Shown here: in pieces, positions 1 through 64,000 of the stretch
Layout: each line of letters starts with the position of its first letter
Numbering within the stretch: the stretch's first letter is position 1
NCBI GenBank assembly: GCA_045638385.1
Contig: JAZUBI010000117.1
Span: 29,398 to 93,397, forward strand
Source: Eubacteriales bacterium
GTDB taxonomy: Bacteria > Bacillota > Clostridia > Oscillospirales > CAG-272
Direction of reading: 5' to 3'
DNA: 64,000 nucleotides
The notes under the pieces: generated by a model
What the model saw: only the letters and a program-made list of their open reading frames with translations
What the model was told of the DNA's origin: nothing
Databases searched by the model: none
Made by a program: the position numbers and the translations under genes

Positions 1-1
1 A

Positions 2-652
2 GGCGGTGGCGATAATAAAGGTATTACCCACGTTGAAATCGCAATAAACTCCGTAACATACACTACAATTCTCACAGACGCGGCATATGTAAAAACTAAC
101 ACATACTCATACCTTCAGGGTGACTCGCTTGTTGATGAGCTCCTTGAAAAATACAAGGATGAGATCGCAAAGGGCGACGAGGTTCTCGGCAATATATCTC
201 AGAACAAGTATTCCTCCACTATTACAAAAAAGGTCGCCGAGCTTTACTACCAAAAAGGTCTTGAGCTTTGGGGAGATCAATACTCCATAGTTCTCGGCGG
301 AGGTTATTTAAAAACAAGAAGCCCTTATGAGCTTACATCCGGTACGGTAAAGTACTCTGATCTTCAAACAATACTTCCCTTTGATAACCAGATCGTTCTC
401 TGTGCCATCAAGGGATCTGATCTCTTGTCGAAATTCTTTGAAACAAGCAATTCAAACTACCAAATTTATTATGGAAGCTATGGGGAAAGCGTGAAAAATA
501 ATATTGTCCCCGATTCAACATACTATATCATAACCGACACATACACTTCAAGCTATTCTTACAACAATTTGACCGAAATAGCGCGCCTTGACGAAGATGT
601 TTATGCGCGCGACCTGCTTGCAGAGTATATCAAGAACGGCGGTTGGAAATAA
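2..652 (+). CDS. 5'-nucleotidase family protein, C-terminal fragment (5' end outside window)
   Basis: Frame-2 ORF is open from the window edge. The tail (...YSDLQTILPFDNQIVLCAIKGSDL...) resembles the 5'-nucleotidase C-terminal substrate-binding domain. The listed 75-aa ORF is only its last Met-initiated part. Confidence 0.6.
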   Translation, partial: GGGDNKGITHVEIAINSVTYTTILTDAAYVKTNTYSYLQGDSLVDELLEKYKDEIAKGDEVLGNISQNKYSSTITKKVAELYYQKGLELWGDQYSIVLGGGYLKTRSPYELTSGTVKYSDLQTILPFDNQIVLCAIKGSDLLSKFFETSNSNYQIYYGSYGESVKNNIVPDSTYYIITDTYTSSYSYNNLTEIARLDEDVYARDLLAEYIKNGGWK

Positions 653-799
653 AAAATATAGATTATTTTGAGAGGTAATTTATGCCTAAATTCGAAGTAG
701 TATCCCCCGAATTAACCAAAAGGATGGAATATGAGAGCGAAACCGGGACTTTTCTCAACGTAGGATTTAACAACAACGATGTCGTAAGACGCCGCCAGG

Positions 800-1897
800 T
801 TGCCAAGGACAGAGCAACGATTTGGAGGCAGCCATTTTGTTCACGACATTGATAAAATCATGCATAGCCCCTATTTTAACCGCTATGCTGATAAAACTCA
901 GGTCTATTCGCTCTACAAAAACGATGATTTAACGCGAAGAAGCCTTCATGTACAGTTAGTTTCAAGAATTGCGCGCACCATCGGTTGTGCTCTTCACCTG
1001 AACCCCGACTTGATCGAGGCAATTGCTCTCGGTCACGACATGGGGCATCCCCCCTTTGCACACACGGGAGAAAAATATCTAAATGAGCTCTTTTTCGCTC
1101 ATTCTGGCAAATACTTCCTGCACAATTTACAATCGGTACGTGTTTTCGATAAGCTTTTTCCTCACAATATAAGCTTGCAGACCTTACACGATATTGCGAG
1201 CCATAACGGTGAGCTCGAGCTTCAGGAATATCATCCCGTTCCGATTTCAACATTTGCAGAGTTTGATGATTTGATGGAACGCTGCCAAAATGATATTTCA
1301 GTTGCAAACGGATTGCTCCCCTGCACTCTTGAGGGTGCAGTTGTTCGTATATCCGATATTATTGCATATCTCGGCAAGGACCGTCAGGATGCAATCAGAA
1401 CACAGAACGTAAACGAGCAGGATTTTGCAAATGAAGATATTGGATCGTTAAATTCCGAGATCATCAATAATCTTGTTGTAAATATCATTGAAAACAGCTA
1501 CGGCAAAAACTATATTCGCCTTGATAACAAGCATTTTGCCGCGCTTAAGCAATCGAAACGCGATAATTACGAGAAGATATACAATAAAACCGTATCCTCT
1601 GCTAAGCTTGACGTTACAGTTAAGCCGATGATGGCTGACATATACGAAAGATGTCTTTTCGATCTTGAGCATAACAAAGAGGATTCTCCGATCTATACAG
1701 AGCATATAAGCTTTATCGAGAGAACTCCTTATAAGCGAAAGGCGCCTTATATTGAAACAGAAAAGAATCAGATAGTTGTTGATTTCATCTCAAGTATGAC
1801 TGACGATTATTTCGTTGAGCTACATCAATTCCTATTCCCCGAATCAAGCTATCCGATACAGTACAAAGGATATTTTGAACATTTAAAAAATAAGTAA
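800..1897 (+). CDS. dGTPase-like HD-domain triphosphohydrolase (N-terminus probably frameshifted, see finding)
   Basis: HSPYFNRYADKTQVYS...RSLHVQLVSRIAR...ALGHDMGHPPFAHTGE matches the dGTP triphosphohydrolase family signature. The TTG at 800 has no RBS. An ATG at 682 with RBS GAGAGG opens a different frame that overlaps this one. Confidence 0.8.
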   Translation: MPRTEQRFGGSHFVHDIDKIMHSPYFNRYADKTQVYSLYKNDDLTRRSLHVQLVSRIARTIGCALHLNPDLIEAIALGHDMGHPPFAHTGEKYLNELFFAHSGKYFLHNLQSVRVFDKLFPHNISLQTLHDIASHNGELELQEYHPVPISTFAEFDDLMERCQNDISVANGLLPCTLEGAVVRISDIIAYLGKDRQDAIRTQNVNEQDFANEDIGSLNSEIINNLVVNIIENSYGKNYIRLDNKHFAALKQSKRDNYEKIYNKTVSSAKLDVTVKPMMADIYERCLFDLEHNKEDSPIYTEHISFIERTPYKRKAPYIETEKNQIVVDFISSMTDDYFVELHQFLFPESSYPIQYKGYFEHLKNK

Positions 1898-1908
1898 CGG
1901 AGATATTT

Positions 1909-2844
1909 ATGTTTGAACAGCTTTTTGACGCAATAAAAAAATACAACAGAATAATAATACATCGCCACTCCAATCCCGATGGTGATGCACTTGGAAGCCA
2001 GATAGGTCTTAGGAGCATTTTAACAGAAAACTTCCCGGAAAAGGAAATTTACACTGTTGGTGACTCCTCTGTACGCTTTGGATTTATGGAGGGATTTCAA
2101 AACGATATAATTCCCGATGAATATTACAAGGATGCTCTTGCAATCGTTCTCGATACCTCTGCAACCGCCCTTATAAGTGATCCGAGATATGCAACAGCTG
2201 AATGTACCGCCTGTGTTGACCATCACATTTTCTGCGAAAAATTCACCGACATTGAGGTTAGAAACACATCCTACGAAAGCTGCTGCGGTCTCATAGCCGA
2301 ATTTGCGATCGAATGCGGTCTGAAGCTCAATACTCTCGCCGCTAAGTCGCTTTACACCGGCATGGTAACAGATTCCGGACGTTTCCGCTATGATTCGACT
2401 AATTCAAATACCTTCAGACTTGCGTCTTATCTGATGCAAGAGAAATTTGATACAAATGAGATATATAATCATCTCTATGCAGACGATTTCAATTATATCA
2501 GATTGCGCGCAGAATTCATTTTGAAGATCAAATTCACAGAAAATAACGTTGCGTACATATACACAACCAAGGAGGAGCTCAAATCCTATTCCGTTGATAC
2601 ATTCTCTATCTCACGCGGAATGGTTGGAACTATGTCAGATATACGCGGAGTTGATGTTTGGGTAAACTTTACGGAAACAGATGACTCTGTTCTTTGTGAG
2701 ATCAGATCAAGCAAATATAATATTAACAAAATTGCTGTTAAATACGGCGGTGGAGGTCACGCTAAGGCAAGCGGAGCAACCTTGAAGGACCGTTCCGAGG
2801 CTATGAGCCTTCTCGAAGACCTCAATAATCTTTCTAAGGAGTAA
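1909..2844 (+). CDS. nrnA: DHH/DHHA1 phosphoesterase, NrnA-like oligoribonuclease / pAp phosphatase (paralogue 1)
   Basis: HRHSNPDGDALGS, DTS, VDHH and C-terminal GGGGHAKASGA motifs. Size of 311 aa fits NrnA. RBS ACGGAGA. Confidence 0.75.
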   Translation: MFEQLFDAIKKYNRIIIHRHSNPDGDALGSQIGLRSILTENFPEKEIYTVGDSSVRFGFMEGFQNDIIPDEYYKDALAIVLDTSATALISDPRYATAECTACVDHHIFCEKFTDIEVRNTSYESCCGLIAEFAIECGLKLNTLAAKSLYTGMVTDSGRFRYDSTNSNTFRLASYLMQEKFDTNEIYNHLYADDFNYIRLRAEFILKIKFTENNVAYIYTTKEELKSYSVDTFSISRGMVGTMSDIRGVDVWVNFTETDDSVLCEIRSSKYNINKIAVKYGGGGHAKASGATLKDRSEAMSLLEDLNNLSKE

Positions 2845-2846
2845 AA

Positions 2847-3827
2847 ATGAGTAACGAAGCAATAAAAAAAGTGTATGACAAGATATGCGAATATGATCGT
2901 ATTATAATCTTCCGTCATTTCAGACCCGATGGAGATGCAATCGGATCAACAAAGGGATTACAAAGAATTTTACAGCTTTCCTTTCCCGAAAAGGAGATTT
3001 ATCTCTTAAACAGCGATTTTTCCGATTACCTATCGTTTTTAGGCAAGGAAGATGATCCGATCGACGATTCCCTTTATGCCGATGCGCTCGGTATCGTTAT
3101 GGACACGGGTACAAGCTCGAGAATATCAAATAAAAAATATAAACTTTGCAGAGAAATAGTTAAATTTGATCACCACATTCCGATTGAATCTTACGGTGAC
3201 GTTGAATGGGTTGAAGAATTGCGTTCTTCAACGTGTGAGATGGTTGCGGCATTCTATGATGCTCTTTCGGACAAGCTGAAGATAGATAAGCTCGCTGCAA
3301 CATATATATACACGGGTATGGTTACAGACTCAGGCAGATTCCGTTTCCGTGACGTTTCGTCTGAAACAATGCGTCTTGCCGGCATAATGCTTGATTTTAA
3401 AATTGATACCGAATGGATCTATGCAAATCTTTACATGAAGGATCTTGCTTCATTCAAGTTTGAATCTTTCGTTTATACTAAGATTAAAATGACTGAAAAC
3501 GGCGTCGCTTATTTCCATGCAACACAAGCGATCCAGGACAAATGGGAGCTTACTCCCGAATCTGCGAGCGCTTCCGTTTCATATATGGATTCGATCAAGG
3601 GTTCACTGATATGGATCGCCTTTATTGATAATCCCGACGGAACAATACGCGTTAGACTTCGTTCGAGATTTTTACACGTTAATCAGATCGGTGAAAAATA
3701 CCGCGGCGGAGGACACGCTTCAGCTTGCGGCGCAACACTTCACAACAAAAAAGAAATCAAGATGCTTCTTGCTGATGCAGACAAGCTCCTTAAGGAATAC
3801 AAGGAAAATAACGAGGGCTGGTTATGA
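2847..3827 (+). CDS. DHH/DHHA1 phosphoesterase, NrnA-like (paralogue 2)
   Basis: FRHFRPDGDAIGS, DTG, FDHH and RGGGHASACGA motifs. RBS AAGGAG. Starts 2 nt after paralogue 1. Confidence 0.75.
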   Translation: MSNEAIKKVYDKICEYDRIIIFRHFRPDGDAIGSTKGLQRILQLSFPEKEIYLLNSDFSDYLSFLGKEDDPIDDSLYADALGIVMDTGTSSRISNKKYKLCREIVKFDHHIPIESYGDVEWVEELRSSTCEMVAAFYDALSDKLKIDKLAATYIYTGMVTDSGRFRFRDVSSETMRLAGIMLDFKIDTEWIYANLYMKDLASFKFESFVYTKIKMTENGVAYFHATQAIQDKWELTPESASASVSYMDSIKGSLIWIAFIDNPDGTIRVRLRSRFLHVNQIGEKYRGGGHASACGATLHNKKEIKMLLADADKLLKEYKENNEGWL

Positions 3828-4549
3828 AAATACTTATAACTAACGATGACGGCATTGAAGCTCTCGGTATAAAATTGCTTGTTGAATGGGCGAAAAAGCT
3901 TGGTGATGTCACCGTGGTCGCCCCAAAAGTTGAACAGAGCGGAAAAAGTCACGGAATTGAGCTCACCCATCCCATCGAGGTGCTTGACAGATCTGACTTG
4001 TACGGCGTTGAGGCATTCTCGGTAGATTCTACTCCTGCCGATTGTGTAAGATTCGGAATACTTGGACTTAAGAGGTCTTTTGATCTCGTTCTTTCCGGCA
4101 TCAATAGAGGCGCTAATCTTGGCAAGGATATTGTGTACTCGGGTACTGTAGGCGCAATTTTCGAGGCTGTGGCGCTGAATCACAAGGCTATTGCCTTCTC
4201 TACCTTCCCTGATGCCTTAAACGATGCTTCCAAGCATCTTGGCACTGCGTATGATTTTATAATGGGAAATAAGCTTCTTGAGCTGAATCCAATATATAAC
4301 GTAAATATCCCGCCTATTGCCAACGGCGTTAAGATCACACGCCAGGGTGCTTCTTATTTCGCTGATGAATTTGTCTCGATTGGAAATAATCTTTACAGCC
4401 AAAAAGGATATTATACACCCGACAGCGACCAAAGCAACATCGAATTGGATGCAGTTGCAGTAAATCACGGTCTGATTTCGATCACTCCGATGCAAAATGA
4501 CAGAACTGATATTTCAACCTACAACACAATAAAAAACCTCTTACCGTAA
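3824..4549 (+). CDS. surE: 5'/3'-nucleotidase SurE
   Basis: MKILITNDDGIEALGI...GINRGANLG signature. ATGA start/stop overlap with the upstream gene. Confidence 0.85.
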   Translation: MKILITNDDGIEALGIKLLVEWAKKLGDVTVVAPKVEQSGKSHGIELTHPIEVLDRSDLYGVEAFSVDSTPADCVRFGILGLKRSFDLVLSGINRGANLGKDIVYSGTVGAIFEAVALNHKAIAFSTFPDALNDASKHLGTAYDFIMGNKLLELNPIYNVNIPPIANGVKITRQGASYFADEFVSIGNNLYSQKGYYTPDSDQSNIELDAVAVNHGLISITPMQNDRTDISTYNTIKNLLP

Positions 4550-4570
4550 TTCGGTAAGAGGCCTTTTTTT
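4531..4570. terminator. bidirectional intrinsic terminator between surE and the RNase gene
   Basis: A6, then CCTCTTACCG / CGGTAAGAGG 10-bp stem, then T7. It overlaps both stop codons. Confidence 0.8.
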
Positions 4571-5777
4571 ATAGTCGGTTTTCAAAAGCTGAGAACTTTC
4601 TCGTATAATACAAATCACCCGATAATATAACGGAAAAATAATAGGTTACACTTGCTGTGGAATCCTCTGTTTTTAGTACAATAGAAGCTTCATACACTTC
4701 AACGTAAGGAGTAGGATTGTAGTGTGAGTTGCTTGATAATGTGCCGCCTCCGGTTATGTTACCAAACATCTCGCCCCAACCGCCGAAATAGTTCAAATAC
4801 TCCTGAAAATCATTATAGTGATTATAGGTGTAAAAAATATAAACTACATCGGTTGAATCTGTTATTCCATTTTTATTGAGGTCATTCCAGGTGTAAACTA
4901 AGCGAGCCGCGCCGCGTGTTATGATAGAGCCGTCATTATAGATTCGAATAGAATATCCGGGATCACAGTCGGTTCCTGTTGTACCGATATCCATCTCCCA
5001 ATACTGGAGATCTCCTCCACATCCGTTGATTCTCGGCAAAACAGGCTCATAAGGGTATTTGGTTGTATTTCCACTGAATTTGGTGTTATTCACACGAAGA
5101 TACTTGCCCCAAATGCTGTCAGTAGGCTTTGTTCTCTTGCTTGACGAATGATTTGCAGGTGGCTCACCGAACGCATAAATATATGCGGCAACCTCCTCAA
5201 GAGTTATATATCCACCGCCGCGGTATACACGGAGAACCTCTTGTCCATAAGCATTTACAACAACGTATGTATTATAATCGATGTAATATGAATTTGTATT
5301 TTTAACATATTTGCCATCAATTATAGGTCGATATTCAGAAATAGTCGGAGCCTGGTCGGGCACAGTGTCAGCACCCGCAATTTCACCTCGTGATGCGCGG
5401 TCACTTGCATCCTCATAGCTTGTTGCAGGATTGCTGTTACCGTAAAATTTATCACGACTCGCTTCATCAACCGCCGAAAGGTCATCCGTCTCGGCTTCAG
5501 TGGATGTTTCACTCTCAGTATTATCGCTCGCAAATGATTCAGTTTCGGTGTTATTCTCTGATTCGTCTTCGGTTTCAACCTTTTGTGAATCATTTTCTGT
5601 TCCTTGACTTTCACTATTGGATTCAAATGTTGATGTGCTAATCGTTTCATCGAGCGTTTGATCTTCAGCTACGTCTTTATCTCTTCCGCGATCTTCGGTT
5701 ATATCGCAGGAAACAGAAAACAAAAGTACCGCGATGAGTAAGAAAGTCGATAAAAACTTTAAGAACTGTTTTTTCAT
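4569..5777 (-). CDS. secreted lipoprotein with barnase/RNase Sa-family (N1/T1) ribonuclease domain
   Basis: Lipobox LLFSVSC, then an acidic S/T/E linker. EVAAYIYAFGEPPANH, QYWEMDIG, TRGAARLVY and YNHYNDFQEY align with barnase VADYLQTYHKLPDNY, WREADI, RNSDRILY and TDHYQTF. The ATG at 5777 has RBS GAAGGAA and is preferred over the TTG at 5795. Confidence 0.7.
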   Translation of the reverse strand: MKKQFLKFLSTFLLIAVLLFSVSCDITEDRGRDKDVAEDQTLDETISTSTFESNSESQGTENDSQKVETEDESENNTETESFASDNTESETSTEAETDDLSAVDEASRDKFYGNSNPATSYEDASDRASRGEIAGADTVPDQAPTISEYRPIIDGKYVKNTNSYYIDYNTYVVVNAYGQEVLRVYRGGGYITLEEVAAYIYAFGEPPANHSSSKRTKPTDSIWGKYLRVNNTKFSGNTTKYPYEPVLPRINGCGGDLQYWEMDIGTTGTDCDPGYSIRIYNDGSIITRGAARLVYTWNDLNKNGITDSTDVVYIFYTYNHYNDFQEYLNYFGGWGEMFGNITGGGTLSSNSHYNPTPYVEVYEASIVLKTEDSTASVTYYFSVILSGDLYYTRKFSAFENRL

Positions 5778-5808
5778 ATATAATTCCTTCTGCAAATTTA
5801 TTCGAATA

Positions 5809-5837
5809 ATTATACCACATTTTAAAGCTTAAGTCAA
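5809..5837 (-). promoter_or_regulatory. SigA-type promoter of the RNase gene (TTGACT-17-TATAAT, TG-extended)
   Basis: Minus strand reads TTGACTtaagctttaaaatgtggTATAAT. Confidence 0.7.
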
Positions 5838-5858
5838 GAAATTAAATTCAAATATTGT

Positions 5859-5885
5859 AAAAACCCCACCGCTTTTGCGGTGGGG
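5859..5885 (-). terminator. intrinsic terminator ending the ABC/nuclease operon
   Basis: CCCCACCGC-TTTT-GCGGTGGGG stem-loop, followed by U5 on the minus strand. Confidence 0.8.
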
Positions 5886-5918
5886 TTAAACAAATTATTG
5901 CGTTATAGATAAATTATA

Positions 5919-8738
5919 TTATTCAGCGTCAACTGCAGTGAACTGACCCCAGTTATAGCTACCGGTGAGATCATAGCAGCTGAAGTTATTGTAAGTGCTG
6001 CTGGCACCTGCACCGAATGCACGGTTATTGGAATCCAAAGCAACTGCGAGCGTGTTCTTCTCAGCGTTCCATTCAAATGCAGTTGCACTTGCGGCATCGG
6101 TAACCAACGAGCCGCCGGTTGAAGTGTCATCCATTACAACGTAGGTCTTTGTATCGGCTACATAGAAGTAAAGGAGATACTCGCCTGCGTTTGTTGCATT
6201 CTCAACATAAACTGTTACAGCCTTGGAAGCATCAGAAGAACCGTTGAAGCGTCCGCCGGAAACAGTTCCGTCGAAGTAAAGTAAACCGTTTGCATTAGCA
6301 GCAGAAATGGTGTAGCCTTTACCAACCTCAAGACCTGCACTAGGTGTGGGAGCAGGAGCTTCTCCGCCGGTCGCGCCGCCTTCTGTGCCTTCGCCACCCT
6401 CAGAGCCTTCGCCGTTATCGGGAGTTACAGGGATCTCTGCCATCTCAACGAAGTTATACTCGAGCGGGAACTGCTCTACGCCGGTGTTATCTGCTGTGAT
6501 GTAAGAAAGCTTGGAAGCACTTACAGTCTCAAAAGTATTATATGTTCCGAGGTAGTACTCTGTTCCGCCAAATACTGCAACCCACGCATTTACAGTTGCA
6601 TTGTAGTTAAATACAGAATTGCCTGCTGCATCATACTTAACAGAAAGCTTACCCTCATCATTGTTGTATATAGTGATATACTGCTTAGCACCTTCTACAA
6701 CGATATAGAACTTGTAGCCGTCTGCAACCTTTTCAGCGTAAACAGTTACTGCCTTTGTTGCGTCATCGGTAGTTGTAAGATATCTTCCGCTTACACCGCC
6801 GTCAAGGTAAAGAACCTTGTTATCAACCTTAGCCTGAGTAAGAGAAGCGGTGTGCGATCCATCAGGAACAGCTACGAGAAGCTCAAGCGGGAACTGAGAA
6901 ACACCGGTGTTCTCTGCAGTGATGTAAGAAAGGTTAGATACACTAATGGTATCAAAGTTGTTATATGTTCCGAGGTATACTTCTGTATCGTTGAATACAG
7001 TAACGTATGCATTTACGGTAGGATTGTATGTAAAAACAGTGTTTCCTGCAGCGTCATAGTTTACAGAGGTCTTGTTTTCGCTGTTGTTGTAAATTGTAAT
7101 ATACTGCTTAGCACCCTCTACGAGTATATAGAACTTATAGCCGCCTGCAACCTTTTCAGCATATACGCCAACAGCCTTGGATGCATCAGTGGTGGTTGTG
7201 AGATATCTTCCGCTTACACCGCCGTCAAGGAAGAGAGCGGTACCGTTCTTAGCCTGGTAGATGTAAGGAATGTAAGGAAGTGTCTCGGACATAACAAGAG
7301 CGGGAGCTACCTCAACGGTATACTCCTTGGTCTCGGTCAATTCGCCAAGAGTGATTGTAGCTGTGAACTTAAGAGTTACAGCATCTGCACCAAGCTTGAT
7401 CTCAACCTTACCGTCATCGCCGATGGTGAAGGCTGTGTTGTCAACAGTCCATGCGAACTTAACATCGCTATAGTACTGACCAACCAAGGGGAGAGTGAGG
7501 ACTGTATCAGCGCTGATAGATCCGGGAACTACAAGATCCTTAACCTCATCAGCAATCTTCTCAGCGGGAGTCTTCTCTACAAGCTCGAGATACTCGAAGC
7601 AATCAACGCTCATAGGAATGAGGTAAGGAGCGCCGCTGTAAAGAACGAGGATACCGGTTGCGTTAGCAGTCCAGCCATACTTTTCAGCATGTGCTGTCTC
7701 GATAGCAGTCTTGTCAGGGCTGGAAACTGCGCCGTTCTCGCCCTTAACGATTGTAAGAGTTGTGGGGAAATCAGTAACGTAAGATCTTACGTAAGCGGTC
7801 TTACCGTTAAGCTCAAAGTTAAGGTAATCACTCGAACCGCCAAGAACCTGATTCTTGATGGTTACACCCTTAATGGTTACAGGGAGACCAACGTAGTTCT
7901 TGAGATCGGCACCGGATGCGAACTTGTCGGTGATATCAAGAACATCTACAGACTTGATTGTTTCATCAACGATCGCAAATGTACCGCCCTTGAGCTCCTG
8001 CATTCCGGAGTAAGGCTCTACAACAGAGGTTACTGCAACAGTCATACCGACCTTAACGCCTTCAGCAACAGGGTCCATATCGAGCTGGTAGCAGTAGTAA
8101 CCGCCCTTGCCGTCTACATCAGCGAGGAAGAGGTGGTTTCTGGAGTTTCCAACGCTCTTAGCGTTCATTGCAACAACGATACCCTCAACAACCATGTTAG
8201 TACCCTTCTCTGCAGCCATGTACTCCTCAAAGGTAGCTACATCGTAAACAGGTACAACGAGATTAAGAGTAAAGGTGGCGGTTGTGCCGTCTCCTGCAGT
8301 TACAGTTGCAGTAAGAGTATAGCTGTACTCTTCTGCTGTCTTGTGCTCAAGGTCGATTGTCCAATCAGACTCGCCCTTAATAGCCTTTACCTTCTCGTTG
8401 TTGGAAGCCCAATCAACGGTGTAAGGAACGTTAGCGATTCTAACCTGGGAAACAAGAGTGAAATCAGCGCCTGTAACGTTGTTTTCCTTGTACTTAGCGT
8501 AGAGTGCATTGAGGTTAGCAACTGCTGCCTCGACATCATACTCGATATCAGGTGTGGGATCTGTCACCGATTCAGACTCGGACTCAGATTCGCTTCCTGC
8601 GGACTCGGTAGGTGTCTCGGTGCTTGCCGAGGTACCGCTTCCTGAGGTTGTGGTTTCTTCATTTCCCTTCTTATCACATGCAGCAAAAATTGCAAGGCAC
8701 ATGATAACAGCAAGGAAGATAGCAATAATTTTTTTCAT
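5919..8738 (-). CDS. 939-aa surface lipoprotein: Ig-like region, two OB-fold-like domains, three copies of a ~105-aa module
   Basis: Lipobox AIFAAC, S/T/E linker, RBS AAAGGAGA. The segment GTNMVVEGIVVAMNAKSV...VTSVVEPYSGMQELKGG looks like the OB fold seen in YhcR-type nucleases. It carries internal tandem repeats. Confidence 0.75.
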   Translation of the reverse strand: MKKIIAIFLAVIMCLAIFAACDKKGNEETTTSGSGTSASTETPTESAGSESESESESVTDPTPDIEYDVEAAVANLNALYAKYKENNVTGADFTLVSQVRIANVPYTVDWASNNEKVKAIKGESDWTIDLEHKTAEEYSYTLTATVTAGDGTTATFTLNLVVPVYDVATFEEYMAAEKGTNMVVEGIVVAMNAKSVGNSRNHLFLADVDGKGGYYCYQLDMDPVAEGVKVGMTVAVTSVVEPYSGMQELKGGTFAIVDETIKSVDVLDITDKFASGADLKNYVGLPVTIKGVTIKNQVLGGSSDYLNFELNGKTAYVRSYVTDFPTTLTIVKGENGAVSSPDKTAIETAHAEKYGWTANATGILVLYSGAPYLIPMSVDCFEYLELVEKTPAEKIADEVKDLVVPGSISADTVLTLPLVGQYYSDVKFAWTVDNTAFTIGDDGKVEIKLGADAVTLKFTATITLGELTETKEYTVEVAPALVMSETLPYIPYIYQAKNGTALFLDGGVSGRYLTTTTDASKAVGVYAEKVAGGYKFYILVEGAKQYITIYNNSENKTSVNYDAAGNTVFTYNPTVNAYVTVFNDTEVYLGTYNNFDTISVSNLSYITAENTGVSQFPLELLVAVPDGSHTASLTQAKVDNKVLYLDGGVSGRYLTTTDDATKAVTVYAEKVADGYKFYIVVEGAKQYITIYNNDEGKLSVKYDAAGNSVFNYNATVNAWVAVFGGTEYYLGTYNTFETVSASKLSYITADNTGVEQFPLEYNFVEMAEIPVTPDNGEGSEGGEGTEGGATGGEAPAPTPSAGLEVGKGYTISAANANGLLYFDGTVSGGRFNGSSDASKAVTVYVENATNAGEYLLYFYVADTKTYVVMDDTSTGGSLVTDAASATAFEWNAEKNTLAVALDSNNRAFGAGASSTYNNFSCYDLTGSYNWGQFTAVDAE
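6457..7285 (-). repeat. in-gene tandem duplication (2 x ~400 bp) encoding the LDGGVSGRYLTTT...GYKFYI...YLGTYN...SYIT module
   Basis: Two adjacent copies are roughly three-quarters identical at protein level by eye. A third degenerate copy lies at about 5925..6345. Confidence 0.85.
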
Positions 8739-8770
8739 AGCGTCTCCTTTTAAATTTGTATGAAAATTTT

Positions 8771-10204
8771 TTATTCAACAATAGTTATATCATTAGGGGA
8801 GAATACCTTGATTTGACTTTCACCCTCGAAGGTCTCAATAATACCCTTGACGTTTATGGTCTTTCCTCTGTATGCATCTGCGGTGATCTTGTTATTGTTT
8901 TCATCATAGAAAACGGTTGTGCGAACCTTAACCGTAACACCGTTAGACTCACATAAGAGTGTCATTGCGCCAAAGCTACTACTTTCCTCATTGGTTGTGG
9001 TTGATACGCTCTTTACATAAAGATTCTCCATGCTTATTGAAGAATAAATTGCAACGTCAGCGTAATCATATGTCTCAGTTGTCTCATTTTCCTCTGCGTC
9101 TGTGAAGGTTACTTCTACTTTACCGTTTGCAAACTTCTCCGCAGTTGTGGGTAGATATACGGGCTCATGTCCGTCACTGAGTTTTTTAATATTTGTCGGA
9201 TCATCGGGCTTCATTACTCTATAGCTGAGTCCGGAAACCTGATAAGTTCCGCCTGTTTCATAATATTGAACGGTGCCAACAATTCTTGATTCATTTCCAA
9301 CGGAAAGTATTTCCATTGCTTGTCCGTTCATACCGAAACCGTAATAAACATACATTCCGTACCAAACGTCGGTCTCTTCGTCATAGCTTTCAACATAGAC
9401 AGCATTATTGGAGTTTACAGTTATGATACCGGTAAATGCAACCTTAACACCGTTATACTCTTCAATGTTACAACGAAGCTCCTTCAAGGTAACAACCTGC
9501 GCTTCACCGTAATAGAAATCGGGGTCCTGCTGGCCGGAATAGACATGCAATTTAGAAGCCTTAGCCTGAGCAATCGCAGACATACAGAGCTCGCCGTAAC
9601 GGTTATTTGCGGAGTTTGACGCAATTGCAAGGCCATTCTGAAGTATCTCAAGATTCAAATTACGGTACGAATCAGAGCCTTGAGGCTTATACCATACCCA
9701 AAGCAAATATCTGTCACCGGTTGAATCCGCATTGAGAATATCAGTATCAGATTCAATAATAATGGATTCAGCAGTAGAAAGCTTACTCTTGGTGAAAGAA
9801 GATGCAGCCTTTCCCCACTCCTCGATCTTACCTGTCGACTCGGGTGTATTAACAGCAAGGTATCTTGCCTTGATTACACCGGTGCTGATAAGCGATGTGG
9901 GAACGTAGAAATGCGTTGTGTCACCGTCAATAAAAGCCTTTACGGTAACCTCCTGCTTAAGCGTGCTTGAGGTCATATCAAGCTTAAGCTGGTCAACAAA
10001 ATCAACGTACTCAAGAGTACCGTCGGTTTCGCTTTCTGACTCACTCTCCGATCCGCCCGGAGTTGTAGATTCACTACCGCCCTCCGTCTCGGATTGCTTG
10101 TCATTATCTTTTTTATTGTTTTTTTCGGTATCGCATGCCGACATGCATCCAAAAAGGATGCATATCAGCAATACGACTGCTAAAATTTTTACAATATTTT
10201 TCAT
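8771..10204 (-). CDS. thermonuclease (staphylococcal nuclease) family lipoprotein with C-terminal OB-fold-like domain
   Basis: Lipobox LFGC. FIDGDTTHF, ARYLAVNTPES, WGKAASSFTKSKL, GDRYLLWVWY and LEILQNGLA align with the SNase IDGDT / RLLLVDTPE / YGPEASAFTKKMV / GRGLAYIY / EALVRQGLA blocks. Confidence 0.8.
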   Translation of the reverse strand: MKNIVKILAVVLLICILFGCMSACDTEKNNKKDNDKQSETEGGSESTTPGGSESESESETDGTLEYVDFVDQLKLDMTSSTLKQEVTVKAFIDGDTTHFYVPTSLISTGVIKARYLAVNTPESTGKIEEWGKAASSFTKSKLSTAESIIIESDTDILNADSTGDRYLLWVWYKPQGSDSYRNLNLEILQNGLAIASNSANNRYGELCMSAIAQAKASKLHVYSGQQDPDFYYGEAQVVTLKELRCNIEEYNGVKVAFTGIITVNSNNAVYVESYDEETDVWYGMYVYYGFGMNGQAMEILSVGNESRIVGTVQYYETGGTYQVSGLSYRVMKPDDPTNIKKLSDGHEPVYLPTTAEKFANGKVEVTFTDAEENETTETYDYADVAIYSSISMENLYVKSVSTTTNEESSSFGAMTLLCESNGVTVKVRTTVFYDENNNKITADAYRGKTINVKGIIETFEGESQIKVFSPNDITIVE

Positions 10205-10225
10205 AAATTACCTATCAGTCAGTAA

Positions 10226-11716
10226 TTAAGAGAGATACTTACACTTTGCAATTGCCTGATCGAAAGCGTCCTTGATGAGTGCATCAACGTCTCCGTCAGC
10301 AATAACAAGGCACTGCTGCATAAGAAGTCCAACCTGGTCACGAGCAACGGATGAACCGTTGAACGCGGGAGATGTATAGTACGCATCAACCTGCTCCAAG
10401 CAAATCTTTGCAGAGAGAGCTGCAATGTAGTCACCGCCGTCTGCCTTGTCAAGGAACTTGGTCTTGTAAGCATCGTATTCAGCAACAGACTCAAGTACCG
10501 GAACGTATCCTGATACCATGGAGAACTCAGCCTGGAAATCAACGTTGGTTGTAAGGAACTTCATAAAGAGCCAAGAAGCATAAACCTCCTGCTTGTTCTC
10601 TTTCTCAAATATACAGAGAGAAGGACCCTGAGAAATTACCTTGGGATTTGCGGGATCAACCTGAGGAATGGTAGCAATTCCAACCTCGAAGGGATAAGAG
10701 TTACCAACCTTTGTAGGACGCTGGTGAGTAGCACCTGCGGAGGAACCGATGGACATGTAGCTTCTCTGTCCCTCAGTAGCTACGAAAAGACCGGATGTAT
10801 ATGATCCGAAGAGCTCCTGAGTAGTAAGATAGCCCTTCTTATACCAATCTCTGAATTCCTTGACAAATGCTCTGTTTTCAGCGGTATTAAAGAGGAAGTG
10901 CTCACCGGTTGCGCTTGTGTAGGGAGTGCCAAGCTGCTCGGTCATAGTAATGAACCAGTTTGCCTCACTGTCATATCCGAGAGGAATGCAATCAGGATCA
11001 ATTTCAAGAATTCTTGCGCAAAGAGCCTCAAGCTCATCCCATGTTGTGGGAGGAGTAAGGTTGTGCTTATCGAAGAATGTCTTGTTGTAGTAAAGAACCT
11101 CGGTAGACTTGGAAAGCGGGAGGGTGTACATTTTACCGTCACCGAACTGCTTACCTTCATTGTAATAACCGTCAATAAAGTCATCTATCTGTACCTGAGA
11201 GAGACCCATACGCTCTTCCTCTCCGTCAGCGCGCTCAACAACAGCCAAGCTATTGATGAGAGAGTTAAGCGGAACAACAGCCTTAGAGATGTTGTAAAGA
11301 GCCACGTGGTCGGGATAGCAGTAAGCTATATTGGGCTGGTTACCAACGGTGATCTCAGTGCTTATACGTGTACGTACATCGTCGTAACCACCAACCTGCT
11401 CGTGCTGAACGGTGATGTTAGGATAGAGCTTGTTGAACTCTTCGATGTAAGCGTTGAGAACGTCAGAAAGGTTCTGACCCATCGTGTGATAGAAAACGAT
11501 GGTTACCGCACTACCGTCGTAGCCTTCTTCATCGGAGTCGATAATTCCGTCTCCGGATCCTTCTGTGCCTTCTGTGCTTTCCTTCTCAGAAGTGCTTTCG
11601 CCGGGCTTTTTGTCATCATCCTTCTTATCGTCAGATGACTTGTCGCAGCCAACAAATGCAAAGCAGCTAAGAACAAGTGCAAGCAACAAAATCACAGCAA
11701 CAAGTGATTTTTTCAT
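10226..11716 (-). CDS. ABC transporter substrate-binding lipoprotein (family-1 / CUT1 type)
   Basis: Lipobox AFVGC and K/D/E/S linker. Length and pattern are typical of MalE/UgpB-like SBPs. The ATG at 11716 has RBS GGAGGA and is preferred over 11731. Confidence 0.75.
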   Translation of the reverse strand: MKKSLVAVILLLALVLSCFAFVGCDKSSDDKKDDDKKPGESTSEKESTEGTEGSGDGIIDSDEEGYDGSAVTIVFYHTMGQNLSDVLNAYIEEFNKLYPNITVQHEQVGGYDDVRTRISTEITVGNQPNIAYCYPDHVALYNISKAVVPLNSLINSLAVVERADGEEERMGLSQVQIDDFIDGYYNEGKQFGDGKMYTLPLSKSTEVLYYNKTFFDKHNLTPPTTWDELEALCARILEIDPDCIPLGYDSEANWFITMTEQLGTPYTSATGEHFLFNTAENRAFVKEFRDWYKKGYLTTQELFGSYTSGLFVATEGQRSYMSIGSSAGATHQRPTKVGNSYPFEVGIATIPQVDPANPKVISQGPSLCIFEKENKQEVYASWLFMKFLTTNVDFQAEFSMVSGYVPVLESVAEYDAYKTKFLDKADGGDYIAALSAKICLEQVDAYYTSPAFNGSSVARDQVGLLMQQCLVIADGDVDALIKDAFDQAIAKCKYLS

Positions 11717-11778
11717 GGTGTTTTCCTCCATTAAATAATTTTATTTGTGTTAAGCCATTCGTTTTAGCGAATAAGCGA

Positions 11779-12801
11779 TTAACCTTTGATACCGCTTCGG
11801 CTGACGCCCTTCATGATGTACTTTCTAAGGAAGATAAATACAAGGAAGAGCGGGAGTGAAACGAGCGCAACCGCAGCCATCTGCGCGGGGTAGTCTGTCA
11901 TACCGTCAGCGCCTGAGAATGCGTGACGCAATCCGTTGGTTATGAGTCGGTAGTTCTTATCGTGAGCAACGAGGTTAGGCCACATATAAGAGTTCCATGC
12001 ACCCATCATCTTCAAAATAGTGATTGAAATGATTGTAGGAAGTGCGAGAGGAATCATTACCTTACAGAGATATTTGAAATCGCTTGTACCGTCAACCTTT
12101 GCTGCAAGGTAAAGCTCATTGGGTATCTGCAAGAAGTTCTGTCTCAAAAGGTAGATATAGAAAATACTTACCAAGAAAGGAACTATCAATGCTGCGTATG
12201 TCGAGTCGACCATAGGAATCTTGAAATCAGGTCCAAAGAGACCGTACATGTTTCCAAGTCCGTTAAATACAACCTTAAACCAGCTGTCCTGCTTCATAAC
12301 GGTAGCGTAGTTTGTGATTGTAAACAACTCACCGGGTATCATCATAGTACCGAGGAGCGCTGCGAACAAAGCATTCTTACCCTTGAATTTAAGTCTTGCA
12401 AAAGCAAATGCAGAAAAGATAGTAATTACAAGCGACAGGATCGTAGAAACAATACCTACGTACATTGTGTTTCTGAGCAACAGGAACAAATCAAATTCAG
12501 TATGCTGACCCGTAAGGATGCTTGTATACGTTTCAACTCTTATTTTGTTCGGGAAAAGAGTAGGAACAGGAAGATTATACTCTTCGAGTGTCTTCAATGA
12601 CGAAACGATCATGAAGTAGAACGGGAAAAGGATAATCAGCGCCATAATACTAAGGAAAGTATAAACCAATATCTTTCCAATGATCTTTTTGATCTTCTGG
12701 CTTGTTGCGACCTGATGTATGTCACGATCCTGCATAACCTTATTTTTAGGAGTAGCTTCAGACTCTTTCTTTTTGAAGTTAAATAATTCTTTAATTTTCA
12801 C
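11779..12801 (-). CDS. ABC transporter permease (MalG-like)
   Basis: EAA-type loop LAAKVDGTSDFKYLCKVMIPLALP and multiple TM segments. The GTG at 12801 is preceded by AAGGAGG and is preferred over the overlapping TTG at 12822. Confidence 0.8.
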   Translation of the reverse strand: MKIKELFNFKKKESEATPKNKVMQDRDIHQVATSQKIKKIIGKILVYTFLSIMALIILFPFYFMIVSSLKTLEEYNLPVPTLFPNKIRVETYTSILTGQHTEFDLFLLLRNTMYVGIVSTILSLVITIFSAFAFARLKFKGKNALFAALLGTMMIPGELFTITNYATVMKQDSWFKVVFNGLGNMYGLFGPDFKIPMVDSTYAALIVPFLVSIFYIYLLRQNFLQIPNELYLAAKVDGTSDFKYLCKVMIPLALPTIISITILKMMGAWNSYMWPNLVAHDKNYRLITNGLRHAFSGADGMTDYPAQMAAVALVSLPLFLVFIFLRKYIMKGVSRSGIKG

Positions 12802-12818
12802 GTCTGTTCCCTCCTTTA

Positions 12819-14741
12819 TCAATAATGGGTGCTCTTTTTGCTGATCCAGAGGTTAAACATGGTAACAACAAAGATTATAGCGAAGAGGATCAATGCAGCC
12901 GCGCCCGCTCTTCCGTAGTTAGAGGATCCGAGCTGATCCTGAATGTGTCCAACGATTGTATTCATGTTGGGGCTTCCGCCGGTAACCATTCTATCGTCAC
13001 CGAAGATACCGACAACGCTGGAATATTCCTTAAATCCACCGATAAAGCTGGTGATAACGGTGTAAGTGATCATAGGAGAAAGCAGCGGAACGGTTATGCG
13101 GAGAAGCACACGCCACTTGGGTGTTCCATCAACCTTTGCGGCATCATAATACTGCTTATTGATACTCTGCAAGCCGCCAAGCAATATAAGGATCTTAAAG
13201 GGCAACGCATTCCAAACGATATAAACTATCAATGCGGTAAATGCCGCCCAAGGCTCTGCGCCCTGGTTGATCCAGTTAATGCGGTCGATGCCGAATACGC
13301 CCAAAATATTGTTTATAATACCGACCGACTCACTGGTGGAGTTGATTCCGACGATGTTAAACATTGCCGCGAATACCATACCGATCGCTATGGAGTTTGT
13401 AACGTAAGGAAGGAAGAAGATTGTCTGAAGGAATCTCTGGAGCGCCTTGATAGAGTTAAGAGCAACTGCGATCAAGAGAGCTAATACAGTTGAAATCGGA
13501 ACTGTAATGACAGTAAGAATAAGAGTGTTCTTCAAGCAAAGCATGAAGTCACTTCCCTCATCGGTAAGAACCTGAACAAAGTTCTGAAGACCGAACTTCG
13601 ATACGGTATCACCCTGTAAGAGGTTTGCAGTCAATCTAAGACCTGCATTGTCAGATTCAGCATCGGTCAAATATGTAAGAGTACCGTTCGCAAAGCGATA
13701 CGCACCTATACGGTATGCGTCGTCTGAATAAAGCTGGGTCATTTCCTTTGCTTCACCGTCGGCGCTGTCTCTGTGCATATAGATTGCCGCAGGAGCAGCT
13801 GCTTCTTCAGCATTGATGTTGGACAAGAGAGCGAGGGACAAGCGGCTATCGTAATTATCGAGTGCAAGATAATATACATTGTCCTCGAATGTACATGTCC
13901 AAGCCTTATGCTCCTTGCTGTAGAAGAAGACATCACCGTCACCCAAAGCATATTTCAAGGTAACATTTCCATCTTCATCGGAGACAGCCTTTATAAAGAG
14001 GTTCTCCTCTGCTGATGTTGAATTCTTGATATAAAGCTTATATCCTCTGACATCGTCAACCTTTACCGACTTAGGCCAGATCTGAGCAGCCTTATTAAGT
14101 GCGGTTGTTGCACCAACGTTCCCCTCGGTGGATGATCCCTTAACGTACATATACGCCTCAGGCGTACCCTTGAAAACTCCGAGCTTATAATATTTATCTG
14201 TGAATCCCGCCTCATCCTTATCGGATTTCTCGGTTTCAGTCTCAGCTTCGCCCTCGTTTTCATCGTCCGCAGCGGACTCGGGAATAGCAAGACTGCTGAA
14301 GGTCTCCTCAAAGAGTCCCGCAGGGTAAATAGTCTTACCAATCTTATCGATGTTATCGTTCAACGCGTAAACGTTAAGATCACTTGCCTCTTCAGCGCCG
14401 AGGAAGTAAACAGTATCATTTACTGTAGTTGTCCAAACACCGTGCTCTTCATTATAGAAGAATGAGCTCTTGGAGCTTGTTGCGTATTGCAATTCAAGAA
14501 CGCCATCTTCATTCTTATCGGCTACAAGATAATTTTTTGAGTTCTTGTCGCCAAGGCGGTAGAAATAGTAACCGCCGTCATCTGCAGCTTCGACGTTAAC
14601 GTGCGCCATGCTGTAATTCACGTCATATATAAACGATGTGACGACCGTATTGATAATAGGCCACACAGTAAATATAAGAAGCAAAATGATAGCAGGAAGC
14701 AGGTATAGCCAAGCTTTCCATTGATGTTTGCTATCTACCAT
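12819..14741 (-). CDS. ABC transporter permease (MalF-like) with ~345-aa insert between TM1 and TM2
   Basis: TM1 at about aa 8-37. The canonical permease core starts at about aa 385 (YDAAKVDGTPKWRVLLRITVPLLSP). aa 38-383 contain two copies of the lipoprotein module plus an acidic linker. Confidence 0.8.
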   Translation of the reverse strand: MVDSKHQWKAWLYLLPAIILLLIFTVWPIINTVVTSFIYDVNYSMAHVNVEAADDGGYYFYRLGDKNSKNYLVADKNEDGVLELQYATSSKSSFFYNEEHGVWTTTVNDTVYFLGAEEASDLNVYALNDNIDKIGKTIYPAGLFEETFSSLAIPESAADDENEGEAETETEKSDKDEAGFTDKYYKLGVFKGTPEAYMYVKGSSTEGNVGATTALNKAAQIWPKSVKVDDVRGYKLYIKNSTSAEENLFIKAVSDEDGNVTLKYALGDGDVFFYSKEHKAWTCTFEDNVYYLALDNYDSRLSLALLSNINAEEAAAPAAIYMHRDSADGEAKEMTQLYSDDAYRIGAYRFANGTLTYLTDAESDNAGLRLTANLLQGDTVSKFGLQNFVQVLTDEGSDFMLCLKNTLILTVITVPISTVLALLIAVALNSIKALQRFLQTIFFLPYVTNSIAIGMVFAAMFNIVGINSTSESVGIINNILGVFGIDRINWINQGAEPWAAFTALIVYIVWNALPFKILILLGGLQSINKQYYDAAKVDGTPKWRVLLRITVPLLSPMITYTVITSFIGGFKEYSSVVGIFGDDRMVTGGSPNMNTIVGHIQDQLGSSNYGRAGAAALILFAIIFVVTMFNLWISKKSTHY

Positions 14742-15845
14742 TTACTCCACCTCAAAATAAATTCTTTCTTCAGTTTCTTTGTTAAAGAGGAATACCTTAT
14801 GAGGCTTCAAAGAATAGCTAATGGTTTCGGAATTTATATCGATCTTCTGATCGGAATTGATAATAGAGCGGATAGCGGGGTTGAGCGAGCTCTCATGCGT
14901 TGAAATAACGCTTACGTCGCGTCCCATGACCTCAACGTTAGTGAGCTTGCAAACAAGCTTGCCGTTAGCATCAGGGTTAAATCCTTCAGGACGAACACCT
15001 ACATAAACCTCCTGATCCTCAACACCGGGAACAGAGAGAACCTCGGAATTGCCAAGGTAGAGCTTTTCAGCCTTAACCTCACCCTGGAATACGTTGATCG
15101 GAGGAGTTCCAAGGAACTTAGCAACGAAAAGATTTGTGGGGCTATCGTAAATATCCTGAGGCTTGCCGATCTGCTGGAGAACACCGAGCTTCATAACTAC
15201 GATCATATCGGAAATAGACATAGCCTCTTCCTGGTCGTGTGTTACGAATACAGTAGTAATTCCGGTTTCCTTCTGGATTCTTCTGATCTCTTCACGAGTC
15301 TGGAGACGGAGACGAGCATCGAGGTTGGAAAGCGGCTCGTCAAGAAGGAGAACGCGAGGCATCTTTACAAGTGCACGCGCGATAGCAACTCTCTGCTGTT
15401 GACCACCGGAAAGCTCACTGGGCTTTCTGTCCATAAGCTCATCAATCTGAACAAGGCGAGCTGCCTCGAGAGCTCTCTCGTTCATTTCGGTCTTTGTAAG
15501 CTTGTCCGCACCCTTAAGGTTCTGAAGCGGGAACAAAATATTCTGTCTTACGGTAAGGTGAGGATAGAGTGCGTAGTTCTGGAACACGAGTCCAACGCCT
15601 CTGTTTTCGGGGGAAAGCGCGGTTACGTCCTCTTCACCAAAGAAAATCTTACCGGACGAAGGCTTTTGAAGACCACTGATCATGTAAAGAGTGGTACTCT
15701 TACCACAGCCCGAAGGGCCGAGAAGACCGACGAGCGTTCCGTCGGGGATAGTGAAGGTAAAATCATTTACCGCCACTACTTCCTCACCCGACTTTTTGTT
15801 TCGGCTGGGGAAGATCTTTGTTAGATTTTGAAGTTCGACTTTCAT
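14742..15845 (-). CDS. ABC transporter ATP-binding protein (MalK/UgpC/MsmX-like)
   Basis: Walker A GPSGCGKST, signature LSGGQQQRVAIARAL, Walker B LLLDEPLS, and a C-terminal MalK-type regulatory domain. RBS AGGAGG. Confidence 0.9.
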   Translation of the reverse strand: MKVELQNLTKIFPSRNKKSGEEVVAVNDFTFTIPDGTLVGLLGPSGCGKSTTLYMISGLQKPSSGKIFFGEEDVTALSPENRGVGLVFQNYALYPHLTVRQNILFPLQNLKGADKLTKTEMNERALEAARLVQIDELMDRKPSELSGGQQQRVAIARALVKMPRVLLLDEPLSNLDARLRLQTREEIRRIQKETGITTVFVTHDQEEAMSISDMIVVMKLGVLQQIGKPQDIYDSPTNLFVAKFLGTPPINVFQGEVKAEKLYLGNSEVLSVPGVEDQEVYVGVRPEGFNPDANGKLVCKLTNVEVMGRDVSVISTHESSLNPAIRSIINSDQKIDINSETISYSLKPHKVFLFNKETEERIYFEVE

Positions 15846-15924
15846 ATGACCTCCTGAAAGTTGTGCATGCCGCAGGATGTGACACGCATATATGTTTTAA
15901 TTTTTTTTTTGACGATTTAAGTGA

Positions 15925-16686
15925 TTAATACGACTGTTCCTTTGCCTTTTTCTCGGCAATGCTCTTCTTATATTCGATGAGCTCCTCTGTATCGTTAAAC
16001 ATCATTTGCGTTTGCATGTCGACGGTAACGGTCACTGCGAAAAGATCGTGTATCATTGAATTTGTTTTTGTGAAAATCATAAGACAGAGCTGCAGGATAA
16101 GAATTGCTACAATGAGTATCAATCCCAATGTTCCGAGCAGGCCCATGAAAACGAACAGCGCAAGGAATATCGGGAACATAGTCTCGACCGTGAATTTACC
16201 GAGAATAGTTCTGACGAAAACCTGCAGGGGGGTTATTTTAACACCGTCCACCCTCATAAGACCAATTCGGAAAAGCTTTTTTCCGATGGTTTGTCCGTTT
16301 TTGAATACGAGCGGAAGAACAAGCTCCAATATGATAAATGAAAACAACAGAGCAAGAGATGCAATCGCAATGAACAAAAGAATGATCTCCACCTGCAATT
16401 TTTTAAGAGTACTGTCACTTCTCAGCTCAAGTGTAGCCTCATCGTACCTGACTCTATCGGGTCCGGGGAGAGCATCAACCTCTTCCTGAGTCAAATCAAG
16501 TCTGGTGCTGTATTTTTCCTCGTAAGAATAGTAAAGCTCGTTATACTGCGCGACCTTTGACTCATATCCGAGGACATAGGACAAAACGGGCGCCAAAGCG
16601 AGGACGACAAGACACAAAATAAGAAAATCCACGAGAAATGCAGCGAGTCTTTTGGATACGCTTGCTTTGTATAATTCAAACTTCAT
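15925..16686 (-). CDS. RDD family membrane protein
   Basis: N-terminal SKRLAAFLVDFLIL plus the central KNGQTIGKKLFRIGLMRVDG motif typical of RDD proteins. The ATG at 16686 has RBS GGAGAT and is preferred over 16737. Confidence 0.65.
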   Translation of the reverse strand: MKFELYKASVSKRLAAFLVDFLILCLVVLALAPVLSYVLGYESKVAQYNELYYSYEEKYSTRLDLTQEEVDALPGPDRVRYDEATLELRSDSTLKKLQVEIILLFIAIASLALLFSFIILELVLPLVFKNGQTIGKKLFRIGLMRVDGVKITPLQVFVRTILGKFTVETMFPIFLALFVFMGLLGTLGLILIVAILILQLCLMIFTKTNSMIHDLFAVTVTVDMQTQMMFNDTEELIEYKKSIAEKKAKEQSY

Positions 16687-16893
16687 TTCGATCTCCAAAC
16701 ACACCAAATTGATGGGGTTATTGGCTTTTCGTGGCATTTTGACCCCATTTTCACATTATACATCATAAGTATAGCACATTGTTTGACAAAAAACAAGAGT
16801 TTTTTCAAAATATCTTAATTGTAAATTTTTGATTAATATTTCGAGATTCACTGCGACATTACAAAATTTATTTTTATACTTTACATATTTTTC

Positions 16894-16922
16894 TTGACTT
16901 TCTGAAGCACTCGATGTATAAT
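16894..16922 (+). promoter_or_regulatory. SigA-type promoter (TTGACT-17-TATAAT) for the small ORF and giant gene
   Basis: TTGACTttctgaagcactcgatgTATAAT. It implies a leader of about 230 nt. Confidence 0.7.
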
Positions 16923-16975
16923 TATAATGGTTTATATTAACTTGTAAATTTTGCCTTTTGAAAGGAAATCAGTGA

Positions 16976-17131
16976 ATGTTCACCAAGAATAAAATTAACC
17001 TTGAATCTGTGCATACAGAAAAAGCGCCATATGAAAAGCCTGTTGTAATACGAATAGTAATACACAACGCTGACATAATAACAGAGTCTTACATCGACCC
17101 AAATCAGGGCGAATGGGATTGCGAAGAATAA
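16976..17131 (+). CDS. 51-aa small ORF in the leader of the giant gene
   Basis: Translates to MFTKNKINLESVHTEKAPYEKPVVIRIVIHNADIITESYIDPNQGEWDCEE. An AAAGGAAA RBS lies 9 nt upstream. It is below the 60-aa cutoff of the ORF track. Confidence 0.45.
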   Translation: MFTKNKINLESVHTEKAPYEKPVVIRIVIHNADIITESYIDPNQGEWDCEE

Positions 17132-17157
17132 TGAAGGATTTAGCGAGGTAACACACA

Positions 17158-20100
17158 ATGAAAAGATTTAAACTTGGACGAATTATATCCGTAGCTCTTA
17201 TTCTTGCCATGCTTTCATTGATCGTAATTGCATCTGCATTCGCGATCGGATCGAAGAACAGTGAAGCTCCTGAATTGAGGATCATAGGAACAAACCTCTC
17301 GTTTAATGACTCGATCTACATAAAATATGCGGTCAACTGCGCAAATGTAAGTGAAATCGATAATGTAAAGCTTCTTGTCTGGACATCTCCCTCAGAGGGA
17401 TACCTTTACGGAACGCAAAACGATGTTCTCTCCTCTGTCGGCTCAACTACGATCAACGGCGAGAGCTGCATAGTCTTTGATTTCAAGGGACTATCCGCAA
17501 AGCAAATGACCGACTATGTATATGCAAGAGCTTACTATGTATCGGACGGAAAAGAATATTACAGTGACGTGAAGAAATACAGCGTATTAACGTATGTATA
17601 CAACAAGCTCGGATACACCGGCACCCCCACAGAGAATGAAGATCTCGCAGAGCTTCTCAGAGGTATGCTTGAATACGGTGCATCCGCGCAGCTGTATTTT
17701 GATTACAAGACCGACACACTTGCAACAGACCCGCACGTTCAATTTACCATTATGAACGGAACGCTTTCCGACGGATCTAACAAGGTTCTCGCAGTTCCGG
17801 GAACAAAGCTTACCGTTACCGCCAGAACACCAAATGAAGGTGAAACATTCAAGCACTGGCAGGATTCAACCGGAAAGATAATATCTTACTCGGAAACATT
17901 CACCGTAACAGTTGGTGCAACCAATCAAACTCTTTCTGCCGTATACGTATCAAATCAGGGTGGAAAGATTGATGGAGCAGGTGCTAATCTTTCTGCAGAT
18001 TCATTTGCAACAACAGAACACAATGTAGACACATCTAACGCCATTGAGGTCACGGGTAATCAGCTTAGTTCCCTTCTTTCCTCCGGAGTTTCTGAAAATG
18101 CAGTATACAGAGTAACCGACGGCGCGTTGTTTATTTCATCTTCTATGAACGGAAATAACGCCGTTATAGTTGCCGCAGACGGAGTAAAAATTCTGAACGC
18201 GAATAACATTACAATAAGTAACCTCATAATCATCGGTGACGTATCAATTGAAAACTCTAACGCAGTCACTCTTAATTCAGTTGAAATCCAAAGCTCTTCC
18301 ATCGCTCTTTCAATTGATTCGACATCGGCGGATGTAACCGTCAACGATTCGAGATTGCTTGCAAAAGATACGGCTATTTCTAACGTTGCTCAAAACACAA
18401 CCGTAAAGAATTCTTATATTGATTCAAGAACGGCAATTTTGAGTGATGGCGACAATCTTACAGTCTACAACTCAAAAATAGTTGCATCTCTTGACGCGAT
18501 CACATCTTCCGGAGAGGATGCTGCGATCAATAACAATACTGTTAATGCCGGCATTAACTACAACGGAATTACCATTGTTTCATCACTTAACACCCTGGTG
18601 ACCTATAATATAATCTCCGGTCCCGAAAACGCTGTCATGGTACAAAACTCGACAAACTCCGTTGTCTTGTTCAACTCCTGCTTTAACATCGCCGCAGAAA
18701 ACAATACTAATATTTATATTGTAGAAAACTCTCTCGGCGGCGCACTTATTCTTGAAAACAACAATTATATGCTCTGTGATGAAAACGTATATCACGGAGA
18801 CAATGATCACACACCCACAACAAACGGTAATGATAACGTAAACGGAAACAACCTTATGGACGTTACCGCCCGTAACGAGGTGGGTGCAAAAGAGGAGCTC
18901 CTTCCCCATACAAACAAGGATCTCTTCCTTGACATGGAGAAGAAAACAACCGTTAAGGATGTTGCAGGCGGAACATCGCTCTCCCTGAACGATTATGTTG
19001 AAACAGAGGCAAAGAATAAATCCATTGTAATCGTTCCTCCCGGAGCTTATTCGACCGCAGCAGGTGATCCAATGAACCTCACAGAGGCAATGAGTGACAC
19101 CGAGATATATGCCTTTGGAGTTTATAACGAGCACGAATTCGTTAAAAACGTAGACTATCTCACAAATAAAAAAGGAAACAGAATTCTCCAGATCACAAAC
19201 ACGGAAAATATAACGATACATGGCTTTGTAATGGGATACGATTATCAGGCATCAGGACAGGTACATGTGCTTGAAAAGCGTGATAACAATCAAATACTCG
19301 TAGTTCCCGCGGCAGGATATAGCATTGAGGATGGATTCGGTCAAAGCAACGAGGGAGTATTCCACAAGAGCTATACTACCAAATTCGCATCCGGACAGTA
19401 TTACCCTGCTCTCGGCGGCTCTTCATACACATTTGTTGAAAGCTATGACGACGGAACAATACTCCTTAAGTTAAACGAGACCACGTATAAGAATATGAAT
19501 GTTGGAGATATAATCACATGCCGATTGGCAGGTGACAACCAACAATCTATATCAATTTCGAGCACGACAAACATCAAGATCAAAGATTTCACATTCCACG
19601 GCTATTCAGCCGCTCTTGCAGTTGTTGTCGGCGGTAATTCTACCAATACCTCGCTCGAGAGATTCCACAACACATCCCGCTCGCCTTACGTTATCGATAA
19701 GGAAACCTACGATATGTATGCGGCATGGGAAACCCAATACAATGTTGACCTTGAGATCTCAATTGATGAAAACGGCAGATACCGCGGAGCTCAACCCAGG
19801 ATCTGTTCGGTTGACGCAACACACGTTACAGGCGCATCCGAGGGTCTTGATATTGAATCATGTCTCTTCGAAAACATGTGCGACGACGGATCTAACCAGC
19901 GCGGAGGTAGCTCCCGTCTGCTTGATGCAAGGGACAATGGTGACGGAACTACAACTTTATATATTAAAGGTATGGTTACGTCGACCTACCACAGCCTTGA
20001 CAAGAGCGCAGGCAAAACTCAGGTTAACAAAAATCCAAACAACTTTAAAAAAGACGATAAGATATACGTTTATACCTCTAAAGGTGAGCTCCTCTGTGAT

Positions 20101-23100
20101 ACATACTGCTTAACTGCGGCTAAGGATGAGGATGATTACGCGGAGATATATGATTACGACGGAATAAGATATTTTATATATGTAAAATCAGTTACAGTTC
20201 CTACCGAGGCTGTAAACTTCGAGGTTCTCGAGGGATACGACCTCAGTGACAACCACTATGATATGAAGAACAAGGTTCTTGTAGATAATATCAGCTATGT
20301 CAGTGAAGGATTTGTAATTGACAATCTGTTGGTCAGAAACTCCACATCAAGAGGAGTACTTATCAAGACTATCAATGCGACCGTTAAGAATTCAACCTTC
20401 AGAAACGTTGCAGGAACAGGAAACCTTTTGAGCGTTGAAACAAGCTGGGGAGAAAGCACTGTTTCAAGAAATATTGTTATCAGCGGCGTTCTCTTTGATA
20501 ACACCGGTTTTGATACAAGTGAGGATATCAAGGCTCCTATCTCCATTTCCTCCCTTGCAACATACGGAAACGCTACTGTTGACACTCTCCGCTCAAGCAA
20601 TATACTGATAACGGGCTGTGAATTCAAGGATTACGGACATAACTTCGGTATATATGTAAACGGAGCAAGAGACGTTAGAATCATAAACAACGTATTTGAT
20701 CCCGAGGTGGGTGCAGAGCCCGGTAACTTCATAAAGATAGTAACCGCGCTTGACATACTTATCGAAAATAACAAATACAAGAAGAATGACGGTACTCTTG
20801 AGCCCATCACCGGTATTCTTGCAGATGATTACACCTACATTCACGGTAGTGACGTAGGAGATACATTCCGCGCTGATTGCGATATTATTATCGGAGAATC
20901 GCACTTGAGCAACATGAGAGTTCACCCCGTAGTAAAGGGCAATAAGGATATTGCAGACTCGCTTGCGTCAAAGCTCGAAAGCATATGCGGATACTCGATT
21001 TCCTCTTCAACGTATTACAACGAATACGTTATTGAGCTTGTTGCAATGAATAACACGAGCGATACTATTGGTTCAAACACCTACACTATCACATGTGACG
21101 GCACAAATCTTTATATAACTGCCGCTACAAGATCCGCACTTATTTACGCAATAGACGACTTTGCGGCGTACATAGCAGAAAGAAATCAGACAGAGCAAAC
21201 TATCACGTTTGAAGACGGATTCTCTCTTGTTCGCACAATGAATATTGCTAACATTGACGCAACAGAAACATCTAAGATCAAGTACAGCGGATTCTGGCTC
21301 CAGACCAATAATTCAATGTCTTCGGCATCCGATACAGACTACTTCGAATTTGACATAACAGGAAACTCATTCACGCTTGCTTTCTTTGAGAAATCCACCT
21401 TTGAGCTTATAATCGACGGAAAATCAGAAGGCGTATTCACTGCAGAATCTGAATTTACCTACTGTATTGAGAACGGAAAGCATTCTGTTAAGGTTCAGGC
21501 TATTGATACAGACAGCACGATAAGCTTTGCAGGAGTAAAATATCTTGATTCAGTTATTGAAAAGACCCAAAACAAGGATCACTATATTCTGTTTGTAGGT
21601 GACTCTATGGTCGACGGAGACGAGAGTTTTGCTCACGTTATCGGAGAACTGTTAGGCTGGGATTATGCAGTACTCGTAGGAGATACTCTTCCCTCTTATA
21701 CAGATACCGGACGCAAGCCCGACCTTGTGTTCTTCTTCCACGGTACGGATGCGATCACATCAAGCTCGACAAGCGATGAGCAGACCGCCTTCGTTAACAC
21801 CTATACATCCTTGATCAACAGTGTCAAGAACTCCATCGGCAGCTCTGCTAAGATATATATCATGCAAGCATTGTCAACGTCAAATGCTTCTGATATGTTC
21901 AATACCTCGCATGCACGTTATCAGGCTATCCAAACCGTTCAGAACGCAATTTCGGGTGCCAACAACATCAGCGCAAGCACGGTTAAGGGCTGGAATATTG
22001 AATTTGACGCTTCAAAGGATGCAACCAATCCTACAGATGCCGGATATTCAACACTCATTGTAAAGATTGTAGCATATCTTAAGAATAATTTGGGTGAAAC
22101 GAACTATTACAATTACGAGTTCCCGCTCAATTCCATGAATAATTACAACGGAACGTGGGAAAATCAACAAAAATGGATATTGGGTACACGATACAAAGAA
22201 ATTGTAGAAAACGGAATTAAACTCAATAGATACAAGTTTGGCCAAAATAATAACGGACACGTATTTATAAGCGGTACAGACTACGCCGATATAACAACAA
22301 ATTCCGGTCACTATCTTGTATTTATGTACAAGGCGTCGGGCGATTACAGCATATCATTTAACCTCAGAACAAATGACCACGGTACTGATCTTGCAGAAAG
22401 CGGAAAAAATTTCGTTTCAACTGTAACCAAGCCTACCAACTATATAACAAATAACGAGTGGGAGGTTGCGGTAATTGATCTCTCTCAATTCAAGAACTAT
22501 ACTACCGGTACAAACATTAAAGTGCAGGTAAGAGTTACCACCTCGTCCTCGCAGATCGACATTGCATGCGCTACGATAGTTGAAACGCTTGCCGATGCAA
22601 ATGTTTACGCAATGGTAAAGCTTGGCGTTTCAGAGTACACATACTATGAGGACTGGAGCACGAAGGGTGAGAGAGTTTCGCTTTCCGGAAAGCCGATTGT
22701 CGAAGAGCCTGAACCGGAAAAGGTTGATCTCAGCTATGTAAATCACAATTTCAACCTTCTTGTTATGAAGATGTATAACGGTTCTATTGTAAACCCGAGT
22801 CAGATCATGATAACAGACGGAGACGGCATATTCTACAACAGATTTAATTTCTCAAAAACAGGTCACATTTTCTTGAAGGGTTCAAATACACTTGTTCCCA
22901 TCAACGGTGACACAGGAAATTATCTTGTTATTAAATATCGCGCCGCAAACAACTCCGGTCTTACTCTTGAGATGCAGACAAGTGATCTTCCCTTTACATC
23001 AAGTACACCGTACAAGACACTAACAACCAAGAACAAGCCTGCAAGCAATATTCCCGATGGCTGGGAGGTTGCGGTTGTTGATCTCTCAAAGTTCCCGTCC

Positions 23101-23289
23101 TATCAGCGAGATACCGATCTTGATGTTCTTATAAGAATCACAACTGCGTGTGAATACGTAGATATTTCATACGCTTCAATAGTTGATGACATCTCCGAAG
23201 CAGAAAGATTCGTTGGAGATATGGGAGACTCAACATACGTCTACTACGACGACTGGTCAACGGTTGGAACGACAACTACAATTAAATAA
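17158..23289 (+). CDS. 2043-aa secreted multidomain protein: parallel beta-helix repeats, SGNH/GDSL hydrolase-like domain, two C-terminal ~185-aa modules
   Basis: Signal peptide ...IASAFA. Repetitive xNxxIxNxxI beta-helix-type segments (e.g. NNITISNLIIIGDVSIENSNAVTLNSVEIQSS). ILFVGDSMVDGD (GDS block) at about 21.6 kb. Terminal modules contain the WEVAV[IV]DL motif. Confidence 0.7.
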   Translation: MKRFKLGRIISVALILAMLSLIVIASAFAIGSKNSEAPELRIIGTNLSFNDSIYIKYAVNCANVSEIDNVKLLVWTSPSEGYLYGTQNDVLSSVGSTTINGESCIVFDFKGLSAKQMTDYVYARAYYVSDGKEYYSDVKKYSVLTYVYNKLGYTGTPTENEDLAELLRGMLEYGASAQLYFDYKTDTLATDPHVQFTIMNGTLSDGSNKVLAVPGTKLTVTARTPNEGETFKHWQDSTGKIISYSETFTVTVGATNQTLSAVYVSNQGGKIDGAGANLSADSFATTEHNVDTSNAIEVTGNQLSSLLSSGVSENAVYRVTDGALFISSSMNGNNAVIVAADGVKILNANNITISNLIIIGDVSIENSNAVTLNSVEIQSSSIALSIDSTSADVTVNDSRLLAKDTAISNVAQNTTVKNSYIDSRTAILSDGDNLTVYNSKIVASLDAITSSGEDAAINNNTVNAGINYNGITIVSSLNTLVTYNIISGPENAVMVQNSTNSVVLFNSCFNIAAENNTNIYIVENSLGGALILENNNYMLCDENVYHGDNDHTPTTNGNDNVNGNNLMDVTARNEVGAKEELLPHTNKDLFLDMEKKTTVKDVAGGTSLSLNDYVETEAKNKSIVIVPPGAYSTAAGDPMNLTEAMSDTEIYAFGVYNEHEFVKNVDYLTNKKGNRILQITNTENITIHGFVMGYDYQASGQVHVLEKRDNNQILVVPAAGYSIEDGFGQSNEGVFHKSYTTKFASGQYYPALGGSSYTFVESYDDGTILLKLNETTYKNMNVGDIITCRLAGDNQQSISISSTTNIKIKDFTFHGYSAALAVVVGGNSTNTSLERFHNTSRSPYVIDKETYDMYAAWETQYNVDLEISIDENGRYRGAQPRICSVDATHVTGASEGLDIESCLFENMCDDGSNQRGGSSRLLDARDNGDGTTTLYIKGMVTSTYHSLDKSAGKTQVNKNPNNFKKDDKIYVYTSKGELLCDTYCLTAAKDEDDYAEIYDYDGIRYFIYVKSVTVPTEAVNFEVLEGYDLSDNHYDMKNKVLVDNISYVSEGFVIDNLLVRNSTSRGVLIKTINATVKNSTFRNVAGTGNLLSVETSWGESTVSRNIVISGVLFDNTGFDTSEDIKAPISISSLATYGNATVDTLRSSNILITGCEFKDYGHNFGIYVNGARDVRIINNVFDPEVGAEPGNFIKIVTALDILIENNKYKKNDGTLEPITGILADDYTYIHGSDVGDTFRADCDIIIGESHLSNMRVHPVVKGNKDIADSLASKLESICGYSISSSTYYNEYVIELVAMNNTSDTIGSNTYTITCDGTNLYITAATRSALIYAIDDFAAYIAERNQTEQTITFEDGFSLVRTMNIANIDATETSKIKYSGFWLQTNNSMSSASDTDYFEFDITGNSFTLAFFEKSTFELIIDGKSEGVFTAESEFTYCIENGKHSVKVQAIDTDSTISFAGVKYLDSVIEKTQNKDHYILFVGDSMVDGDESFAHVIGELLGWDYAVLVGDTLPSYTDTGRKPDLVFFFHGTDAITSSSTSDEQTAFVNTYTSLINSVKNSIGSSAKIYIMQALSTSNASDMFNTSHARYQAIQTVQNAISGANNISASTVKGWNIEFDASKDATNPTDAGYSTLIVKIVAYLKNNLGETNYYNYEFPLNSMNNYNGTWENQQKWILGTRYKEIVENGIKLNRYKFGQNNNGHVFISGTDYADITTNSGHYLVFMYKASGDYSISFNLRTNDHGTDLAESGKNFVSTVTKPTNYITNNEWEVAVIDLSQFKNYTTGTNIKVQVRVTTSSSQIDIACATIVETLADANVYAMVKLGVSEYTYYEDWSTKGERVSLSGKPIVEEPEPEKVDLSYVNHNFNLLVMKMYNGSIVNPSQIMITDGDGIFYNRFNFSKTGHIFLKGSNTLVPINGDTGNYLVIKYRAANNSGLTLEMQTSDLPFTSSTPYKTLTTKNKPASNIPDGWEVAVVDLSKFPSYQRDTDLDVLIRITTACEYVDISYASIVDDISEAERFVGDMGDSTYVYYDDWSTVGTTTTIK

Positions 23290-24440
23290 TTTACACGTTA
23301 TATAGGTACAAATTTAATGTATCTCCTCATAATCTAATGTCCTACTATAATAACGATCCCAGCACAAGCATCAGCCGCAATCAGGTTGAAGACGGAATTA
23401 CGTTTACAAGATACAGCTTCGGTATAGGCGGTCACGCATGGATCACAGGAAACGACGCTGCTACTGCTGATGTAGGAAACAGCGGAAGATACCTGGTTAT
23501 CAAGTACAGAACATCCGGAGAAGCGAATATTACTCTTGAGCTTCGTACAAACGATTACGGAAGAGATCAGCCGGAGCACGGAAGAGGATATCTGTCATCA
23601 GTCACCAAGCCTTATCTCTACACTTCCACGGATTGGGAGGTGGCGGTTGTAGATCTTGCACAGTTTGAACAATACACACTCTATGCAAACGAAAAGGTAC
23701 AGCTGAGAATCTCTACCGAGGCAGATATATTGGATATTGCATATGCAGCCTTGGTTGATACCATTTCCGAAGCAAGAATGGTTACAATGTTTGAGCTTGG
23801 TGATACACAATACGCATTCTACGACGATTGGATGCAGCCTGCTGTTCTCTTCTCCTTGAACGGCGAGCCTCCTAAGCTTAATGATGAAGTAGATCTCAGT
23901 CACATAAATCACATCTTCAACATTAACCTGCTTCGCACATATAACGGCTCAATTAATATGTCACTTGAGGAAGACGGAGTAACATTCACAAGAATCACCT
24001 TCGACAAAAACGGACATGTATTCTTCAAGGGTGATCAAAACGGAATCTATACAGGCTCTATTGACGGTACGACCGGTAACTATATTATAATCAAATACAG
24101 AGCAACCAATAATCATTCCATACAGCTTGATATGCAGACCGAGGATACAAATCCCGACGGAACAGGATCCTCGATGTCAAAGGTGTCTAAGCCTGCAAAG
24201 TATGTATCAACCGAATGGGAGGTTGCAGTTATTGATCTTGCTCAGTTCCCTAACTACACAAGAGACAGCGATCTTGACGTAAGAATAAGATTTACTACAA
24301 CAGTAAGTCAAATTGATATCGCATACGCCGCTATCGTTGACGATACGGCTGAGGCTGAAGATTTCATCTCTGCAATGGGTGACTCAACATACGTTTACTA
24401 TAATAATTGGGCTACCATCGGAGAAACAAATTTAATCGAT
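22100..24440 (+). repeat. tandem duplication of a two-module unit [A-B][A-B] spanning the giant gene 3' end and the next ORF
   Basis: A1 (~22100..22690) resembles A2 (23337..~23880), sharing LRTND[HY]G. B1 (~22720..23286) resembles B2 (~23890..24440). Both B copies end ...GDSTYVYY[DN][DN]W[SA]T[VI]G......stop. Confidence 0.85.
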
Positions 24441-24443
24441 TAA
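23337..24443 (+). CDS. 368-aa stand-alone copy of the giant protein's two C-terminal modules (no signal peptide, no SD)
   Basis: Homologous throughout to aa ~1650-2043 of the upstream protein. The upstream sequence tatctcctcataatctaATG has no purine-rich RBS. Confidence 0.55.
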   Translation: MSYYNNDPSTSISRNQVEDGITFTRYSFGIGGHAWITGNDAATADVGNSGRYLVIKYRTSGEANITLELRTNDYGRDQPEHGRGYLSSVTKPYLYTSTDWEVAVVDLAQFEQYTLYANEKVQLRISTEADILDIAYAALVDTISEARMVTMFELGDTQYAFYDDWMQPAVLFSLNGEPPKLNDEVDLSHINHIFNINLLRTYNGSINMSLEEDGVTFTRITFDKNGHVFFKGDQNGIYTGSIDGTTGNYIIIKYRATNNHSIQLDMQTEDTNPDGTGSSMSKVSKPAKYVSTEWEVAVIDLAQFPNYTRDSDLDVRIRFTTTVSQIDIAYAAIVDDTAEAEDFISAMGDSTYVYYNNWATIGETNLID

Positions 24444-24449
24444 AAAATC

Positions 24450-24481
24450 GGGCCGTCCTTAATTGGGCGGTCCTTTTTTTG
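24450..24481 (+). terminator. intrinsic terminator
   Basis: GGGCCGTCC / GGGCGGTCC stem (two G-U pairs) followed by T8. Confidence 0.7.
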
Positions 24482-24490
24482 AAAACTCTA

Positions 24491-24519
24491 TTGATTTATT
24501 TGCCTATTTGTGATAAAAT
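24491..24519 (+). promoter_or_regulatory. SigA-type promoter (TTGATT-17-TAAAAT, TG-extended)
   Basis: TTGATTtatttgcctatttgtgaTAAAAT upstream of rqcH. Confidence 0.55.
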
Positions 24520-24555
24520 AATGTGGTAAAATGATTTGAAAGGATGGTTTAAATT

Positions 24556-26328
24556 ATGGCTTTTGACTCCTGCTTGCTCTCTGCATTGGTAAAAGAGATC
24601 AACGCTATCGCCGCGGGTGGCAGAATTGAAAAGATATATCAGCCCGAGCGTGACGAAATCATTTTACAGATGAGGACTCACGAGGGTGGCAAGCGATTGC
24701 TTATTAATGCGGGATCTAATAATCCGCGTATGGGATTTACTGAGATATCCAAGGAAAACCCAATGCAGGCACCTATGTTCTGCATGCTTCTTCGTAAGCA
24801 TCTGACGGGCTCACTTTTAGCCTCCGTTAAACAGCTTGAATTTGACAGAGTTGCGAAGCTGACCTTTAATACACGCGATGAACTTGGCTTTGATACGCAA
24901 AAGTTTATCGTAGCAGAGCTTATGGGAAAATACAGCAATCTGATTTTCCTTGACGGAGATATGAAGGTTCTCTCTTCACTAAAGGTGATCGACTTTACAA
25001 CAAGTAGCCTGCGCCAGGTCCTGCCGGGCATGCGTTACGAGCTTCCGCCTGCTCAAAACAAGCTTGATCCGCGAACAACAAATTTTGATGAGTTTTTGGA
25101 AGCATTTGAGTCGTTTCCTCAAGAAAAAAGCGCGGATAAGTTTATAACATCTGCATATCAGGGTGTTTCAACCGCTCTTTCACGCGAAATCGTTTATAGA
25201 ACTACCGGAAGGATCGACACACCGCTCTTAACATGTGATGCAAAAGAACTTTTCAATAATTTTGATAAGATCTTCGAGGATATAAACAACAATAACCTTG
25301 ATCCTACGGTTATTTACGAAGACGGTATTCCCGTCGAATACTCATTTACCGATCTTTCTTATTACGGAAGCAATCTTGACCACAAGAAATTCGAAAGCAT
25401 TTCTGCCGCTCTTGACTCGTTTTTTGCTGACAGAGACCGTGAAAACAGAATTAAACAGCGTGCGGCGGATATTTTCAGAATTTTGACAAATGCCGAATCA
25501 CGTTTGACAAAAAAGATCGATTCACAGCAAAAAGAGCTTGCAGACTGTGAAATGGGTGAAAAATACAAGAGATTAGCTGATCTCATAACCGCTAATATGT
25601 ATCTATTAAAGCGCGGCGATTCTTTTGTTGAGATAACAGATTATGAAAATTGGAATGAGGAAAAGCAAGACTTTGAAAAGATTGCAATAGAGCTCGATGA
25701 GAGACTTTCCCCTGCCGCTAACTCTCAAAGATATTATAAGCTGTACAACAAATCAAAAACAGCAAAAATCGAGCTTACAAAGCAAATTCAGATCTCTCAA
25801 AACGAGCTTATCTATATAAATTCCGTTCTTGATTCGTTGGCAAAGGCAGAAACGTCCGTTGATTTAGCAGAGATACGCGACGAATTATTTAATAGCGGAT
25901 ACGCGTCAAAAATGAAAGGCTATGCGGCATCAAAGAAGCAGCACAAGCCAACCCCGTATGAATTTGTCACCACAAACGGATACAGAGTTCTTTGCGGCAA
26001 AAACAACTATCAGAATGAATATATTTCTCACAAGGTTGCCGAAAAATTCGACTATTGGTTTCACGCTAAGAATGTTCCCGGCTCGCACGTCATAATGATT
26101 ACGGGAGGTGAGGAGCCCCCGGAGCAGGACTTCACCGATGCTTGCGAGATCGCCGCATACTATTCAAAGGCTCGCGGTGGACAGCAGATCGCGGTAGATT
26201 ATTTGCTTTGCAAGGGTCTGAAAAAGGTCCCCGGCGCAAAACCCGGATTTGTTGTTTACAACAGCAATTGGAGCGCATACGTCACACCGTCTGAACAAAA
26301 AATAAGCGCAATGCAGATAAAAAAATAA
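24556..26328 (+). CDS. rqcH: ribosome quality-control protein RqcH (NFACT / FbpA family)
   Basis: N-terminal MAFDSCLLSALVKEIN...IEKIYQPERDEIILQM (NFACT-N), a coiled-coil middle, and C-terminal WFHAKNVPGSHVIM (NFACT-R/DUF814). Confidence 0.8.
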   Translation: MAFDSCLLSALVKEINAIAAGGRIEKIYQPERDEIILQMRTHEGGKRLLINAGSNNPRMGFTEISKENPMQAPMFCMLLRKHLTGSLLASVKQLEFDRVAKLTFNTRDELGFDTQKFIVAELMGKYSNLIFLDGDMKVLSSLKVIDFTTSSLRQVLPGMRYELPPAQNKLDPRTTNFDEFLEAFESFPQEKSADKFITSAYQGVSTALSREIVYRTTGRIDTPLLTCDAKELFNNFDKIFEDINNNNLDPTVIYEDGIPVEYSFTDLSYYGSNLDHKKFESISAALDSFFADRDRENRIKQRAADIFRILTNAESRLTKKIDSQQKELADCEMGEKYKRLADLITANMYLLKRGDSFVEITDYENWNEEKQDFEKIAIELDERLSPAANSQRYYKLYNKSKTAKIELTKQIQISQNELIYINSVLDSLAKAETSVDLAEIRDELFNSGYASKMKGYAASKKQHKPTPYEFVTTNGYRVLCGKNNYQNEYISHKVAEKFDYWFHAKNVPGSHVIMITGGEEPPEQDFTDACEIAAYYSKARGGQQIAVDYLLCKGLKKVPGAKPGFVVYNSNWSAYVTPSEQKISAMQIKK

Positions 26329-26363
26329 ATTTACAAAGTTTATTATAAATCGCCCCCATTCAC

Positions 26364-26392
26364 TTGACATTTTAATCTAAAAATGTTACAAT
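26364..26392 (+). promoter_or_regulatory. SigA-type promoter (TTGACA-17-TACAAT, TG-extended)
   Basis: TTGACAttttaatctaaaaatgtTACAAT. Confidence 0.7.
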
Positions 26393-26443
26393 ATAAATTG
26401 ATTGAGCATAATATGCTCTAATTCCACTTGAAAGGAACAAAAA

Positions 26444-27907
26444 ATGACTCGCAAATTCAGGTTTTTAATTTTGATTTTGGCTCTTCTCTTATCCTTGTCA
26501 TGCTTTGTAGCGTGCGGAAAAAAGGAAGGTGATGAAGAAACCTACCTTGATCTTGGAGAAACGGATGAATTTTTCCCTGACATTGAGAGAAAGGACTATA
26601 ACGAGGACGTAAACGTTTACATCATGGGTGCGTCAAACCCCCCGGAGTATTTTCTTCTTGCAAGCGAAGACGATAACGACGGTAGTACAATGGACGAGGC
26701 TGTATTCCAGCGTCAGGAGAGAGTTAACAGATATCTTGGCGTTGAAATCGTACTTCTCCAGCCCACAGAGAACACCTCGCATACTGCATATATAACCCAC
26801 GTATCCAACGCGGTTAAGAATATGGACGGTACTATGGACTTCCTTTTGACCCATGTTAACGGATGCGTTGCGAGCCTTATTTCCGATAACTATCTTCTCG
26901 ACCTCGGTGAATTCGACGGAATCGATCTTGATGCGGATTATTGGAATCAGGACTTTATGGATGACCTTGAATTAAACGGTAATTATTTCTTGGGACTCAG
27001 TGATTTCAACCTTCTATACACCTACGTTATAGCATTCAACAAGGAAATGCTCGCTCTTTATGAGTCTCACCTTGATAAGACTATTTATGAGCTCGTTGAA
27101 AACAGAGAATGGACTCTCGATGAGATGATCTCACTTTCCAACCTCGTATATATCGATAAGACCGGTAACGGTAAGACCGATGACGACACGTTTGGTATAA
27201 CCGGAACATGCTGGGTTAGCTTCTGCGGATTCCTGACCTCGAGCGATATCCCTATGATGGAGCAGTTGCCGAGCGGTGCATATGAGATTGCCATTAACAA
27301 CAGTGTTAACCAGGACAAGGCAGACAATCTTATTAACAAGCTCAAGAACCTCGGATCTTCTAACTACGCATGGTTTGACTACGATTATTCAAAGATGTCT
27401 GTTCCGATCACCGGCGGTAAAACGCTCATGCAGATCTGCAGTACATACAACCTTCCCTCTTACTTGAAGTACGATATCGAATTTGGTGTTGTACCCTTCC
27501 CGATGTATGATCTGGATCAGGCACAGGTAGGTTACAAGTCACTTCAGTGGGGTGGTTACATAGGAGTTCTTTCCTACCAGCAGAACGCAGAGAAAACCGC
27601 TGACACCCTTGAGCTTTTGGCATACTACTCCGAAAGCGTTAAGATCACTTTCTATGAGAAGCTTCTCGGTAAGCGAGTTGCGGATATGCCTGAGGACTCT
27701 GCGATGCTTGAGATCATTTGGGATAGCGTTGCAACCGACGTTGGTCAGACATTCGTTGGTGCGGGTACCAACTCAGACCGCGGAGTATGCTACACAGTTC
27801 CCGAGCTTCTCTGGCCCGGTTCAACTCACAACCTCGCTTCCTTTATTAAATCAAAAGAAAGCTCAATCAATACAGGCTTCAAGAAATTCCTTGACAGCAT
27901 TCAGTAA
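26444..27907 (+). CDS. orphan solute-binding-protein-like lipoprotein
   Basis: Lipobox CFVACGKK. The overall pattern (..DFLLTHVNG.., DADYWNQ.., FNKEML.., REWTLDEM.., DKTGNGKTDDDTFG) is typical of large Firmicutes SBP-like lipoproteins. No permease or ATPase is adjacent. Confidence 0.55.
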   Translation: MTRKFRFLILILALLLSLSCFVACGKKEGDEETYLDLGETDEFFPDIERKDYNEDVNVYIMGASNPPEYFLLASEDDNDGSTMDEAVFQRQERVNRYLGVEIVLLQPTENTSHTAYITHVSNAVKNMDGTMDFLLTHVNGCVASLISDNYLLDLGEFDGIDLDADYWNQDFMDDLELNGNYFLGLSDFNLLYTYVIAFNKEMLALYESHLDKTIYELVENREWTLDEMISLSNLVYIDKTGNGKTDDDTFGITGTCWVSFCGFLTSSDIPMMEQLPSGAYEIAINNSVNQDKADNLINKLKNLGSSNYAWFDYDYSKMSVPITGGKTLMQICSTYNLPSYLKYDIEFGVVPFPMYDLDQAQVGYKSLQWGGYIGVLSYQQNAEKTADTLELLAYYSESVKITFYEKLLGKRVADMPEDSAMLEIIWDSVATDVGQTFVGAGTNSDRGVCYTVPELLWPGSTHNLASFIKSKESSINTGFKKFLDSIQ

Positions 27908-27912
27908 AATAC

Positions 27913-27949
27913 AAAAAAATCGGTTGGATCAGATCCAACCGATTTTTTT
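27913..27949. terminator. bidirectional intrinsic terminator
   Basis: A7, then TCGGTTGGATC/GATCCAACCGA perfect palindrome, then T7. It lies between convergent genes. Confidence 0.85.
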
Positions 27950-30386
27950 ATATTTTTTTAAGCTTAGCATATGTTGCCATAAGCTTTTTTGTACCGACCT
28001 TTTCAAACATTACCTCATAAAGAGCATCTGCGCCCATAGGTCTGACAGAAAGAATCTCGCCTTCGCCAAACGTCATATGAAGAACTCTGTCTCCGGGCTT
28101 AAATGTCGTTTTGTCGGAGCTTTGTGGGCGTTGGAAGATCGGTTTACCGATGGTTGTCTGCTCTCCAATACCCTTGTTATAGCTGCTATTGGAATACGAG
28201 GGGGTATTTTGCTTCGGCTGAACGGGTCTTTCAGAGAAATAAACCTTAGTTCCCTGTCTTCCTCCGTACATACCTCCGCCAAAATCGTTTTGCTCGCGAA
28301 CAGTGTATGTCTCCGGTATTTCGGCAACAAACCTGGAAAGCGGATTAGCTTGCGTTTGACCGTAAAGAAGCCTATGCTTGGTGTACATAATATATATCTG
28401 CTCCTTAGCACGTGTCAATGCAACGTATGCAAGTCTGCGCTCCTCCTCCATATCCTCGGATACGCCAACGAGAGTCTGCATACTCGGGAAGATTCCATCC
28501 TCGAATCCGGGTATGATAACAATCGGGAATTCAAGACCCTTTGCGCTGTGAACAGTCATAAGTACGATCGCATCCGCGGTCTCATCGTATCTGTCAACGT
28601 CTGCAACAAGAGCATTTTCCTCAAGGAATCCCATAAGCGTCGGGTTTTCATTGTTGTTCACATACTCTATGATACTCGACTTAAATTCCTCAAGGTTGTC
28701 AAGTCTGTCCTTTTCCTCTTCGCCTGCGGCGATAATCATGTCTCTGTATCCTGAATCATCAAGAACAGCATCAAAGAGATCGGGCAAGGATAAATGAGCG
28801 GCCTTTACTGTAAGAGCATTTATAAGCGATGCAAAGCCCTCAAGAGAACCAAGGCTTCTTGACAAGGCCGTGTATTTCTCTGCATTTTCAATGACCTCAA
28901 AGAGCGAGCATCCCTGCTCTGCAGAGATTTGTGAAATAGCATCTATAGTCACGTTTCCGATCTTTCTTCTCGGCTCGTTTATGATTCTGAGGAGTCGCTC
29001 TCGGTCTGCGTGATTGGCAATAAGCTGAAGATAAGCAACAGCATCTCTTATTTCTTTTCTGTCCGAGAATCTGACTCCGCCCAGCATTCTGTACGGAGTT
29101 GCAGTCTTTGCCAACGCGCGCTCTATGCTGTTCGATTGAGCATTATTTCTGTAAAGGATCGCAATATCTCTATATGACTTTCCTTTTTTGCTCACAAGCT
29201 CGTTTACGGTGTCAACTATACTTCTCGCCTCGTGATTTTCATCCTCAAGCCTTCTGACAACGATCTTCTCGCCACGAGCGCCATCTGTCCAAAGCTTTTT
29301 GCCTTTTCTGCCAACATTGTTTGCTATAACAGCGTTTGCGGCGTCAAGAATCGTCGCTGTTGAGCGATAGTTCTGTTCGAGCTTAATTACCTTGGAATCG
29401 GCAAAATGCTTGTCAAAGTTCAAAATATTGCCTATTGTAGCACCCCTGAATTTGTAGATAGACTGATCGTCGTCTCCAACGACCATGATATTTCCAAACC
29501 CGCCTGCGATCATAGACGTAAGAACAAATTGTGCTTCGTTCGTGTCCTGATATTCGTCTACACACACATACTTGAATTTCTTCTGATAATATTCCAAAAC
29601 ATCGGGGTGCTTTTTAAACAGCGCAACGGTATTCATAATAATATCGTCAAAATCCATTGCATTGGAACTTTTCAGAGTTCTCTGATATTCTGTGTATATT
29701 TTAGCAATTTTAGAAAGCCTGAAGTCAGCTCCCACCTCGTTTGAATATGCCTCGGGAGTGAGAAGCTTGTCCTTTGCTCCGCTGATCGCATTGATAACGG
29801 TTTTTATAGGCATCTGCTTTTCATCAACGTAGCAACGCTTCATTGCGGCAGAAACAGCTTTTTTCGTGTCGTCAGCGTCGTATATTGTAAATTCCTTTTT
29901 GTAACCGATAAGCTCGCAGTTAGCGCGGAGAATACGCATGCAGACCGAGTGGAATGTTCCTGCCCAAATATCCTTTGCAGCGTCCTCATCATCAAGAACG
30001 TCTGCCAAACGCTTCTTTATTTCATTTGCCGCCTTGTTTGTAAACGTAATAGCCAACATTCTGTAAGGTCGGCAGGGCTCGCACGCAAAATCAGCAAGCA
30101 TGTCCTCGGCAATCGACACATCCTGACTGTTTAACGCATACTCCATTTCGGAGAGATACCTATCGTCAACGTAATCCGGAATCGAATTATCAAAATATGC
30201 GTTACCGTATTTTATGATAAACACTATTCGCTTAACAAGCACGGTGGTTTTACCGCTTCCCGCGCCTGCCAAAACAAGCAACGGCCCGTTTACGGTAAAT
30301 ACAGACTCACGCTGCCTTTCATTCAGCGAAGCATAGCATTTGTTAAATAATGCCCTTTTCAGGCTTAAATATCTGTTTTTATCCAT
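27948..30386 (-). CDS. pcrA: ATP-dependent DNA helicase PcrA (UvrD family)
   Basis: [11 protein letters not shown] (motif I), [12 protein letters not shown] (Ia), VDEYQDTN (II), and a C-terminal Tudor-like tail ([14 protein letters not shown]). Confidence 0.85.
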   Translation of the reverse strand: [812 protein letters not shown]

Positions 30387-31730
30387 TTAATCAATCTTAT
30401 ATTTGTGTTTAATTTCAGAGCGCATATATCCTATAACAAGCCAAGCGACAAAAATGAACGCGATAGAAACGGCAGATGATATCACTCCGGACGACTCGTA
30501 GATCTTTCCTCTTTTGAAGAACGGCAAGGCGCAAATGTGGAACACAGATGCGGCCTGTGAAAGTATACCCAAGGATATAAGCGCTGTAAGTCTTACTTTT
30601 ATACCACGTTTAACTTCCTTTTTTTCCTGCTTATCGCTCTTCTCTTTTATTGCGTGGCGAGTAAATATTTCATAAATAAACCACGAAATCGCAAGTGTTG
30701 CGGCTATACAAACAACCGCTTGAACTATGTACGTTCCCAAAAGGAAGTAGTAGCCGTCATAAGCCTCTGCACTTCTCTTTATTGCGCCAATAAAATGTCT
30801 CTCAAAATATTGCTTTTCAATTTTGAAAAGGAAGAGCGAGAGTGCCGAGCCCGCCAAGGACACCATAACTATCGGTGCCCACTTTGGAGCATAGCGCTTA
30901 AGGAGCAATGCGGCAAAAATCAGCGTCGCAAAGAAGAAAATATCGGGCAGAACGTTTACATCCTGCGAATACACGTCAAATGACAGTATGATCGATATCA
31001 TAAGCATCGTCAGGCCCTCGCTCATACCTCTATACATATATACCTCAGGCATCGACTCGGACTTTTCTAAATACTTTTTGCTGAGTGCTTCAACAAAGGC
31101 ACTGTCCTTCATAAACTTTACGAAATAAGAGGATATTGAGCATATCCAGCTTATAGACCACGGCACAACGAAGAGTATCGCAAGAACTCTTACAACCATT
31201 ATAAACTCGTATTCACTGTTGGTTTTCAGGGTTGAGAAATCGGGCAGTGCGCAAATAATGTTCTTTACAACAACAAATGATACCGTACGAGAATATACTT
31301 TTTCGGTTCTGTTTCTTCCCCTTTCGCGTCTCTTATAGTAGAGAACATCGCCGTTGTTAAACATACCGAGAGAAAGCAAGCCCTCGAAAAGTGCCTTATA
31401 CGACGGGACAAGTATTGCAATATCAAAAAACGCAAATACAAACACAAGCACCAAAAGTCCCATAGGACGCTCTTCAGCGGCAAAGACTCTGTTGAGAACA
31501 AAGATAGATACAAAGCGCAAAACGCTTAACGCCAAGCACTTCTGAAATCCCTTTACAGCGGTCATAATACGGTCATTGATGTCCGCAAGATTAGTCAGTC
31601 CAATGCAAAGCAAAGTGTATCCTATAAAGTCCGGAAGCGGATCAATAAGCCCGTAGGTAGGCTCAAAAAGGAAGAAAAACGAAATAAATATCAGCGGCAA
31701 TCCGATTTTTTTATGAAATTTTCCGTACAT
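30387..31730 (-). CDS. polytopic membrane protein, unknown function (447 aa)
   Basis: About 10 hydrophobic segments. RBS AAGGAGG. Its stop abuts the pcrA start codon. Confidence 0.6.
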   Translation of the reverse strand: MYGKFHKKIGLPLIFISFFFLFEPTYGLIDPLPDFIGYTLLCIGLTNLADINDRIMTAVKGFQKCLALSVLRFVSIFVLNRVFAAEERPMGLLVLVFVFAFFDIAILVPSYKALFEGLLSLGMFNNGDVLYYKRRERGRNRTEKVYSRTVSFVVVKNIICALPDFSTLKTNSEYEFIMVVRVLAILFVVPWSISWICSISSYFVKFMKDSAFVEALSKKYLEKSESMPEVYMYRGMSEGLTMLMISIILSFDVYSQDVNVLPDIFFFATLIFAALLLKRYAPKWAPIVMVSLAGSALSLFLFKIEKQYFERHFIGAIKRSAEAYDGYYFLLGTYIVQAVVCIAATLAISWFIYEIFTRHAIKEKSDKQEKKEVKRGIKVRLTALISLGILSQAASVFHICALPFFKRGKIYESSGVISSAVSIAFIFVAWLVIGYMRSEIKHKYKID

Positions 31731-31741
31731 TTTTTCCTCCT

Positions 31742-32476
31742 TTATTTTTTCTTTTTATGATGATGTTTATTTTTGTTATAGTTGTTTTGAAGCTTCTGAT
31801 TTCTCTTTTCGAGCTTCTTTTCAAAATACTCTTTGGTACTCTCGATCGCCTTCTGCTCGCGCTCGTCCCTCTTTGCGCGGATCTTGTTTACAAACTCGAA
31901 TCTTGAGGGCTTGCGGTGCATGTCCTCCTCACCCTCAGGACAGATCATGGCATAGCACTTGAGAAGAAGAAGTGAGTTTGCAACTGTATAGACAAGATGC
32001 ATTATCATGAGCAAGGTAGCAAAAAATCCGCTGTCCTTGCTGAAGATAGTGTTGGGTATGAAGAGCAAAAGCTGGAACATGTTGAATACCACAACGTAAA
32101 CCATGTTTCTATACGCCTTATACTTTGTTTCAGGATATTCAACACGGCGCGACATATCTACAACACCGTAAAGCACTGTAAGATTGAATACAAGAAGTAC
32201 AATAAGTCCTATCCAGTTCATCGTGTATGAAATTCCTTCGGCAAAGTAAAGGATCTTATACGAAAACATTTGCTCTATCCATTTTGCGGACTCATAAAAC
32301 GAGTATACAAACAGACAAGCGTTTGCAATTATTGCATACAAAAATGTCGGACAGTATTTTCTGAGCTCAAGCAAGCCGAAATTTATAAATAAGCTTCCGA
32401 GCAGCATTGCGGGACCGACGTAATAGCCGAGGACTACCGCAAAAATATATCCAACCAATAACGGTCCAAATCCCAT
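31742..32476 (-). CDS. polytopic membrane protein, unknown function, with K/H-rich C-terminal tail (244 aa)
   Basis: About 6 hydrophobic segments, then a charged tail ending NKHHHKKKK. RBS GAAAGGAAA. Confidence 0.6.
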   Translation of the reverse strand: MGFGPLLVGYIFAVVLGYYVGPAMLLGSLFINFGLLELRKYCPTFLYAIIANACLFVYSFYESAKWIEQMFSYKILYFAEGISYTMNWIGLIVLLVFNLTVLYGVVDMSRRVEYPETKYKAYRNMVYVVVFNMFQLLLFIPNTIFSKDSGFFATLLMIMHLVYTVANSLLLLKCYAMICPEGEEDMHRKPSRFEFVNKIRAKRDEREQKAIESTKEYFEKKLEKRNQKLQNNYNKNKHHHKKKK

Positions 32477-32498
32477 TATATTTTCCTTTCAAGAAATG

Positions 32499-35246
32499 TT
32501 ATTGTGCGTTTGTGCTTCCGGGTGCTCCGCAGCAGTTTTTGTACTTTTTGCCGGATCCGCAGGGGCAAGGATCATTTCTTCCGACCTTCTCTGCCGCACT
32601 CTTTCTGATAGTAACGCGGGCAGCCTTTCTCTCTCCGCCGTCAAGTCCGGACGTCAATGGATTTGCCACCTGAACTCTCTTTATCGGCTCTGATGTTCTC
32701 GGAACGACAGAAAGGATAGTTCTAACCGTCTTTTCTCTGATCTCCTCGACCATTGCATCAAACATATCTCCACCCGTTATTCTGTACTCGGTAACGGGAT
32801 CTCTCTGCGCATATGCCTGGAAATTGATCTCATTTTTGAGCTCATCCATAGCATCTATATGCTCCATCCAAGCCGTATCAACGTTTCTCAACAGAATAGA
32901 TCTCTGAACCTCAAGGAAGACCTCTGTTCCGAAGAGCTCTTCCTTCTCGGAATATTTCTTCATTGCCTTCTCAGCAAGAATCTCGTAAACACTTTCTCTC
33001 TTAAGCTTTTTGAGCTCGGCCTCAGAATAATTAAAATCGGATTCGTCGCAAATGTAAGGTAAGCTTGCTTTCAGGCTCTCAAAATTCCAATCAAGCGGTG
33101 ACTCCTCCGCGGTATGAGCCGCAACGCATCCGCGAACCGTGGAGAGCATCATCTTCTTGATGGTGTCGGCAATACCGTCACCGCCGTCAAGAACGTCATG
33201 TCTTTGCTTGTAAATTACGCTTCTCTGCTGATTCATAACGTCGTCATAGGACAAAACGTATTTACGGCGCTTGAAATTAGCGCTTTCGATCTTCGACTGT
33301 GCATTTTCAATCGAGTTAGAAAGTAACTTAGCATCGATAGGTGTTGTTTCATCAAGTCCGAATCTCTCAACAAGACCAATGATCCTATCAGAGCCGAAAA
33401 GTCTCATAAGGTCATCCTGGAGCGAAAGATAAAATCTTGACTCACCGGGATCTCCCTGTCTACCCGATCTTCCGCGGAGCTGGTTATCTATACGACGGCT
33501 CTCGTGTCTCTCTGTTCCGAGAATATACAAACCGCCCGCTTCTCTGACCTTTTCAGCCTCGGGAGCAATTTGAGCCTTATATTTTTCATAAAGCTCTCTG
33601 TAGGTGGCTCTTGCAGCAAGGATCTCCTCGTCATCGGTGTTGGACGTGCCATTAGCCTCGATTATAAGCTCCTCAGCTATCTGCTTTGAGCGCATCTCCT
33701 GCTTTGCAAGGAATTCGGGGTTACCGCCGAGCATAATATCGGTTCCACGTCCTGCCATGTTGGTTGAAATTGTGACAGCACCGAATTTACCCGCCTGAGC
33801 TACGATTTCAGCCTCTTTATCGTGATATTTTGCATTGAGAACGGTGTGCTTGATGCCGGCCTTCATCAAACGGCGGGAAAGCTCCTCGGACTTTTCTATG
33901 GAAACCGTACCTACAAGCACGGGCTGTCCCTTAGCGTTACACTCTCTTATCTGTTCGATAACAGCGGCATATTTTCCGTTGACGGACTTATAAACTCTGT
34001 CGGGATGATCGAGTCTTATCATGGGCTTGTTGGTAGGCACCTCAACAACGTCAAGGTTGTATATCTCTCTGAACTCCTCCTGCTCGGTAAGAGCCGTACC
34101 CGTCATACCCGAAAGCTTATTATACATTCTAAAGTAATTCTGGAAGGTGATGGTTGCGAGAGTCTTGTTCTCCTTTTCTATCTTAACGCCTTCCTTAGCC
34201 TCGATTGCCTGATGCAATCCGTCCGAATAACGTCTACCGTACATCATACGACCGGTAAACTCATCGACAATAATAACGCCCTTTTCGGTTACAACGTACT
34301 GCTCATCTCTGAACATAGTGCCGTGTGCCTTGATCGCCTGATTAACATAGTGCATAAGCTCGGCATTTTCGGGATCGGTAAAGTTTTCAACGCCGAAGAA
34401 GCTCTCTGCCTTCTTTGCGCCTCTGGGGGTCAAGATGGCATTTCTTGCCTTCTCATCAACTATATAGTCAGCATCAATATTATCCTGATCCTCCTTGTTA
34501 TCAAGCTCCTTAATAACAAATTTGCGAAGAGTTCTTGCGAACTTATCAGCCTTGTCATACATATCGGTAGGCTCCTCGCCGGCACCCGAAATAATCAAAG
34601 GTGTTCTCGCCTCATCGACAAGTATAGAGTCAACCTCGTCAACGATAGCAAAGGAGTGACCGCGCTGAACCATTCTCTCCTTGTAGACAACCATGTTGTC
34701 ACGGAGATAGTCAAATCCGAACTCGTTATTTGTTCCGTAGGTAATATCTGCTCTGTACGCCTCCTGCTTTTCGGCATTGGTCATACCATGAACGACAAGA
34801 CCTGTGCTAAGACCCATAAAGCCGTACACTCTGCCCATCTCCTCGCTGTCACGTCTTGCAAGATAATCGTTAACGGTAACAATGTGTACACCCTTACCCG
34901 AAAGAGCATTAAGATACGCAGGGAGAGTTGCAACAAGAGTTTTACCCTCACCGGTTTTCATCTCGGCAATTCTGCCCTGATGTAAAACGATACCTCCGAG
35001 GAGCTGAACGTGGAAAGGACGCTTTCCGAGAACTCTGTCATCAGCCTCTCTGACAGCCGCAAAGGCATCGGGAAGAATGTCGTCAAGAGTTTCTCCCAAA
35101 GAAAGTCTCTCCTTGAAAACAGCCGTCACTCCCTTAAGCTCATCGTCAGTCATGGCCGCATATTTAGAAGCTAATTCTTCTATAAGCTTTGCAATTTTTT
35201 CAACCTTTTTAATCTGCTTTTCGCTGTACGTTTTAAAAAGTGCCAT
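32499..35246 (-). CDS. secA: preprotein translocase ATPase SecA
   Basis: MKTGEGKTLV Walker A, DEVDSILVDEARTPLIISG, and the C-terminal zinc motif CPCGSGKKYKNCCG. Confidence 0.95.
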   Translation of the reverse strand: MALFKTYSEKQIKKVEKIAKLIEELASKYAAMTDDELKGVTAVFKERLSLGETLDDILPDAFAAVREADDRVLGKRPFHVQLLGGIVLHQGRIAEMKTGEGKTLVATLPAYLNALSGKGVHIVTVNDYLARRDSEEMGRVYGFMGLSTGLVVHGMTNAEKQEAYRADITYGTNNEFGFDYLRDNMVVYKERMVQRGHSFAIVDEVDSILVDEARTPLIISGAGEEPTDMYDKADKFARTLRKFVIKELDNKEDQDNIDADYIVDEKARNAILTPRGAKKAESFFGVENFTDPENAELMHYVNQAIKAHGTMFRDEQYVVTEKGVIIVDEFTGRMMYGRRYSDGLHQAIEAKEGVKIEKENKTLATITFQNYFRMYNKLSGMTGTALTEQEEFREIYNLDVVEVPTNKPMIRLDHPDRVYKSVNGKYAAVIEQIRECNAKGQPVLVGTVSIEKSEELSRRLMKAGIKHTVLNAKYHDKEAEIVAQAGKFGAVTISTNMAGRGTDIMLGGNPEFLAKQEMRSKQIAEELIIEANGTSNTDDEEILAARATYRELYEKYKAQIAPEAEKVREAGGLYILGTERHESRRIDNQLRGRSGRQGDPGESRFYLSLQDDLMRLFGSDRIIGLVERFGLDETTPIDAKLLSNSIENAQSKIESANFKRRKYVLSYDDVMNQQRSVIYKQRHDVLDGGDGIADTIKKMMLSTVRGCVAAHTAEESPLDWNFESLKASLPYICDESDFNYSEAELKKLKRESVYEILAEKAMKKYSEKEELFGTEVFLEVQRSILLRNVDTAWMEHIDAMDELKNEINFQAYAQRDPVTEYRITGGDMFDAMVEEIREKTVRTILSVVPRTSEPIKRVQVANPLTSGLDGGERKAARVTIRKSAAEKVGRNDPCPCGSGKKYKNCCGAPGSTNAQ

Positions 35247-35316
35247 TCTTTATCTCCTTTGTGCGTTTTTATTAAATCGCATCAACAAAAACGCCTTCTA
35301 TCGCATTATAAATAAT

Positions 35317-35345
35317 ATTATACTTCATTTAATGTAACAAAGCAA
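35317..35345 (-). promoter_or_regulatory. SigA-type promoter of secA (TTGCTT-17-TATAAT)
   Basis: Minus strand reads TTGCTTtgttacattaaatgaagTATAAT. Confidence 0.5.
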
Positions 35346-35373
35346 CCGTAAATTGTAAATTTTCACGAAACAC

Positions 35374-35402
35374 TTGAAAATTTTATCCCTTTGTTATATA
35401 AT
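35374..35402 (+). promoter_or_regulatory. SigA-type promoter of trmL-mnmA (TTGAAA-17-TATAAT)
   Basis: TTGAAAattttatccctttgttaTATAAT. Confidence 0.65.
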
Positions 35403-35449
35403 AAACCTATATTTATGTTCTTGCCGCAAGCGCGGCAGATCGGAGGCAC

Positions 35450-35950
35450 ATGTCACACATCAATATAGTCCTTTGTGAGCCGGAAATACCGCAAAACACC
35501 GGCAACATTGCGCGCACCTGCGCCGCAACCGGAGCTTCCCTTCACCTTATACGCCCCTTGGGCTTTGAGATAGACAACGCAAAGCTCAAACGCGCCGGGC
35601 TTGACTATTGGGATAAGCTTGATATAACATATTACGATGGGCTTGAGGATTTCTTTAATAAGCACGGCGACGAGAAAGTATATTATTTCTCAACCAAGGC
35701 AAAGCATAATTATTGCGACGTAAAATATACAGGCAACGTGTGGATAATGTTCGGAAAGGAAACAAAAGGACTTCCCGAGGATCTGCTTGTTAAAAACCCC
35801 GAAACAACGGTAAGGATCCCAATGCGTAATCAGCTCCGCTCGCTTAACCTTTCAAACTCTGTTGCTATCGCGGTATACGAAATACTGAGGCAGTGGGATT
35901 TTGAGGGTATGCAGGAAGAGGGCGAGCTTACCCAATTTTCATGGAATTAA
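35450..35950 (+). CDS. trmL: tRNA (cytidine/uridine(34)-2'-O)-methyltransferase TrmL (SpoU family)
   Basis: INIVLCEPEIPQNTGNIARTCAATG and LNLSNSVAIAVYE motifs. Size of 166 aa fits. Confidence 0.85.
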   Translation: MSHINIVLCEPEIPQNTGNIARTCAATGASLHLIRPLGFEIDNAKLKRAGLDYWDKLDITYYDGLEDFFNKHGDEKVYYFSTKAKHNYCDVKYTGNVWIMFGKETKGLPEDLLVKNPETTVRIPMRNQLRSLNLSNSVAIAVYEILRQWDFEGMQEEGELTQFSWN

Positions 35951-35959
35951 GGTAAAAAG

Positions 35960-37024
35960 ATGTTTAAAAACAAAAAAGTAACCGTCGCAATGAGCGGCGG
36001 CATAGACAGCGCAGTAGCGGCACTTCTTATAAAAGAGCAAGGATATCTTACAAGCGGCGCAACGATGAAAATATGCGAGAATATAGGGGCTGACGGCAAC
36101 GATCTCTCAGCTGCCGACATCCGAGACGCTAAAAGCATCTGCAATTCGCTCGGTATAGATCACACAGTATATGATCTCAGAGGTGAATTTAACTCTATCG
36201 TTGTAAAGGACTTCATCGACACATATCTTTGCGGCAAGACCCCAAATCCCTGCGTTGTTTGTAACAAATTTCTCAAGTTTGGGAAGCTTATCGAGCTTGA
36301 GCTTATAAAAGGCACAGACTATATTGCAACGGGTCATTACGCAAACATCGATAAAGATGTAAACGGACGGTATCTTATCAAAAAAGCAAAAGACCCGCGC
36401 AAGGATCAAACCTATATGCTGTGGTCTCTCTCGCAGGATCAGCTTTCGCACACGCTTTTCCCTTTAGGTAATCTTACTAAGGCTGAAATACGCGAAATAG
36501 GAGCTAAAAACGGCTTTATAAATGCGCACAAAAGCGACAGCCAGGATATTTGCTTTATACCCAACGGTGATTACGCATCCTTTATTGAAAAAAATATCGG
36601 CTATAAGTATCCCGAAGGAAACTATATTGACGAGAGCGGAAATATTCTCGGTAAGCACAAGGGCATGATTCACTACACCGTAGGACAGCGCAAGGGGCTT
36701 GGAATATCGATGAACAAGCATATATTCGTCATCAACAAAAACGCAGAAACCAATACCGTTACTCTTGCTGATGAGGATAAGCTTTTCTCAAACAAGGTCA
36801 CTCTCAGCGGAATTAACCTTATCCCCTTCGATAAGCTTGACGGACGGATGAGAGTTGAAGCGAAAATAAGATACAGTCAATCCCAAAGTCCCGCATTTGC
36901 GGAGCAAACCGGAGAGGACGAGATCACCTTGACCTTTGATACACCTCAAAGAGCCCCCGCGCCCGGGCAATCTGCCGTTTTATATGACGGAGACTACCTC
37001 ATCGGCGGCGGAATTATATGCTAG
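35960..37024 (+). CDS. mnmA: tRNA 2-thiouridine(34) synthase MnmA
   Basis: PP-loop VAMSGGIDSAVAA, NPCVVCN, KDQTYML and a 354-aa length. Confidence 0.9.
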   Translation: MFKNKKVTVAMSGGIDSAVAALLIKEQGYLTSGATMKICENIGADGNDLSAADIRDAKSICNSLGIDHTVYDLRGEFNSIVVKDFIDTYLCGKTPNPCVVCNKFLKFGKLIELELIKGTDYIATGHYANIDKDVNGRYLIKKAKDPRKDQTYMLWSLSQDQLSHTLFPLGNLTKAEIREIGAKNGFINAHKSDSQDICFIPNGDYASFIEKNIGYKYPEGNYIDESGNILGKHKGMIHYTVGQRKGLGISMNKHIFVINKNAETNTVTLADEDKLFSNKVTLSGINLIPFDKLDGRMRVEAKIRYSQSQSPAFAEQTGEDEITLTFDTPQRAPAPGQSAVLYDGDYLIGGGIIC

Positions 37025-37035
37025 CAAATAACATT

Positions 37036-37077
37036 AAAAAAGTGGCAGAGAGCGCGTATGCTCTCTGCCACTTTTTT
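37036..37077. terminator. bidirectional intrinsic terminator
   Basis: A6, then GTGGCAGAGAGC/GCTCTCTGCCAC 12-bp stem, then T6. Confidence 0.85.
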
Positions 37078-37107
37078 AGCGCATTTTATATGCTCATTTA
37101 AAATCTT

Positions 37108-37887
37108 TTATTTGCTGTTAAATTGGAAGAAAAAGTCCTCTGACTGTACTGAATCGGGGTATTTAGCCTTTAGAAACTGATAGTAGGTATAATAGCATAC
37201 ACGAACCTCAACAACATTTTCTTGCGCCTTTCTGCCATAAACATAAAAATATCTCGCTCCGTCATTGCCAACAAATCCGTTCTCCCCCTCAATTCTTATC
37301 GAGTTATATTCCGGAATCGAAGATGGAGCATTGCCTGACGTATATTTCCAATAATTCAAGATAAAATTACCGTTTTCGTCTAATTTATACATCAGCGCTG
37401 AAGATCCCTCGGATTGTTCGAACTGAAAATAAATATTAGCATCATTTTGGAATGCATGGGCAGGTCTGTCGGAACGATTTACAGTAGGATATAAAACTTG
37501 AACACCTGTCTCGTTTTGATATTCTTGTATTTCGAGATACTCATCCTCGGTAACGATCAAATACCTACATCCGAAATAGTAATACTTATTAATCTTTACG
37601 TTCTCATACATTTTAATTGTGGACATATTGCCGTTATCGTCATACACCTCCCAATAGGTTTCGGTACCTGCATCTATGATAGGGTTAAGTCCCGTCTCCT
37701 CGTAAATAGCGCGATAATACAGCATTTCGTTTTCATTGCAAGCTTTTGTTAAAACAGCCTTTTCGGGCAGCTCGTTTGTTCTGTCAATTCTCTTTTTGCT
37801 ATCTTCCTTTTTACCGCAACCCGATACCGACGCAACAGATGCTACCAATAAAGCAAAAACAAGCGTGAGGATTATTATTCTCTTCAT
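37108..37887 (-). CDS. lipoprotein, unknown function
   Basis: Lipobox SVSGCGKK. RBS TAGGAGAA. Confidence 0.6.
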   Translation of the reverse strand: MKRIIILTLVFALLVASVASVSGCGKKEDSKKRIDRTNELPEKAVLTKACNENEMLYYRAIYEETGLNPIIDAGTETYWEVYDDNGNMSTIKMYENVKINKYYYFGCRYLIVTEDEYLEIQEYQNETGVQVLYPTVNRSDRPAHAFQNDANIYFQFEQSEGSSALMYKLDENGNFILNYWKYTSGNAPSSIPEYNSIRIEGENGFVGNDGARYFYVYGRKAQENVVEVRVCYYTYYQFLKAKYPDSVQSEDFFFQFNSK

Positions 37888-37916
37888 AAATATGTTCTCC
37901 TAATTTTTATTAACTC

Positions 37917-38843
37917 TTAAAGCATAACACTCATATTTCTGATCCTTGAATCCTTAATCGTACCGTTTATCGAATACGCATGATCCTCGAGAAATTTCGA
38001 CTTTGAGGACGTTACATTCTGACGCAAAAGCTCCTCGATAACATCAGCGCAAAAAATATCGATTCCCTTTTTTATTTCACCTTTTTCGCTGTTGGGTGTA
38101 TCAATTATCCTCTCAAGCAAGCTTGATCTGTCACCCATAACATTCAGATCGCGCATAGCCCTAAATGCCCACTTATAGTACGGCATATGAGCCTTATTGA
38201 GAAGAAAAACAATTTCAACAGCATTTTTCACAAAATCGTGAAGTGCGATCCTCGCCGCGCCGCTTTCGCCGTGAGAGAGGCACCGCTCGAAATTATACTG
38301 ACCGGTTTGAGCCATATAAAAGGCGCAGGATGCTATTTTTTTAAGTCTCACATCCTCGGGCATTCCGTTTTTGATCTCGTTGCGTATTCTCGTAAATTCT
38401 CCAAGCGGATCGTAAAAGACCTCTCCATTCGTGGCTTCGGCTAAAAAATATGACGGGGTATGTAACCAATCAAGCAAGCTCTCCGGAGAGCCTTCGCAAC
38501 CGGTATACTGCCTGTAAAATTCCGAGATAGTCATAACACCCTTAGTGCCGCCACCGCATAAGCTTGAATTATGAAGCTTAACGCCGTACAGATCCTTTGG
38601 GAGCTTCTGATATGCTCTGTAAAGCTTAAAACCGAATTCTCTTTCATCGCTATCTGTCAGCCAAATACAAAACGAAGGCTCAAAATCATGATCGCGAGAG
38701 ACATCATCGTCAAATCCGTAGCATTCTGAGCCGTGACCGACAAACCCAACGGCAATTCTGTCTCTGAATTCACCGAATTCAGCCTCGATCATAGGTTTTC
38801 CGTATTCCTCGTAGAATGAACGAGAGATCTCAATTCCCCTCAT
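37917..38843 (-). CDS. DUF4037-like protein (Pol-beta nucleotidyltransferase-like N-terminus)
   Basis: The N-terminus MRGIEISRSFYEEYGKPMIEAEF...VGHGSECYGFDDDVSRDHDFEP matches my memory of the DUF4037 family. GS..(x)..DDD resembles an NTase signature. Confidence 0.6.
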   Translation of the reverse strand: MRGIEISRSFYEEYGKPMIEAEFGEFRDRIAVGFVGHGSECYGFDDDVSRDHDFEPSFCIWLTDSDEREFGFKLYRAYQKLPKDLYGVKLHNSSLCGGGTKGVMTISEFYRQYTGCEGSPESLLDWLHTPSYFLAEATNGEVFYDPLGEFTRIRNEIKNGMPEDVRLKKIASCAFYMAQTGQYNFERCLSHGESGAARIALHDFVKNAVEIVFLLNKAHMPYYKWAFRAMRDLNVMGDRSSLLERIIDTPNSEKGEIKKGIDIFCADVIEELLRQNVTSSKSKFLEDHAYSINGTIKDSRIRNMSVML

Positions 38844-39615
38844 AAATCTTCTCCACCAAAGCTTTCAGCTTGTTTTCATAATCAAAGTAGCCGAAGTAAC
38901 CGAAGGATGGGTAGCATTTCGAGCATAAAAACGCAAAATTTCCGTCGTGCCCGTTTTCATCTGAAGAAAGGAGAGTCCACGCGCACTCCATATGCTCATA
39001 CACCCTTTCGTCAAACATATCCGCATCGTAATAAAGATGCGCGAGATTGACGTGCGTTACAGCCGCCTCCCCAAAGTATCCACCGCGACTTTCAAGAATC
39101 TTCAGAGCCGAATAGCAAGCCTTTTCAGCATTTTCAATTTCTCCAAGATCCTTATATGCGCTTGAAATGTTGTTGTAAAAAGCCGCAAGCTTATAGTCAT
39201 CCCACGGCAATGTAGAATCATATATGGCCTTTGCCATATCATAATACTTGATCGCCTCTGCCGCCTCTCCAAACGCCTTGAGAGTTGTCGCGCCGTTGAG
39301 ATAAATTGTACCCGATGCCTCGCTATTTTCAACACCAAGCTCCTCTATAAGCGCAAACGCCTCCCTTACGGCATGCAATGCGCGATCCTTTTCGCCCGTG
39401 CGTCTGAAATAACCGATCTGCTCGTTCAAAATCTCAAGAAGACCCCTTTTATCGTGTATGATATGTGCCTCACGCTCCCAATAATCAAGAAGCGCGCCAA
39501 CTCCATGAAGGTCGTTTTTATCAAAAAGCTCATCGAGCTTCTGCATCACCCTAGCAATCGGAACATATGCGTAGGATTCCTTTGAGCAAGACGAGCACTT
39601 TGCAAACTCACTCAT
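38830..39615 (-). CDS. TPR-repeat protein
   Basis: Repeated A..YYN....Y...G....A helical-repeat pattern. Its 3' end overlaps the DUF4037 gene start by 14 nt. Confidence 0.55.
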   Translation of the reverse strand: MSEFAKCSSCSKESYAYVPIARVMQKLDELFDKNDLHGVGALLDYWEREAHIIHDKRGLLEILNEQIGYFRRTGEKDRALHAVREAFALIEELGVENSEASGTIYLNGATTLKAFGEAAEAIKYYDMAKAIYDSTLPWDDYKLAAFYNNISSAYKDLGEIENAEKACYSALKILESRGGYFGEAAVTHVNLAHLYYDADMFDERVYEHMECAWTLLSSDENGHDGNFAFLCSKCYPSFGYFGYFDYENKLKALVEKIYEGN

Positions 39616-39616
39616 C

Positions 39617-39928
39617 TCAAAATTCCTTGATCTCGCTGTCTGTAACTGCCTGCGCAGATCTTACAGCGCCAATAAACCCCGCAACCTTAACGTGTTCGGG
39701 ATGAACGCGATATATATTAAGTGTTTCAAGAGATTCAAATTCGGTAATATAGATCATATCAAAGGATCTCTCCGAACGAAGAACGTCTCTCTCAACGCTC
39801 ATCGACTTAATCTCGGGAATAACCTTCTTAAGATGAGCAAACTTCTCTTCGATCGCGCTCATTATTTCATCCTTATTCATTCCGTCGTATTCATCGACGA
39901 ATTTCCACATAATTACATGTCTTATCAT
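39617..39928 (-). CDS. Dabb (stress-responsive alpha/beta-barrel) family protein
   Basis: MIRHVIMWKF...HPEHVKV pattern and a 103-aa length. RBS AGGAGG. Confidence 0.7.
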   Translation of the reverse strand: MIRHVIMWKFVDEYDGMNKDEIMSAIEEKFAHLKKVIPEIKSMSVERDVLRSERSFDMIYITEFESLETLNIYRVHPEHVKVAGFIGAVRSAQAVTDSEIKEF

Positions 39929-40051
39929 ATAAGCCTCCTAAAAGTAATTTATTATGAAAATTATATCACACGCGCACCGTCTTGTCAATAACAAGAATAT
40001 AGTCTCCTACATAAAATTACACCGAAAATATGTATAATTTGCCGTAATCTA

Positions 40052-40080
40052 TTGACTTTTTTAAGTGATTGTTGTATAAT
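40052..40080 (+). promoter_or_regulatory. SigA-type promoter (TTGACT-17-TATAAT)
   Basis: TTGACTtttttaagtgattgttgTATAAT. Confidence 0.7.
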
Positions 40081-40104
40081 ATATGTTCATAATAAACGAA
40101 GGAG

Positions 40105-41565
40105 GTGACCGTTTTGCTTGATTCCTTTTACGCCAATATTTCCCCAACTGCGACTACAATAATTGCAATTGCAATAATTTTGTTCTGCGGATTCGCAATG
40201 ACAAGAATTACAAAGCTATTAAAGCTTCCGAGCGTAACCGCCTATATTGTTGTCGGAATAATAATCGGTCCCTTCTGCTTTGACCTTGTTCCCGACAATA
40301 TTATCGAAGGCACAGACTTTATATCGGATATCGCCTTAGCCTTCATCGCCTTCAGCGTGGGAGAATTCTTCAAGCTTAAGGCGCTCAAGAAAAACGCCGC
40401 CAAAACCGTTGTTATCACCTTGTCCGAGGCTCTTTTGGCTTCAGCCGTGGTATTTATACTTACCTTTGTGATTCTGCGACTTGATATTGTTCTCTGCGTT
40501 GTGCTCTCTGCGCTTGCGGCGGCAACCGCTCCTACATCAACCGCTATGACGATCCGTCACACAAAGGCAAAGGGTAACTTCGTTGATACGCTTCTTCAGG
40601 TAATCGCGCTTGACGACGTTTTGAGCCTTATAGCATTCAGTATTGCACTCTCAATTGCCGGCGCGTTTCTGTCCGATGGCGGCACGCTTTCCGCATCAAC
40701 GGTATTGCTCCCGATCGTCATTAACATCGGAGTAATGGCACTCGGCGGATTTTTCGGATTTTTCCTAAAGGTATTAATGCCCCAAAGACGCACCGTAGAT
40801 AACAGACTTATCATTTTGATAAGCATGCTCTTTTTGTTCTGCGGGATCTGCGCTTTGCTTGACATTTCCCCTCTTCTCGGCTGTCTTGCAATGGGGATGG
40901 TATATATTAACGTCACGCAGGACGATAAGCTCTTCAAGCAAATAAATTACTTCAGTCCCCCGATAATGCTGATATTCTTCGTTCGTTCGGGACTTAATCT
41001 AAGACTGAACACCCTCTTTACACCCACAGGAAACACCGGCAGTGTATCGATAATAATGATTGCGCTTCTCTACTTTATTGTGAGAATGATAGGAAAGTAC
41101 TGCGGTGCATACCTTGGCGCAAGCGTTATGAAGGCAGATAAAAACGTTAAAAATTATCTTGGTCTCGCTTTGATTCCGCAGGCAGGCGTTGCAATCGGTC
41201 TTGCCGCTATGGCCGCAAGAACTCTTGGAGGAGAGGTCGGAGCAAATCTGCAAACTATTATCCTTGCTTCAAGTATTCTTTACGAGCTTATAGGCCCTGC
41301 ATGTGCAAAGCTTTCTCTCTATCTCTCGGGATCTATTTCCGACAAGATAGAGGATATTGCGCCGGTTGTGACAGTTGACAGCGAAGGAAAACCGAGGCGC
41401 GAGGTAGACGTGCTTATTGAGAGAATACAAAAAATACGCTCCGAGATTCCCGAACGAGAAAAGCACGAGCCATCTCCGGAGGAGCAAGCCTTTACCGAAG
41501 CATACGAGGAGCAGTACGAAGCCATGTATGAGCTCCACAGAAGCAGAATGAGAAGAAGAAAATAA
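40105..41565 (+). CDS. cation:proton antiporter (CPA/Kef-type Na+/H+ exchanger family) with charged C-terminal tail
   Basis: About 12 TM segments; LKLPSVTAYIVVGIIIGP is typical of the CPA N-terminus. The GTG at 40105 abuts the GGAGG, so the TTG at 40114 (8-nt spacing) may be the true start. Confidence 0.7.
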   Translation: MTVLLDSFYANISPTATTIIAIAIILFCGFAMTRITKLLKLPSVTAYIVVGIIIGPFCFDLVPDNIIEGTDFISDIALAFIAFSVGEFFKLKALKKNAAKTVVITLSEALLASAVVFILTFVILRLDIVLCVVLSALAAATAPTSTAMTIRHTKAKGNFVDTLLQVIALDDVLSLIAFSIALSIAGAFLSDGGTLSASTVLLPIVINIGVMALGGFFGFFLKVLMPQRRTVDNRLIILISMLFLFCGICALLDISPLLGCLAMGMVYINVTQDDKLFKQINYFSPPIMLIFFVRSGLNLRLNTLFTPTGNTGSVSIIMIALLYFIVRMIGKYCGAYLGASVMKADKNVKNYLGLALIPQAGVAIGLAAMAARTLGGEVGANLQTIILASSILYELIGPACAKLSLYLSGSISDKIEDIAPVVTVDSEGKPRREVDVLIERIQKIRSEIPEREKHEPSPEEQAFTEAYEEQYEAMYELHRSRMRRRK

Positions 41566-41583
41566 TTTGAAAGGCGAAATATC

Positions 41584-42327
41584 ATGTTATCAACTATTAA
41601 TTTGTTTGAAGTCTCCGACCCCATAAGCAAGCTTCTCGGTGATTGGGCATCCAAGCTTGATATATGGTCGATAGTTTTAAGAATATCTGTATCAATACTT
41701 TTCGCGGCAGTAATCGGATGGGAAAGATCAACGAAAAGACACGCCGCAGGACTCCGCACGTTTATGTTGGCATCGCTTTCGGGAACGATCGCAATGCTGC
41801 TTGATGTTTTCACGATGCAACAATTCGGTAGCGGTTTCCCGATAATCTCAGCCGCATTCGTTATCGGAATTGCGATTATCAGCTCAAATTCGATCCTTTA
41901 CAGCTCAAAAAGCCAGATTAAGGGTCTTACGACATCGGTAGGTCTTTGGACGGTCGGAATTTCGGGCTTGCTTATCGGCGCAGGATTTTATACAGTTTCA
42001 CTTATAAGCTTTGTCGCTATGATATGCTGTCTCTCGCTCTTCCCCTCTCTTGAAAGACATTTCAAAAACAAATCAAACCATTTTGAAATACACCTTGAGC
42101 TCAAGCACAAGGACGACCTTCAGGATTTCGTAACAACGATCCGTCAGCTCGGATTGCGCATTGATGATATCGAGGTCAACCCAGCATATATCAATTCGGG
42201 ACTTAGCGTTTACTCGATAGCTCTAACAATACAGAGCGGAGAGCTTAAAAAGTACAAAACACACACCGAAATAATCGAGGCCTTGAGATCTATCGAATAT
42301 ATCCATCACGTTGAAGAAATGACATAA
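41584..42327 (+). CDS. MgtC/SapB family membrane protein
   Basis: LFAAVIGWERSTKRHAAGLRTFML motif, followed by a C-terminal ACT-like domain. Confidence 0.75.
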   Translation: MLSTINLFEVSDPISKLLGDWASKLDIWSIVLRISVSILFAAVIGWERSTKRHAAGLRTFMLASLSGTIAMLLDVFTMQQFGSGFPIISAAFVIGIAIISSNSILYSSKSQIKGLTTSVGLWTVGISGLLIGAGFYTVSLISFVAMICCLSLFPSLERHFKNKSNHFEIHLELKHKDDLQDFVTTIRQLGLRIDDIEVNPAYINSGLSVYSIALTIQSGELKKYKTHTEIIEALRSIEYIHHVEEMT

Positions 42328-42333
42328 TAAAAA

Positions 42334-42358
42334 AGGACGAATTTTTCGTCCTTTTTTT
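42334..42358 (+). terminator. intrinsic terminator
   Basis: AGGACGAA/TTCGTCCT stem followed by T7. Confidence 0.8.
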
Positions 42359-42368
42359 CAACTCGGTA

Positions 42369-42397
42369 GTGACAAATCTATTAAAGTATGTTATAAT
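42369..42397 (+). promoter_or_regulatory. SigA-type promoter (GTGACA-17-TATAAT, TG-extended)
   Basis: GTGACAaatctattaaagtatgtTATAAT. Confidence 0.6.
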
Positions 42398-42427
42398 AAA
42401 TTAAGAATATCTAAAAGCGAGGGACAT

Positions 42428-43786
42428 ATGGAAATCATAACTATCATTTTATCACTCATCACACTCATCGTTTCCGCAATTTGTCTTATATTTGTCTATT
42501 CTCTCTCAAAGCAAGCGGGAAACGACGATAAAAGCAACAAAACCAATGATAAGATAGACAATCTGCGCGAAAGCATATATAATGAGTTTTCAAGAAACAG
42601 AAGTGAGCAGAACCAATCTGCACTTACGCAAAGACAGGAGCTCGACCAAAAAATTGAGAACATCAATAAAAGTCTTGAAAACCTGAACAAAACCAATCAA
42701 GAGCAGCTTGTAAAGATATTGCGCGAGGTATCCGTGGGTCTTGCTACTATCCGCGAAAAGAACAACGAGGCAAGCGAAAAGCAAAATGCGAGAATAGAGT
42801 CATCGCTTGAAAAGATACGCGAAAGCAACGAGCAGAAGCTTGAACAAATGCGCACCGTGGTTGATGAAAAGCTTACCTCAACACTTACGCAAAGGCTTGA
42901 CAGCTCGTTTAAGACAGTATCTGAGCAGCTTGAAAATCTCCATACCGCTCTTGGCGAGATGAAGGAAATGTCAGGCGGCATTACCGAGCACGTAACCTCG
43001 CTTAACCGTGTCCTCACAAACGTAAAGGCAAGAGGAACGTGGGCCGAGGTACAGCTTAAAAATATACTCGATCAAACTATACCGAATATGTACGTTGAGA
43101 ACTACTCACCAAAGTCATCAAGCAAGGACAGAGTTGAGTTTGCCATCAAGATCCCCTCGGGCGAGTATAATTCCGAGATCACATATCTCCCGCTTGACTC
43201 TAAGCTTCCTATGGAGGATTACGTTCGTCTTTGCGCCGCGGCTGACCGTGCCGATCCCGAAGCTCTTGCCGCCGCAAGAAAGGCTCTTGAGGACGTTGTA
43301 CTCCGCGAGGCAAGAGACATCAATAAATACATAAACGTTCCGAAAACAACTCCCTTCGCCATTATGTTCCTTGCAAGCGAGGGACTTTACGCCGAGATCG
43401 CCGCATCCAAAAACGGACTTCCCGAGAGACTTCAAACTGAGTTTAACATAATGATTGCAGGTCCCTCGACTATTATCGCGCTTCTCAATTCCCTCTCGCT
43501 CGGATTCAGGATCGCCGCTATAAATGAAAAGGCAACAGAGGTCAGAAAGATACTTTCTGCCGTTAAGTCACAGTACGATACGTTCGGTGGTGTACTTGCA
43601 AAGGCAAAGAAGAAGATCGATGAAGCGGGCAAAACGCTCGACGATGCTCAGCACAGAAACGACATGATACAGAAAAAGCTCCGCTCAATAGAGGCTCTTG
43701 ATGCGGCAGAATCAAATTCTGTTCTCGAAATTGAGGCTTCGTCATACACTCTTGAAGAAATCGACTCTTCAACTGAAGAAAATTAA
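42428..43786 (+). CDS. rmuC: DNA recombination protein RmuC
   Basis: N-terminal TM segment, long coiled coil, then VKARGTWAEVQLKNILD and the C-terminal RmuC nuclease-like region. Confidence 0.8.
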   Translation: MEIITIILSLITLIVSAICLIFVYSLSKQAGNDDKSNKTNDKIDNLRESIYNEFSRNRSEQNQSALTQRQELDQKIENINKSLENLNKTNQEQLVKILREVSVGLATIREKNNEASEKQNARIESSLEKIRESNEQKLEQMRTVVDEKLTSTLTQRLDSSFKTVSEQLENLHTALGEMKEMSGGITEHVTSLNRVLTNVKARGTWAEVQLKNILDQTIPNMYVENYSPKSSSKDRVEFAIKIPSGEYNSEITYLPLDSKLPMEDYVRLCAAADRADPEALAAARKALEDVVLREARDINKYINVPKTTPFAIMFLASEGLYAEIAASKNGLPERLQTEFNIMIAGPSTIIALLNSLSLGFRIAAINEKATEVRKILSAVKSQYDTFGGVLAKAKKKIDEAGKTLDDAQHRNDMIQKKLRSIEALDAAESNSVLEIEASSYTLEEIDSSTEEN

Positions 43787-43800
43787 AAAAGGATATTACT

Positions 43801-45024
43801 ATGTTACTTTGTGCAACATGCCTTTTCGGGCTTGAAAAGCCGCTCGGAGAGGAAATAGATGCTCTCGGACTTAAACGTGTCGAAACGATAGACGGTCGCG
43901 TTATTTTCGAGGGCGAGGAAAAGGACATTCCTCGCGTTAATATAAATTTACGTCTTGCCGAGCGTGTTTTTATCGTGCTCGGAAGATTTCACGCCGAAAG
44001 CTTCTCTGAGCTTTTCGATGGCACCTATTCTCTGCCGTGGCATGAATGGGTAGGAAAGAATGATGAATTCCCCGTAACCGGACATTCAATAAAAAGCAAG
44101 CTCACAAGCATTCCCGACTGTCAAAGCATTGTGAAAAAAGCGGTTGTAAATCGACTTTCTGCCGAGTACGGAATATCGTGGTTTGAAGAAACCGGCGTGA
44201 AATACAAGATCGAGTTCTTCATATTGAAGGACGAAGCAATGCTTATGATAGACACATCGGGAGTTGCCCTGCACAAAAGAGGCTACCGCCCCGATGCGGG
44301 AGCCGCTCCGCTCCGCGAAACACTTGCCGCCGCTATTGCGCTGACAGCAAGACCGAAGGATGAGGTGTTGCTTTGGGATCCCTTCTGCGGCTCAGGCACT
44401 ATCGCAATCGAAGCCGCTATGATCGCCCGCAAGATCGCTCCGGGACTCCACCGCGAGTTTTCTTCCGAAAAATTCCCGCGCATCAGCACAGAAATGTGGA
44501 CTAATGCAAGAGAAGAAGCGGCATCGTTTGAGATCAAGGACTCAAAATTCGAGGTATGGGCATCCGACATTGACGAGGATATTCTTGACGTCGCATACGA
44601 AAACGCTCTGCGCGCAGGCGTTGAAGAAAACCTCAACATCTTCCACGCAGATGCAAGAACAATTAAAAAGCCGAGTGATCGCAGGGGTACTATAATATGC
44701 AATCCCCCTTACGGCGAGAGAATGGGCGAGATGCGCGAGATTGAGCAGCTTTACCGTGAGATAGGTCGCAACTTCAAGAGCTTTGACCCGTGGCACATTT
44801 ACGTCATAACCTCATGCGAATACTTTGAAAAGCTTTACGGCAGACGTGCTGATAAGATACGCAAGCTTTATAACGGTATGCTTCCCTGCAATTTCTACCA
44901 ATTTTTCAAGCCCGCAGAGTTCAGAGATACTCAGCCACAGCACAAGGGAAACAACAACCATTATAATAATTATAACAAGAATAAACCCTTTGACAAAACG
45001 AAAAAGCCATATAAACCCAAATAA
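43801..45024 (+). CDS. THUMP-domain class I SAM-dependent RNA methyltransferase (RlmL/YpsC-like)
   Basis: N-terminal THUMP-like fold, DPFCGSGTI SAM motif, and NPPYGER catalytic motif. Has a basic N/K-rich tail. Confidence 0.75.
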   Translation: MLLCATCLFGLEKPLGEEIDALGLKRVETIDGRVIFEGEEKDIPRVNINLRLAERVFIVLGRFHAESFSELFDGTYSLPWHEWVGKNDEFPVTGHSIKSKLTSIPDCQSIVKKAVVNRLSAEYGISWFEETGVKYKIEFFILKDEAMLMIDTSGVALHKRGYRPDAGAAPLRETLAAAIALTARPKDEVLLWDPFCGSGTIAIEAAMIARKIAPGLHREFSSEKFPRISTEMWTNAREEAASFEIKDSKFEVWASDIDEDILDVAYENALRAGVEENLNIFHADARTIKKPSDRRGTIICNPPYGERMGEMREIEQLYREIGRNFKSFDPWHIYVITSCEYFEKLYGRRADKIRKLYNGMLPCNFYQFFKPAEFRDTQPQHKGNNNHYNNYNKNKPFDKTKKPYKPK

Positions 45025-45036
45025 ACAGGAGAAATT

Positions 45037-45909
45037 ATGCTTAATCTTTGTGATCCAAGAACAATTAAACAGGTCATGGACATGTTTGGACTCAATTTCA
45101 AAAAGGAGTTCGGACAAAACTTTCTTACCGATAGCATGACGGTAGAGGATATTGCCGATGCGTGCAATGACGATAAGGATATTACCGTTGTTGAAATAGG
45201 ACCCGGTATAGGATGTATGACCCGCGAGCTCTGCGAGAGATATTCGCGCGTGATCGCATTTGAGATCGACGACGGTCTCATTCCCGTATTAAAATACACC
45301 CTTGACGGATACAAAAATGTCACCGTTATAAACGAAGACATTATGAAGGCTGATATTGACAGCATTCTTGCCCCCTATTTTGAAATGGGAAAGGTAGCTG
45401 TCTGCGCAAATCTGCCCTACTACATCACAACGCCAATACTTATGAAGCTTATTGAGTCAAAGCTTCCCTTTGATTCTATCACAGTCATGGTACAGACAGA
45501 GGTAGCGCAAAGACTTGCGGCAGGAGCAGGAAATAAGAATTGCGGTGCGATAACCGCCGCAATAGATTATTACGGTGATGCTAATATGCTCTTTACGGTC
45601 AGCGCAGACAAATTTATGCCCCCTCCGAAGGTCACGTCAAGCGTAGTTCGCATCGATCTTTGGAAGGACAAGCCTATCAAGCCGATAGACGAAGCGCTCT
45701 TCTTCAGAACCATCAAGGCAGCATTTGAGCAAAGAAGAAAAACTCTCCCCAATTCTCTCTCAACCGGTTTCCCCGAGATCCCCAAGGAAAGACTTTCGGA
45801 AATCATCGTTTCCTGCGGACACCGTCCCGATGTGAGAGGTGAAAAGCTCACAGTTGCTCATTTCTGCGCTTTGTCAGACGCAATTTATGAGGAATTGAAA
45901 ACAAAATGA
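45037..45909 (+). CDS. rsmA: 16S rRNA (adenine1518/1519-N6)-dimethyltransferase RsmA/KsgA
   Basis: FGQNFLTD, VEIGPGIG and ANLPYYITTPI motifs. Confidence 0.9.
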   Translation: MLNLCDPRTIKQVMDMFGLNFKKEFGQNFLTDSMTVEDIADACNDDKDITVVEIGPGIGCMTRELCERYSRVIAFEIDDGLIPVLKYTLDGYKNVTVINEDIMKADIDSILAPYFEMGKVAVCANLPYYITTPILMKLIESKLPFDSITVMVQTEVAQRLAAGAGNKNCGAITAAIDYYGDANMLFTVSADKFMPPPKVTSSVVRIDLWKDKPIKPIDEALFFRTIKAAFEQRRKTLPNSLSTGFPEIPKERLSEIIVSCGHRPDVRGEKLTVAHFCALSDAIYEELKTK

Positions 45910-47648
45910 TCAAAAAAATATTATTTTCGCTTTTGATCCTGCTTTCCGTTTTGCTTTTCTCCGCTTGCGACAGCGAAGAGCCTAAATGCACTCACGAAAG
46001 CATGGCAACAAGCCAAAAATTGCCCTCCTGCACAGAGAGCGGATATATATGCTATATTTGCAATAATTGCGGATATTCATACGTTTCAGAGCGTCCCGAT
46101 GCGCTTGGGCATACATATGAAAAGAAAACAGTTGCTCCAAGCTGCAAAAATGCCGGATACACAACGTATACATGCTCTTGCGGCGATAGCTATGTCTCCG
46201 ACTATATTGATGCGCTTGAGCATAACTACACTGTATCTGTTTTATCAGAGCCCACATGCGAGGAGCACGGATACCTCGAATACAGATGCCAGACTTGCTC
46301 TGACTCATATATCACCCCACTCTTTGGTGATGAAATGGGACACAACTTCACAGAGACAGTTGTGCCGTCAAGCTGTACTGATGAGGGATATACCCTTTAC
46401 GAATGCACGTGCGGCTATTCTATAAAATCCGATTTTCAAAAACCGAACGGACACTCATATACAGAAGATGTCATTTCAAGCATAAGCTGTACCGATGAGG
46501 GTATGACAAAATATACCTGTGAGTGCGGCGATACATACACATTGACTCTTCCTCCCCTCGGGCACTCCTTTACATCTACTCAAACAATGCCAACGCTTTC
46601 CGATATGGGCTTTACAAAACACCTTTGCACGGAATGCGGATTTGAGTATACGGGCAATTTCACCTTTTACACCGACATTTTAAAGGACGCTTATGTCGAT
46701 ACCGCAGAGCCTATCGCGAAAGGAATAGACATCTCCTACTTCAATTATAAGCAGGATTCAAGCGGCAATTATCTTTCCCTTGATTGGGGTGCGATAAAGG
46801 CGGCAGGAATAAGCTACGTTATAATTCGCATCGGTGATGCTTCTATCGGTCTTGACCCAACCTTTGAAAAAAGCTATACTGAAGCAAAAGCGGCAGGACT
46901 TGAGGTTGGCGCGTACTTTTACACGCGGGCTCAAAGTGTGGACGAGATCACGCTTGAAGCCAATCTGGTTCTTTCGGCTCTTAAGGATAAGCAGTTCGAA
47001 TATCCCATCTACCTTGATCTTGAGGATGATTCACTTAAAGGCATTGACCCCGCGATGCTTAATGAAATGTGCGTAACGTTTTTCACAACGCTTCAGCGTT
47101 CGGGATACTACACAGGACTCTATGTCAACAACGAGTGGCTTTATAACGTTATCGACACCAAAACCGCTACCTCGCGCTTTGAGCTCTGGTACGCCAGATA
47201 CCCTTCTCCTCTCGAGGGAGAAACACCCACCTGGAGCGCGGTGGAGACAAGCAAGCCGTTCGGAATGTGGCAATATACCGATTCGGGAATCATAGAAGGC
47301 ATCGACCACACAGAATTTGATTTTAATTATGCGTACAAGGACTATCCGACACTGATCAAGGAATACGGATTCAACGGTTTCAGCACAAGCTTCACGTTCC
47401 CCGACACGGAAAAATCCTTTGTTTGGGTAATCTACCCGAATGCTATAAATATCCGATCCAAAAACGACTTTTTTACTACTGACGGATATGATTCCTCGCT
47501 TGATGTCATTGGTTATGCAAGCTACGGCACACGCTTTGAGGTCGTAGAGAAAAACGAGCTTTATACAGCGATACTTTATAACGGAGAAATCGCGTATATA
47601 TCTTCAAAATCAACATATGTATCCTTTACGGGATTATATACTCAATAA
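45906..47648 (+). CDS. lipoprotein: Cys-rich repeat region + GH25 muramidase + SH3b-like C-terminus
   Basis: Lipobox LLFSACD. KGIDISYFN...VIIRIG...GAYFY...YLDLEDD is the GH25 pattern. The tail INIRSKND...YGTRFEVVEKNELYTAILYNGEIAYISS is SH3-like. ATGA overlap with rsmA. Confidence 0.75.
   Translation: MIKKILFSLLILLSVLLFSACDSEEPKCTHESMATSQKLPSCTESGYICYICNNCGYSYVSERPDALGHTYEKKTVAPSCKNAGYTTYTCSCGDSYVSDYIDALEHNYTVSVLSEPTCEEHGYLEYRCQTCSDSYITPLFGDEMGHNFTETVVPSSCTDEGYTLYECTCGYSIKSDFQKPNGHSYTEDVISSISCTDEGMTKYTCECGDTYTLTLPPLGHSFTSTQTMPTLSDMGFTKHLCTECGFEYTGNFTFYTDILKDAYVDTAEPIAKGIDISYFNYKQDSSGNYLSLDWGAIKAAGISYVIIRIGDASIGLDPTFEKSYTEAKAAGLEVGAYFYTRAQSVDEITLEANLVLSALKDKQFEYPIYLDLEDDSLKGIDPAMLNEMCVTFFTTLQRSGYYTGLYVNNEWLYNVIDTKTATSRFELWYARYPSPLEGETPTWSAVETSKPFGMWQYTDSGIIEGIDHTEFDFNYAYKDYPTLIKEYGFNGFSTSFTFPDTEKSFVWVIYPNAINIRSKNDFFTTDGYDSSLDVIGYASYGTRFEVVEKNELYTAILYNGEIAYISSKSTYVSFTGLYTQ
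45987..46656 (+). repeat. about 5.5 tandem ~38-aa Cys/His repeats (C-x3-GY-x2-Y-x-C-x2-CG-x-SY-x~9-GH-x-[YF])
   Basis: Read directly from the translation: CTESGYICYICNNCGYSY..GHTY, CKNAGYTTYTCSCGDSY..EHNY, CEEHGYLEYRCQTCSDSY..GHNF, CTDEGYTLYECTCGYSI..GHSY, CTDEGMTKYTCECGDTY..GHSF. Confidence 0.85.
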
Positions 47649-47688
47649 AAAAGCACGGAACATCCTTGATGTTCCGTGTTCTTTATTT
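47647..47688. terminator. bidirectional terminator hairpin
   Basis: A6, then CACGGAACATC/GATGTTCCGTG stem, then a T-rich tract. Confidence 0.7.
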
Positions 47689-47696
47689 AATACGTA

Positions 47697-48527
47697 TTAT
47701 GCAAGCATATCAATAAGATCGCGAAGCGCGGTTTCAAACTTTGCTCCGTACCAATGATCTGCATCTCCCTGAGTGTTAATGATGCACTTTACGGTATAAT
47801 CTGCCGCTATCTTTGCCGCCTCAAAAATGTCCTTGTCATTCATAAGCGCGCCTGTAAATGCGGAAGCGTATATATCTCCGGTACCGTGTGCGCCCTTACC
47901 TATCTTATCGTGCTCATAGTGGCTCATCTTGCCGTCTGTATAAACAGCAACGCCGGTCTTGCCCTCACGGTATCCAACGCCGGTCATAACAACCGTCTTT
48001 GCACCGAGAGCGCAGAGCTTTTCGCAAAGGTCTGTAACGTATGCCTCGTCATAGCTCTCGCGGTATTCGCTACCGGTAAGGAATGCAGCCTCGGTAATAT
48101 TGGGAACGAGAATATCAGCAGAGCCGCAGAGGGGCTTCATAGCCTCAACGTAGTCCATATCAAAGATGGAGTAAAGCTTGCCGTTATCAGCCATAGCGGG
48201 GTCGACTATGCGAACGCAATCGTCTGTTCCCATAGTATTAAGAATGCTCTGAACGTATCCGATCTGCTTAATGCTTCCAAGGTATCCGGTGTATATAGCC
48301 TTGAATTTGATGTTCTCCTTCTGCCAATGCGCCTGAATAGCGGGCATGTCATCGGTGAGATCGCGGAATGTAAATCCGGTAAATCCGCCGGTGTGAGTTG
48401 AAAGAACTGCGGAAGGAAGAATACATGTTTCAAGTCCGCATGCCGAGAGAATGGGGAGCGCAACGGTCAGCGAGCACTGACCAACGCAGGATATGTCTTG
48501 GATAGTTAAAATTTTTTTGTAATCCAT
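47697..48527 (-). CDS. pdxK: pyridoxal/pyridoxamine kinase (ribokinase superfamily)
   Basis: ILTIQDISCVGQCSLTVALPILSACG N-terminus and the GTGDIYASAF anion-hole motif. Length of 276 aa fits. Confidence 0.8.
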   Translation of the reverse strand: MDYKKILTIQDISCVGQCSLTVALPILSACGLETCILPSAVLSTHTGGFTGFTFRDLTDDMPAIQAHWQKENIKFKAIYTGYLGSIKQIGYVQSILNTMGTDDCVRIVDPAMADNGKLYSIFDMDYVEAMKPLCGSADILVPNITEAAFLTGSEYRESYDEAYVTDLCEKLCALGAKTVVMTGVGYREGKTGVAVYTDGKMSHYEHDKIGKGAHGTGDIYASAFTGALMNDKDIFEAAKIAADYTVKCIINTQGDADHWYGAKFETALRDLIDMLA

Positions 48528-48540
48528 TTTAAAATACTCC

Positions 48541-48569
48541 TTGCAATTTTATTGATTTTATTATATAAT
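48541..48569 (+). promoter_or_regulatory. SigA-type promoter (TTGCAA-17-TATAAT) for the MocR-like gene, overlapping the pdxK RBS region
   Basis: TTGCAAttttattgattttattaTATAAT. An inverted repeat TTCTGA-N16-TCAGAA lies just downstream. Confidence 0.5.
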
Positions 48570-48619
48570 AGTTCTGATGATATTAAAATAGTCAGAAATG
48601 GAGAAATTTATATAACCAG

Positions 48620-49714
48620 ATGAAATATAAGGTTGACAAAAATGCACGCCCGGTATATCTTCAGATCTACAAGCAGATCAAGGATGACATTATAAACGGC
48701 AACTATCCGTATAATACAAAGCTCCCATCCAAAAGATTGCTTGCGGATGAGACAGAAACCAGCACCGTGACTATTGAACACGCATATGCTCTGCTTTGCG
48801 ACGAGGGGTATGTAGAGTCACGGGAGAGAAGCGGATTTTTCGTTATATTCAGAAACACAGACGGCTTTGCTCTTCCGTCCGAAATTGAGATCCACAGCTG
48901 CGAAATAGCATTTGAGCAACACACAAGTCCGGATTTTCCCTTCTCGGTTCTCGCCAAAACCATGAGAAACGTAATCAGCGATTTTGGAGAGTCAATTTTC
49001 AAAAAATCGCAAAACAAGGGATGTCTCGAACTGCGTCTTGCAATCAAATACTACCTATCAAAAAACAGAGGCATAAACGTTGACGTAGAGCAAATCATAA
49101 TAGGCTCCGGTGCGGAGTATCTTTACGGACTTATTATCGAGCTGCTTGGACGAAACAGAACGTATGGGATAGAGTACCCGTCCTACAAAAAAATTGAACA
49201 GGTCTACAAGGCAGGAGAGGTTGATTATAAGCCCCTCAGACTTTCAAATGACGGCATTGACAGCATAGCTCTTGCCAACACAGAGGCAAGCGTGCTTCAC
49301 ACAACGCCATACCGAAGCTACCCCACGGGCGTATCAGCATCAGCGAACAAAAGACACGAGTATATACGCTGGTCAAACGCGGGTGAAAGATACATAATCG
49401 AGGACGATTTTGAATCAGAGTTTTCTGTTTCATCAAAGCCGGAGGACACCTTGTTTTCTCTTTCGGATAAAGACAACGTGATATATCTCAACACATTCTC
49501 AAAAACTATATCTCCGTCTCTGCGTGTCGGCTATATGGTCATCCCCAAAAAGCTTGTAAAGGATTTTGAAGAAAGGCTTGGATTTTATTCCTGCACCGTA
49601 CCCACCTTTGAGCAATACGTGATCGCAAGGCTTCTCCAAAACGGTGATTTTGAAAGGCACATCAACAAGGTCAGACGAAATAAACGCAAGGAGCTTCTAA
49701 ACAGCACAAAATAA
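48620..49714 (+). CDS. GntR/MocR-family (PdxR-like) regulator with short aminotransferase-like domain
   Basis: An N-terminal wHTH (LPSKRLLADETETSTVTIEHAYALLCDEGYVESRERSGFFV) plus a fold-type-I domain with FSKTISPSLRVGYMV (PLP lysine). It is only 364 aa. Confidence 0.7.
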   Translation: MKYKVDKNARPVYLQIYKQIKDDIINGNYPYNTKLPSKRLLADETETSTVTIEHAYALLCDEGYVESRERSGFFVIFRNTDGFALPSEIEIHSCEIAFEQHTSPDFPFSVLAKTMRNVISDFGESIFKKSQNKGCLELRLAIKYYLSKNRGINVDVEQIIIGSGAEYLYGLIIELLGRNRTYGIEYPSYKKIEQVYKAGEVDYKPLRLSNDGIDSIALANTEASVLHTTPYRSYPTGVSASANKRHEYIRWSNAGERYIIEDDFESEFSVSSKPEDTLFSLSDKDNVIYLNTFSKTISPSLRVGYMVIPKKLVKDFEERLGFYSCTVPTFEQYVIARLLQNGDFERHINKVRRNKRKELLNSTK

Positions 49715-49748
49715 AAGAAAACGGCAAGGATAATTCCCTGCCGTTTTT
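49713..49748. terminator. bidirectional intrinsic terminator
   Basis: A-rich run, then ACGGCAAGG/CCCTGCCGT stem (one mismatch), then T5. Confidence 0.7.
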
Positions 49749-49752
49749 GTCA

Positions 49753-50328
49753 TTATGCCTCAGGCTTCTTCTCAAGCTTAAGAGGATAGTCACCAAGATG
49801 CTCCATCTTAAAGCCGTTTGCCTTGTACTCCTCATAGTTGAATGCCTCAAGCTCATCGATCGCAAGCTTGTGGAACTCATAGAAGTTGTACCACCACTCA
49901 TAACCCGTACCGAGATCAGCGTTAAGATATGCGTCTGCAATATCACAGCCCATAGCGGGAGCTACGTAGAAAGCACCCATAGCAAGAACGTTTACACCGT
50001 TACCGGTAATAGCACGAAGAGCCGCGGGAACGCTCTCAACAACACCTGCATGAACATGAGGGCATTTTGAAGCCGCAATATGAATGCCCATACCGGTTCC
50101 ACAGAAAAGAAGTGCTCTCTCAAAGTTACCCTCGGAGATCTGCGCGCCAACACGAAGACCTACGCGGTGGAACATATTCTCGGTATCATTGGGATCGCTG
50201 TCAGCAACAACGCCAAGATCGGTGATCTTCCAGCCCTTTTCTCTGAGGTGCGCACAAACTGCTTCCTTAAGCGGATATCCTGCAAAGTCAGCGCCAACAA
50301 CAAGATATTTGTCCTTAACTGTTTTCAT
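49753..50328 (-). CDS. RpiB/LacA/LacB family sugar-phosphate isomerase (long form)
   Basis: VVGADFAGYPLKE...LFCGTGMGIHIAASK pattern. RBS AAGGAG. Confidence 0.7.
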   Translation of the reverse strand: MKTVKDKYLVVGADFAGYPLKEAVCAHLREKGWKITDLGVVADSDPNDTENMFHRVGLRVGAQISEGNFERALLFCGTGMGIHIAASKCPHVHAGVVESVPAALRAITGNGVNVLAMGAFYVAPAMGCDIADAYLNADLGTGYEWWYNFYEFHKLAIDELEAFNYEEYKANGFKMEHLGDYPLKLEKKPEA

Positions 50329-50349
50329 AATATTACTCCTTATATGTAA

Positions 50350-52557
50350 TTATTTTTTGATAACAAAAGTATTTTTTCCGCATACAAGCTTCTTTCCGCC
50401 GTAGTATGCCTCAACGCCCTCGGGAATTATAACGGTATAAATAAACTCGCCGTTCTTATATTCCCATCCGAGCTCTATTTCACCGGATACGGTCTGCATT
50501 TTAGCCCACACATATCCTGCATCCTCGATAAACTGAGGATGAAGATCGATCTTTTTAAATCCGGGATTTTCAACGTCAGGCTCAATTCCGAGCATAGTCT
50601 TAAAGAACCAGCCTATTACGTTCGAGAACATGTGGTGATTATGCGAATCTCTGTCCGCGCCGTCCCAGCATTCCCAAAGCGTATCTGCGCCATGCTCAAA
50701 CCAAGTCTTGTATCCGGGATCACTCTCGGTAATAAGCTTATATGCAAGGTCTCCCCTGCCGCTCACCCCAAGCGCGTCGTAAAGATACTGTACACCAAGC
50801 ATTCCGGATGTAAGAGTCATATTGCTCTTGATAACTGTCTCTGCCATCTGCTTTGAAATGGCATCCTTATCGGTGAAAATACCGAACATTATCATCAAAG
50901 CAACCGATGTCTGCTCATCAACCGTGCATCTGCCATTTTCATCAAGATATTTTGAAGCAAATGTGCGCTTGTAGCTCTCAAGCTTGTCATCAATAGCCTT
51001 TGCATCGCGTCCGTCAAGCTTATACGCAAGCGCGGTGATCTTTAATCCCTTAAGGAAAATAATATCTCTTACAAACTCACGCGGGATGAGCTTACTGTTC
51101 CCCCAGCCCATCCAATCGGCAAGAATAAAGTTTTTATTTTCTTTTATGTATCCCTCAAGGAAAGCGAGATATCTGTCAAAATACTCGATCGCTCCAACAA
51201 GCATCGAAGCATCTCCCGTATAAAGATATGCTCTGTAAGGAAGCTCATAGAGCATCAGATCACAGACCGGGCCCCAATCGCGTCCCCAAGTGTGAGTCGG
51301 CACTACGGCGTGAAGCGCACCGTCCTCGCACATATCAGCCTTGATATCCTCAAACCACTTGTTGTAGAAAGGCATTATATCAAAATTGATAAGTGTCTGC
51401 TCTATCGAAGCCTGCGCATCGTTCATCCAACCAAGCTTTTCTCTTGTCGGGCAGTCGGTAAGCGACCAGAACATATTTGAATAAGTGGATTGGATTCCCG
51501 CATCGTAAATGTACTGAATGACGGGATTTCCACACTTGAATTCGCTTCTGCGCTCAATATCGTTGTGAATGAAATACGCTTTGGTATTCTCTGCCTTGGG
51601 TGCCTCGTCAAGCCCCTTGATAAGAACGTAACGGAATCCGTGATAGCAGAAAAGCGGCTTAAAGGTATCAACCTTTCCCGATGCAATGGCTTTGTTTATA
51701 TGGAAGGGCTGGCGGTCGGGATAATTAAACTCCTTATGCAACCCATTCATTTTTATTTTACCGTCGGGATAAACATCCTCGGTGTAATAAAATTCAAGCT
51801 CTCTGCCTTCTGTAGCCGTGAATGTTATTCCCATGTAACCGGAGATAGTGCGTGCAAAATCGATAAGATAACCCTCTTCTGTCTTTCTTATCTCGGCAGG
51901 AGACAGCACCTCAACCTCACGAACAGGCTGACAGATAATAGGTCTCAATTCCGCGGTGATCTCCTCGGGAGCTCTTTCAATGGCGTCGATCCAAGCAGAA
52001 TCGTCAAACCCGAGTTCAAGCCAGGATTCGTCGTATTTTCTCATATCAACGAACTCGCCGCTTCTCAGCTGGCTGTAAATTATATGCGAATATTCACGGC
52101 TGACCTTCCATTTGCCGTCACTTACAAGCAAATTCTCGCCGTTCACCCAAAGAGACAGAAGAATCTGCGGTGCATCTCTCCAATATGCCTCGTGGAAATC
52201 CCACGCCGTGCGGAACGTCTCGTTAAAAAATCCGTTTCCCGCGATAGCACATATAACGTTCTTGCCCTTCTTTAAGAGATGGGACACCTCATATTCATCA
52301 TACCACAGTATCTTTTTATAATCACTCGTAGCGGAAATAAAGATATCCTCGGTGATAGGCTTTCCGTTTATGTAATAGCAGGCAAAACCCGGGCTCTGCA
52401 CGAAAATACGCGCGTTTTCTATATCGCCCTCAATCTCAAACTCGCGTCTAAAGAAAGGAAGCGGATCGTCAAACGTGTATTCCGAATGAACCTTTTGCGC
52501 CTTGATATATCTTGCATCGCCAAAAGGCTTCTTAACATCCTTTTCAAATTCAGACAT
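50350..52557 (-). CDS. GH78 alpha-L-rhamnosidase-like glycoside hydrolase
   Basis: FRREFEIEGDIENARIFVQSPGFACYYINGKPI (N-terminal domain) and DCPTREKLGWMNDAQ (six-hairpin catalytic domain signature). Confidence 0.75.
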   Translation of the reverse strand: MSEFEKDVKKPFGDARYIKAQKVHSEYTFDDPLPFFRREFEIEGDIENARIFVQSPGFACYYINGKPITEDIFISATSDYKKILWYDEYEVSHLLKKGKNVICAIAGNGFFNETFRTAWDFHEAYWRDAPQILLSLWVNGENLLVSDGKWKVSREYSHIIYSQLRSGEFVDMRKYDESWLELGFDDSAWIDAIERAPEEITAELRPIICQPVREVEVLSPAEIRKTEEGYLIDFARTISGYMGITFTATEGRELEFYYTEDVYPDGKIKMNGLHKEFNYPDRQPFHINKAIASGKVDTFKPLFCYHGFRYVLIKGLDEAPKAENTKAYFIHNDIERRSEFKCGNPVIQYIYDAGIQSTYSNMFWSLTDCPTREKLGWMNDAQASIEQTLINFDIMPFYNKWFEDIKADMCEDGALHAVVPTHTWGRDWGPVCDLMLYELPYRAYLYTGDASMLVGAIEYFDRYLAFLEGYIKENKNFILADWMGWGNSKLIPREFVRDIIFLKGLKITALAYKLDGRDAKAIDDKLESYKRTFASKYLDENGRCTVDEQTSVALMIMFGIFTDKDAISKQMAETVIKSNMTLTSGMLGVQYLYDALGVSGRGDLAYKLITESDPGYKTWFEHGADTLWECWDGADRDSHNHHMFSNVIGWFFKTMLGIEPDVENPGFKKIDLHPQFIEDAGYVWAKMQTVSGEIELGWEYKNGEFIYTVIIPEGVEAYYGGKKLVCGKNTFVIKK

Positions 52558-52631
52558 AAAAAAATACCCCTTTGTCTTTAATATGATCTGTTTGATCCTT
52601 CGAATAAAATTTTCGAGTATCCATCAAGAAA

Positions 52632-52660
52632 ATTATATCATAAGAAATCAGAAAAGTCAA
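52632..52660 (-). promoter_or_regulatory. SigA-type promoter (TTGACT-17-TATAAT, TG-extended) for the GH78/RpiB unit
   Basis: Minus strand reads TTGACTtttctgatttcttatgaTATAAT. Confidence 0.7.
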
Positions 52661-52670
52661 TACAAGTTAC

Positions 52671-52700
52671 AAAAAGCACCCATAATATGGGTGCTTTTAA
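52671..52700. terminator. intrinsic terminator after typA (palindromic, bidirectional)
   Basis: A5, then GCACCCAT/ATGGGTGC stem, then T4. Confidence 0.75.
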
Positions 52701-52802
52701 AAGTTTTTTTACTAACAACTCAGAAATCTCAAATTACAGGATCTATCGAAGCTACGTAATCACCATTGAATCAGATTTTTCCGTGTTGCAATCTCTTTTG
52801 GA

Positions 52803-54647
52803 TTATTTATTTGCCTCCTGAGCGCGACGGATCTTCATCATTTCCTTCATTCGAAGCTCGGTATTAAGTATTTTCTTGCGGAGTCTTATTGATTTGGGAG
52901 TGACCTCTATAAGCTCATCGTCCTGAATAAACTCAATAGCCTCTTCAAGGCTGAAGATCTTGGGAGGAGTCAAAAGAAGCTTTTCATCAGCGCCTGCGCT
53001 GCGGATAGCTGTAAGATGCTTTTCCTTGCAGGGATTAACTGCAATATCGTCATTCTTGGGGTTTTCACCGACTATCATACCCTCGTAAACCTCGGTCTGA
53101 GGACCAACGAAGAGCTGACCGCGCTCCTGGGTATTGTAAAGACCGTATCTCGTTGTAACTCCGGCCTCGCTTGCAATGAGCGCACCTGTAAATCTCATAA
53201 CAACGCCACCGCGGTAAGGCTGATAGCCCTCAAAAAGTGTATTGAGAACACCCTCTCCGTGTGTAGCGGAAAGGAATTCCGAACGGTATCCGAAAAGACA
53301 TCTTGAGGGAATGCTGTATTCGATTCTCATTCTCTCTCCGATAGGCGTCATATCGATAAGATCGCCCTTTCTCTGGTTGAGCTTATCAATGACCGCGCCA
53401 ACGTATTCACTCGGAACGTCAAGAGTTACTCTCTCCATAGGCTCGCACTTTACACCGTCAATTTCCTTAAGAATTACCTTGGGATTAGAGCAGGTCATCT
53501 CATAGCCCTCACGGCGCATATTTTCAAGCAATATCGAGAGATGCATCTCTCCTCTTCCCGAAACGATGAACTCATCTGTTGTATCACCGTCGCGAACACG
53601 CAACGAAACATCCTTCAAGAGCTCTCTGTATAGTCTTTCGCGAAGCTGACGTGATGTAACAAATTTACCTTCCTTACCTGCAAGAGGGCTTGTGTTAACA
53701 GCAAAGGTCATCTCAACTGTAGGCTCGCTTACCTTAACGAACTCAATAGGCTCGGGGTTGGTAGTAGAAGTAAGTGTATCTCCTATGGAAATGTCTCCGG
53801 CACCCGAGAAGCAGATAATATCTCCCATCTTCGCGTTTTCAACGGGAACACGCAAAAGTCCGTCGATCTGGTAAAGAGAAACTACCTTTGTTCTCTTGGG
53901 CTTTTCGTCGGGCTTGTGGTAATTGCAGACAAGAACCTCCTGTCCTACCTTGATGCTACCGCGCTCAATGCGTCCGATACCGATTCTGCCAACGTAATCG
54001 TTATAGTCGACCGAGGATACAAGCACCTGAAGATCGCCGTCAAGATCACCCTCGGGCGCAGGCATATAATCAAGTATAGTCTCAAAAAGAGGAGTCAGAT
54101 CATTTCCCTCAACGTCAGGAGAATATGATGCAGTACCCGAGCGCCCTGAGCAATAGAGCATGGGAGAGTCGATCTGATCGTCATCAGCTCCAAGGTCGAT
54201 CAACAGCTCAAGGATCTCGTCCTCAACCTCGCCAAGGCGGGCATCGGGCTTGTCTATCTTATTTATACAAACTATAACCTTGTGATTAAGCTCAAGTGCG
54301 CGCTTCAACACAAAACGTGTCTGGGGCATAGGTCCCTCAGCCGCGTCAACAAGAAGAATTACGCCGTTTACCATCTTTAATACACGCTCTACCTCGCCTC
54401 CGAAATCCGCGTGTCCGGGGGTGTCAACTATATTGATCTTAACATCCTTATAGTGCACAGCGGTGTTTTTTGCGAGAATGGTAATACCTCTTTCCTTCTC
54501 AATATCGTTAGAGTCCATTACACGAGTAACAGTCTCCTGATTTTCTCTGTATATTCCGCCCTGCTTCAAAAGACCGTCAACGAGCGTAGTTTTACCGTGG
54601 TCAACGTGCGCAATTATCGCAACGTTTCTTAAATCCTCTCTTACCAT
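52803..54647 (-). CDS. typA: translational GTPase TypA/BipA
   Basis: [29 protein letters not shown] and NKID G-motifs. Length of 614 aa fits. Confidence 0.95.
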
Positions 54648-54783
54648 ACTTACTCCTTTTTAAATATAAATCTGTGCATTTTCTACCAAATATATATTAT
54701 ATCACATTTTTGTCAACAAGAAAAGACAAAGATATTACGATATTTTCAAGTTAGAGAAAATCTCTTTTGTGCAATTTTCACAC

Positions 54784-54816
54784 AAAAAAGCTATCGCGCG
54801 TAATGTGCGATAGCTC
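54784..54816 (-). terminator. intrinsic terminator
   Basis: AGCTATCGC/GCGATAGCT stem followed by U6 on the minus strand. Confidence 0.8.
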
Positions 54817-54826
54817 AACGGTTTTT

Positions 54827-57595
54827 TTAGTTAAACAAAACGATCTTGCACTCGCCCCACATACCGCTCTTTTGAGGATTTTCTCCCTTTTCATTTTTAC
54901 GGAAATAATCGAGTGAGACAGTATTCATAAGCGTGCTTGCAACCGACACAGAGAGTGTATTCACACCCTGCTTTAAAGCGCAGGTTATATCGGTCTCCTG
55001 CTTTACGGGGTCAACGCAATCAAACAAAACACCGTTCACATACACGTCGTATGTGTCGCAAATAAATTCAGGCTTGAAGATAGCCCTTTCGGGTAAATTA
55101 TCAAGCACGAATTCGGTATCGTATTTGCCTATGCCGCATATTTTCTCCCACTCGGGCTTGATCTCATACCACGGTAAGAGTCTATCAAGCTTGACGGTCT
55201 CTTCATCTCTCCATACAGACTCATAAAAGGTCGATGAAGTGTTTTCAGGTGCATTTACAGACCTTATCGAAAGCATCCAATTATTAAGAGAGAGTGTTTT
55301 GCAAATAGAAAGCTTTTCCTTGATCTCTCCGCTGATACCGAAGCTCTCTGCCTCTGCACACTCAAGAACAGCAATTATCTTTGCCTCGTCCTTTGAAAGC
55401 TCAAGATTTATGACTGTTCGACCACCACGCTCGGCACTCTCAAGCTGAACCGCCTTGCAAGAATAGGGATCTATCTCATAAACCGTACCGATGGCATCAA
55501 GAGAGATCTCTCCGCTATACTCCCTCATAAATTTCTCTTTATCTATAAAGGGATATGCGCTTCCGCTCACGCAGTAGCCCACTGTATGCGTGTTATAGAT
55601 GAAATAGAAGGCCGCGCCGTCAATGCAAAGTCTGACAGGTCTTATTTCGCAAGGCTTTTCGGGCATAACGCAAGGCAGGATCGCGCTCTCTTTAAGTATA
55701 CGCGGCACATCGTGAATATCCTCAACAAAAATGTAATTGATATACGAAATAAGCACTCTGAGCTCACTATCGCTATGCGACTCGCTTGCAAAATAGCACT
55801 TGTCGGGTATACGTCCGACGAAAACCACGGGTAGCCCGCATTTATTGTATTCTAACAGCTTTTGTGCACCGTAATAATCAATGTATTCCTCATTATTAAC
55901 GATTATAGCGCGATAAGCAGCACCGTCAGGATCAAATACACCGTCTACAACCCTTGCATTTTTGTGAGACATCAACGAGGGTGACAAAAACTCATAAGTA
56001 TAGCCCGCATCGTTAAGAGCATTATCATCGCAATACAGATATCCGCCGTCAAACGCGCCCCTAAAGCAGTTGTTTTTGTATTCATGGCGATACACAGCTA
56101 CATCGAGCTTATGTGTGCTCCTCATCAGGAAATTCATTCTCGAAACCGCATCAAGCATCTGCTTCTGCGCACGAATATTGAGTGTTCTGTTCCAGGCATT
56201 TGCCCATTGAGGCTTGGAAAACCCTTCAAATCCAGGCCAATGAATACGGGGACCAACACCGTTTTCGTTCCCCTCACCGTCGAAATATCCGCAATAGTTT
56301 GCGCCGTGAAGCACCTGCGAATTCATTCCGCCTGCATAAGAACGCTTTATCCACCAAAGAATATCCTCGTGGGTCTGTCCGTACCCGTTCCAGGACTCCG
56401 CGGCGCATTCGTATGAATAAACGTCCTTTCTGTCCAAATGGACAGCCGCGCTCATATTTCTGAAATTATCAAGCACGGGACGACCAAGCGGCTCATTTTC
56501 AGGCACACCAACGTACAGTGCGCTCGACTCAGCCTCAAGATTTTTATTATACGCCACCTGATAACGCACCGTGAGCCCCATTTTTTCGGCTCTTGACTGC
56601 ATATACTCAAGGTGCTCGTGAGTGTAGCCCTGATTTATCACGTCAAAAAAATCGTGATTTACACGAACGAATTTATCTCTGTCCGAAAGATAGTATCCCG
56701 AAATCTGCGTAGGCGGGAAAACACCTCTGTTTCTGTCACCGTTGCCAACCGTCATTATATTTCCGAGACACGGAAGATACGGAATAATACTGTACCCCTT
56801 TTCTCTCTCGAATCTCTCGGGAAAATCTCTCGTCCATTCAAGCCTTACTATATATTCGAGCGAATCGCAGAAAAGGCACTCAATAATGTCCGAGTATTCT
56901 TCAAATTCGGGCATTATCTCCTTTTCCCACACATCCATTATAGCATCGGTTCCAGCCTTAGAAAAATGATCCACAACGTAGAACATACCCGAATTTATGC
57001 GAAGCACGCTGGGCTTATCAAAGAAAGAAAACAGCACGTACTCCGAGTCATCGGGAGCCTTAAGCGAAACCGAATCGCAAAGCGGCAAGGGGGTATAGCT
57101 CGACAGATCTATCTCCTTTTCACCCGTCTTTTTGTACATAGCCAATGAGATAAGGCGTTGATACGGAGTTCCCTTATCGACCTCGGGCTTGGGTATCTCG
57201 CCGTTATATTCCTCGCCCGGCATCAAGATTTTCATTCCGTATGCGAGCTCGCGGATAACACTTTCGTCATCGGGGCTTTGTGCGTGAATATCCGCAATAG
57301 GCCATGACGGACCGTTCGCAAAGTCAACGGTCATGGAATGCTTTTTAGCCTCTCGAAGAAGGATCTTCATCGCCTCGATCCAAGCCTTGGAGCCCCACAT
57401 GTTTTCTCGATTGTAAAAGCCGTACTCAATGCTCTCTCGCATCGTAACGACCTCAACACCCCCAAATCCTCTCGCGGCAAGGTCTGCAATATCCTTGACA
57501 ATTCCACTCTCGCTTACAACAGCGTGCGGCATCCAATATCGCACCTTGGGCCTGCATTTACCCTCGGGGAATTTGAATTTATCGAACCATCTCAT
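54827..57595 (-). CDS. large glycoside hydrolase-like protein (GH106-like N-terminus, jelly-roll C-terminus)
   Basis: N-terminal ...RPKVRYWMPHA...IADLAARGFGGVEVV and C-terminal ...YVNGVLFDCVDP..DITCALKQGVNTLSVSV resemble the rhamnosidase-related glycosyl-hydrolase family as I remember it. Not verified. Confidence 0.5.
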   Translation of the reverse strand: MRWFDKFKFPEGKCRPKVRYWMPHAVVSESGIVKDIADLAARGFGGVEVVTMRESIEYGFYNRENMWGSKAWIEAMKILLREAKKHSMTVDFANGPSWPIADIHAQSPDDESVIRELAYGMKILMPGEEYNGEIPKPEVDKGTPYQRLISLAMYKKTGEKEIDLSSYTPLPLCDSVSLKAPDDSEYVLFSFFDKPSVLRINSGMFYVVDHFSKAGTDAIMDVWEKEIMPEFEEYSDIIECLFCDSLEYIVRLEWTRDFPERFEREKGYSIIPYLPCLGNIMTVGNGDRNRGVFPPTQISGYYLSDRDKFVRVNHDFFDVINQGYTHEHLEYMQSRAEKMGLTVRYQVAYNKNLEAESSALYVGVPENEPLGRPVLDNFRNMSAAVHLDRKDVYSYECAAESWNGYGQTHEDILWWIKRSYAGGMNSQVLHGANYCGYFDGEGNENGVGPRIHWPGFEGFSKPQWANAWNRTLNIRAQKQMLDAVSRMNFLMRSTHKLDVAVYRHEYKNNCFRGAFDGGYLYCDDNALNDAGYTYEFLSPSLMSHKNARVVDGVFDPDGAAYRAIIVNNEEYIDYYGAQKLLEYNKCGLPVVFVGRIPDKCYFASESHSDSELRVLISYINYIFVEDIHDVPRILKESAILPCVMPEKPCEIRPVRLCIDGAAFYFIYNTHTVGYCVSGSAYPFIDKEKFMREYSGEISLDAIGTVYEIDPYSCKAVQLESAERGGRTVINLELSKDEAKIIAVLECAEAESFGISGEIKEKLSICKTLSLNNWMLSIRSVNAPENTSSTFYESVWRDEETVKLDRLLPWYEIKPEWEKICGIGKYDTEFVLDNLPERAIFKPEFICDTYDVYVNGVLFDCVDPVKQETDITCALKQGVNTLSVSVASTLMNTVSLDYFRKNEKGENPQKSGMWGECKIVLFN

Positions 57596-57627
57596 AAAAA
57601 CACCACCTTCATAACGGTTATAAGAGA

Positions 57628-57655
57628 ATTATACCATATTTAAGCATTTTTTCAA
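57628..57655 (-). promoter_or_regulatory. SigA-type promoter (TTGAAA-16-TATAAT, TG-extended)
   Basis: Minus strand reads TTGAAAaaatgcttaaatatggTATAAT. Confidence 0.65.
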
Positions 57656-57697
57656 TTACATTAAGAAAAAAATACATCTGCAAAACAAAAAACTACA

Positions 57698-57726
57698 TTG
57701 ACATTTTCACCACGCTGAATTATAAT
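57698..57726 (+). promoter_or_regulatory. SigA-type promoter (TTGACA-17-TATAAT)
   Basis: TTGACAttttcaccacgctgaatTATAAT. Confidence 0.75.
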
Positions 57727-57755
57727 TAAATTACAATTATATTATGAGGTGAAGT

Positions 57756-59414
57756 ATGTTAAAGATCAAATTGACATCATCGCTTGAAAAGGTATTCAAG
57801 GATTCAAGCTTTGAGTCCGTAAGCGAAATATCCAAGCTTTCCGCTCTGAAAAACGAACGCATTTCCTTTCAGGTTGCCGCAGAGATAGTCGATACAAATG
57901 TCTTCTCGGAGCAATACTCTATAGAGCTTTCGGGCAAGCTGTCTGAGTACGCAACGATAAGAGAGGTAATAAGCGTTCCCGTAACACTTGCTACCTTCCC
58001 CTGCGGATTTAGCGACGATAATCTTTTAAGAACCACCCCGGGTCTCTACCCTGATCTTCTTATGCCGCTCAGATACAGCAATACTCTCCGCGTAAATAAG
58101 GATTTCGTTTCATCGGTATGGATCGAGCTTGATCTCCGAAGTGTCGAGAATCCTCATATCGGAAAGCTCCCTCTCACAGTTAAATTTTCAAATGAAAAGG
58201 AATCAGCCGAGACGACGCTTGACATCGAGATCATAAATGCCCATCTTCCGGACGAGGATATAACCTTTTCCGAGTGGTTTCATACAGACTGCCTTGCAAA
58301 TTATTACAACATAGAGGCTTTTTCCGAAAAGCATTGGGAAATAATCGAGAACTTCGCGCGCACAGCCAAATCAAACGGCATAAATCTTCTTCTGACCCCA
58401 ACATTTACACCTCCTCTTGACACCGCAGTTGGAGGCGAAAGACTTACAACACAGCTCATCGGTGTAACAAAAAACGGTGACGGATATACTTTTGATTTTT
58501 CTCTTCTTGACAGATGGATCGAGATGTGTGATCGCATTGGCATCAAGTACTTTGAAATCGCGCATTTCTTCACACAGTGGGGCGCAAATCACGCTCCCAA
58601 GGTCATGGCAAACGTCAACGGAGAATATAAAAAGATCTTTGGCTGGGAAACAGATGCAACCGATCCCGAATATACATCCTTCCTCCGCTCATTTATCAAG
58701 GCATTCCTTGAGCATATGAAGGCTCGCGGCGATGATAAGAGATGCTTCTTCCACATTTCCGACGAGCCGAAATTAGAGCAGCTTGAAAGCTACAAGGCTG
58801 CAAAGGACTCTATAAAGGATCTCCTTGTCGGCTACCCCATAATGGACGCCATCTCGAACTATGAATTTTACAAGGATAAAATCGTAGATCTGCCGATTCC
58901 CACAAACAATCATATAGCTCCATTCCTCGAAAACAATGTTCAAAACCTCTGGACGTACTATTGTTGCGGTCAGTGGGACAAGGTCTCCAACCGCTTCATT
59001 GCGATGCCGAGCGCGCGTAACCGCTCGATCGGTATGCAGATGTATAAGCACTCAATAGTCGGTTTTTTGCATTGGGGATATAACTTCTATAACACACAGC
59101 ATTCACACTCACCCATCGATCCCTATCGCGACACATCGGGTGACGGATGGGTACCCGCAGGCGATTGCTTCTCTGTATACCCTGCCCCCGACGGAACTGC
59201 ATATGAAACGATGCGAATCATCGTCTTCTACGAAGCGCTCCAGGATATAAAGGCTATGAAGCTTGCAGAAAAGCTCTGCGGTAAAGAAGCCGTGGTAAAC
59301 GCCATCGAATCGGCATTTGGCCGCACAATATCGTTTGACGAATGCGCTCGTACACCTGATGAAATACTCCGAGTACGTGAGAAAGTAAACAACCTAATAA
59401 AAGAAAACGTGTAA
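57756..59414 (+). CDS. DUF4091-like glycoside-hydrolase-domain protein
   Basis: Cytoplasmic (no signal peptide), 552 aa. The TIM-barrel-like central region (NLLLTPTFTPPLDT..., FEIAHFFTQWGA) matches DUF4091 as recalled. Weakly supported. Confidence 0.5.
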   Translation: MLKIKLTSSLEKVFKDSSFESVSEISKLSALKNERISFQVAAEIVDTNVFSEQYSIELSGKLSEYATIREVISVPVTLATFPCGFSDDNLLRTTPGLYPDLLMPLRYSNTLRVNKDFVSSVWIELDLRSVENPHIGKLPLTVKFSNEKESAETTLDIEIINAHLPDEDITFSEWFHTDCLANYYNIEAFSEKHWEIIENFARTAKSNGINLLLTPTFTPPLDTAVGGERLTTQLIGVTKNGDGYTFDFSLLDRWIEMCDRIGIKYFEIAHFFTQWGANHAPKVMANVNGEYKKIFGWETDATDPEYTSFLRSFIKAFLEHMKARGDDKRCFFHISDEPKLEQLESYKAAKDSIKDLLVGYPIMDAISNYEFYKDKIVDLPIPTNNHIAPFLENNVQNLWTYYCCGQWDKVSNRFIAMPSARNRSIGMQMYKHSIVGFLHWGYNFYNTQHSHSPIDPYRDTSGDGWVPAGDCFSVYPAPDGTAYETMRIIVFYEALQDIKAMKLAEKLCGKEAVVNAIESAFGRTISFDECARTPDEILRVREKVNNLIKENV

Positions 59415-59416
59415 AC

Positions 59417-59465
59417 AAAAAATACCGGCGAAACGGGCTGTACTCTTAAGGACAGTTTTGGAAAG
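59417..59465. repeat. left copy of ~48-nt inverted repeat (AAAAAATACCGGCGA...ACTCTTAAGGACAGTTTTGGAAA)
   Basis: Begins 3 nt after the stop of the 57756..59414 gene. Its partner is at 60274..60322. Confidence 0.75.
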
Positions 59466-59496
59466 TCAATGGAATAGGTTACCTACCGACAGGAAA

Positions 59497-59530
59497 GGAC
59501 GGAAAATTCTAACAATTTCCCGTCCTTTTT
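59497..59530 (+). terminator. intrinsic terminator
   Basis: GGACGGAAAATT/AATTTCCCGTCC stem (one mismatch) followed by T5. Confidence 0.75.
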
Positions 59531-59539
59531 ATACGATCA

Positions 59540-59740
59540 TCAAATATAAACTTTATTTTCAACAATATTTCCTTCTTTGTTTTCTGGATCAAATTCAGGA
59601 AAACAAAGCAAATAGTAGTCACACTCGTCGCAACAACATTCAAAGCCTTGTTCTCCGTTGCCAAGACAAACGGCAGGTTGTCCTGGCGTGAGTTCTATGC
59701 CAGTAATATCAATAACCTTTTTTGGAATATGCTTGCTCAT
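59540..59740 (-). CDS. 66-aa cysteine-rich small protein, unknown function
   Basis: Translates to MSKHIPKKVIDITGIELTPGQPAVCLGNGEQGFECCCDECDYYLLCFPEFDPENKEGNIVENKVYI. Strong RBS AGGAGGATAT-ATG. The listed 105-aa ORF start at 59857 lies inside the leader RNA. Confidence 0.65.
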   Translation of the reverse strand: MSKHIPKKVIDITGIELTPGQPAVCLGNGEQGFECCCDECDYYLLCFPEFDPENKEGNIVENKVYI

Positions 59741-59969
59741 ATATCCTCCTATCAGCATACAAAAAGTGCGCCAACCGAAGTCAGCGCACCGAAAAACGCG
59801 AACTCCAAGTTGTCGCCAAACGAACTTATACGCAGATAGGTATTTTAACACCATCAAACGGGAGTCGCATTTTTACCAAATGTCTATCGTTTAATGATGT
59901 GCGAAAAAGGGTATAGTTATTCCCTAAAGAAAAATATACCTATCAGCGCGATTATTAAGTTCGTTTGGC
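59741..59969 (-). promoter_or_regulatory. structured 5' leader (riboswitch-like, unclassified) with intrinsic terminator
   Basis: 14-bp P1 (59815..59828 with 59956..59969) extended by a 13-bp helix (59831..59843 with 59936..59948). This is followed by the terminator at 59761..59790 and then the RBS. Confidence 0.5.
59761..59790 (-). terminator. leader (attenuator) terminator
   Basis: Minus-strand RNA GGUGCGCUGAC-UUCG-GUUGGCGCAC followed by U5, lying 20 nt upstream of the SD. Confidence 0.7.
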
Positions 59970-59975
59970 ACTATT

Positions 59976-60004
59976 ATTATATCACGTTTTTTTCGTTTTG
60001 TAAA
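59976..60004 (-). promoter_or_regulatory. SigA-type promoter (TTTACA-17-TGaTATAAT) driving the leader and small ORF
   Basis: Minus strand reads TTTACAaaacgaaaaaaacgtgaTATAAT. The predicted start falls at the first base of P1. Confidence 0.75.
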
Positions 60005-60043
60005 TATATCTGATGAATTTTTCTAAATTACCTTCCGGGAGGT

Positions 60044-60181
60044 AAAAAAGCCTCCCTTGTGTAAAGGGAGGTGCCACGGCTTGCCGTGACGGAGGGATTG
60101 TCGAAGATTAGATTTACGCTAAAACAATCCCTCAGCCGCCTTCGGCGTCAGCTCCCTTTGCACAAGGGAGCCTTTTCTTTT
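60044..60181. repeat. pseudo-symmetric imperfect palindrome of five hairpins
   Basis: H1 CCTCCCTT/AAGGGAGG, H2 CACGG/CCGTG, central H3 GAGGGATTGT/ACAATCCCTC, H4 GCCG/CGGC, H5 GCTCCCTT/AAGGGAGC. It is flanked by A6 and a T-rich tract. Confidence 0.8.
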
Positions 60182-60241
60182 GTTCATCTATGACTTGTCA
60201 ATTTTCCTGACAAGCACTGCTTTTGTGTACACAAAAGCAAA

Positions 60242-60277
60242 ATACGGCATACCTCTTTCGAGATATGCCGTATTTTT
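60242..60277. terminator. intrinsic terminator downstream of the suf genes (palindromic)
   Basis: ATACGGCATA/TATGCCGTAT 10-bp stem flanked by A4 and T5. Confidence 0.75.
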
Positions 60278-60322
60278 GAAAACTGTCCTTTAGAGTGACG
60301 CTCTAAATCGCCGGTCTTTTTT
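60274..60322. repeat. right copy of ~48-nt inverted repeat
   Basis: Its reverse complement reads AAAAAAGACCGGCGATTTAGAGCGTCACTCTAAAGGACAGTTTTCAAAA. It overlaps the stop codon of the 60321..61253 gene. Confidence 0.75.
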
Positions 60323-61253
60323 ATTTCAAGAATCCGTTAATGATCTCTTCCTCTGCCTGCTTCTCATCAAGTCCAAGAGTCATAAGCTTTATAAGCTGTT
60401 CTCCCGCAATCTTTCCGATAGCCGCCTCGTGGATAAGTGAAGCCTCTGTGTTGTTTGCAACAATCTTAGGCACTGCAACAACAGACGCGTTATCCATAAT
60501 AATTGCATCACACTCGGTATGTCCCGAGCAACGCGCATTGCCTGCAACGTCGGATATGAAGAGCTGACGCGAGTTGTCCTTTGCAACAGAACGGGAAACA
60601 ACGTGCGTACCGCAATCGTCACCCTGAAGATCAACGTTGAACTCGGTCTCCGCAAACTGCTCGCCGTGAGTCATGATCTTCTCGTGAACTATCAAGGTCG
60701 ATTTAGCCTTAAGAACGGCATCGGTTCTGCGCTTGGTTGAGTCAACGCCCTTGATCTGAGTCGTTTCCATCTCCATATACGCTCCCTCGTCAAGCTCAAC
60801 AACGGTATGGGGATTCATAATGTTCTTTCCGTTTCCGTCACCGTCTCCGAAATGCTTTTCAACGTATTTAACCTTTGCGTTCTTTCCAACGTAAAAGCTG
60901 TGGATTCCGCTATGCTCACTATCCTGAACACCGCAATTATGGATTCCGCATCCGGCAATGATAAGAACGTCTGCCCCGTCACCTATATGAAAATCATTAT
61001 ATACAAGCTCTCTAAGACCGCTCTCTGCCAGGATAACGGGGATATGCACGCTCTCGCGCTTGGTTCCCGCCTTGATATAAATATCAATTCCGGGCTTGTC
61101 CGTCTTTTTTTCGATAACGATGTTTTCGGAGGAGTTCTTTCCAAACATCTCTCCATCGACTCTGAGCGAATATGCACCCTGAGGAACGCCCTCAAGGTCA
61201 GCAACCTCGCGGAGCAGATTAAGCTTAAGACTGTCAAGCTTCTTCTCTGCCAT
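60321..61253 (-). CDS. SufB/SufD family Fe-S cluster assembly protein
   Basis: C-terminal ...SRQLFISD..A.CSGHTECDAIIMDNASVVAVPKIVANNTEASLIHEAAIGKIAGEQLIKLMTLGL is typical of the SufBD beta-helix. Its ATG overlaps the sufC stop (TAATG). Confidence 0.7.
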   Translation of the reverse strand: MAEKKLDSLKLNLLREVADLEGVPQGAYSLRVDGEMFGKNSSENIVIEKKTDKPGIDIYIKAGTKRESVHIPVILAESGLRELVYNDFHIGDGADVLIIAGCGIHNCGVQDSEHSGIHSFYVGKNAKVKYVEKHFGDGDGNGKNIMNPHTVVELDEGAYMEMETTQIKGVDSTKRRTDAVLKAKSTLIVHEKIMTHGEQFAETEFNVDLQGDDCGTHVVSRSVAKDNSRQLFISDVAGNARCSGHTECDAIIMDNASVVAVPKIVANNTEASLIHEAAIGKIAGEQLIKLMTLGLDEKQAEEEIINGFLK

Positions 61254-61984
61254 TATTCCTCACCTCCGCTCGCATATTTGCACGCCGCCTGAGCTGACAA
61301 AAGCTCGGGCAGAATCTCGTCCTTAGTTCCGTATGCGGCGATCTTGCCGTCCGCAATAACGATGATCTTATCAGCTATATCAAGTATCCTCTCCTGGTGA
61401 GAAATGATAAGAATATTTCCGTGAGTCTTCTCGTGCATCTTTTCAAATACCTTGATAAGATTGTTAAAGCTCCAAAGGTCTATTCCCGCCTCAGGCTCAT
61501 CGAATACGGAGAACTTAGTTCCGCGCGCGTTGATCATAGCGATCTCGATCCTCTTAAGCTCGCCTCCCGAAAGAGACTCGTTGATCTCGCGGTTAACGTA
61601 TTCCTTAGCGCAAAGACCGACCTCGGAAAGATACTTGCAAGCCTCTGCAACAGAGATCTTCTCGCCTGCCGCCAAAGAGATCATATCCTTTACGGTAATA
61701 CCCTTAAAGCGCACGGGCTGCTGGAATGCAAAGCTGATACCTGCCTTTGCCCTCTCCGTAATATTCATATCCGATATATCAACTCCGTCAAGAAGTATCT
61801 GACCGGAATCTGCTTTATATATTCCCGCGATAAGCTTTGCAAGCGTAGACTTACCCGAACCGTTAGGTCCCGTTACCGCGACAAATCTTTCATTTATTGT
61901 TACGCTCACGTCGTCAAGTATCTTTATTTGCTTACCTGTTTTCTCATCCGTGACCGTATAAGTAAGATTTTTTATCTCTAACAT
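61253..61984 (-). CDS. sufC: SufC-like Fe-S cluster assembly ATPase
   Basis: GPNGSGKSTLAKLIAG, LSGGELKRIEIAM, FDEPEAGIDL and ISHQERIL motifs. Length of 243 aa fits. Confidence 0.7.
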   Translation of the reverse strand: MLEIKNLTYTVTDEKTGKQIKILDDVSVTINERFVAVTGPNGSGKSTLAKLIAGIYKADSGQILLDGVDISDMNITERAKAGISFAFQQPVRFKGITVKDMISLAAGEKISVAEACKYLSEVGLCAKEYVNREINESLSGGELKRIEIAMINARGTKFSVFDEPEAGIDLWSFNNLIKVFEKMHEKTHGNILIISHQERILDIADKIIVIADGKIAAYGTKDEILPELLSAQAACKYASGGEE

Positions 61985-62041
61985 TTAAAGTAAAAGTTCC
62001 CCTTTCATTAAAAAGTCCGCAGAGCCACCTCTGCCGTGTAT

Positions 62042-62070
62042 TATTTTACCACAAAATCCATTTTAAATCA
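62042..62070 (-). promoter_or_regulatory. SigA-type promoter (TTGATT-17-TAAAAT, TG-extended) for sufC
   Basis: Minus strand reads TTGATTtaaaatggattttgtggTAAAAT. Confidence 0.6.
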
Positions 62071-62130
62071 ATAGAAAAATCAAAAATATTTTAATATTTA
62101 CCATTTAGGTATACATTATTCAAAATTTAG

Positions 62131-62160
62131 TAAAAAAGGACGGGAATTTCCTTCCCGTCC
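62131..62160 (-). terminator. intrinsic terminator after trxB
   Basis: GGACGGGAA/TTCCCGTCC stem followed by U6 on the minus strand. Confidence 0.8.
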
Positions 62161-62176
62161 AATTCTTTTACAATTT

Positions 62177-63085
62177 TTATTTATCAAGATATCTGCAAGC
62201 CGCAAGCGCCGCAGTCGCACCGTCAGCGCATGCCGTCGAGATCTGGCGAACGCCCTTAGTTCTGCAATCTCCAGCAACGAACACACCCTCTGTATCTGTA
62301 AGACAAGCCTCATCCGAAACAATGTATCCTCTGTCATTTAAGGACACAAGATTTCTATACTGCTCGTTTTCAGGCACCTGACCGATAGCAACGAACATAC
62401 CGTCAAGGTCAAGTCTCACCTTCTCGCCGTTCTTCACGTCTTTGATAACGATTCCGTTAAAGGTATCATATCCGAGGATCTCATCAACGGTGTAGCCGCA
62501 AATGATCTCAACGTTCTTTCTTTCACGGAGTATCTTTGCAAGCTTTTCCTCACCGGTAAGAAAATCAAGGTTCTGAACGATATATACCTTCTCGCATCCG
62601 TCCGAAAGCATTATCGCCTCAACGAGAGCGGAATTTCCTCCGCCTACAACCGCAACGGTCTTGTTGGCATAAAAGGCACCGTCACATACCGCGCAGAAGG
62701 ATATACCGTCACCGATAAACTGCTCCTCCTTGGGAAGGCCAAGCAAACGGTGCTTTGATCCTGTGGCAATAACGACCGAGCGCGCAAGGAAATCACATTC
62801 CGAGCATGAAACACTGAAAACACCGTTTTCCTCCTTGCGAACTCCCTTCACCTCTTGCATATCTATCTCAGCGCCAAGATTCAATGCCTGCTCAACAAGC
62901 TTTTCAGCAAGCTCATTTCCGCTTATCTGGCAAAATCCCGGATAATTTTCAATTTTGGGAGAAAAGGTCATCTGTCCGCCAAACGTTCCTCTCTCAAGCA
63001 CGAGAACGCTCTTATCAGCTCTTCTCGCGTATATAGCGGCGGTAAGACCGGCAGGTCCCGCGCCGACAACTATAATGTCATACAT
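62177..63085 (-). CDS. trxB: thioredoxin-disulfide reductase
   Basis: YDIIVVGAGPAGLTAAIYA (FAD), CAVCDG redox centre, VVGGGNSA (NADPH). The ATG at 63085 has RBS AAGAGG. The TTG at 63115 lies inside the upstream hairpin. Confidence 0.85.
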   Translation of the reverse strand: MYDIIVVGAGPAGLTAAIYARRADKSVLVLERGTFGGQMTFSPKIENYPGFCQISGNELAEKLVEQALNLGAEIDMQEVKGVRKEENGVFSVSCSECDFLARSVVIATGSKHRLLGLPKEEQFIGDGISFCAVCDGAFYANKTVAVVGGGNSALVEAIMLSDGCEKVYIVQNLDFLTGEEKLAKILRERKNVEIICGYTVDEILGYDTFNGIVIKDVKNGEKVRLDLDGMFVAIGQVPENEQYRNLVSLNDRGYIVSDEACLTDTEGVFVAGDCRTKGVRQISTACADGATAALAACRYLDK

Positions 63086-63102
63086 ATTCTGCCTCTTTCG
63101 GT

Positions 63103-63154
63103 AAAAAATTGGCAATCCGCCCGTTTCTTTTCCCGATTCCTCGGGCGGATTGCC
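63103..63154 (-). terminator. 12-bp hairpin plus U-tract between nrdD and trxB (terminator/attenuator)
   Basis: GGCAATCCGCCC (63111..63122) pairs perfectly with GGGCGGATTGCC (63143..63154). On the minus strand it is followed by AAUUUUUU and then directly by the trxB RBS. Confidence 0.55.
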
Positions 63155-63170
63155 TTATGACCGTTAAAAA

Positions 63171-64000
63171 TTACTTATTCTCAACAGTCTCTATATACTT
63201 TCTAATGTTAGAAAGATTAACAGCCTTTTCGATCTCAACACCGTTATCAGCAACAACGAGTGTAGGAGCGTTCTTGATTCCAAAGTGATCGCAAAGCTCT
63301 CTGTTCTCATCAGCGTAGATCTTTTCGAACTTGATTCCGGCCTTTTCAAGGAACATAGCCGCCATCTTACAGTTGGGGCATGTCTTTGTTGCGAAAAGAA
63401 GTACTCCGCTCACGTCAGCAGCCTGCTCCTTTTCAACCTGAGGAGTAACCGCGTTCACAGTTCTCACGCCGTCAGATCCGATATTGATCTCGGGGTGAAG
63501 CTCATTGGAGCGATCGATGTTATATGTACGTCTCTCCTTGAACTCCTGGCTCTTACCGTCGTTCCAAGCCTGAACGGGACGGTAGTAACCGGTAATACGG
63601 CTGTAAACCTCGGTAGTCTTGTTACAGTGAGGACATTTATAAACCTCGCCGTTGATATATCCGTGCTCGGTGCATACACTGTATGTAGGAGACATGGTAT
63701 AGTACGGAAGCTTATAATTCTCCGCGATCTTGCGAACAAGATTAGCCGCGCTCTTCCATGTAGGAAGCTTCTCTCCAAGGAACGCGTGGAATACTGTACC
63801 GGAGGTATAGAGTGTCTGGAGCTCGTCCTGAATATCAAGAGCAGCGAAGATATCCTCGGTAAATCCTACGGGAAGGTGAGAAGAGTTTGTATAGTAAGGC
63901 GCATTATCATTATCGGTTGCAGTGATTATATCGGGCCATCTCTTTCTGTCGTGCTTTGCAAAACGGAAGGAGGTTGACTCTGCAGGAGTTGCCTCAAGGT
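63171..64000 (-). CDS. nrdD: anaerobic ribonucleoside-triphosphate reductase NrdD, C-terminal part, fused to a glutaredoxin/NrdH-like CxxC domain (5' end outside window)
   Basis: The ORF stays open upstream of the listed Met to the window edge (...LVRKIAENYKLPYYTMSPTYSVCTEHGY..CPHC..). It has the glycyl-radical tail EVYSRITGYYRPVQAWNDGKSQEFKERR. After a linker comes LLFATKTCPNCKMAAMFLEKAGIKFEKI...APTLVV. Confidence 0.8.
   Translation of the reverse strand, partial: LEATPAESTSFRFAKHDRKRWPDIITATDNDNAPYYTNSSHLPVGFTEDIFAALDIQDELQTLYTSGTVFHAFLGEKLPTWKSAANLVRKIAENYKLPYYTMSPTYSVCTEHGYINGEVYKCPHCNKTTEVYSRITGYYRPVQAWNDGKSQEFKERRTYNIDRSNELHPEINIGSDGVRTVNAVTPQVEKEQAADVSGVLLFATKTCPNCKMAAMFLEKAGIKFEKIYADENRELCDHFGIKNAPTLVVADNGVEIEKAVNLSNIRKYIETVENK

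Follow-up and report, generated by a model that had tools for sequence, protein, structure and literature searches.

In mycoplasmas, an SNase lipoprotein is co-transcribed with a sugar-type ABC transporter and with another lipoprotein that binds polynucleotides or resembles an SBP, and these SNase-ABC "nucleotide transporter operons" have been proposed as importers of nucleotide precursors since 2007 (PMC3585158, PMC4045577, PMC9740415). In free-living wall-less degraders of DNA and RNA, a nuclease gene shares its locus with genes for ABC transporters and for NrnA or phosphohydrolases, and in Hujiaoplasma many of the locus genes were induced by DNA or RNA (PMC8397711, PMC10470597). A dinucleotide-bound substrate-binding protein (SBP) of the same family as the one described here was solved in 2021 (PDB 7C0F series). 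We examined a locus that combines surface nucleases with a CUT1-type ABC importer in a 64,000-nucleotide stretch of DNA from a Eubacteriales bacterium, referred to below as the window.

Organization of the locus

The piece of the window that carries the locus was found to hold 13 genes, arranged as a minus-strand core of seven genes, a separate RNase-like gene, and a converging plus-strand set. The core comprises an RDD protein, an ATPase, two permeases, an SBP, an SNase lipoprotein, and a large lipoprotein. The features are listed below by their positions in the window.

1..646, plus strand: 3' end of a gene of the 5'-nucleotidase / 2',3'-cyclic phosphodiesterase family (reading frame at 2..643; PF02872 5_nucleotid_C, E 1.5e-5), with the N-terminus outside the window
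800..1897, plus strand: cytoplasmic HD-domain dGTP triphosphohydrolase-like protein (HD and HD_assoc)
1909..2844, plus strand: NrnA-like DHH/DHHA1 phosphoesterase, copy 1 (DHH and DHHA1; NrnA model 230 bits, under the 350-bit cut-off)
2847..3827, plus strand: NrnA-like DHH/DHHA1 phosphoesterase, copy 2 (DHH and DHHA1; NrnA model 243 bits, under the 350-bit cut-off)
3824..4549, plus strand: SurE 5'/3'-nucleotidase (PF01975, E 1.6e-48; TIGR00087, 160 bits, above the 135-bit cut-off)
4531..4567, no strand assigned: bidirectional terminator hairpin at the point where SurE and the RNase gene converge (terminator scan, both strands, 16 and 10 base pairs)
4569..5777, minus strand: divergent RNase domain of the barnase/T1 type in a probable surface lipoprotein (PF00545 sub-threshold; motifs)
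5809..5837, minus strand: promoter of the RNase gene, TTGACT-17-TATAAT with extended TG (sequence scan and reading)
5859..5885, minus strand: intrinsic terminator closing the seven-gene operon, hairpin CCCCACCGCaaaaGCGGTGGGG then TTTTT (read directly)
5919..8738, minus strand: 939-aa modular surface lipoprotein (lipobox FAAC; aBig_2 detected)
8771..10204, minus strand: SNase-family surface lipoprotein (PF00565, E 2.3e-9)
10226..11716, minus strand: substrate-binding lipoprotein, SBP (SBP_bac_8 and SBP_bac_1)
11779..12822, minus strand: MalG/UgpE-like permease (BPD_transp_1; best NCBIfam matches UgpE, GlcU, and MalG)
12819..14741, minus strand: MalF/UgpA-like permease, 640 aa (BPD_transp_1 at aa 418-636)
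14742..15845, minus strand: MalK/UgpC-type ABC ATPase with a C-terminal regulatory domain (ABC_tran, E 3e-37; OB_MalK and CysA_C weak)
15925..16686, minus strand: RDD-family membrane protein, first gene of the operon (PF06271, E 1.3e-11)
16762..16789, minus strand: candidate operon promoter, TTGTCA-16-TATGAT (consensus scan match only)

The seven genes of the operon were separated by gaps of -4 to 79 nt and were served by a single terminator, and a GGAGA ribosome-binding site backs the ATG at 16686 as the RDD start. It was noted that the ATPase scored 343 bits against the UgpC subfamily model and that the MalG/UgpE-like permease contained an EAA-type loop (LAAKVDGTSDF). Upstream of the operon, searches for a riboswitch and for known operators responding to nucleotides, carbon, or phosphate were negative. 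The 13 genes, the operon boundaries, the terminator, and the separate RNase promoter all lay where the preliminary description of this DNA had placed them. Its domain calls also held on profile searches, with refinements for the RNase-like protein, the 939-aa protein, and the 5'-nucleotidase.

Conservation of the core operon

The comparison set consisted of 83 related loci, and the core kept its gene order in each of these that had sufficient length. It was collinear in all 57 loci in which all seven genes were detectable, and the clustering of nuclease and transporter is therefore not due to chance. The SNase gene adjoined the SBP gene throughout (83/83 loci), an RDD homologue lay upstream of the ATPase in each of the 60 loci with enough upstream DNA, and a homologue of the large lipoprotein followed the SNase in 72 of 73. 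Whether relatives keep the nuclease-plus-transporter order, a question raised in the preliminary description, is answered by this strict co-conservation. The SBP family was present in at least 503 species-representative genomes, and the collinear operon was carried by Clostridia and some Spirochaete MAGs. The cassette is conserved among hundreds of gut Clostridia species.

Surface nucleases and the large lipoprotein

In the SNase lipoprotein, the nuclease domain occupies aa 82-224 (nt 9533..9961), and the C-terminal half gave weak OB-like matches. All 28 SNase lipoprotein homologues matched PF00565; the equivalents of SNase D21, R35, T41, E43, and R87 were invariant among homologues, and the D40 equivalent was N in 25 of the 28 sequences. 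In the RNase-like protein, the domain at approximately aa 180-330 (nt 4788..5240) scored 17.5 bits against PF00545, under the 24-bit gathering score, and the same model was matched by 11/11 of its homologues. The invariant motifs of this family (PANYxxxK, YxExDIG, ITRGAARxVY, and YNHYNDF) were aligned by eye with barnase K27, E73, R83, R87, and H102, and direct BLAST against barnase reached only E 0.11. With their catalytic residues or motifs invariant, both nucleases look active. SNase and barnase products carry 3'-phosphates. The RNase-like protein had previously been taken for a secreted barnase-family enzyme with its own promoter. The promoter and the catalytic motifs hold, but a lipobox-like signal (SVSC) makes a lipoprotein more probable than a freely secreted enzyme. 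A homologue of the RNase-like protein was present in 11 of the 83 loci.

The 939-aa lipoprotein is built from a conserved N-domain, an OB fold, a second beta-barrel-like domain, aBig_2, and three repeats of approximately 130 aa; its AF2 model had a pLDDT of 78.6. A Pfam search of the protein itself returned no OB fold. The fold at aa 165-262 (nt 7953..8246) was identified by its homology to the PF01336-type OB domains of relatives (hhalign 99.3%, E 8e-21), and PF01336 was matched by 33 of 47 positional homologues. Some homologues in the same cassette position were fused to Endonuclease_NS or PLDc_2. The OB fold, the PF01336 homologues, and the Endonuclease_NS fused in some of them point to a nucleic-acid module, and the lipoprotein domains did not turn out to be carbohydrate-binding. 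The protein had been described as an OB-fold lipoprotein; one such fold is provable, and we also found three copies of an unnamed all-beta domain of approximately 130 aa (nt 5925..7283). This domain was also encountered in the transporter. The MalF/UgpA-like permease has an insertion of approximately 350 aa in its first extracytoplasmic loop, which contains two copies of the same domain (nt 13785..14606; insert versus lipoprotein, BLASTP E 7e-14). The repeat HMM matched the permease of the window and those of loci L001, L005, L006, and L007, and no other permease.

The substrate-binding protein and its nearest solved relative

The Thermus dinucleotide-binding protein (7C0F series, with UpG) was the nearest solved relative of the SBP by sequence, profile, and fold. 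The best PDB sequence match was 7C0F (E 1.8e-22, compared to 6e-13 for UgpB), the best fold match was the 7C0x series (TM 0.82), and in the PDB ranking the Thermus protein preceded UgpB, with sugar binders far behind. These matches assign the SBP to the UgpB / dinucleotide-binding-protein subgroup of CUT1 SBPs, at only 23-26% identity to the dinucleotide binder. Eight residues mutated in the 7C0x PDB series were assumed to be ligand contacts from the mutant series alone. Four were identical in the window SBP (Y116, S209, Y311, and Q368), three showed conservative changes (F to Y139, N to D141, and T to S330), and one, Thermus Y246, corresponded to H336; the counterpart of Thermus Y224 varied by aligner, being L315 with HMMER and Y311 with MAFFT. 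All eight contact positions were invariant within the SBP family. An Alicyclobacillus relative linked to a GDPD glycerophosphodiesterase had lost three contact residues, at aromatic and Gln positions kept by the window SBP. The locus of the Thermus protein contained no nuclease.

Neighboring genes across lineages

We assessed which genes accompany the cassette in other genomes. NrnA-like genes were the commonest neighbors, occurring at most 10 kb from the cassette in 36 of 83 loci, and homologues of SurE (29/83) and of the HD protein (16/83) were found less often. It was noted that the DHH and GGGH motifs are present in NrnA-like copy 1. The NrnA/SurE operon converged on the cassette, as in the window, in 31 of 34 cases. 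This linkage is real but partial, and because it occurs mostly in one arrangement, shared descent rather than selection could explain it. NrnA, SurE, and dGTPase have housekeeping roles as well. The HD protein fell under the cut-offs of the NCBIfam dGTPase models and matched the PADLOC dGTPase model at 1.8e-40. The 5'-nucleotidase appeared to be accessory, with a homologue near the cassette in only 2 of the 83 loci. Its full-length homologue in locus L079 is a lipoprotein with Metallophos motifs and 5_nucleotid_C, and the enzyme cut off at the window edge is probably a surface lipoprotein as well. Such an enzyme would yield nucleosides outside the cell in the window genome, which counts against a phosphorylated cargo.

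Unbiased clustering of neighbor genes over the loci showed enrichment for nucleotide salvage, including a 5'-3' exonuclease, a PHP-domain protein, thymidine kinase, an NT5C-guanylate kinase fusion, pyrimidine nucleoside phosphorylase, and a phosphopentomutase-cytidine deaminase fusion; uridine kinase was added from one contig look-up. Related SBPs were also encountered in Bacilli. In Lactobacillus psittaci, the SBP gene lies beside those for a secreted Endonuclease_NS, a cytoplasmic RNase_T-type exonuclease, and a metallo-beta-lactamase-fold hydrolase, and in Neobacillus niacini it lies beside those for a cytoplasmic metallo-beta-lactamase-fold hydrolase and a cytoplasmic 5'-nucleotidase. The presence of cytoplasmic phosphodiesterases and nucleotidases beside these SBPs suggests that the cargo enters still phosphorylated.

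Proposed mechanism and alternative explanations

From these observations, it is reasonably probable that the cassette is a nucleic-acid scavenging and import module with short phosphorylated products as cargo. The cargo would most likely be mono-, di- or slightly longer oligonucleotides. We infer the identity of the transported molecule, the hand-off at the surface, and the coupling to NrnA and SurE as follows. Outside the cell, the large OB-fold lipoprotein would hold extracellular DNA or RNA at the surface, where the SNase-family lipoprotein would cut it into short fragments; in the window genome, the barnase-type RNase lipoprotein and the probable surface 5'-nucleotidase/phosphodiesterase may also contribute. 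The SBP would capture a small phosphodiester or nucleotide product and pass it to the CUT1-type importer, formed by the two permeases and the MalK-like ATPase, with the conserved RDD membrane protein as a putative accessory part. Inside the cell, the two NrnA-like phosphoesterases would split short oligonucleotides and strip 3'-phosphates, SurE would then make nucleosides, and these would be returned to the nucleotide pool or to catabolism by the salvage kinases and phosphorylases that related genomes encode close to the cassette. The preliminary description had likewise proposed that surface nucleases feed the importer and that the DHH, SurE, and HD proteins finish degradation inside, and this scheme is backed by the co-conservation, the nearest relative of the SBP, the salvage neighbors, and the Bacilli loci.

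In a first alternative, the same scavenging module would instead import unphosphorylated end products: the surface nucleases and nucleotidases would degrade the polymer completely to nucleosides or ribose/deoxyribose, which the CUT1 system would take up in the manner of a sugar. CUT1 systems are classically sugar carriers, the SBP matches SBP_bac_1/8 and many sugar-binding structures, the window genome encodes a probable surface 5'-nucleotidase lipoprotein, and genes for nucleoside kinases and phosphorylases turn up repeatedly close to the cassette. We nevertheless consider this alternative unlikely. The surface nucleotidase rarely accompanies the cassette, NrnA-like genes are its most frequent neighbors, and the cytoplasmic phosphodiesterases and nucleotidases of the Bacilli importers would be pointless for a nucleoside cargo. 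Moreover, no sugar binder is as close to the SBP as the phosphodiester binders, namely UgpB and the dinucleotide-binding protein.

The affinity to UgpB raises a further alternative, in which a Ugp-like system scavenges phosphate from glycerol-3-phosphate, glycerophosphodiesters, or other organophosphates, and the nucleases mainly release phosphate or process teichoic-acid-like polymers. The best NCBIfam names were UgpB for the SBP, UgpE for one permease, and UgpC for the ATPase, but all Ugp models scored far under their cut-offs (UgpB, 68 compared to 411 bits). UgpB structures were the second-best PDB matches of the SBP, and its Alicyclobacillus relative is linked to GDPD; however, that relative differs at the contact residues described above. 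No GDPD or phosphate-regulon gene was found in or near the cassette in 83 loci, no Pho-box-like repeat was found upstream, and the genes kept strictly with the transporter encode a nuclease and an OB-fold protein, which makes this explanation improbable.

It is least credible, and indeed highly improbable, that the nuclease lipoproteins and a glycan-importing transporter are unrelated neighbors, the former remodeling biofilm eDNA, evading host DNA traps, or acting in defense, with the HD dGTPase possibly depleting dNTPs against phages: pathogen surface SNases do degrade NETs and biofilm DNA (PMC9740415), the HD protein has its PADLOC match, and glycoside hydrolase genes lie near some loci, but those genes were not conserved, no other defense-model matches were found, the collinear operon was invariant across Clostridia and some Spirochaete MAGs, its seven genes have short gaps and one terminator, and the lipoprotein and the permease loop have a domain in common.

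Comparison with known systems

The preliminary description had regarded the proposed substrate class as new for this transporter family. That claim does not stand, as it was anticipated by the mycoplasma operons from 2007 onward and by the dinucleotide-bound SBP structure of 2021. Import of nucleic-acid fragments by such loci was earlier proposed for mycoplasmas. Like the mycoplasma operons, the Clostridia cassette pairs an SNase lipoprotein with a sugar-type ABC importer.

Organization of the cassette and its surroundings

We consider it likely that the function of the seven-gene cassette is to harvest nucleic acids and to take up a breakdown product of some kind. In the preliminary description, seven genes had been placed on the minus strand from 16686 to 5919, with five genes converging on them from the left, and this gene map proved to be correct. 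The seven genes were assigned by domain searches, and the features of the locus are as follows.

Features of the cassette and its 3' flank
15925..16686, minus strand, RDD-family membrane protein; ATG at 16686 with a GGAGA ribosome-binding site
14742..15845, minus strand, MalK/UgpC-type ATPase
12819..14741, minus strand, MalF/UgpA-like permease, 640 aa
11779..12822, minus strand, MalG/UgpE-like permease
10226..11716, minus strand, SBP_bac_1/8 substrate-binding lipoprotein (SBP)
8771..10204, minus strand, SNase-family lipoprotein
5919..8738, minus strand, 939-aa lipoprotein
5885..5859, minus strand, obvious hairpin and T-run at the 3' end of the seven-gene operon
5837..5809, minus strand, near-consensus extended -10 promoter, 5' of the separate RNase-like gene at 4569..5777
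4531..4567, both strands, bidirectional terminator closing the converging gene set

The spacing between the seven genes ranges from a 4-nt overlap to 79 nt. The converging set consists, in order, of the 3' end of a 5_nucleotid_C gene, a gene for an HD/dGTPase-like protein, two DHH/DHHA1 (NrnA-like) genes, and surE. No riboswitch was detected in an Rfam scan of positions 1..18000 at E<=1. The only match, to the trpB motif at 4525..4602 on the minus strand, scored 32.9 bits (gathering score 59; E 0.29); it lies on the hairpin of the bidirectional terminator and is almost certainly spurious. Upstream of the RDD gene in 49 loci, neither cre, PurBox, Pho-box, CodY, and NrdR sites nor enriched 8-mers rose above shuffled controls. 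A mobile-element context was ruled out, the neighbors being the housekeeping genes for SecA, PcrA/UvrD, RqcH, and MnmA. Divergent from the cassette, 17158..23289 on the plus strand encodes a 2043-aa secreted protein whose sole Pfam match is one InlB B-repeat-like domain (Flg_new_2).

Transporter class and the nature of the imported product

The transporter was found to be of the CUT1 type. The window SBP is of the cluster D/SBP_bac_1 type, with matches to SBP_bac_8 (E 4e-37) and SBP_bac_1 (E 8e-23), and its AF2 model superposes on CUT1 SBPs with TM values of 0.7-0.8. Both permeases match PF00528 (BPD_transp_1) and show EAA-like loops in their translations, the best NCBIfam names being MalF, UgpA, MalG, and UgpE. 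The ATPase (ABC_tran, 3e-37) is of the MalK type with a C-terminal regulatory domain, for which the OB_MalK and CysA_C matches are weak and below the gathering score. Domain searches found no CUT2/Bmp-type domains in the window system.

We then examined the structural relatives of the window SBP. Among PDB entries searched with phmmer, the closest was the Thermus thermophilus dinucleotide-binding protein, DnBP (7C0F/7C0x; E 1.8e-22), followed by UgpB (6e-13) and by sugar binders at 1e-7 or worse. The same ranking was obtained with a profile of the SBP family (5e-22 for 7C0x versus 1.4e-14 for UgpB), and in a Foldseek search with the AlphaFold model (pLDDT 76) the 18 top matches were all 7C0x entries, with a TM of 0.82. 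A weak match of the N-terminal part of the window SBP to the P68 lipoprotein model of mycoplasmas (E 8.5e-7) is the sole hint of orthology with the mycoplasma proteins. DnBP, including 7C0F and the mutant series, is the subject of a 2021 FEBS J paper by Chandravanshi, Samanta, and Kanaujia; in 7C0F, an endogenous ligand was present in the protein as purified. The eight residues point-mutated in the 7C0x PDB series were assumed to be the ligand contacts. Three of them are identical in the window SBP (Y56, S127, and Q274, corresponding to Y116, S209, and Q368), and a fourth, Y224, is identical by MAFFT (Y311) and falls on L315 in the HMMER alignment. Conservative replacements were found at F79 (Y139), N81 (D141), and T240 (S330), and Y246 is changed to H336. 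All eight mapped positions are invariant among 22 family members, which would fit a nucleotide-type ligand related to, and not necessarily identical with, that of DnBP.

More distant SBPs were examined in other lineages. In Thermus and Meiothermus, the SBP genes lie beside two permease genes without a nuclease. Two loci from Bacilli carry SBPs that resemble the window SBP more closely than does the Thermus protein (28-29% identity, E 1e-31 to 1e-39), and their operons are candidate analogues of the cassette, built from different enzymes.

Importer operons of Bacilli with DnBP-like SBPs
L086 (Lactobacillus psittaci), 501..9290: RNase_T exonuclease, Endonuclease_NS with a signal/anchor, ATPase, two permeases, metallo-beta-lactamase-fold hydrolase, two SBPs
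L088 (Neobacillus niacini), 5078..12475: ATPase, two permeases, SBP, metallo-beta-lactamase-fold hydrolase, 5'-nucleotidase

The RNase_T-type exonuclease of Lactobacillus psittaci is cytoplasmic and its Endonuclease_NS is secreted, and both the hydrolase and the 5'-nucleotidase of Neobacillus niacini are without signal peptides. Cytoplasmic phosphodiesterases and nucleotidases beside an importer argue that its cargo is still phosphorylated on entry. In a GDPD-linked relative from Alicyclobacillus, the equivalents of F79, Y246, and Q274 are lost, and these positions are kept in the nuclease-linked SBPs.

On these grounds we regard import of phosphorylated mono-, di-, or oligonucleotides by the cassette as moderately probable. 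Were the transporter instead to take up unphosphorylated end products, its cargo would be nucleosides or pentoses; the pattern across lineages, a small sample of five loci, appears to favor a nucleotide or oligonucleotide cargo over nucleosides or sugars, and we judge this alternative unlikely. A Ugp-like system scavenging phosphate through the import of organophosphates would accord with UgpB, UgpE, and UgpC as the best NCBIfam names of the SBP, one permease, and the ATPase, and with the rank of UgpB among the PDB matches. The ATPase, however, scores 343 bits against the UgpC subfamily model, below its 432-bit cut-off, the window SBP is not at the UgpB equivalog level (NF008211, 68 bits against a 411-bit cut-off), and all Ugp equivalog models fall far below their cut-offs. 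The cassette is also without a GDPD or Pho-regulon context, its obligatory partners being nucleases, and organophosphate import is accordingly improbable.

Conservation of the cassette and its neighborhood

The association of nuclease and transporter was assessed across genomes. Relatives of the SBP number in the thousands, the best 120 sharing 66-81% identity. In a scan of one genome per species they were found in at least 503 genomes, mainly of gut Clostridia with a few Spirochaete MAGs, and thus make up a large and well-conserved family. The main comparison set of 83 loci was drawn from the best 80 of these at least 503 genomes together with three metagenome contigs. The best 80 comprise animal and human gut MAGs assigned to Oscillospiraceae, Lachnospiraceae, Christensenellaceae, or unclassified Clostridia, as well as three Spirochaete MAGs.

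It was noted that the SNase gene directly follows the SBP gene in all 83 loci, and that the seven genes are collinear on one strand in each of the 57 loci in which all are detectable. A lack of co-conservation between nuclease and transporter is decisively contradicted by these counts. That the two are functionally unrelated neighbors is very improbable. The RDD gene is present in 60 of the 60 loci with enough upstream DNA, and a homologue of the large lipoprotein follows the SNase gene in 72 of 73. In the Christensenellaceae MAG locus L054, no such homologue was detected downstream of 12916, and this was the sole case among loci with enough downstream DNA.

Among the Spirochaete MAGs, the cassette runs from the RDD gene to the large lipoprotein in L063 (Bullifex) and L071 (Ornithospirochaeta), while L068 (Spirochaetales) is cut off upstream. 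Their SBPs are 64-70% identical to the Clostridial ones, and the presence of the cassette in these MAGs suggests lateral transfer among gut anaerobes, or mis-binning.

Accessory genes were more variable: within 10 kb of the cassette, 36 of the 83 loci have genes for NrnA-like proteins, 29 have surE, 16 have the gene for the HD protein, 11 that for the RNase, and 2 that for the 5'-nucleotidase. In 31 of 34 cases the NrnA cluster is convergent and downstream, and part of its linkage to the cassette may therefore reflect common descent. Unbiased clustering of the other neighboring ORFs recovered a 5'-3' exonuclease, a PHP-domain protein, thymidine kinase, pyrimidine nucleoside phosphorylase, and two fusion proteins, one joining a deoxynucleotidase to guanylate kinase and the other phosphopentomutase to cytidine deaminase; no carbohydrate-active enzyme family was recurrent. 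Thymidine kinase, together with uridine kinase, was also encountered near the cassette in separate look-ups of individual loci.

Nucleases and nucleotidases

The SNase lipoprotein matches PF00565 at 38.1 bits, above the 21-bit cut-off, and 28 of 28 homologues also match this model. All 28 family members retain the equivalents of SNase D21, R35, T41, E43, and R87 (D95, R114, T120, E122, and R165), and the lipoprotein is expected to be an active enzyme. The Ca2+ ligand D40 is replaced by N119 (codon 9848..9850), with N in 25 and D in 3 of the 28, a change that may alter metal dependence. Weak OB-fold matches were found in the C-terminal half of some homologues.

The product of the RNase-like gene (4569..5777) carries a lipoprotein-type signal and is probably a divergent barnase-type RNase. 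Its score against PF00545 (barnase/T1 RNase), 17.5 bits, is below the 24-bit gathering score, although all 11 members of its family match the model, the best with E 1.4e-4. Invariant motifs in the family alignment occur in the order of barnase K27, E73, R83/R87, and H102, a correspondence assigned by eye. A profile search of the family against the PDB found no RNase, and the BLAST comparison of the protein with barnase was not significant (E 0.11).

The truncated first gene of the converging set has a full-length homologue, a lipoprotein that combines a metallophosphoesterase domain with a 5'-nucleotidase C-terminal domain, and its own product is therefore probably extracellular. Both NrnA-like proteins carry DHH and DHHA1 domains and score 230 and 243 bits with the NrnA model, below the 350-bit equivalog cut-off. 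SurE exceeds its own equivalog cut-off (TIGR00087, 160.3 against 135.1 bits). The HD protein (800..1897, plus strand) is below every NCBIfam dGTPase equivalog cut-off; although it lies inside a nucleotide-turnover operon, the anti-phage dGTPase model of PADLOC recognizes it (E 1.8e-40). A reading of the locus as anti-phage defense was rejected, as PADLOC matches only this dGTPase-like protein and, weakly, the SNase.

The large lipoprotein and a repeated extracellular domain

In Pfam searches the 939-aa lipoprotein shows an aBig_2 domain only, with no direct match to the OB-fold model PF01336, which is matched by 33 of its 47 positional homologues. When residues 165-262 were aligned with 228 OB segments of homologues by hhalign, a probability of 99.3% was obtained (E 8e-21), which establishes homology of this segment to those OB domains. 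Direct Pfam scans of the isolated OB-like segments, and of a repeated domain of ~130 aa, were empty. The Pfam-detectable OB folds of the homologues lie after aBig_2, where the window protein has three copies of this unnamed ~130-aa domain (5925..7283).

Two further copies (13785..14606) make up an insertion of 350 aa that interrupts the MalF-like permease in its first extracytoplasmic loop and aligns with the lipoprotein domain by BLASTP at E 7e-14. With an HMM of the domain, which is predicted to be all-beta, at least 27 loci were found to carry between 1 and 6 copies in the downstream lipoprotein. In the permease it was found only among the nearest relatives of the window (L001, L005, L006, and L007). 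Its occurrence on both the lipoprotein and the mouth of the transporter suggests, speculatively, a part in substrate capture or docking. In L089 (4968..9167) and L090 (9001..12735), the large lipoprotein 3' of the SNase carries a fused Endonuclease_NS or a faint PLD-like (PLDc_2) domain, so that this slot appears to be filled by variable nucleic-acid-processing modules.

Proposed mechanism and significance

As we picture the system, the OB-fold lipoprotein would catch the polymer at the cell surface, where it would be cut by the SNase lipoprotein and, in the window genome, by the RNase. Short products would then pass to the SBP and be brought in by the CUT1 system, to be worked up in the cytoplasm by NrnA-like enzymes, SurE, and salvage enzymes. 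The products of SNase and barnase end in 3'-phosphates. A 3'-NMP would be unable to join the nucleotide pools directly, and a sensible route would lead through a 3'/5'-nucleotidase such as SurE and on to nucleoside kinases. NrnA enzymes, for their part, could degrade 2-5-mers and remove the 3'-phosphate from pAp.

A stronger form of nucleotide import, which we put forward tentatively and do not expect to hold in full, is that the cassette imports oligonucleotides as such. Di- to oligonucleotides bearing 3'-phosphates would cross the membrane intact through the CUT1 system; the OB-fold lipoprotein, the SNase lipoprotein, and the two extracellular ~130-aa domains of the permease would form one surface complex channeling products to the SBP, and NrnA-type enzymes would be obligatory cytoplasmic partners. 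If true, no oligonucleotide ABC importer would have been defined physiologically before this one, and the substrate of the mycoplasma system would be identified as well.

The substrate question of nuclease-coupled ABC importers has been posed in mycoplasmas since 2007, and the cassette offers a widespread and well-defined system in which to address it. As the SBP, a nuclease, a nucleic-acid-binding lipoprotein, and often nanoRNases are genetically tied, the question can be tested with one soluble protein. Confirmation would mean that many abundant gut anaerobes harvest, in the form of oligonucleotides, the DNA and RNA of food, of host cells, and of microbes that have died. It would bear on nucleotide cross-feeding, on how extracellular DNA is turned over in the gut, and on the reading of "sugar ABC transporter" annotations, and would provide first functional contexts for an RDD protein and for the unnamed extracellular domain.

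Comparison with known systems

A close counterpart is the "nucleotide transporter operon" of mycoplasmas, described in M. hyopneumoniae (mhp379), M. agalactiae (MAG_5030-5070), and M. bovis (MBOVPG45_0307-0311), to which M. pneumoniae Mpn133 and M. gallisepticum MslA/MGA_0676 are related (PMC3585158, PMC4045577, PMC9740415). There, a second lipoprotein (P80/MslA) and an ABC transporter of the sugar type are encoded beside the SNase lipoprotein (mhp379, MAG_5040, Mpn133, MHO_0730, MbovNase). The M. agalactiae genes are co-transcribed, P80 models as a sugar-type SBP, and according to the published model the nuclease receives oligonucleotides and the ABC system takes up the resulting products (PMC3585158, PMC4045577, PMC9740415, PMC12115388). 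Compared by published description, these operons and the cassette share an SNase surface lipoprotein encoded in one operon with a MalK-like ATPase, two permeases of the sugar type, and a lipoprotein that is SBP-like or binds polynucleotides (PMC3585158), as well as a proposed role in cutting nucleic acids (those of the host, in mycoplasmas) and importing precursors. The lipoprotein genes come first in the mycoplasma operons and last in the cassette, and the RDD protein and large OB-fold lipoprotein of the cassette are not reported from mycoplasma operons. The hosts also differ, free-living gut anaerobes for the cassette against obligate parasites without nucleotide synthesis.

Nucleic-acid degradation loci described in free-living wall-less relatives combine ABC transporters with a thermonuclease or an extracellular RNase and with NrnA or phosphohydrolases. 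The two organisms concerned break down DNA or RNA, and many genes of the Hujiaoplasma locus are induced by DNA/RNA (PMC8397711, PMC10470597). As described at annotation level, these loci resemble that of the cassette in composition. Given the mycoplasma model and these loci, nuclease-coupled import is not new as a concept.

The Thermus DnBP and the window SBP fall in one UgpB-like subgroup of the CUT1 SBPs and appear to share most presumed ligand contacts. A dinucleotide ligand for this SBP family has structural precedent (7C0F). Their identity is only 23-26%, however, and the window SBP is 80-90 residues longer and a lipoprotein. Unlike the cassette, the Thermus gene is accompanied by two permease genes only, with no nuclease, OB-fold protein, or NrnA nearby. 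Of the preliminary description, which had proposed a nucleic-acid harvesting and import locus with a substrate class new to the transporter family, the function is thus supported, while the novelty was overstated in view of the mycoplasma SNase-ABC operons and the dinucleotide precedent. Our literature search found no description of the specific cassette as to its occurrence in gut Clostridia, RDD gene, modular OB-fold lipoprotein, or link between a DnBP-like SBP and a nuclease.

The DnBP-like importers of Bacilli resemble the cassette as CUT1 operons with nucleases, phosphodiesterases, or nucleotidases, but employ Endonuclease_NS, RNase_T, a metallo-beta-lactamase fold, and a cytoplasmic 5'-nucleotidase in place of its SNase, OB-fold lipoprotein, and RDD protein. 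UgpBAEC of E. coli and M. tuberculosis, which imports sn-glycerol-3-phosphate and glycerophosphodiesters, has the same transporter architecture, a phosphodiester or phosphomonoester cargo, and an SBP that is the second-best structural neighbor. The CUT2/Bmp nucleoside importers (NupNOPQ, RnsBACD, PnrABCD) carry nucleosides by means of SBPs of the Bmp/PnrA family; they share the salvage role with the cassette, while their SBP family is unrelated and their permease and ATPase architecture differs. The "nucleotide ABC transporter" of Streptococcus suis was ruled out as a relative, being an unrelated Bmp-type system. Bacillus subtilis YhcR is a cell-wall-anchored OB-OB-SNase-5'-nucleotidase protein, attached by sortase and without a link to a transporter. 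The cassette locus has the same surface repertoire of OB folds, SNase, and 5'-nucleotidase, but what YhcR unites in one protein is here divided among separate lipoproteins that are genetically fused to an importer operon.

What the first reader, a model, noticed from the sequence alone, without database searches (positions are those of the whole stretch)
5925..14630. One ~105-aa module occurs three times on the OB-fold lipoprotein and twice inside the TM1-TM2 loop of the ABC permease of the same operon
Seen: the lipoprotein module LYLDGGVSGRYLTTTDDATKAVTVYAEKVADGYKFYIVVEGAKQYITIYNNDEGKLSVKYDAAGNSVFNYNATVNAWVAVFGGTEYYLGTYN...SYI is present three times. Two copies are well conserved at 6457..7285 and one is degenerate at about 5925..6345. 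It aligns block by block with permease aa ~196-308 (YMYVKGSSTEGNVGATTALNKAAQIWPKSVKVDDVRGYKLYIKNS..NLFIKAVSDEDGNVTLKYALGDGDVFFYSKEHKAWTCTFEDNVYYLALDN...SNI). It aligns more loosely with aa ~55-135 (GGYYFYRLGDKNSKNYLVADKNEDGVLELQYATSSKSSFFYNEEHGVWTTTVNDTVYFLGAE). The insert (aa 38-383, nt 13593..14630) lies between the first TM helix and the canonical permease core. In ordinary CUT1 permeases this is a short extracytoplasmic loop. Inference: a membrane-embedded permease displaying the same putative ligand-binding module as a surface lipoprotein suggests polymer capture coupled directly to the transport channel. I know of no described ABC permease with such a repeat-bearing ectodomain.
Basis: partly seen in the sequence, partly recalled or inferred. 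Interest (0 to 1): 0.7.

Follow-up and report, generated by a model that had tools for sequence, protein, structure and literature searches.

The report
Beta-trefoil-like ectodomain inside ABC permease
A gut Clostridia ABC importer that sits in a DNA/RNA-scavenging operon has, in one outward-facing loop of its membrane subunit, two copies of the same uncharacterised ~130-residue surface module that its neighbouring lipoprotein carries three times: a real, conserved but untested variant of the accessory loop domain known from the E. coli maltose transporter.

Summary
The 939-aa lipoprotein (5919-8738, -) carries three copies of a ~125-130-aa module. The 640-aa permease (12819-14741, -) carries two more inside a 346-aa insert between TM1 and the permease core. 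A profile built only from lipoprotein copies finds both permease copies (HHalign E 3e-16 and 1e-18; shuffle z 8-15). The insert lies outside the cell, at the position of the MalF P2 loop. AlphaFold models it confidently as all-beta. Its fold is tentatively beta-trefoil-like; no known CBM or Pfam family matches. The insert was acquired once: about 70 of 80 orthologous operons have a 312-aa permease with a 40-61-aa loop, and all 66 long homologues keep both copies. It is under purifying selection (dN/dS about 0.1). The module family has about 2,000 clusters and co-occurs with OB folds and nuclease domains, not glycosidases. The operon (SNase lipoprotein, UgpB-like SBP, RNase-like lipoprotein, facing SurE/DHH/HD genes) resembles the Mollicutes MslA-nuclease-ABC nucleotide-uptake operons. 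Ligand capture at the transporter mouth is plausible but untested. SBP docking, as in MalF-P2, is the main rival. Verdict: new variant of a known kind, moderately interesting.

The parts
12819..14741 (-). Long MalF/UgpA-like ABC importer permease, 640 aa
   Evidence: Pfam BPD_transp_1 at aa 418-636. NCBIfam MalF positions 255-518 align to aa 372-637. Best Foldseek hits of the AF2 model are MalF chains, E 1.6e-10. An identical protein, P0121, is in NCBI.
14631..14723 (-). TM1 (aa 7-37), collinear with TM1 of the short orthologues
   Evidence: AF2 helix 7-37. The alignment with 312-360-aa orthologues shows identical flanks, so this is an internal insertion and not a fusion.
14295..14630 (-). P1: N-terminally truncated module copy (aa 38-149)
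   Evidence: Lipoprotein-only HMM: 45 bits, profile positions 34-104. HHalign E 3e-16. pLDDT above 90, all-beta.
14202..14294 (-). Acidic low-complexity linker (aa 150-180), predicted disordered; variable or absent in orthologues
   Evidence: pLDDT 47-66. Net charge -10. Absent in L001 and L003.
13764..14201 (-). P2: full-length module copy (aa 181-326)
   Evidence: Lipoprotein-only HMM: 43 bits, profile positions 10-122. HHalign Prob 99.1%, E 1e-18. 11-12 beta strands with pLDDT mostly 81-96.
13593..13763 (-). P3: conserved four-strand beta segment (aa 327-383, motif DDAYRIGA) that returns the chain to TM2; not demonstrably a module piece
   Evidence: Strands 343-383 in the AF2 model. Invariant residues in this segment. 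HHalign against the module gives E 0.07. dN/dS 0.04-0.14.
12822..13592 (-). Canonical permease core, TM2-TM6 with the EAA loop (aa 531-556)
5919..8738 (-). 939-aa surface lipoprotein: lipobox, acidic tether, OB-fold-family region, aBig_2 domain, three modules
   Evidence: Translation. aBig_2 at aa 413-478. 356 homologues, about 20 of the 120 listed carrying Pfam OB fold PF01336 and one named OB-fold nucleic acid binding protein by NCBI. The window copy itself does not reach a Pfam OB hit.
6873..7259 (-). Lipoprotein module LA (aa 494-622)
6450..6845 (-). Lipoprotein module LB (aa 632-763); the copy modelled with AF2
5925..6323 (-). Lipoprotein module LC (aa 806-938), the divergent copy
   Evidence: 37% identity to LA, E 2e-12. 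HMM E 1e-46.
11779..12822 (-). Second permease (MalG/UgpE-like). It carries a ~24-32-aa insertion in its TM3-TM4 outer loop (nt 12199-12294) that is found only where permease 1 has the ectodomain.
   Evidence: Pfam and NCBIfam hits. Alignment of 8 long-clade against 12 short-clade orthologues. Coordinates.
10226..11731 (-). Lipoprotein substrate-binding protein (SBP_bac_8/1, UgpB-like)
8771..10204 (-). SNase-family nuclease lipoprotein with a C-terminal beta-rich region
   Evidence: Pfam SNase E 2e-9. NCBIfam thermonuclease NucI.
14742..15845 (-). MalK/UgpC-like ABC ATPase
15925..16737 (-). RDD-family membrane protein, first gene of the conserved operon
4569..5795 (-). 408-aa lipoprotein, last gene of the operon; sub-threshold barnase/T1-type ribonuclease domain
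   Evidence: PF00545 scores 17-20 bits at the same profile positions in the window copy and in 7 of 10 further orthologues.
800..4549 (+). Convergent cytoplasmic cluster: HD phosphohydrolase, two DHH-DHHA1 (NrnA-like) proteins, SurE nucleotidase
   Evidence: Pfam. The same cluster sits next to the operon in many orthologous loci.

Best explanation
SHOWN.
- The 640-aa protein is the MalF-like membrane subunit of a type I, binding-protein-dependent ABC importer.
- Its first outward-facing loop is the loop that carries the Ig-like P2 domain in E. coli MalF. Here it holds a 346-residue all-beta ectodomain.
- The ectodomain consists of a truncated copy (P1) and a full copy (P2) of a ~125-130-aa module, a disordered acidic linker, and a conserved 57-aa beta segment that leads back into TM2.
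- The module belongs to an unnamed family of about 2,000 clusters at 50% identity. The family occurs in 1-7 tandem copies on surface proteins that also carry OB folds, aBig_2 domains and nuclease catalytic domains. The lipoprotein of this operon has three copies.
- The insert arose once, in one monophyletic sub-clade of an otherwise widespread operon of uncultured gut and rumen Clostridia.
- It has been kept in every member under purifying selection. It is accompanied by a clade-specific insertion in an outer loop of the partner permease.

INFERRED FROM CONTEXT.
- The operon scavenges extracellular nucleic acid. The SNase-type and RNase-like lipoproteins would cut the polymer. A UgpB-like SBP and the ABC transporter would import nucleotides or short oligonucleotides. 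DHH/NrnA-like enzymes, SurE and an HD hydrolase would finish degradation inside the cell.

INFERRED MECHANISM (least certain).
- The module is a substrate-targeting module, the nucleic-acid counterpart of a CBM.
- On the permease it holds the polymer or its fragments, or the lipoproteins bound to them, at the mouth of the transporter. Nuclease products would then be released next to the SBP and the pore instead of diffusing away.
For: - Homology.
- Extracytoplasmic position equivalent to MalF-P2. AF2 helices place TM2-TM4 between the insert and the EAA loop. MalF positions 255-518 align to aa 372-637. MalF chains are the best structural hits. The P2 loop is MalF residues 91-276 (PMC6906923).
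- Confident fold: insert pLDDT mostly above 85; LB model pLDDT 84.7, pTM 0.80.
- Fold class: all 50 listed Foldseek PDB hits are beta-trefoil proteins from several unrelated families, including IL-1, Kunitz STI, BoNT/NTNH HC, HA33/HA17 and lysenin.
- Family size and copy number: 2083 proteins at E<=1e-3, with up to 7 copies per protein.
- Partner domains in 80 sampled members: aBig_2 in 22, OB fold in 12, Endonuclease_1 in 3, Endonuclease_NS in 1, and no glycoside hydrolase or CBM. Among lipoprotein homologues, PLDc_2 and Endonuclease_NS also occur.
- Single origin and retention. Among the 80 species-representative loci, 9 have a long permease and 71 a short one. Long cores are monophyletic in a neighbour-joining tree, 14 of 14. 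All 66 long clusters have two copies. dN/dS is 0.06-0.20 for P1, 0.07-0.13 for P2 and 0.02-0.04 for the core.
- Co-varying insertion in permease 2.
- Operon conservation and the adjacent SurE/DHH/HD cluster.
- Mollicutes precedent: a DNA-binding lipoprotein (MslA/P80), an SNase lipoprotein and a 'sugar-type' ABC transporter are co-transcribed and proposed to import nucleotide precursors (PMC3585158, PMC4045577).
Against: - No binding or transport data exist for any member.
- The modules are acidic. Net charge is -4 to -12 in the window. The median is -5 for lipoprotein copies and -12 to -14 for permease copies. That argues against simple electrostatic binding of a phosphate backbone, although the SNase and OB regions of the same operon are equally acidic.
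- The beta-trefoil assignment is weak: Foldseek E >= 0.05 and TM 0.33-0.49. Internal three-fold sequence symmetry is not significant.
- Permease copies have lost motifs that are conserved in lipoprotein copies, namely G21 and the C-terminal T.S.S..SY. Their function may therefore have diverged.
- The only characterised domain at this site, MalF-P2, docks the SBP rather than the substrate.
- About 70 of 80 orthologous operons work without the insert, so it is an accessory and not a requirement.
Confidence: 0.45

Rival explanations
1. SBP-docking platform. As with MalF-P2, the ectodomain recruits and positions the tethered substrate-binding lipoprotein on the transporter. The captured modules serve only as a structural scaffold and bind no substrate.
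For: - The insertion site is the same as MalF-P2, which binds MalE throughout the transport cycle (PMC6906923).
- Permease 2 has a co-evolved outer-loop insertion.
- Permease copies are diverged from lipoprotein copies and more acidic.
- SBP tethers are longer in the long-permease clade: median 64 aa against 25.5 aa, Mann-Whitney p 4e-6.
Against: - The tether lengthening is not specific to the SBP. SNase and OB-lipoprotein tethers are about 40 aa longer too. The comparison is also not phylogenetically corrected, because the insert has a single origin.
- The SBP core shows no clade-specific insertion or deletion.
- The fold differs from the Ig-like P2 domain.
- This reading does not explain why the same module is multiplied on nuclease and OB-fold proteins.
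Confidence: 0.25
2. Assembly scaffold. Module-module or module-lipoprotein contacts tether the OB-fold lipoprotein and/or the SNase to the permease. The result would be a fixed surface complex for nucleic-acid use, a Gram-positive analogue of a Sus-type utilisome.
For: - The same module sits on both partners in one operon.
- All three lipoprotein tethers are lengthened in the clade that has the ectodomain.
- The operon gene order is strictly conserved.
Against: - There is no evidence that these modules self-associate.
- Some long-permease loci have OB-lipoproteins with no detectable module (L005, L009).
- Homotypic assembly is not a typical role of beta-trefoils (own knowledge).
Confidence: 0.12
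3. Glycan-binding lectin or CBM-like module. The transporter is a sugar importer, as annotated, and the beta-trefoil copies bind a dietary, host or cell-wall polysaccharide.
For: - Public annotation reads 'sugar ABC transporter permease'.
- The components are CUT1/MalF-like.
- Beta-trefoil is a classical lectin and CBM13 fold. Several hits are sugar-binding proteins (HA33, BoNT HC, lysenin).
- Aromatic content is high, about 15%.
Against: - No Pfam Ricin-B, CBM13 or CBM42 hit appears even at E<=10.
- No glycoside hydrolase or CBM was found among the partner domains of 80 members, whereas OB folds and nucleases recur.
- Every orthologous operon has an SNase gene and most adjoin SurE/DHH/HD genes.
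- The homologous 'sugar-type' operon of Mollicutes is linked to DNA binding and nuclease activity (PMC3585158, PMC4045577).
Confidence: 0.08
4. Chance or compositional similarity, an assembly chimera, or a decaying remnant without function.
For: Aromatic-rich, acidic beta-strand sequences can give spurious local alignments. The LC-P1 and LC-P2 similarities alone are weak.
Against: - Profile-profile E values are 1e-16 to 1e-18 and shuffle z scores are 8-15.
- The same architecture occurs in 66 protein clusters from many independent assemblies.
- dN/dS is about 0.1.
- AF2 confidence in the insert is higher than in the TM core.
Confidence: 0.01

Closest known systems
P2 loop of E. coli MalF (maltose transporter MalFGK2)
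   Same: - A large folded extracytoplasmic domain inserted between the two TM helices that correspond to TM1 and TM2 of the six-helix core (MalF TM3/TM4).
- The host is a MalF-type subunit of a type I importer with a MalK-like ATPase.
- MalF is the best structural and NCBIfam match of the core.
- The domain is an accessory that most homologues lack.
   Different: - MalF-P2 is a single Ig-like domain of about 185 aa that binds MalE (PMC6906923).
- Here the insert is 346 aa: a tandem pair of beta-trefoil-like modules plus a linker and a beta segment.
- It has no sequence relation to P2.
- The modules are shared with a lipoprotein of the same operon.
- The binding partner is unknown.
Mollicutes MslA/P80 - SNase lipoprotein (mhp379, MAG_5040) - ABC 'nucleotide transporter' operon
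   Same: - An SNase-family nuclease lipoprotein, an SBP-like lipoprotein and a 'sugar-type' ABC transporter (one ATPase, two permeases) lie in one transcription unit.
- A DNA-binding surface lipoprotein is part of the system.
- The proposed role is import of nucleic-acid precursors (PMC3585158, PMC4045577).
- The window SBP gives a weak NCBIfam hit to the mycoplasma P68 lipoprotein family.
   Different: - The organisms here are walled gut Clostridia.
- The locus has an extra OB-fold/module lipoprotein and an RNase-like lipoprotein.
- Orthology to the mycoplasma genes was not tested.
- The sources I read report no permease ectodomain for the mycoplasma systems.
- Transport substrates are unproven in both systems.
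Beta-trefoil ligand-binding domains (ricin-B/CBM13 lectins, clostridial HA33 and BoNT HC-C, IL-1/FGF, Kunitz STI)
   Same: - An all-beta module of about 130 aa with 11-12 strands.
- Every listed Foldseek hit belongs to this fold class.
- It occurs in tandem arrays attached to polymer-degrading enzymes, as CBM13 does.
- One family member gives a Pfam hit to Inhibitor_I66. From memory, I66 (cospin) is a beta-trefoil.
   Different: - No significant sequence match to any Pfam or PDB family.
- TM scores are below 0.5.
- No QxW-type repeats and no significant internal three-fold repeat.
- Partner domains are nucleases and OB folds rather than glycosidases.
ABC importers with substrate-binding domains fused to the membrane subunit (GlnPQ and OpuA, from own knowledge; Bdellovibrio MalE-MalF fusion, PMC6906923)
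   Same: Extracytoplasmic ligand-handling domains, sometimes in tandem, are covalently part of the TMD polypeptide.
   Different: Those are terminal fusions of canonical SBP folds. Here a non-SBP module is inserted inside a loop, and a separate SBP lipoprotein is retained.

Membership tests
Type I ABC importer membrane subunit (BPD_transp_1; MalF/UgpA-like, CUT1-type) | BPD_transp_1 core with an EAA coupling loop | tested here: met
   Pfam PF00528, E 2.7e-17, aa 418-636. The sequence YYDAAKVDGTPKWRVLLRITVPLLSP at aa 531-556 is invariant among homologues.
Type I ABC importer membrane subunit (BPD_transp_1; MalF/UgpA-like, CUT1-type) | Operon with a MalK/UgpC-like ATPase, a second permease and an SBP | tested here: met
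   The gene order is conserved in about 80 loci.
Type I ABC importer membrane subunit (BPD_transp_1; MalF/UgpA-like, CUT1-type) | Structural similarity of the TM core to solved type I importers | tested here: met
   Foldseek: MalF E 1.6e-10; SugA and AlgM1 E about 1e-7.
MalF-P2-type accessory ectodomain | Insertion between the helices equivalent to MalF TM3 and TM4, on the extracytoplasmic side | tested here: met
   MalF positions 255-518 align to aa 372-637. The P2 loop is MalF 91-276 (PMC6906923). Three TM helices lie between the insert and the EAA loop.
MalF-P2-type accessory ectodomain | Ig-like fold homologous to MalF-P2 | tested here: not met
   The module model matches beta-trefoil proteins only. 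No sequence similarity to MalF exists outside the core.
MalF-P2-type accessory ectodomain | Binds the cognate SBP | not testable with these tools
   Needs binding assays or a multimer model. Indirect tether-length evidence is ambiguous.
Beta-trefoil fold / CBM13-ricin-B lectins | Twelve-strand pseudo-threefold trefoil architecture | tested here: inconclusive
Beta-trefoil fold / CBM13-ricin-B lectins | Internal three-fold sequence repeat (for example QxW) | tested here: not met
   HHalign between the three putative leaves gives E 0.004, 0.13 and 0.14, with probabilities below 9%.
Beta-trefoil fold / CBM13-ricin-B lectins | Sequence membership in Ricin_B_lectin, CBM13, CBM42 or any Pfam family | tested here: not met
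   No such hit at E <= 10 for four module copies. A PDB profile search finds nothing significant.
Mollicutes MslA/P80-SNase-ABC nucleotide-uptake operon | SNase-family lipoprotein co-located with an SBP lipoprotein and a CUT1-like ATPase plus two permeases | tested here: met
   The arrangement is described in PMC3585158 and PMC4045577.
Mollicutes MslA/P80-SNase-ABC nucleotide-uptake operon | Orthology of the components to the mycoplasma genes | not tested
   No mycoplasma sequences were compared. There is only a weak NCBIfam lipo_P68 hit of the SBP N-terminus (E 8.5e-7, below the cutoff).
Mollicutes MslA/P80-SNase-ABC nucleotide-uptake operon | Polynucleotide binding by a surface lipoprotein and nuclease activity | not testable with these tools
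   Biochemical property. Here it is only inferred from the SNase and OB-fold family assignments.

The most novel reading that the evidence does not exclude
The module is a previously unrecognised family of nucleic-acid-binding (or oligonucleotide/nucleotide-binding) beta-trefoil domains, the nuclease world's equivalent of a CBM. The long permease would then be the first type I ABC importer whose membrane subunit itself captures the polymeric substrate. With the tethered SNase, the OB-fold lipoprotein and the SBP it would form an extracellular-DNA/RNA 'utilisome' on the surface of Gram-positive gut bacteria. A half-module fused to the cytoplasmic ATPase in some relatives would then sense the imported product.
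Probability: 0.25. Interest if true: 0.75.

Novelty: new variant of a known kind. Interest (0 to 1): 0.55.

Why it matters
Extracellular DNA and RNA are abundant in the gut and rumen, yet how uncultured Clostridia use them is largely unknown.

The finding defines three things:
- A widespread operon (at least 234 species representatives hit) that probably scavenges nucleic acids.
- An unnamed surface-domain family of about 2,000 clusters tied to nucleases.
- A natural experiment: closely related transporters with and without a 346-aa ectodomain at the MalF-P2 site.

That pair of transporter types makes it possible to test whether accessory loop domains of ABC importers dock the SBP or capture the substrate. 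If the module binds nucleic acid, it also gives a new handle for annotating surface nucleases and for affinity tools.

Tried and rejected
- The word-index homology search with the isolated insert returned nothing. The full-length query later found 66 long homologues and the identical protein. That was a sensitivity limit of the tool, not evidence of rarity.
- Exact look-ups of the window permease and of P0001 found no contig on record. Relatives are Oscillospiraceae, Eubacteriales and Clostridia MAGs from ruminant and human gut.
- Pfam, NCBIfam and a PDB sequence-profile search on the module found nothing significant.
- Internal three-fold symmetry of the module was not significant.
- P3 (aa 327-383) as a fourth trefoil leaf or module remnant was not significant.
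- Longer SBP tethers as evidence for SBP docking was rejected as specific evidence, because SNase and OB-lipoprotein tethers lengthen equally.
- No recent donor copy was found for the permease modules. P1 and P2 are as far from every lipoprotein copy (best about 45-52 bits) as from each other. There is no DNA-level repeat between the two genes.
- An OB-fold Pfam hit for the window lipoprotein itself was not obtained. That label rests on homologues.

Full report
ANATOMY

On the minus strand, window 4569-16737 holds one gene string:
- RDD-family membrane protein, 15925-16737.
- MalK/UgpC-like ATPase, 14742-15845.
- A 640-aa permease, 12819-14741.
- A MalG/UgpE-like permease, 11779-12822.
- A UgpB-like SBP lipoprotein, 10226-11731.
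- An SNase-family lipoprotein, 8771-10204.
- A 939-aa lipoprotein, 5919-8738.
- A 408-aa lipoprotein, 4569-5795.

Facing this string on the plus strand (800-4549) are an HD phosphohydrolase, two DHH-DHHA1 proteins and SurE.

CHECKING THE OBSERVATION

The lipoprotein carries three copies of a module:
- LA: aa 494-622.
- LB: aa 632-763. It is 79% identical to LA in protein and 75% in DNA, with a 423-nt period.
- LC: aa 806-938. It is 37% identical to LA.

The permease carries two copies, P1 (aa 38-149) and P2 (aa 181-326).

Pairwise blastp gives LB-P1 32% (E 3e-7), LB-P2 28% (E 1e-7) and P1-P2 36% (E 2e-11). Smith-Waterman scores exceed all 1000 shuffles, with z from 8.4 to 14.9.

The decisive test is profile-based. 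An HMM iterated only on lipoprotein homologues finds both permease copies at 43-57 bits in all 66 long permeases, and the reverse search also works. HHalign of permease-only profiles against the lipoprotein-only profile gives Prob 98.7%, E 3e-16 for P1 and Prob 99.1%, E 1e-18 for P2.

Three corrections apply:
- The module is about 125-130 aa.
- P1 lacks the first ~35 profile positions.
- The last 57 residues of the insert (P3, aa 327-383) are conserved but not demonstrably module-like.

TOPOLOGY AND POSITION

The N-terminal 37 residues, including TM1, are collinear with those of 312-360-aa orthologues. Those orthologues have only 40-61 residues where the window protein has 346. This is an internal loop insertion, not a fusion.

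AlphaFold2 was run on 53 sequences and gave a mean pLDDT of 80. It predicts TM1 (7-37), an all-beta insert with pLDDT mostly 85-97, a disordered acidic linker (150-180), and then the helices of the core.

Three TM helices separate the insert from the EAA loop (aa 531-556). By established knowledge of ABC importers, the EAA loop contacts the ATPase in the cytoplasm, so the insert is outside. The charge distribution agrees: K/R residues sit at the N-terminus, in the TM2-TM3 loop, in the EAA loop and at the C-terminus, while the insert has a net charge of -30.

NCBIfam aligns MalF positions 255-518 to aa 372-637. MalF chains are the best Foldseek hits of the model (E 1.6e-10). The MalF P2 loop is residues 91-276 between TM3 and TM4, an Ig-like domain that binds MalE (PMC6906923). 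The insert is thus positionally equivalent to MalF-P2.

WHAT THE MODULE IS

No Pfam, NCBIfam or PDB sequence match was found.

An exhaustive profile search of 1.84 billion representatives finds 2083 proteins (1769 at E <= 1e-10), with up to seven copies per protein.

Pfam scans of 80 of the best hits show aBig_2 in 22, OB-fold tRNA_anti-codon in 12, Endonuclease_1 in 3 and Endonuclease_NS in 1. No glycoside hydrolase or CBM appears. Homologues of the lipoprotein also carry PLDc_2 and Endonuclease_NS, and one is named an OB-fold nucleic-acid-binding protein by NCBI.

The modules are aromatic-rich (about 15%) and acidic, but so is every exported protein of the operon.

EVOLUTION

A scan of one genome per species found 234 relatives. 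The best 80 loci all carry the same operon: RDD, ATPase, two permeases, SBP, SNase, usually an OB/module lipoprotein and the 408-aa protein. SurE-DHH-DHH-HD is often next to it.

Only nine of these loci (L004-L012) have the long permease. The other 71 have about 312 aa and no module in the permease, while their lipoproteins carry 0-4 copies. The protein database holds 66 long clusters (613-706 aa), and every one has both copies.

In a neighbour-joining tree of the core, the 14 long sequences are monophyletic. Core identity is 80-99.6% within the clade and 61-73.5% to short ones. This indicates a single acquisition.

P1 and P2 are as distant from every lipoprotein copy as from each other, and the two genes share no DNA repeat. 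The capture is therefore old.

In unsaturated pairs, dN/dS is 0.06-0.20 for P1, 0.07-0.13 for P2, 0.04-0.14 for P3 and 0.02-0.04 for the core. The ectodomain evolves faster but is clearly under selection.

The partner permease of the long clade has a specific 24-32-aa insertion in its TM3-TM4 outer loop (window aa 177-208). Most long-clade members also have about 20 extra residues in the first outer loop. This suggests the ectodomain is built into the outer face of the transporter.

The SBP core is collinear in both clades. Its lipid tether is longer in the long clade (median 64 aa against 25.5 aa, p 4e-6). The SNase and OB-lipoprotein tethers lengthen equally, so this is not specific evidence for SBP docking. 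It is also not phylogenetically independent.

WHAT THE OPERON DOES

The operon combines an SNase nuclease and an OB-fold-family lipoprotein. It also has a lipoprotein with a consistent sub-threshold barnase/T1 ribonuclease match. That match appears in the window copy and in 7 of 10 further orthologues, at 17-20 bits on identical profile positions. A UgpB-like (phosphodiester-type) SBP and an adjacent SurE/NrnA-like/HD cluster complete the picture. Together these point to scavenging of extracellular nucleic acid.

The closest described system is in Mollicutes. There an SNase lipoprotein (MAG_5040, mhp379), an SBP-like lipoprotein (P80/MslA, reported to bind ss and ds DNA) and a 'sugar-type' ABC transporter are co-transcribed. 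They are proposed to import nucleotide precursors (PMC3585158, PMC4045577, PMC12115388). Substrates are unproven in both systems.

MECHANISM

Shown: an extracytoplasmic, confidently folded, selected, clade-specific tandem-module ectodomain at the MalF-P2 site, homologous to the lipoprotein repeats.

Inferred: the module is a substrate-targeting module for nucleic acid. This rests on its tandem multiplicity, its nuclease and OB partners, and a fold class typical of ligand binding. On the permease it would keep the polymer, its fragments, or the lipoproteins bound to them at the transporter mouth.

I give this reading 0.45. The rivals are:
- SBP docking as in MalF-P2: 0.25.
- Lipoprotein assembly scaffold: 0.12.
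- Glycan-binding lectin: 0.08.
- Artefact: about 0.01.

Points against the best reading are the acidity of the permease copies and their loss of lipoprotein-specific motifs. The fold assignment is also weak, and most orthologous operons do without the insert.

NOVELTY

Three features appeared in none of the literature or libraries I could search:
- A tandem beta-trefoil-like ectodomain.
- A module family shared between a permease and a lipoprotein of its own operon.
- The link of that family to surface nucleases.

Verdict: a new variant of a known kind. Interest 0.55.

Noticed in passing
L067:1793-3367, L059:8221-9999, L061:8215-9999, L082:1286-3055, and the 621-aa ATPase of L041: In five short-permease relatives the MalK-like ATPase is 524-621 aa instead of about 367 aa. 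Its C-terminal extension contains a half-module-like stretch, for example LYLAKSTVGGKLERTADAAEAVTVFVENGEEGYSLYYLDGEEKVYPVIDV in L067. The module HMM gives E 6e-8 there and 5e-4 to 3e-3 in the others. This copy would be cytoplasmic, so it could be a product-sensing regulatory domain.
   Followed up: partly
protein P0230 (545 aa): Another orthologue of the same permease has a different, unrelated ~260-aa insert in the same TM1-TM2 loop. It has no Pfam hit and no similarity to anything in the fetched loci. The loop looks like a recurrent insertion site.
   Followed up: partly
proteins P0183-P0186 (696-706 aa): A divergent branch of the long permeases has, in addition to both modules, a ~75-aa hydrophobic insertion in the TM3-TM4 outer-loop region of the core. 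These may be extra membrane helices.
   Followed up: no
proteins P0189, P0191, P0206, P0236, P0237: Several short orthologues have N-terminal cytoplasmic extensions made of tryptophan-rich repeats such as WVWQTFCVEWVWRTFCVKWVWRGF.
   Followed up: no
window 12199-12294 (permease 2, aa 177-208): An outer-loop insertion (KQDSWFKVVFNGLGNMYGLFGPDFKIPMVDST) is present only in the clade whose permease 1 carries the ectodomain. Most long-clade members, but not the window, also have ~20 extra residues in the first outer loop.
   Followed up: yes
window 10226-11731, 8771-10204 and 5919-8738, and their orthologues: The low-complexity acidic or Thr-rich tethers after the lipobox Cys of all three operon lipoproteins are about 40 aa longer in the long-permease clade. 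Medians are 64 against 25.5 aa for the SBP, 84 against 41 for the SNase and 62 against 19 for the OB-lipoprotein. Whether this is operon-specific or lineage-wide is unknown.
   Followed up: partly
window 4569-5795 (-): The 408-aa lipoprotein that closes the operon gives a sub-threshold hit to Pfam Ribonuclease (PF00545, barnase/T1 type). So do 7 of 10 further orthologues, always at profile positions ~43-96, with 17-20 bits against a cutoff of 24. Many orthologues also have a Big_2 domain. It is probably a divergent secreted RNase.
   Followed up: partly
window 800-4549 (+): An HD phosphohydrolase, two DHH-DHHA1 (NrnA-like) proteins and SurE lie convergent to the ABC operon. The same cluster sits beside it in many species. 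This fits intracellular breakdown of imported oligonucleotides or 3'-nucleotides.
   Followed up: partly
window 17158-23289 (+): A 2043-aa ORF lies upstream of the operon. Its only Pfam hit is a divergent InlB B-repeat (Flg_new_2) at aa 199-266. It is probably a large surface protein and has no copy of the module.
   Followed up: no

Follow-up and report, generated by a model that had tools for sequence, protein, structure and literature searches.

We find that the leader of a 66-aa Cys-rich ORF, on the minus strand of the window (the whole 64-kb stretch of DNA analysed here), is, on comparative sequence evidence, a conserved, structured, cis-located RNA domain backed by covariation. The leader family to which it belongs is widespread in uncultured gut Clostridia and absent from Rfam, and we think it probable that these leaders constitute a new family of pseudoknotted, riboswitch-like transcription-attenuation RNAs. 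At the centre of this family there appears to be a conserved switch, in which the hexamer GGAGUU in the tail of the RNA pairs either with the loop of hairpin P3, giving a pseudoknot, or with the terminator apex, giving an antiterminator. The hosts belong to a large branch of uncultured gut Clostridia, from both ruminants and humans.

Scanning the entire window against Rfam 15 returned no matches at gathering score. Within 59300-60400, relaxing the cutoff to E <= 10 gave only chance-level matches, of which the best, L20 leader (24.8 bits against a threshold of 58.7), covers the ORF's terminator only. Scans of six homologous loci found tRNA only, and a scan of L089 found nothing. The original prediction that the element lies outside known riboswitch families therefore holds for the window and its homologues. 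Literature searches turned up no description of the leader motif. In blastn searches the RNA sequence had no match among plasmids and one match among phages, and an exact scan of viral_contigs for a 22-mer spanning tail and terminator gave 0 matches.

The RNA is predicted to be transcribed from a sigma-A type promoter (59976..60004, minus strand; -35 TTTACA at 60004-59999, a 17-nt spacer, and an extended -10 TGaTATAAT at 59984-59976) that is the sole promoter-like site within 59300-60400 and matches the consensus at 11/12 positions plus the extended TG. As originally proposed, the inferred transcription start, G59969, is the first base of helix P1, 7 nt past the -10 hexamer, and an equivalent promoter at the same distance from P1 (6-7 nt) was found in 34/34 family members inspected. 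The leader RNA is ~205-210 nt long and contains helices P1 and P2, a small hairpin P2a, and a long hairpin P3. P1 opens at the inferred start and joins its 5' arm GCCAAACGAACUUA (DNA GCCAAACGAACTTA; 59956..59969, minus strand) to the 3' arm UAAGUUCGUUUGGC (DNA TAAGTTCGTTTGGC; 59815..59828, minus strand) through 14 bp with 100% complementarity. The inner helix P2 pairs GCGC-U-GAUAGGUAU (59936..59949, minus strand) with AUACCUAUC-U-GCGU (59830..59843, minus strand) with one mismatch, and the two helices form a continuous stack of ~27 bp; we dropped the idea of a retron non-coding RNA because P2 stacks directly on P1. Enclosed by this stack are P2a (AGGG-AAUAACUAUA-CCCU; 59908..59925, minus strand), which is followed by the conserved U-tract CCCUUUUU and is missing from a short variant of the family, and P3 (59848..59900, minus strand), whose 13-bp stem (59900-59888 with 59860-59848) carries a conserved 27-nt loop, L3 (..AUUUGGUAAAAAUGCGACUCC; 59887-59861, minus strand). 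Downstream lies an intrinsic terminator, GGUGCGCUGAC-UUCG-GUUGGCGCAC plus U5 (59761..59790, minus strand), kept in all members, and then the SD and the 66-aa ORF (59540..59750, minus strand; SD AGGAGG at 59750-59745, ATG at 59740, stop at 59542-59540). The 14-bp helix, the one-mismatch inner helix, the internal hairpins AGGG/CCCU and CAUCAUUAAACG/CGUUUGAUGGUG, and the UUCG-capped terminator before the Cys-rich ORF had all been read from the window sequence beforehand, and all are present. The window leader has an MFE of -84.9 kcal/mol, compared with -56.5 +/- 4.8 for shuffled sequences (z = -5.9; 0/200 shuffles reached it).

Homologous leaders support these helices, with 40-41 of 44 pairs compensatory. 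A5 aligns 67 leaders that precede the Cys-rich ORF and has 92.1% of its cells paired, compared with 35-44% when slid, with 41/44 pairs compensatory; for A7, which aligns 30 further leaders that precede other genes, the values are 92.5% and 40/44. The two sets are not fully independent: both alignments were fitted to one covariance model, derived from 16 sequences closely related to the window, and the A7 loci were chosen by an exact 22-mer taken from the first set. Compensatory changes occur at 11/14 P1 pairs in A5, at 10/14 in A7, and at 10/14 in A2, a structure-blind, MAFFT-only alignment. P2 (helices 2 and 3 of the alignment) has them at 13/13 pairs in A5, and P3 has them at 13/13 pairs in A5 and at 13/13 in A7. 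With plain MAFFT and RNAalifold, indels concealed P2 and P3, and their recovery needed a covariance model from the window's own subfamily.

Paired positions also carry a strand signature: G.U outnumbers A.C by 225 to 49 and by 89 to 16 (4.6-5.6 to 1), which indicates that the selected molecule is the sense-strand RNA. This excess speaks against a reading in which the inverted repeats act as DNA, forming a cruciform, a recombination site or a protein operator. The length and near-perfection of the repeats, the location of the region inside a transposable element, and low-score antisense matches to the covariance model would all be in keeping with such a role. Against it stand, besides the strand signature, the covariation of both the pseudoknot and the alternative helix, a promoter that places +1 precisely at P1 in each member inspected, and the finding of the RNA outside the cassette, and we regard a DNA-level function as extremely improbable.

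The long-range pseudoknot joins the P3 loop (59874-59861) to the tail (59806-59792) through 14-16 bp. Its 5' strand, AAAAAUGCGACUCC (59861..59874, minus strand), lies inside L3, and its 3' strand is the tail itself, GGAGUUCGCGUUUUU (59792..59806, minus strand), which adjoins the terminator. In the window this duplex has a predicted energy of -17.2 kcal/mol (z = -4.8); the family mean is likewise -17.2 kcal/mol (z = -5.4), and compensatory variants are present. The MAFFT alignment has 93% of pseudoknot cells paired with 8/15 pairs compensatory, and for P1 and the pseudoknot together A2 gives 93.3% paired and 18/29 pairs compensatory.

The first six nucleotides of the tail, GGAGUU, are common to the pseudoknot and, on computational evidence, to a helix formed with the apex and 3' arm of the terminator. 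The 5' strand of this antiterminator, CGACAACUUGGAGUU (59801..59815, minus strand), comprises the last P1 base, a linker and the start of the tail; it begins with the last base of the P1 3' arm in the window and takes the last two bases in other family members. Its 3' strand (~59783-59768) consists of the terminator apex and 3' arm, and the helix (~59815-59801 with ~59783-59768; 11-15 bp) would compete with both the pseudoknot and the terminator, stopping 2-3 nt before the U-tract. Across 90 unique sequences, the per-sequence antiterminator duplexes are 11-15 bp long with a mean of -14.9 kcal/mol, and the terminator hairpin has a mean energy of -16.4 kcal/mol. Eleven antiterminator pairs are 95.7% paired, compared with 16-56% when slid, and five of them are compensatory in the same alignment on which RNAalifold first proposed the helix, with several columns nearly invariant. 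The pseudoknot, the antiterminator helix and the location inside a mobile cassette had been missed by the original prediction.

That prediction had instead described a mutually exclusive layout built on a duplicated 9-mer, and the result divides it: an alternative helix is supported by the comparison of homologues, but the element involved is GGAGUU, not GCUGAUAGG. In the proposed translational switch, the P2 5' arm and an SD-overlapping copy of GCUGAUAGG would compete for pairing with the P2 3' arm CCUAUCUGC. The 9-mer GCUGAUAGG does occur twice in the window, and a duplex of the P2 3' arm and the SD region could form at -16.4 kcal/mol (z = -4.4), with similar values in ~15 close relatives. 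At least 8 nt are shared in only 4/61 homologues, however, and the complementarity is confined to the window's close subfamily, with z ~0 elsewhere; those close relatives amount to essentially one evolutionary event. P2 is hypervariable in sequence across the family yet always self-paired, and the ~27-bp P1-P2 helix would be made before the SD is transcribed. Comparison of homologues thus contradicts an SD-mimic switch as a family-wide mechanism, and we consider it highly improbable.

These features suggest the following model of transcription attenuation. Transcription would begin at G59969 from the near-consensus sigma-A promoter, and the nascent RNA would fold into P1-P2 and a three-way junction with P2a and P3, displaying the conserved 27-nt P3 loop. 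Emerging directly after P1, the tail GGAGUUCGCGUUUUU would then have two pairing choices. In the OFF state it would pair with the P3 loop in a pseudoknot, probably stacked on P3, that hides GGAGUU; the neighbouring terminator hairpin would then form, ending transcription at the U-tract (~59765-59761) with release of an RNA of ~205-210 nt. In the ON state the pseudoknot would be prevented, the linker and GGAGUU would pair with the terminator apex and 3' arm, and RNA polymerase would pass through into the SD and ORF. The conserved loop, the pseudoknot and the U/A/U tracts would be the sites at which an effector acts, and that effector may be a protein or RNA as well as a small molecule or ion. 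Comparative analysis of the predicted structure shows its helices, pseudoknot, alternative helix, promoter position and tight ORF spacing; we infer which way the switch works and that its outcome depends on an effector.

Several properties of the RNA bear on how readily it could switch. At 14-16 bp and ~-17 kcal/mol, the pseudoknot greatly exceeds, in both length and stability, the helices that typically switch in response to a ligand. The state combining pseudoknot and terminator is far favoured thermodynamically, so the RNA might terminate constitutively. Since the alternative helix takes the terminator 3' arm and stops short of the U-tract, some terminator activity may also be kept in the ON state. 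Three other forms of attenuation were rejected. Against a T-box, the loop varies among UGGU, UGAU, UGUU, UGAC, UGGC and AGGC in place of a conserved UGGN motif, and there is no Rfam T-box match; for leader-peptide attenuation, the sole AUG-initiated mini-ORF, in L3, is not conserved, with most members reading AAAAACGC; and for antisense-RNA attenuation, we found no antisense promoter.

The RNA shows no specificity for the Cys-rich ORF. An RNA-first scan found it upstream of many unrelated genes and also outside the cassette described below, refuting the idea that it is confined to either. Of 89 loci found via this RNA search rather than via an ORF search, 54 have an ORF with an SD beginning 16-60 nt past the terminator and no promoter between. 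The downstream genes encode zinc-ribbon/TM proteins, lipoproteins, DUF4234, SHOCT, LOR and DUF4352 proteins, a DrrA-like ABC ATPase, a MazE-like protein, and a type II restriction-modification pair (methyltransferase and restriction enzyme). They show an envelope/accessory bias with no obvious metabolic theme in common, and such heterogeneity is atypical for classical riboswitches. The zinc-ribbon or Cys-rich products of several of these other genes give no more than a weak hint of the metal or redox ligand that was originally thought conceivable. In 27 human-gut loci, a separate consensus promoter follows the RNA and precedes Wzy_C and SLH genes.

The leader might alternatively be a free-standing, abundant small RNA of ~205 nt that works in trans or in an RNA-protein complex, with the ORFs expressed through incidental read-through or from other promoters. 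The second promoter in the 27 human-gut loci fits this reading, as do the near-consensus promoter and strong terminator that the RNA has of its own, its presence in several copies per genome, including tandem copies, and the thermodynamic dominance of the pseudoknot-plus-terminator state. A covarying helix that competes with the terminator would serve no obvious purpose in a free-standing RNA, however, and most loci have the next SD 16-60 nt past the U-tract with no promoter between. On balance we think this alternative unlikely; small-RNA and attenuator roles are not mutually exclusive.

The 66-aa protein downstream of the RNA in the window is strongly acidic, has six Cys and is not membrane-like, with a conserved core of TGxxLxPGxPxxCxGNGE..ECCCDECDYYLxCFPE. 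We identified 1386 relatives, and clustering at 50% identity gave 519 clusters, all small. Profile searches of Pfam, NCBIfam, PADLOC, PHROGs and PDB gave no match, and neither did tblastn searches of reference phages and plasmids. AlphaFold2 predictions reached a pLDDT of 40.6 with a 28-sequence alignment and 65.1 with 94 sequences, and a Foldseek search of the model against the PDB returned nothing below E = 4.7. A Rep3 plasmid-like contig encodes one distant relative of the protein, with no such RNA upstream. A terminator-like hairpin (59494..59528, minus strand) follows the ORF, with an A-run before it and a T-run after it, making bidirectional use possible.

In the window, the RNA and the 66-aa ORF are the cargo of a recently inserted element with terminal inverted repeats, in the loop of a host terminator. 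This non-autonomous cassette (871 bp; 59434..60304, minus strand) holds the promoter, the RNA and the ORF, and it contains no transposase gene: the 66-aa gene is the sole gene-sized ORF within 59434-60304, and the other listed ORFs are short, overlapping frames, including a 105-aa TTG extension of the 66-aa gene. Locus L084 provides an empty site, with flanks 98.2% and 99.4% identical to those of the window and the two alignments overlapping by 2 nt (TT). The empty-site comparison defines a TT target duplication, with its left copy at 60305..60306 and its right copy at 59432-59433; the empty site reads CGATTTTCGCC (four T), and the occupied site has three T on each side. The same cassette is found at 90-99% identity in unrelated flanks in L001, L002, L004 and L009. 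Among the 80 loci kept, with up to four per genome, none (0/80) has the window's flanking genes.

Each end of the cassette carries a 26-bp terminal inverted repeat, AGAGCGTCACTCTAAAGGACAGTTTT on the left (60279..60304, minus strand) and, as read on the plus strand, CGGGCTGTACTCTTAAGGACAGTTTT on the right (59434..59459). The two match at 19/26 positions (counted by hand with ungapped ends), and their inner 23 nt are 87% complementary; the window has exactly two occurrences of a core, CTCTwAAGGACAGTTTT, one per cassette end, and this core is conserved in other loci. Together with the preceding TT, the left repeat forms a hairpin, TTAGAG-cgtca-CTCTAA, that covaries among loci. The imperfect 26-bp inverted repeats and 2-bp duplication give the element a tentative resemblance to IS30. 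The insertion splits a bidirectional host terminator into a right half (..TCGCCGGTATTTTTTGTTT; 59413..59431) and a left half (AAATAAAAAAGACCGGCGA; 60308-60326), and this terminator is intact in L084 as AAAAATACCGGCGATTTTCGCCGGTATTTTTT. Locus-specific split terminators likewise flank the cassette in L001, L006, L040, L048, L059, L074 and L076. Just inside the left end lies a terminator-like hairpin (60239..60276, minus strand) with a 17-bp stem followed by UUUU, conserved in many loci as block U1, which would stop host transcripts reading into the cassette.

The cassette resembles mobile insertion cassettes (MICs) and MITE-like elements, such as the IS231-derived MIC231 of Bacillus cereus, in having terminal inverted repeats around passenger DNA, no transposase gene and a short target duplication, and in occurring in many copies in unrelated contexts with a demonstrable empty site. 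Unlike MICs, its passenger is self-contained, with a promoter, regulatory RNA, terminator, small ORF and second terminator, and the cassette inserts into intrinsic-terminator loops and bears terminators at both ends.

The mobile context also raises the question of a type III-like toxin-antitoxin or addiction module, in which the RNA would be the antitoxin, the 66-aa protein the toxin, and the terminator would set the RNA:toxin ratio. Type III loci (ToxIN, CptIN, TenpIN) have the same succession of promoter, pseudoknotted RNA, intrinsic terminator and protein gene, as well as a link to mobile elements, and the protein's distant relative on the Rep3 plasmid-like contig would be compatible with such a module. 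Unlike type III loci, the leader has no tandem RNA repeats (Tandem Repeats Finder gave 0 rows for 59400-60340), and the ORF encodes an acidic, Cys-rich peptide that is not membrane-like, rather than a ToxN-like endoribonuclease. The protein matches no toxin or defence model in Pfam or PADLOC, including ToxN, CptN and TenpN. Further, the same RNA precedes dozens of unrelated genes, and the plasmid homologue lacks it. We therefore judge an addiction module to be very unlikely.

Among known regulatory RNAs, our favoured reading of the leader as an attenuator comes close to the terminator/antiterminator riboswitches that have a pseudoknot-closed aptamer, such as fluoride, preQ1, SAM-II/V and c-di-GMP-II. 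Like these, it lies in a 5' UTR and opens at the transcription start, combines conserved loops and junctions with covarying stems, uses a 3' tail common to the pseudoknot and an expression-platform helix, and places an intrinsic terminator immediately upstream of the SD and ORF. We speculate that its U-tract, A-tract and second U-tract could form U.A-U triples as in SAM-II or preQ1-II. Unlike them, it has no Rfam match, its pseudoknot is 14-16 bp compared with 4-7 bp in known riboswitch classes, its closing P1-P2 stack is ~27 bp, its alternative helix takes the terminator 3' arm rather than the 5' arm, and the genes that follow it are a mixture of accessory, envelope and mobile-element genes with no metabolic theme. 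A second group of comparable systems comprises attenuators that depend on a protein or an RNA: T-box, PyrR, TRAP and RAT/ANTAR leaders, and antisense attenuation in the plasmids pT181 and pIP501. As in these, a default choice between terminator and antiterminator would be decided by a macromolecule at a conserved loop, and as in the pT181 and pIP501 systems, the leader is tied to mobile elements. The leader differs from this group in having no leader peptide and no antisense promoter that we could find, and in being a three-way junction with a long pseudoknot.

More tentatively, and with less confidence than in attenuation as such, we suggest that the leader may be a new riboswitch class or other effector-sensing attenuator. 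It would govern accessory, envelope and defence genes dispersed as a regulon in uncultured gut Clostridia, and would have been captured, as a portable module for regulated expression, by a terminator-loop-targeting cassette that re-supplies terminators at both ends. In that case it would answer a global signal, for example an ion or metal, a second messenger, or a cue from infection or envelope stress. If the attenuation model holds, the family is a widespread and strongly supported orphan regulatory RNA candidate awaiting its ligand or partner, and the six-nucleotide switching segment common to the pseudoknot and the antiterminator provides a testable handle. The cassette represents a compact natural design for the insulated delivery of a self-regulated gene, with its own terminators and a documented empty site. 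The genes downstream of the RNA are an otherwise uncharacterised set that includes zinc-ribbon and membrane proteins, lipoproteins, ABC ATPases, a restriction-modification pair, S-layer genes and a 1386-member Cys-rich family that lacks annotation, and the identity of the effector would give the first functional handle on that set as a whole.

Our data confirm the leader layout originally predicted on the minus strand of the window: a promoter (TTTACA-17-TGaTATAAT, 60004-59976), which is the sole promoter-like site within 59300-60400, a perfect 14-bp helix (59969-59956 with 59828-59815), a second helix that extends it with one mismatch, internal hairpins, a clean terminator (59790-59761), and a Shine-Dalgarno (SD) sequence followed by a 66-aa ORF with six cysteines (ATG at 59740). 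A 241-nt stretch of the leader folds at -84.9 kcal/mol, compared to -56.5 +/- 4.8 kcal/mol for shuffled sequences (z = -5.9). The leader matches no known family in Rfam 15: at the gathering score there were no matches in the whole window, and at E <= 10 there was no meaningful match around the leader.

The ORF belongs to a large, unannotated protein family. We identified 1386 relatives (519 clusters at 50% identity), all of them small, with the conserved core TGxxLxPGxPxxCxGNGE..ECCCDECDYYLxCFPE. The 66-aa protein has no match in Pfam, NCBIfam, PADLOC, PHROGs or the PDB; AlphaFold2 gave no confident fold (pLDDT 40.6 with 28 sequences, 65.1 with 94), and a Foldseek search with the model found nothing. 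An ORF scan of species-representative genomes yielded 494 loci, and the 80 that we kept all come from animal-gut metagenome-assembled genomes of uncultured Clostridia/Eubacteriales/Oscillospiraceae, several of which carry more than one locus. In nearly all loci, about 270 nt 5' of the ATG is conserved, down to about 68% identity. A distant homologue, P0185, is encoded at 1872-2087 of a 2.3-kb contig (Logan SRR24653732), in fourth place in a compact operon behind a Rep3 replication gene, with no leader RNA upstream; its position behind the replication gene indicates that the family is also plasmid-borne.

Folding each homologous leader separately revealed a single architecture. P1 (12-16 bp) begins at the inferred +1 and is followed, after an internal loop, by P2 (9-15 bp), a three-way junction bearing a small hairpin (P2a) and a U-tract, and a long P3 (12-15 bp) whose conserved loop (GAAUUUGGUAAAAAYGCRAnUUCC) spans about 25 nt. 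The sequences of P2 and P3 are hypervariable between homologues, yet both helices are always kept. A covariance model of the window's own subfamily matches upstream of virtually every ORF copy (46-217 bits). The helices covary: in an alignment of ORF-linked leaders fitted to this model, and thus biased toward the structure, 92.1% of cells are paired compared to 35-44% in slid controls, with compensatory changes at 41 of 44 pairs; support for P1 is equal on a plain MAFFT alignment. At paired positions G.U outnumbers A.C (225 vs 49), arguing that the selected molecule is the sense-strand RNA rather than DNA or an antisense transcript, and we disfavor a DNA-level reading of the inverted repeats. 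P2a and the junction are missing from a short variant, which retains P1, one long big-loop hairpin, the tail and the terminator. The most invariant columns are the loop A-tract, the tail U-tract and the junction U-tract; that these form a U.A-U triple helix is conceivable, though speculative.

The 3' half of the P3 loop (AAAAAUGCGACUCC, 59874-59861, minus strand) is complementary to the tail between P1 and the terminator (GGAGUUCGCGUUUUU, 59806-59792, minus strand), predicting a pseudoknot. The duplex has a mean energy of -17.2 kcal/mol (z = -5.4) over 38 unique loop/tail pairs, and in a structure-blind alignment its 15 pairs are 93% paired, eight with compensatory changes; clearly compensatory variants include GUACAAGUUUC with GGGGCUUGUGC and AAAUUCC with GGAAUUU. 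RNAalifold suggested a competing structure, in which the linker and tail pair with the terminator apex. Over 11 counted pairs this alternative helix is 95.7% paired (16-56% when slid), with five compensatory pairs; among the changes, A-U became U-A or G-C in different lineages. When the two data sets are taken together (90 unique sequences), a duplex of 11-15 bp joins the linker and GGAGUU to the terminator apex and 3' arm, at a mean of -14.9 kcal/mol (z = -3.4) that is comparable to the terminator's -16.4 kcal/mol. The U-tract begins 2-3 nt after the end of the alternative stem and, as generally expected for intrinsic terminators, a stem set back in this way should terminate poorly. Because the pseudoknot and the alternative helix both use GGAGUU, they are mutually exclusive. 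Pseudoknot formation would thus allow the terminator hairpin to form (OFF), while blocking the pseudoknot would let the antiterminator form and RNA polymerase read through. The high stability of the pseudoknot speaks against such attenuation. H-type pseudoknots come under topological strain once a continuous stem exceeds one helical turn; here the distal 9-10 bp may be constitutive, with only the proximal GGAGUU:AAYUCC toggling.

The original prediction placed the switch elsewhere, in a P2 3' arm able to pair with either its 5' arm or a duplicate overlapping the SD. This duplication (GCUGAUAGG, at least 8 nt) is common to just 4 of 61 homologues and is not the conserved switch, so we disfavor the SD-mimic model; the proposal of a novel cis-regulatory RNA stands in that the leader is structured, covarying and without an Rfam match. 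Only the window's own subfamily shows strong complementarity between the P2 3' arm (59830-59843) and the SD region (59741-59763), seen in about 15 close relatives (-14 to -21 kcal/mol, z -3 to -5.5) and in no other subfamily; this may reflect additional regulation peculiar to that lineage or a coincidence carried along by hitch-hiking.

The leader RNA is not tied to the Cys-rich ORF. Scanning metagenome contigs for the exact tail-plus-terminator 22-mer gave 89 loci, virtually all with the full leader and each with a TTTACA/TTGACA-17-TGnTATAAT promoter 6-7 nt before P1, and only 16 encode the Cys-rich protein. In the others, the RNA precedes genes of many kinds, with an SD 16-60 nt past the U-tract, encoding DrrA-like ABC ATPases, DUF4234 and SHOCT membrane proteins, zinc-ribbon/TM proteins, MazE/AbrB-like proteins, CpXC/double-zinc-ribbon proteins, LURP-one-related proteins, DUF4352 and Cys-rich lipoproteins and, as read from sequence without a Pfam scan, a likely CHAP/NlpC-P60-type amidase. 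Thirty leaders of these other genes form a further covariation set that is independent of the ORF, with 92.5% of cells paired and 40 of 44 pairs compensatory. A type III-like toxin-antitoxin system is also disfavored. In 27 human-gut loci, a second consensus promoter lies downstream of a short-variant leader and precedes genes for a Wzy_C protein and a 1783-aa SLH protein. Both this second promoter and the heterogeneity of the downstream genes weigh against attenuation. The main rival, a free-standing small RNA, fits part of the data and is compatible with attenuation; we consider it unlikely.

Several individual loci bear on the module's context. On a phage-like contig from human faeces (MT835503.1, 338-2829), a leader (69.8 bits) lies directly 5' of a type II restriction-modification pair, an EcoRI-type methyltransferase and a GmrSD_N/HNH enzyme. 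Tandem head-to-tail leader-ORF units or lone leaders occur in L008 (2773-2950 and 3416-3594), L011 (2119-2292 and 2775-2950), L116, L161 and L109, and near-identical leaders, variable stems included, precede unrelated genes, for example in L108 (zinc-ribbon) and L130; these copies suggest recent duplication or swapping of the module. In L128 the loop motif TTTGGTAAAAATGCA recurs ~190 nt away on the opposite strand (1647-1661, 1854-1868), suggesting a second, divergent head-to-head leader.

In the window, promoter, leader and ORF reside in a mobile cassette. The neighbors SufC/SufBD and GH123 are shared by none of the 80 genome loci, and four loci (L001, L002, L004, L009) match the window at 90-99% identity only across about 59420-60307. 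A 23-nt inverted repeat bounds the unit (59442-59464 and 60274-60296, 87% complementary), reaching 26 bp, imperfect, when extended to the element ends. Immediately outside it are the separated halves of a host terminator, recognizable as another, locus-specific inverted repeat with A- and T-runs. We identified an empty site in L084, a contig with an identical SufBD protein, 98.2% and 99.4% identical flanks and an intact intergenic terminator (AAAAATACCGGCGATTTTCGCCGGTATTTTTT). Its flank alignments overlap by 2 nt, showing that 871 bp (59434-60304) were inserted in the window, with duplication of TT. The cassette has no transposase gene, and terminator-like hairpins lie inside its ends (60276-60239 and 59528-59494); such an element, bounded by TIRs, non-autonomous and carrying a passenger gene, is by definition a mobile insertion cassette. 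Other cassettes carry a zinc-ribbon protein (L141) or a membrane protein (L145), and most 22-mer loci lack cassette ends. In L165, by contrast with the window's split terminator, the leader-gene module sits between two complete, mutually similar terminator hairpins (2403-2437 and 4050-4085; CGCCGCCGCACCCA...). Host genes by the insertion encode a SufC-like ABC ATPase, a SufBD-core protein and a thioredoxin-reductase-like flavoprotein (60321-63115, minus strand), and a GH123 glycosidase gene converges from the other side. This redox/Fe-S neighborhood is coincidental to the Cys-rich ORF, since the cassette, as the empty site shows, came later.

The cassettes vary in structure. At the left end (60296-60312) is a 6-7 bp hairpin, TTAGAG-cgtca-CTCTAA, whose sides covary in the loci compared (L021, L027, L059, L066, L076, L034), as TTGGGG with CCCCAA and TTAGGG with CCCTAA; no such hairpin is seen at the right end, and in L006 both ends carry sequence of the right-end type. 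L002, in another metagenome-assembled genome, has an extra ~595 bp (1923-2518) in an otherwise 99% identical cassette, inserted at window ~60212-60222 and containing an inverted second small-ORF copy (75% identity) and a short-variant leader. Upstream of the promoter and still within the cassette, a hairpin-rich block (60040-60180, both strands) has 28-nt inverted arms (60046-60073, 60149-60176) around three hairpins and folds at -72.3 kcal/mol (z = -8.7). Some cassettes have this block and others lack it, and it occurs elsewhere in both orientations; its only Rfam match is at chance level (Clostridiales-2, E = 1.2). The block is probably either a second palindromic repeat element, nested in the cassette, or a structured RNA.

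Our full-text literature searches turned up no description of this leader RNA, and we file it as a kind of terminator/antiterminator leader outside all Rfam families. A tentative idea, which we rather doubt, is that the RNA represents a genuinely new class of riboswitch answering to a global signal. On comparative sequence evidence, the best-supported reading, and a fairly probable one, is a new riboswitch-like family of transcription-attenuating leader RNA; in the window, a mobile cassette would have recruited it as its expression module.
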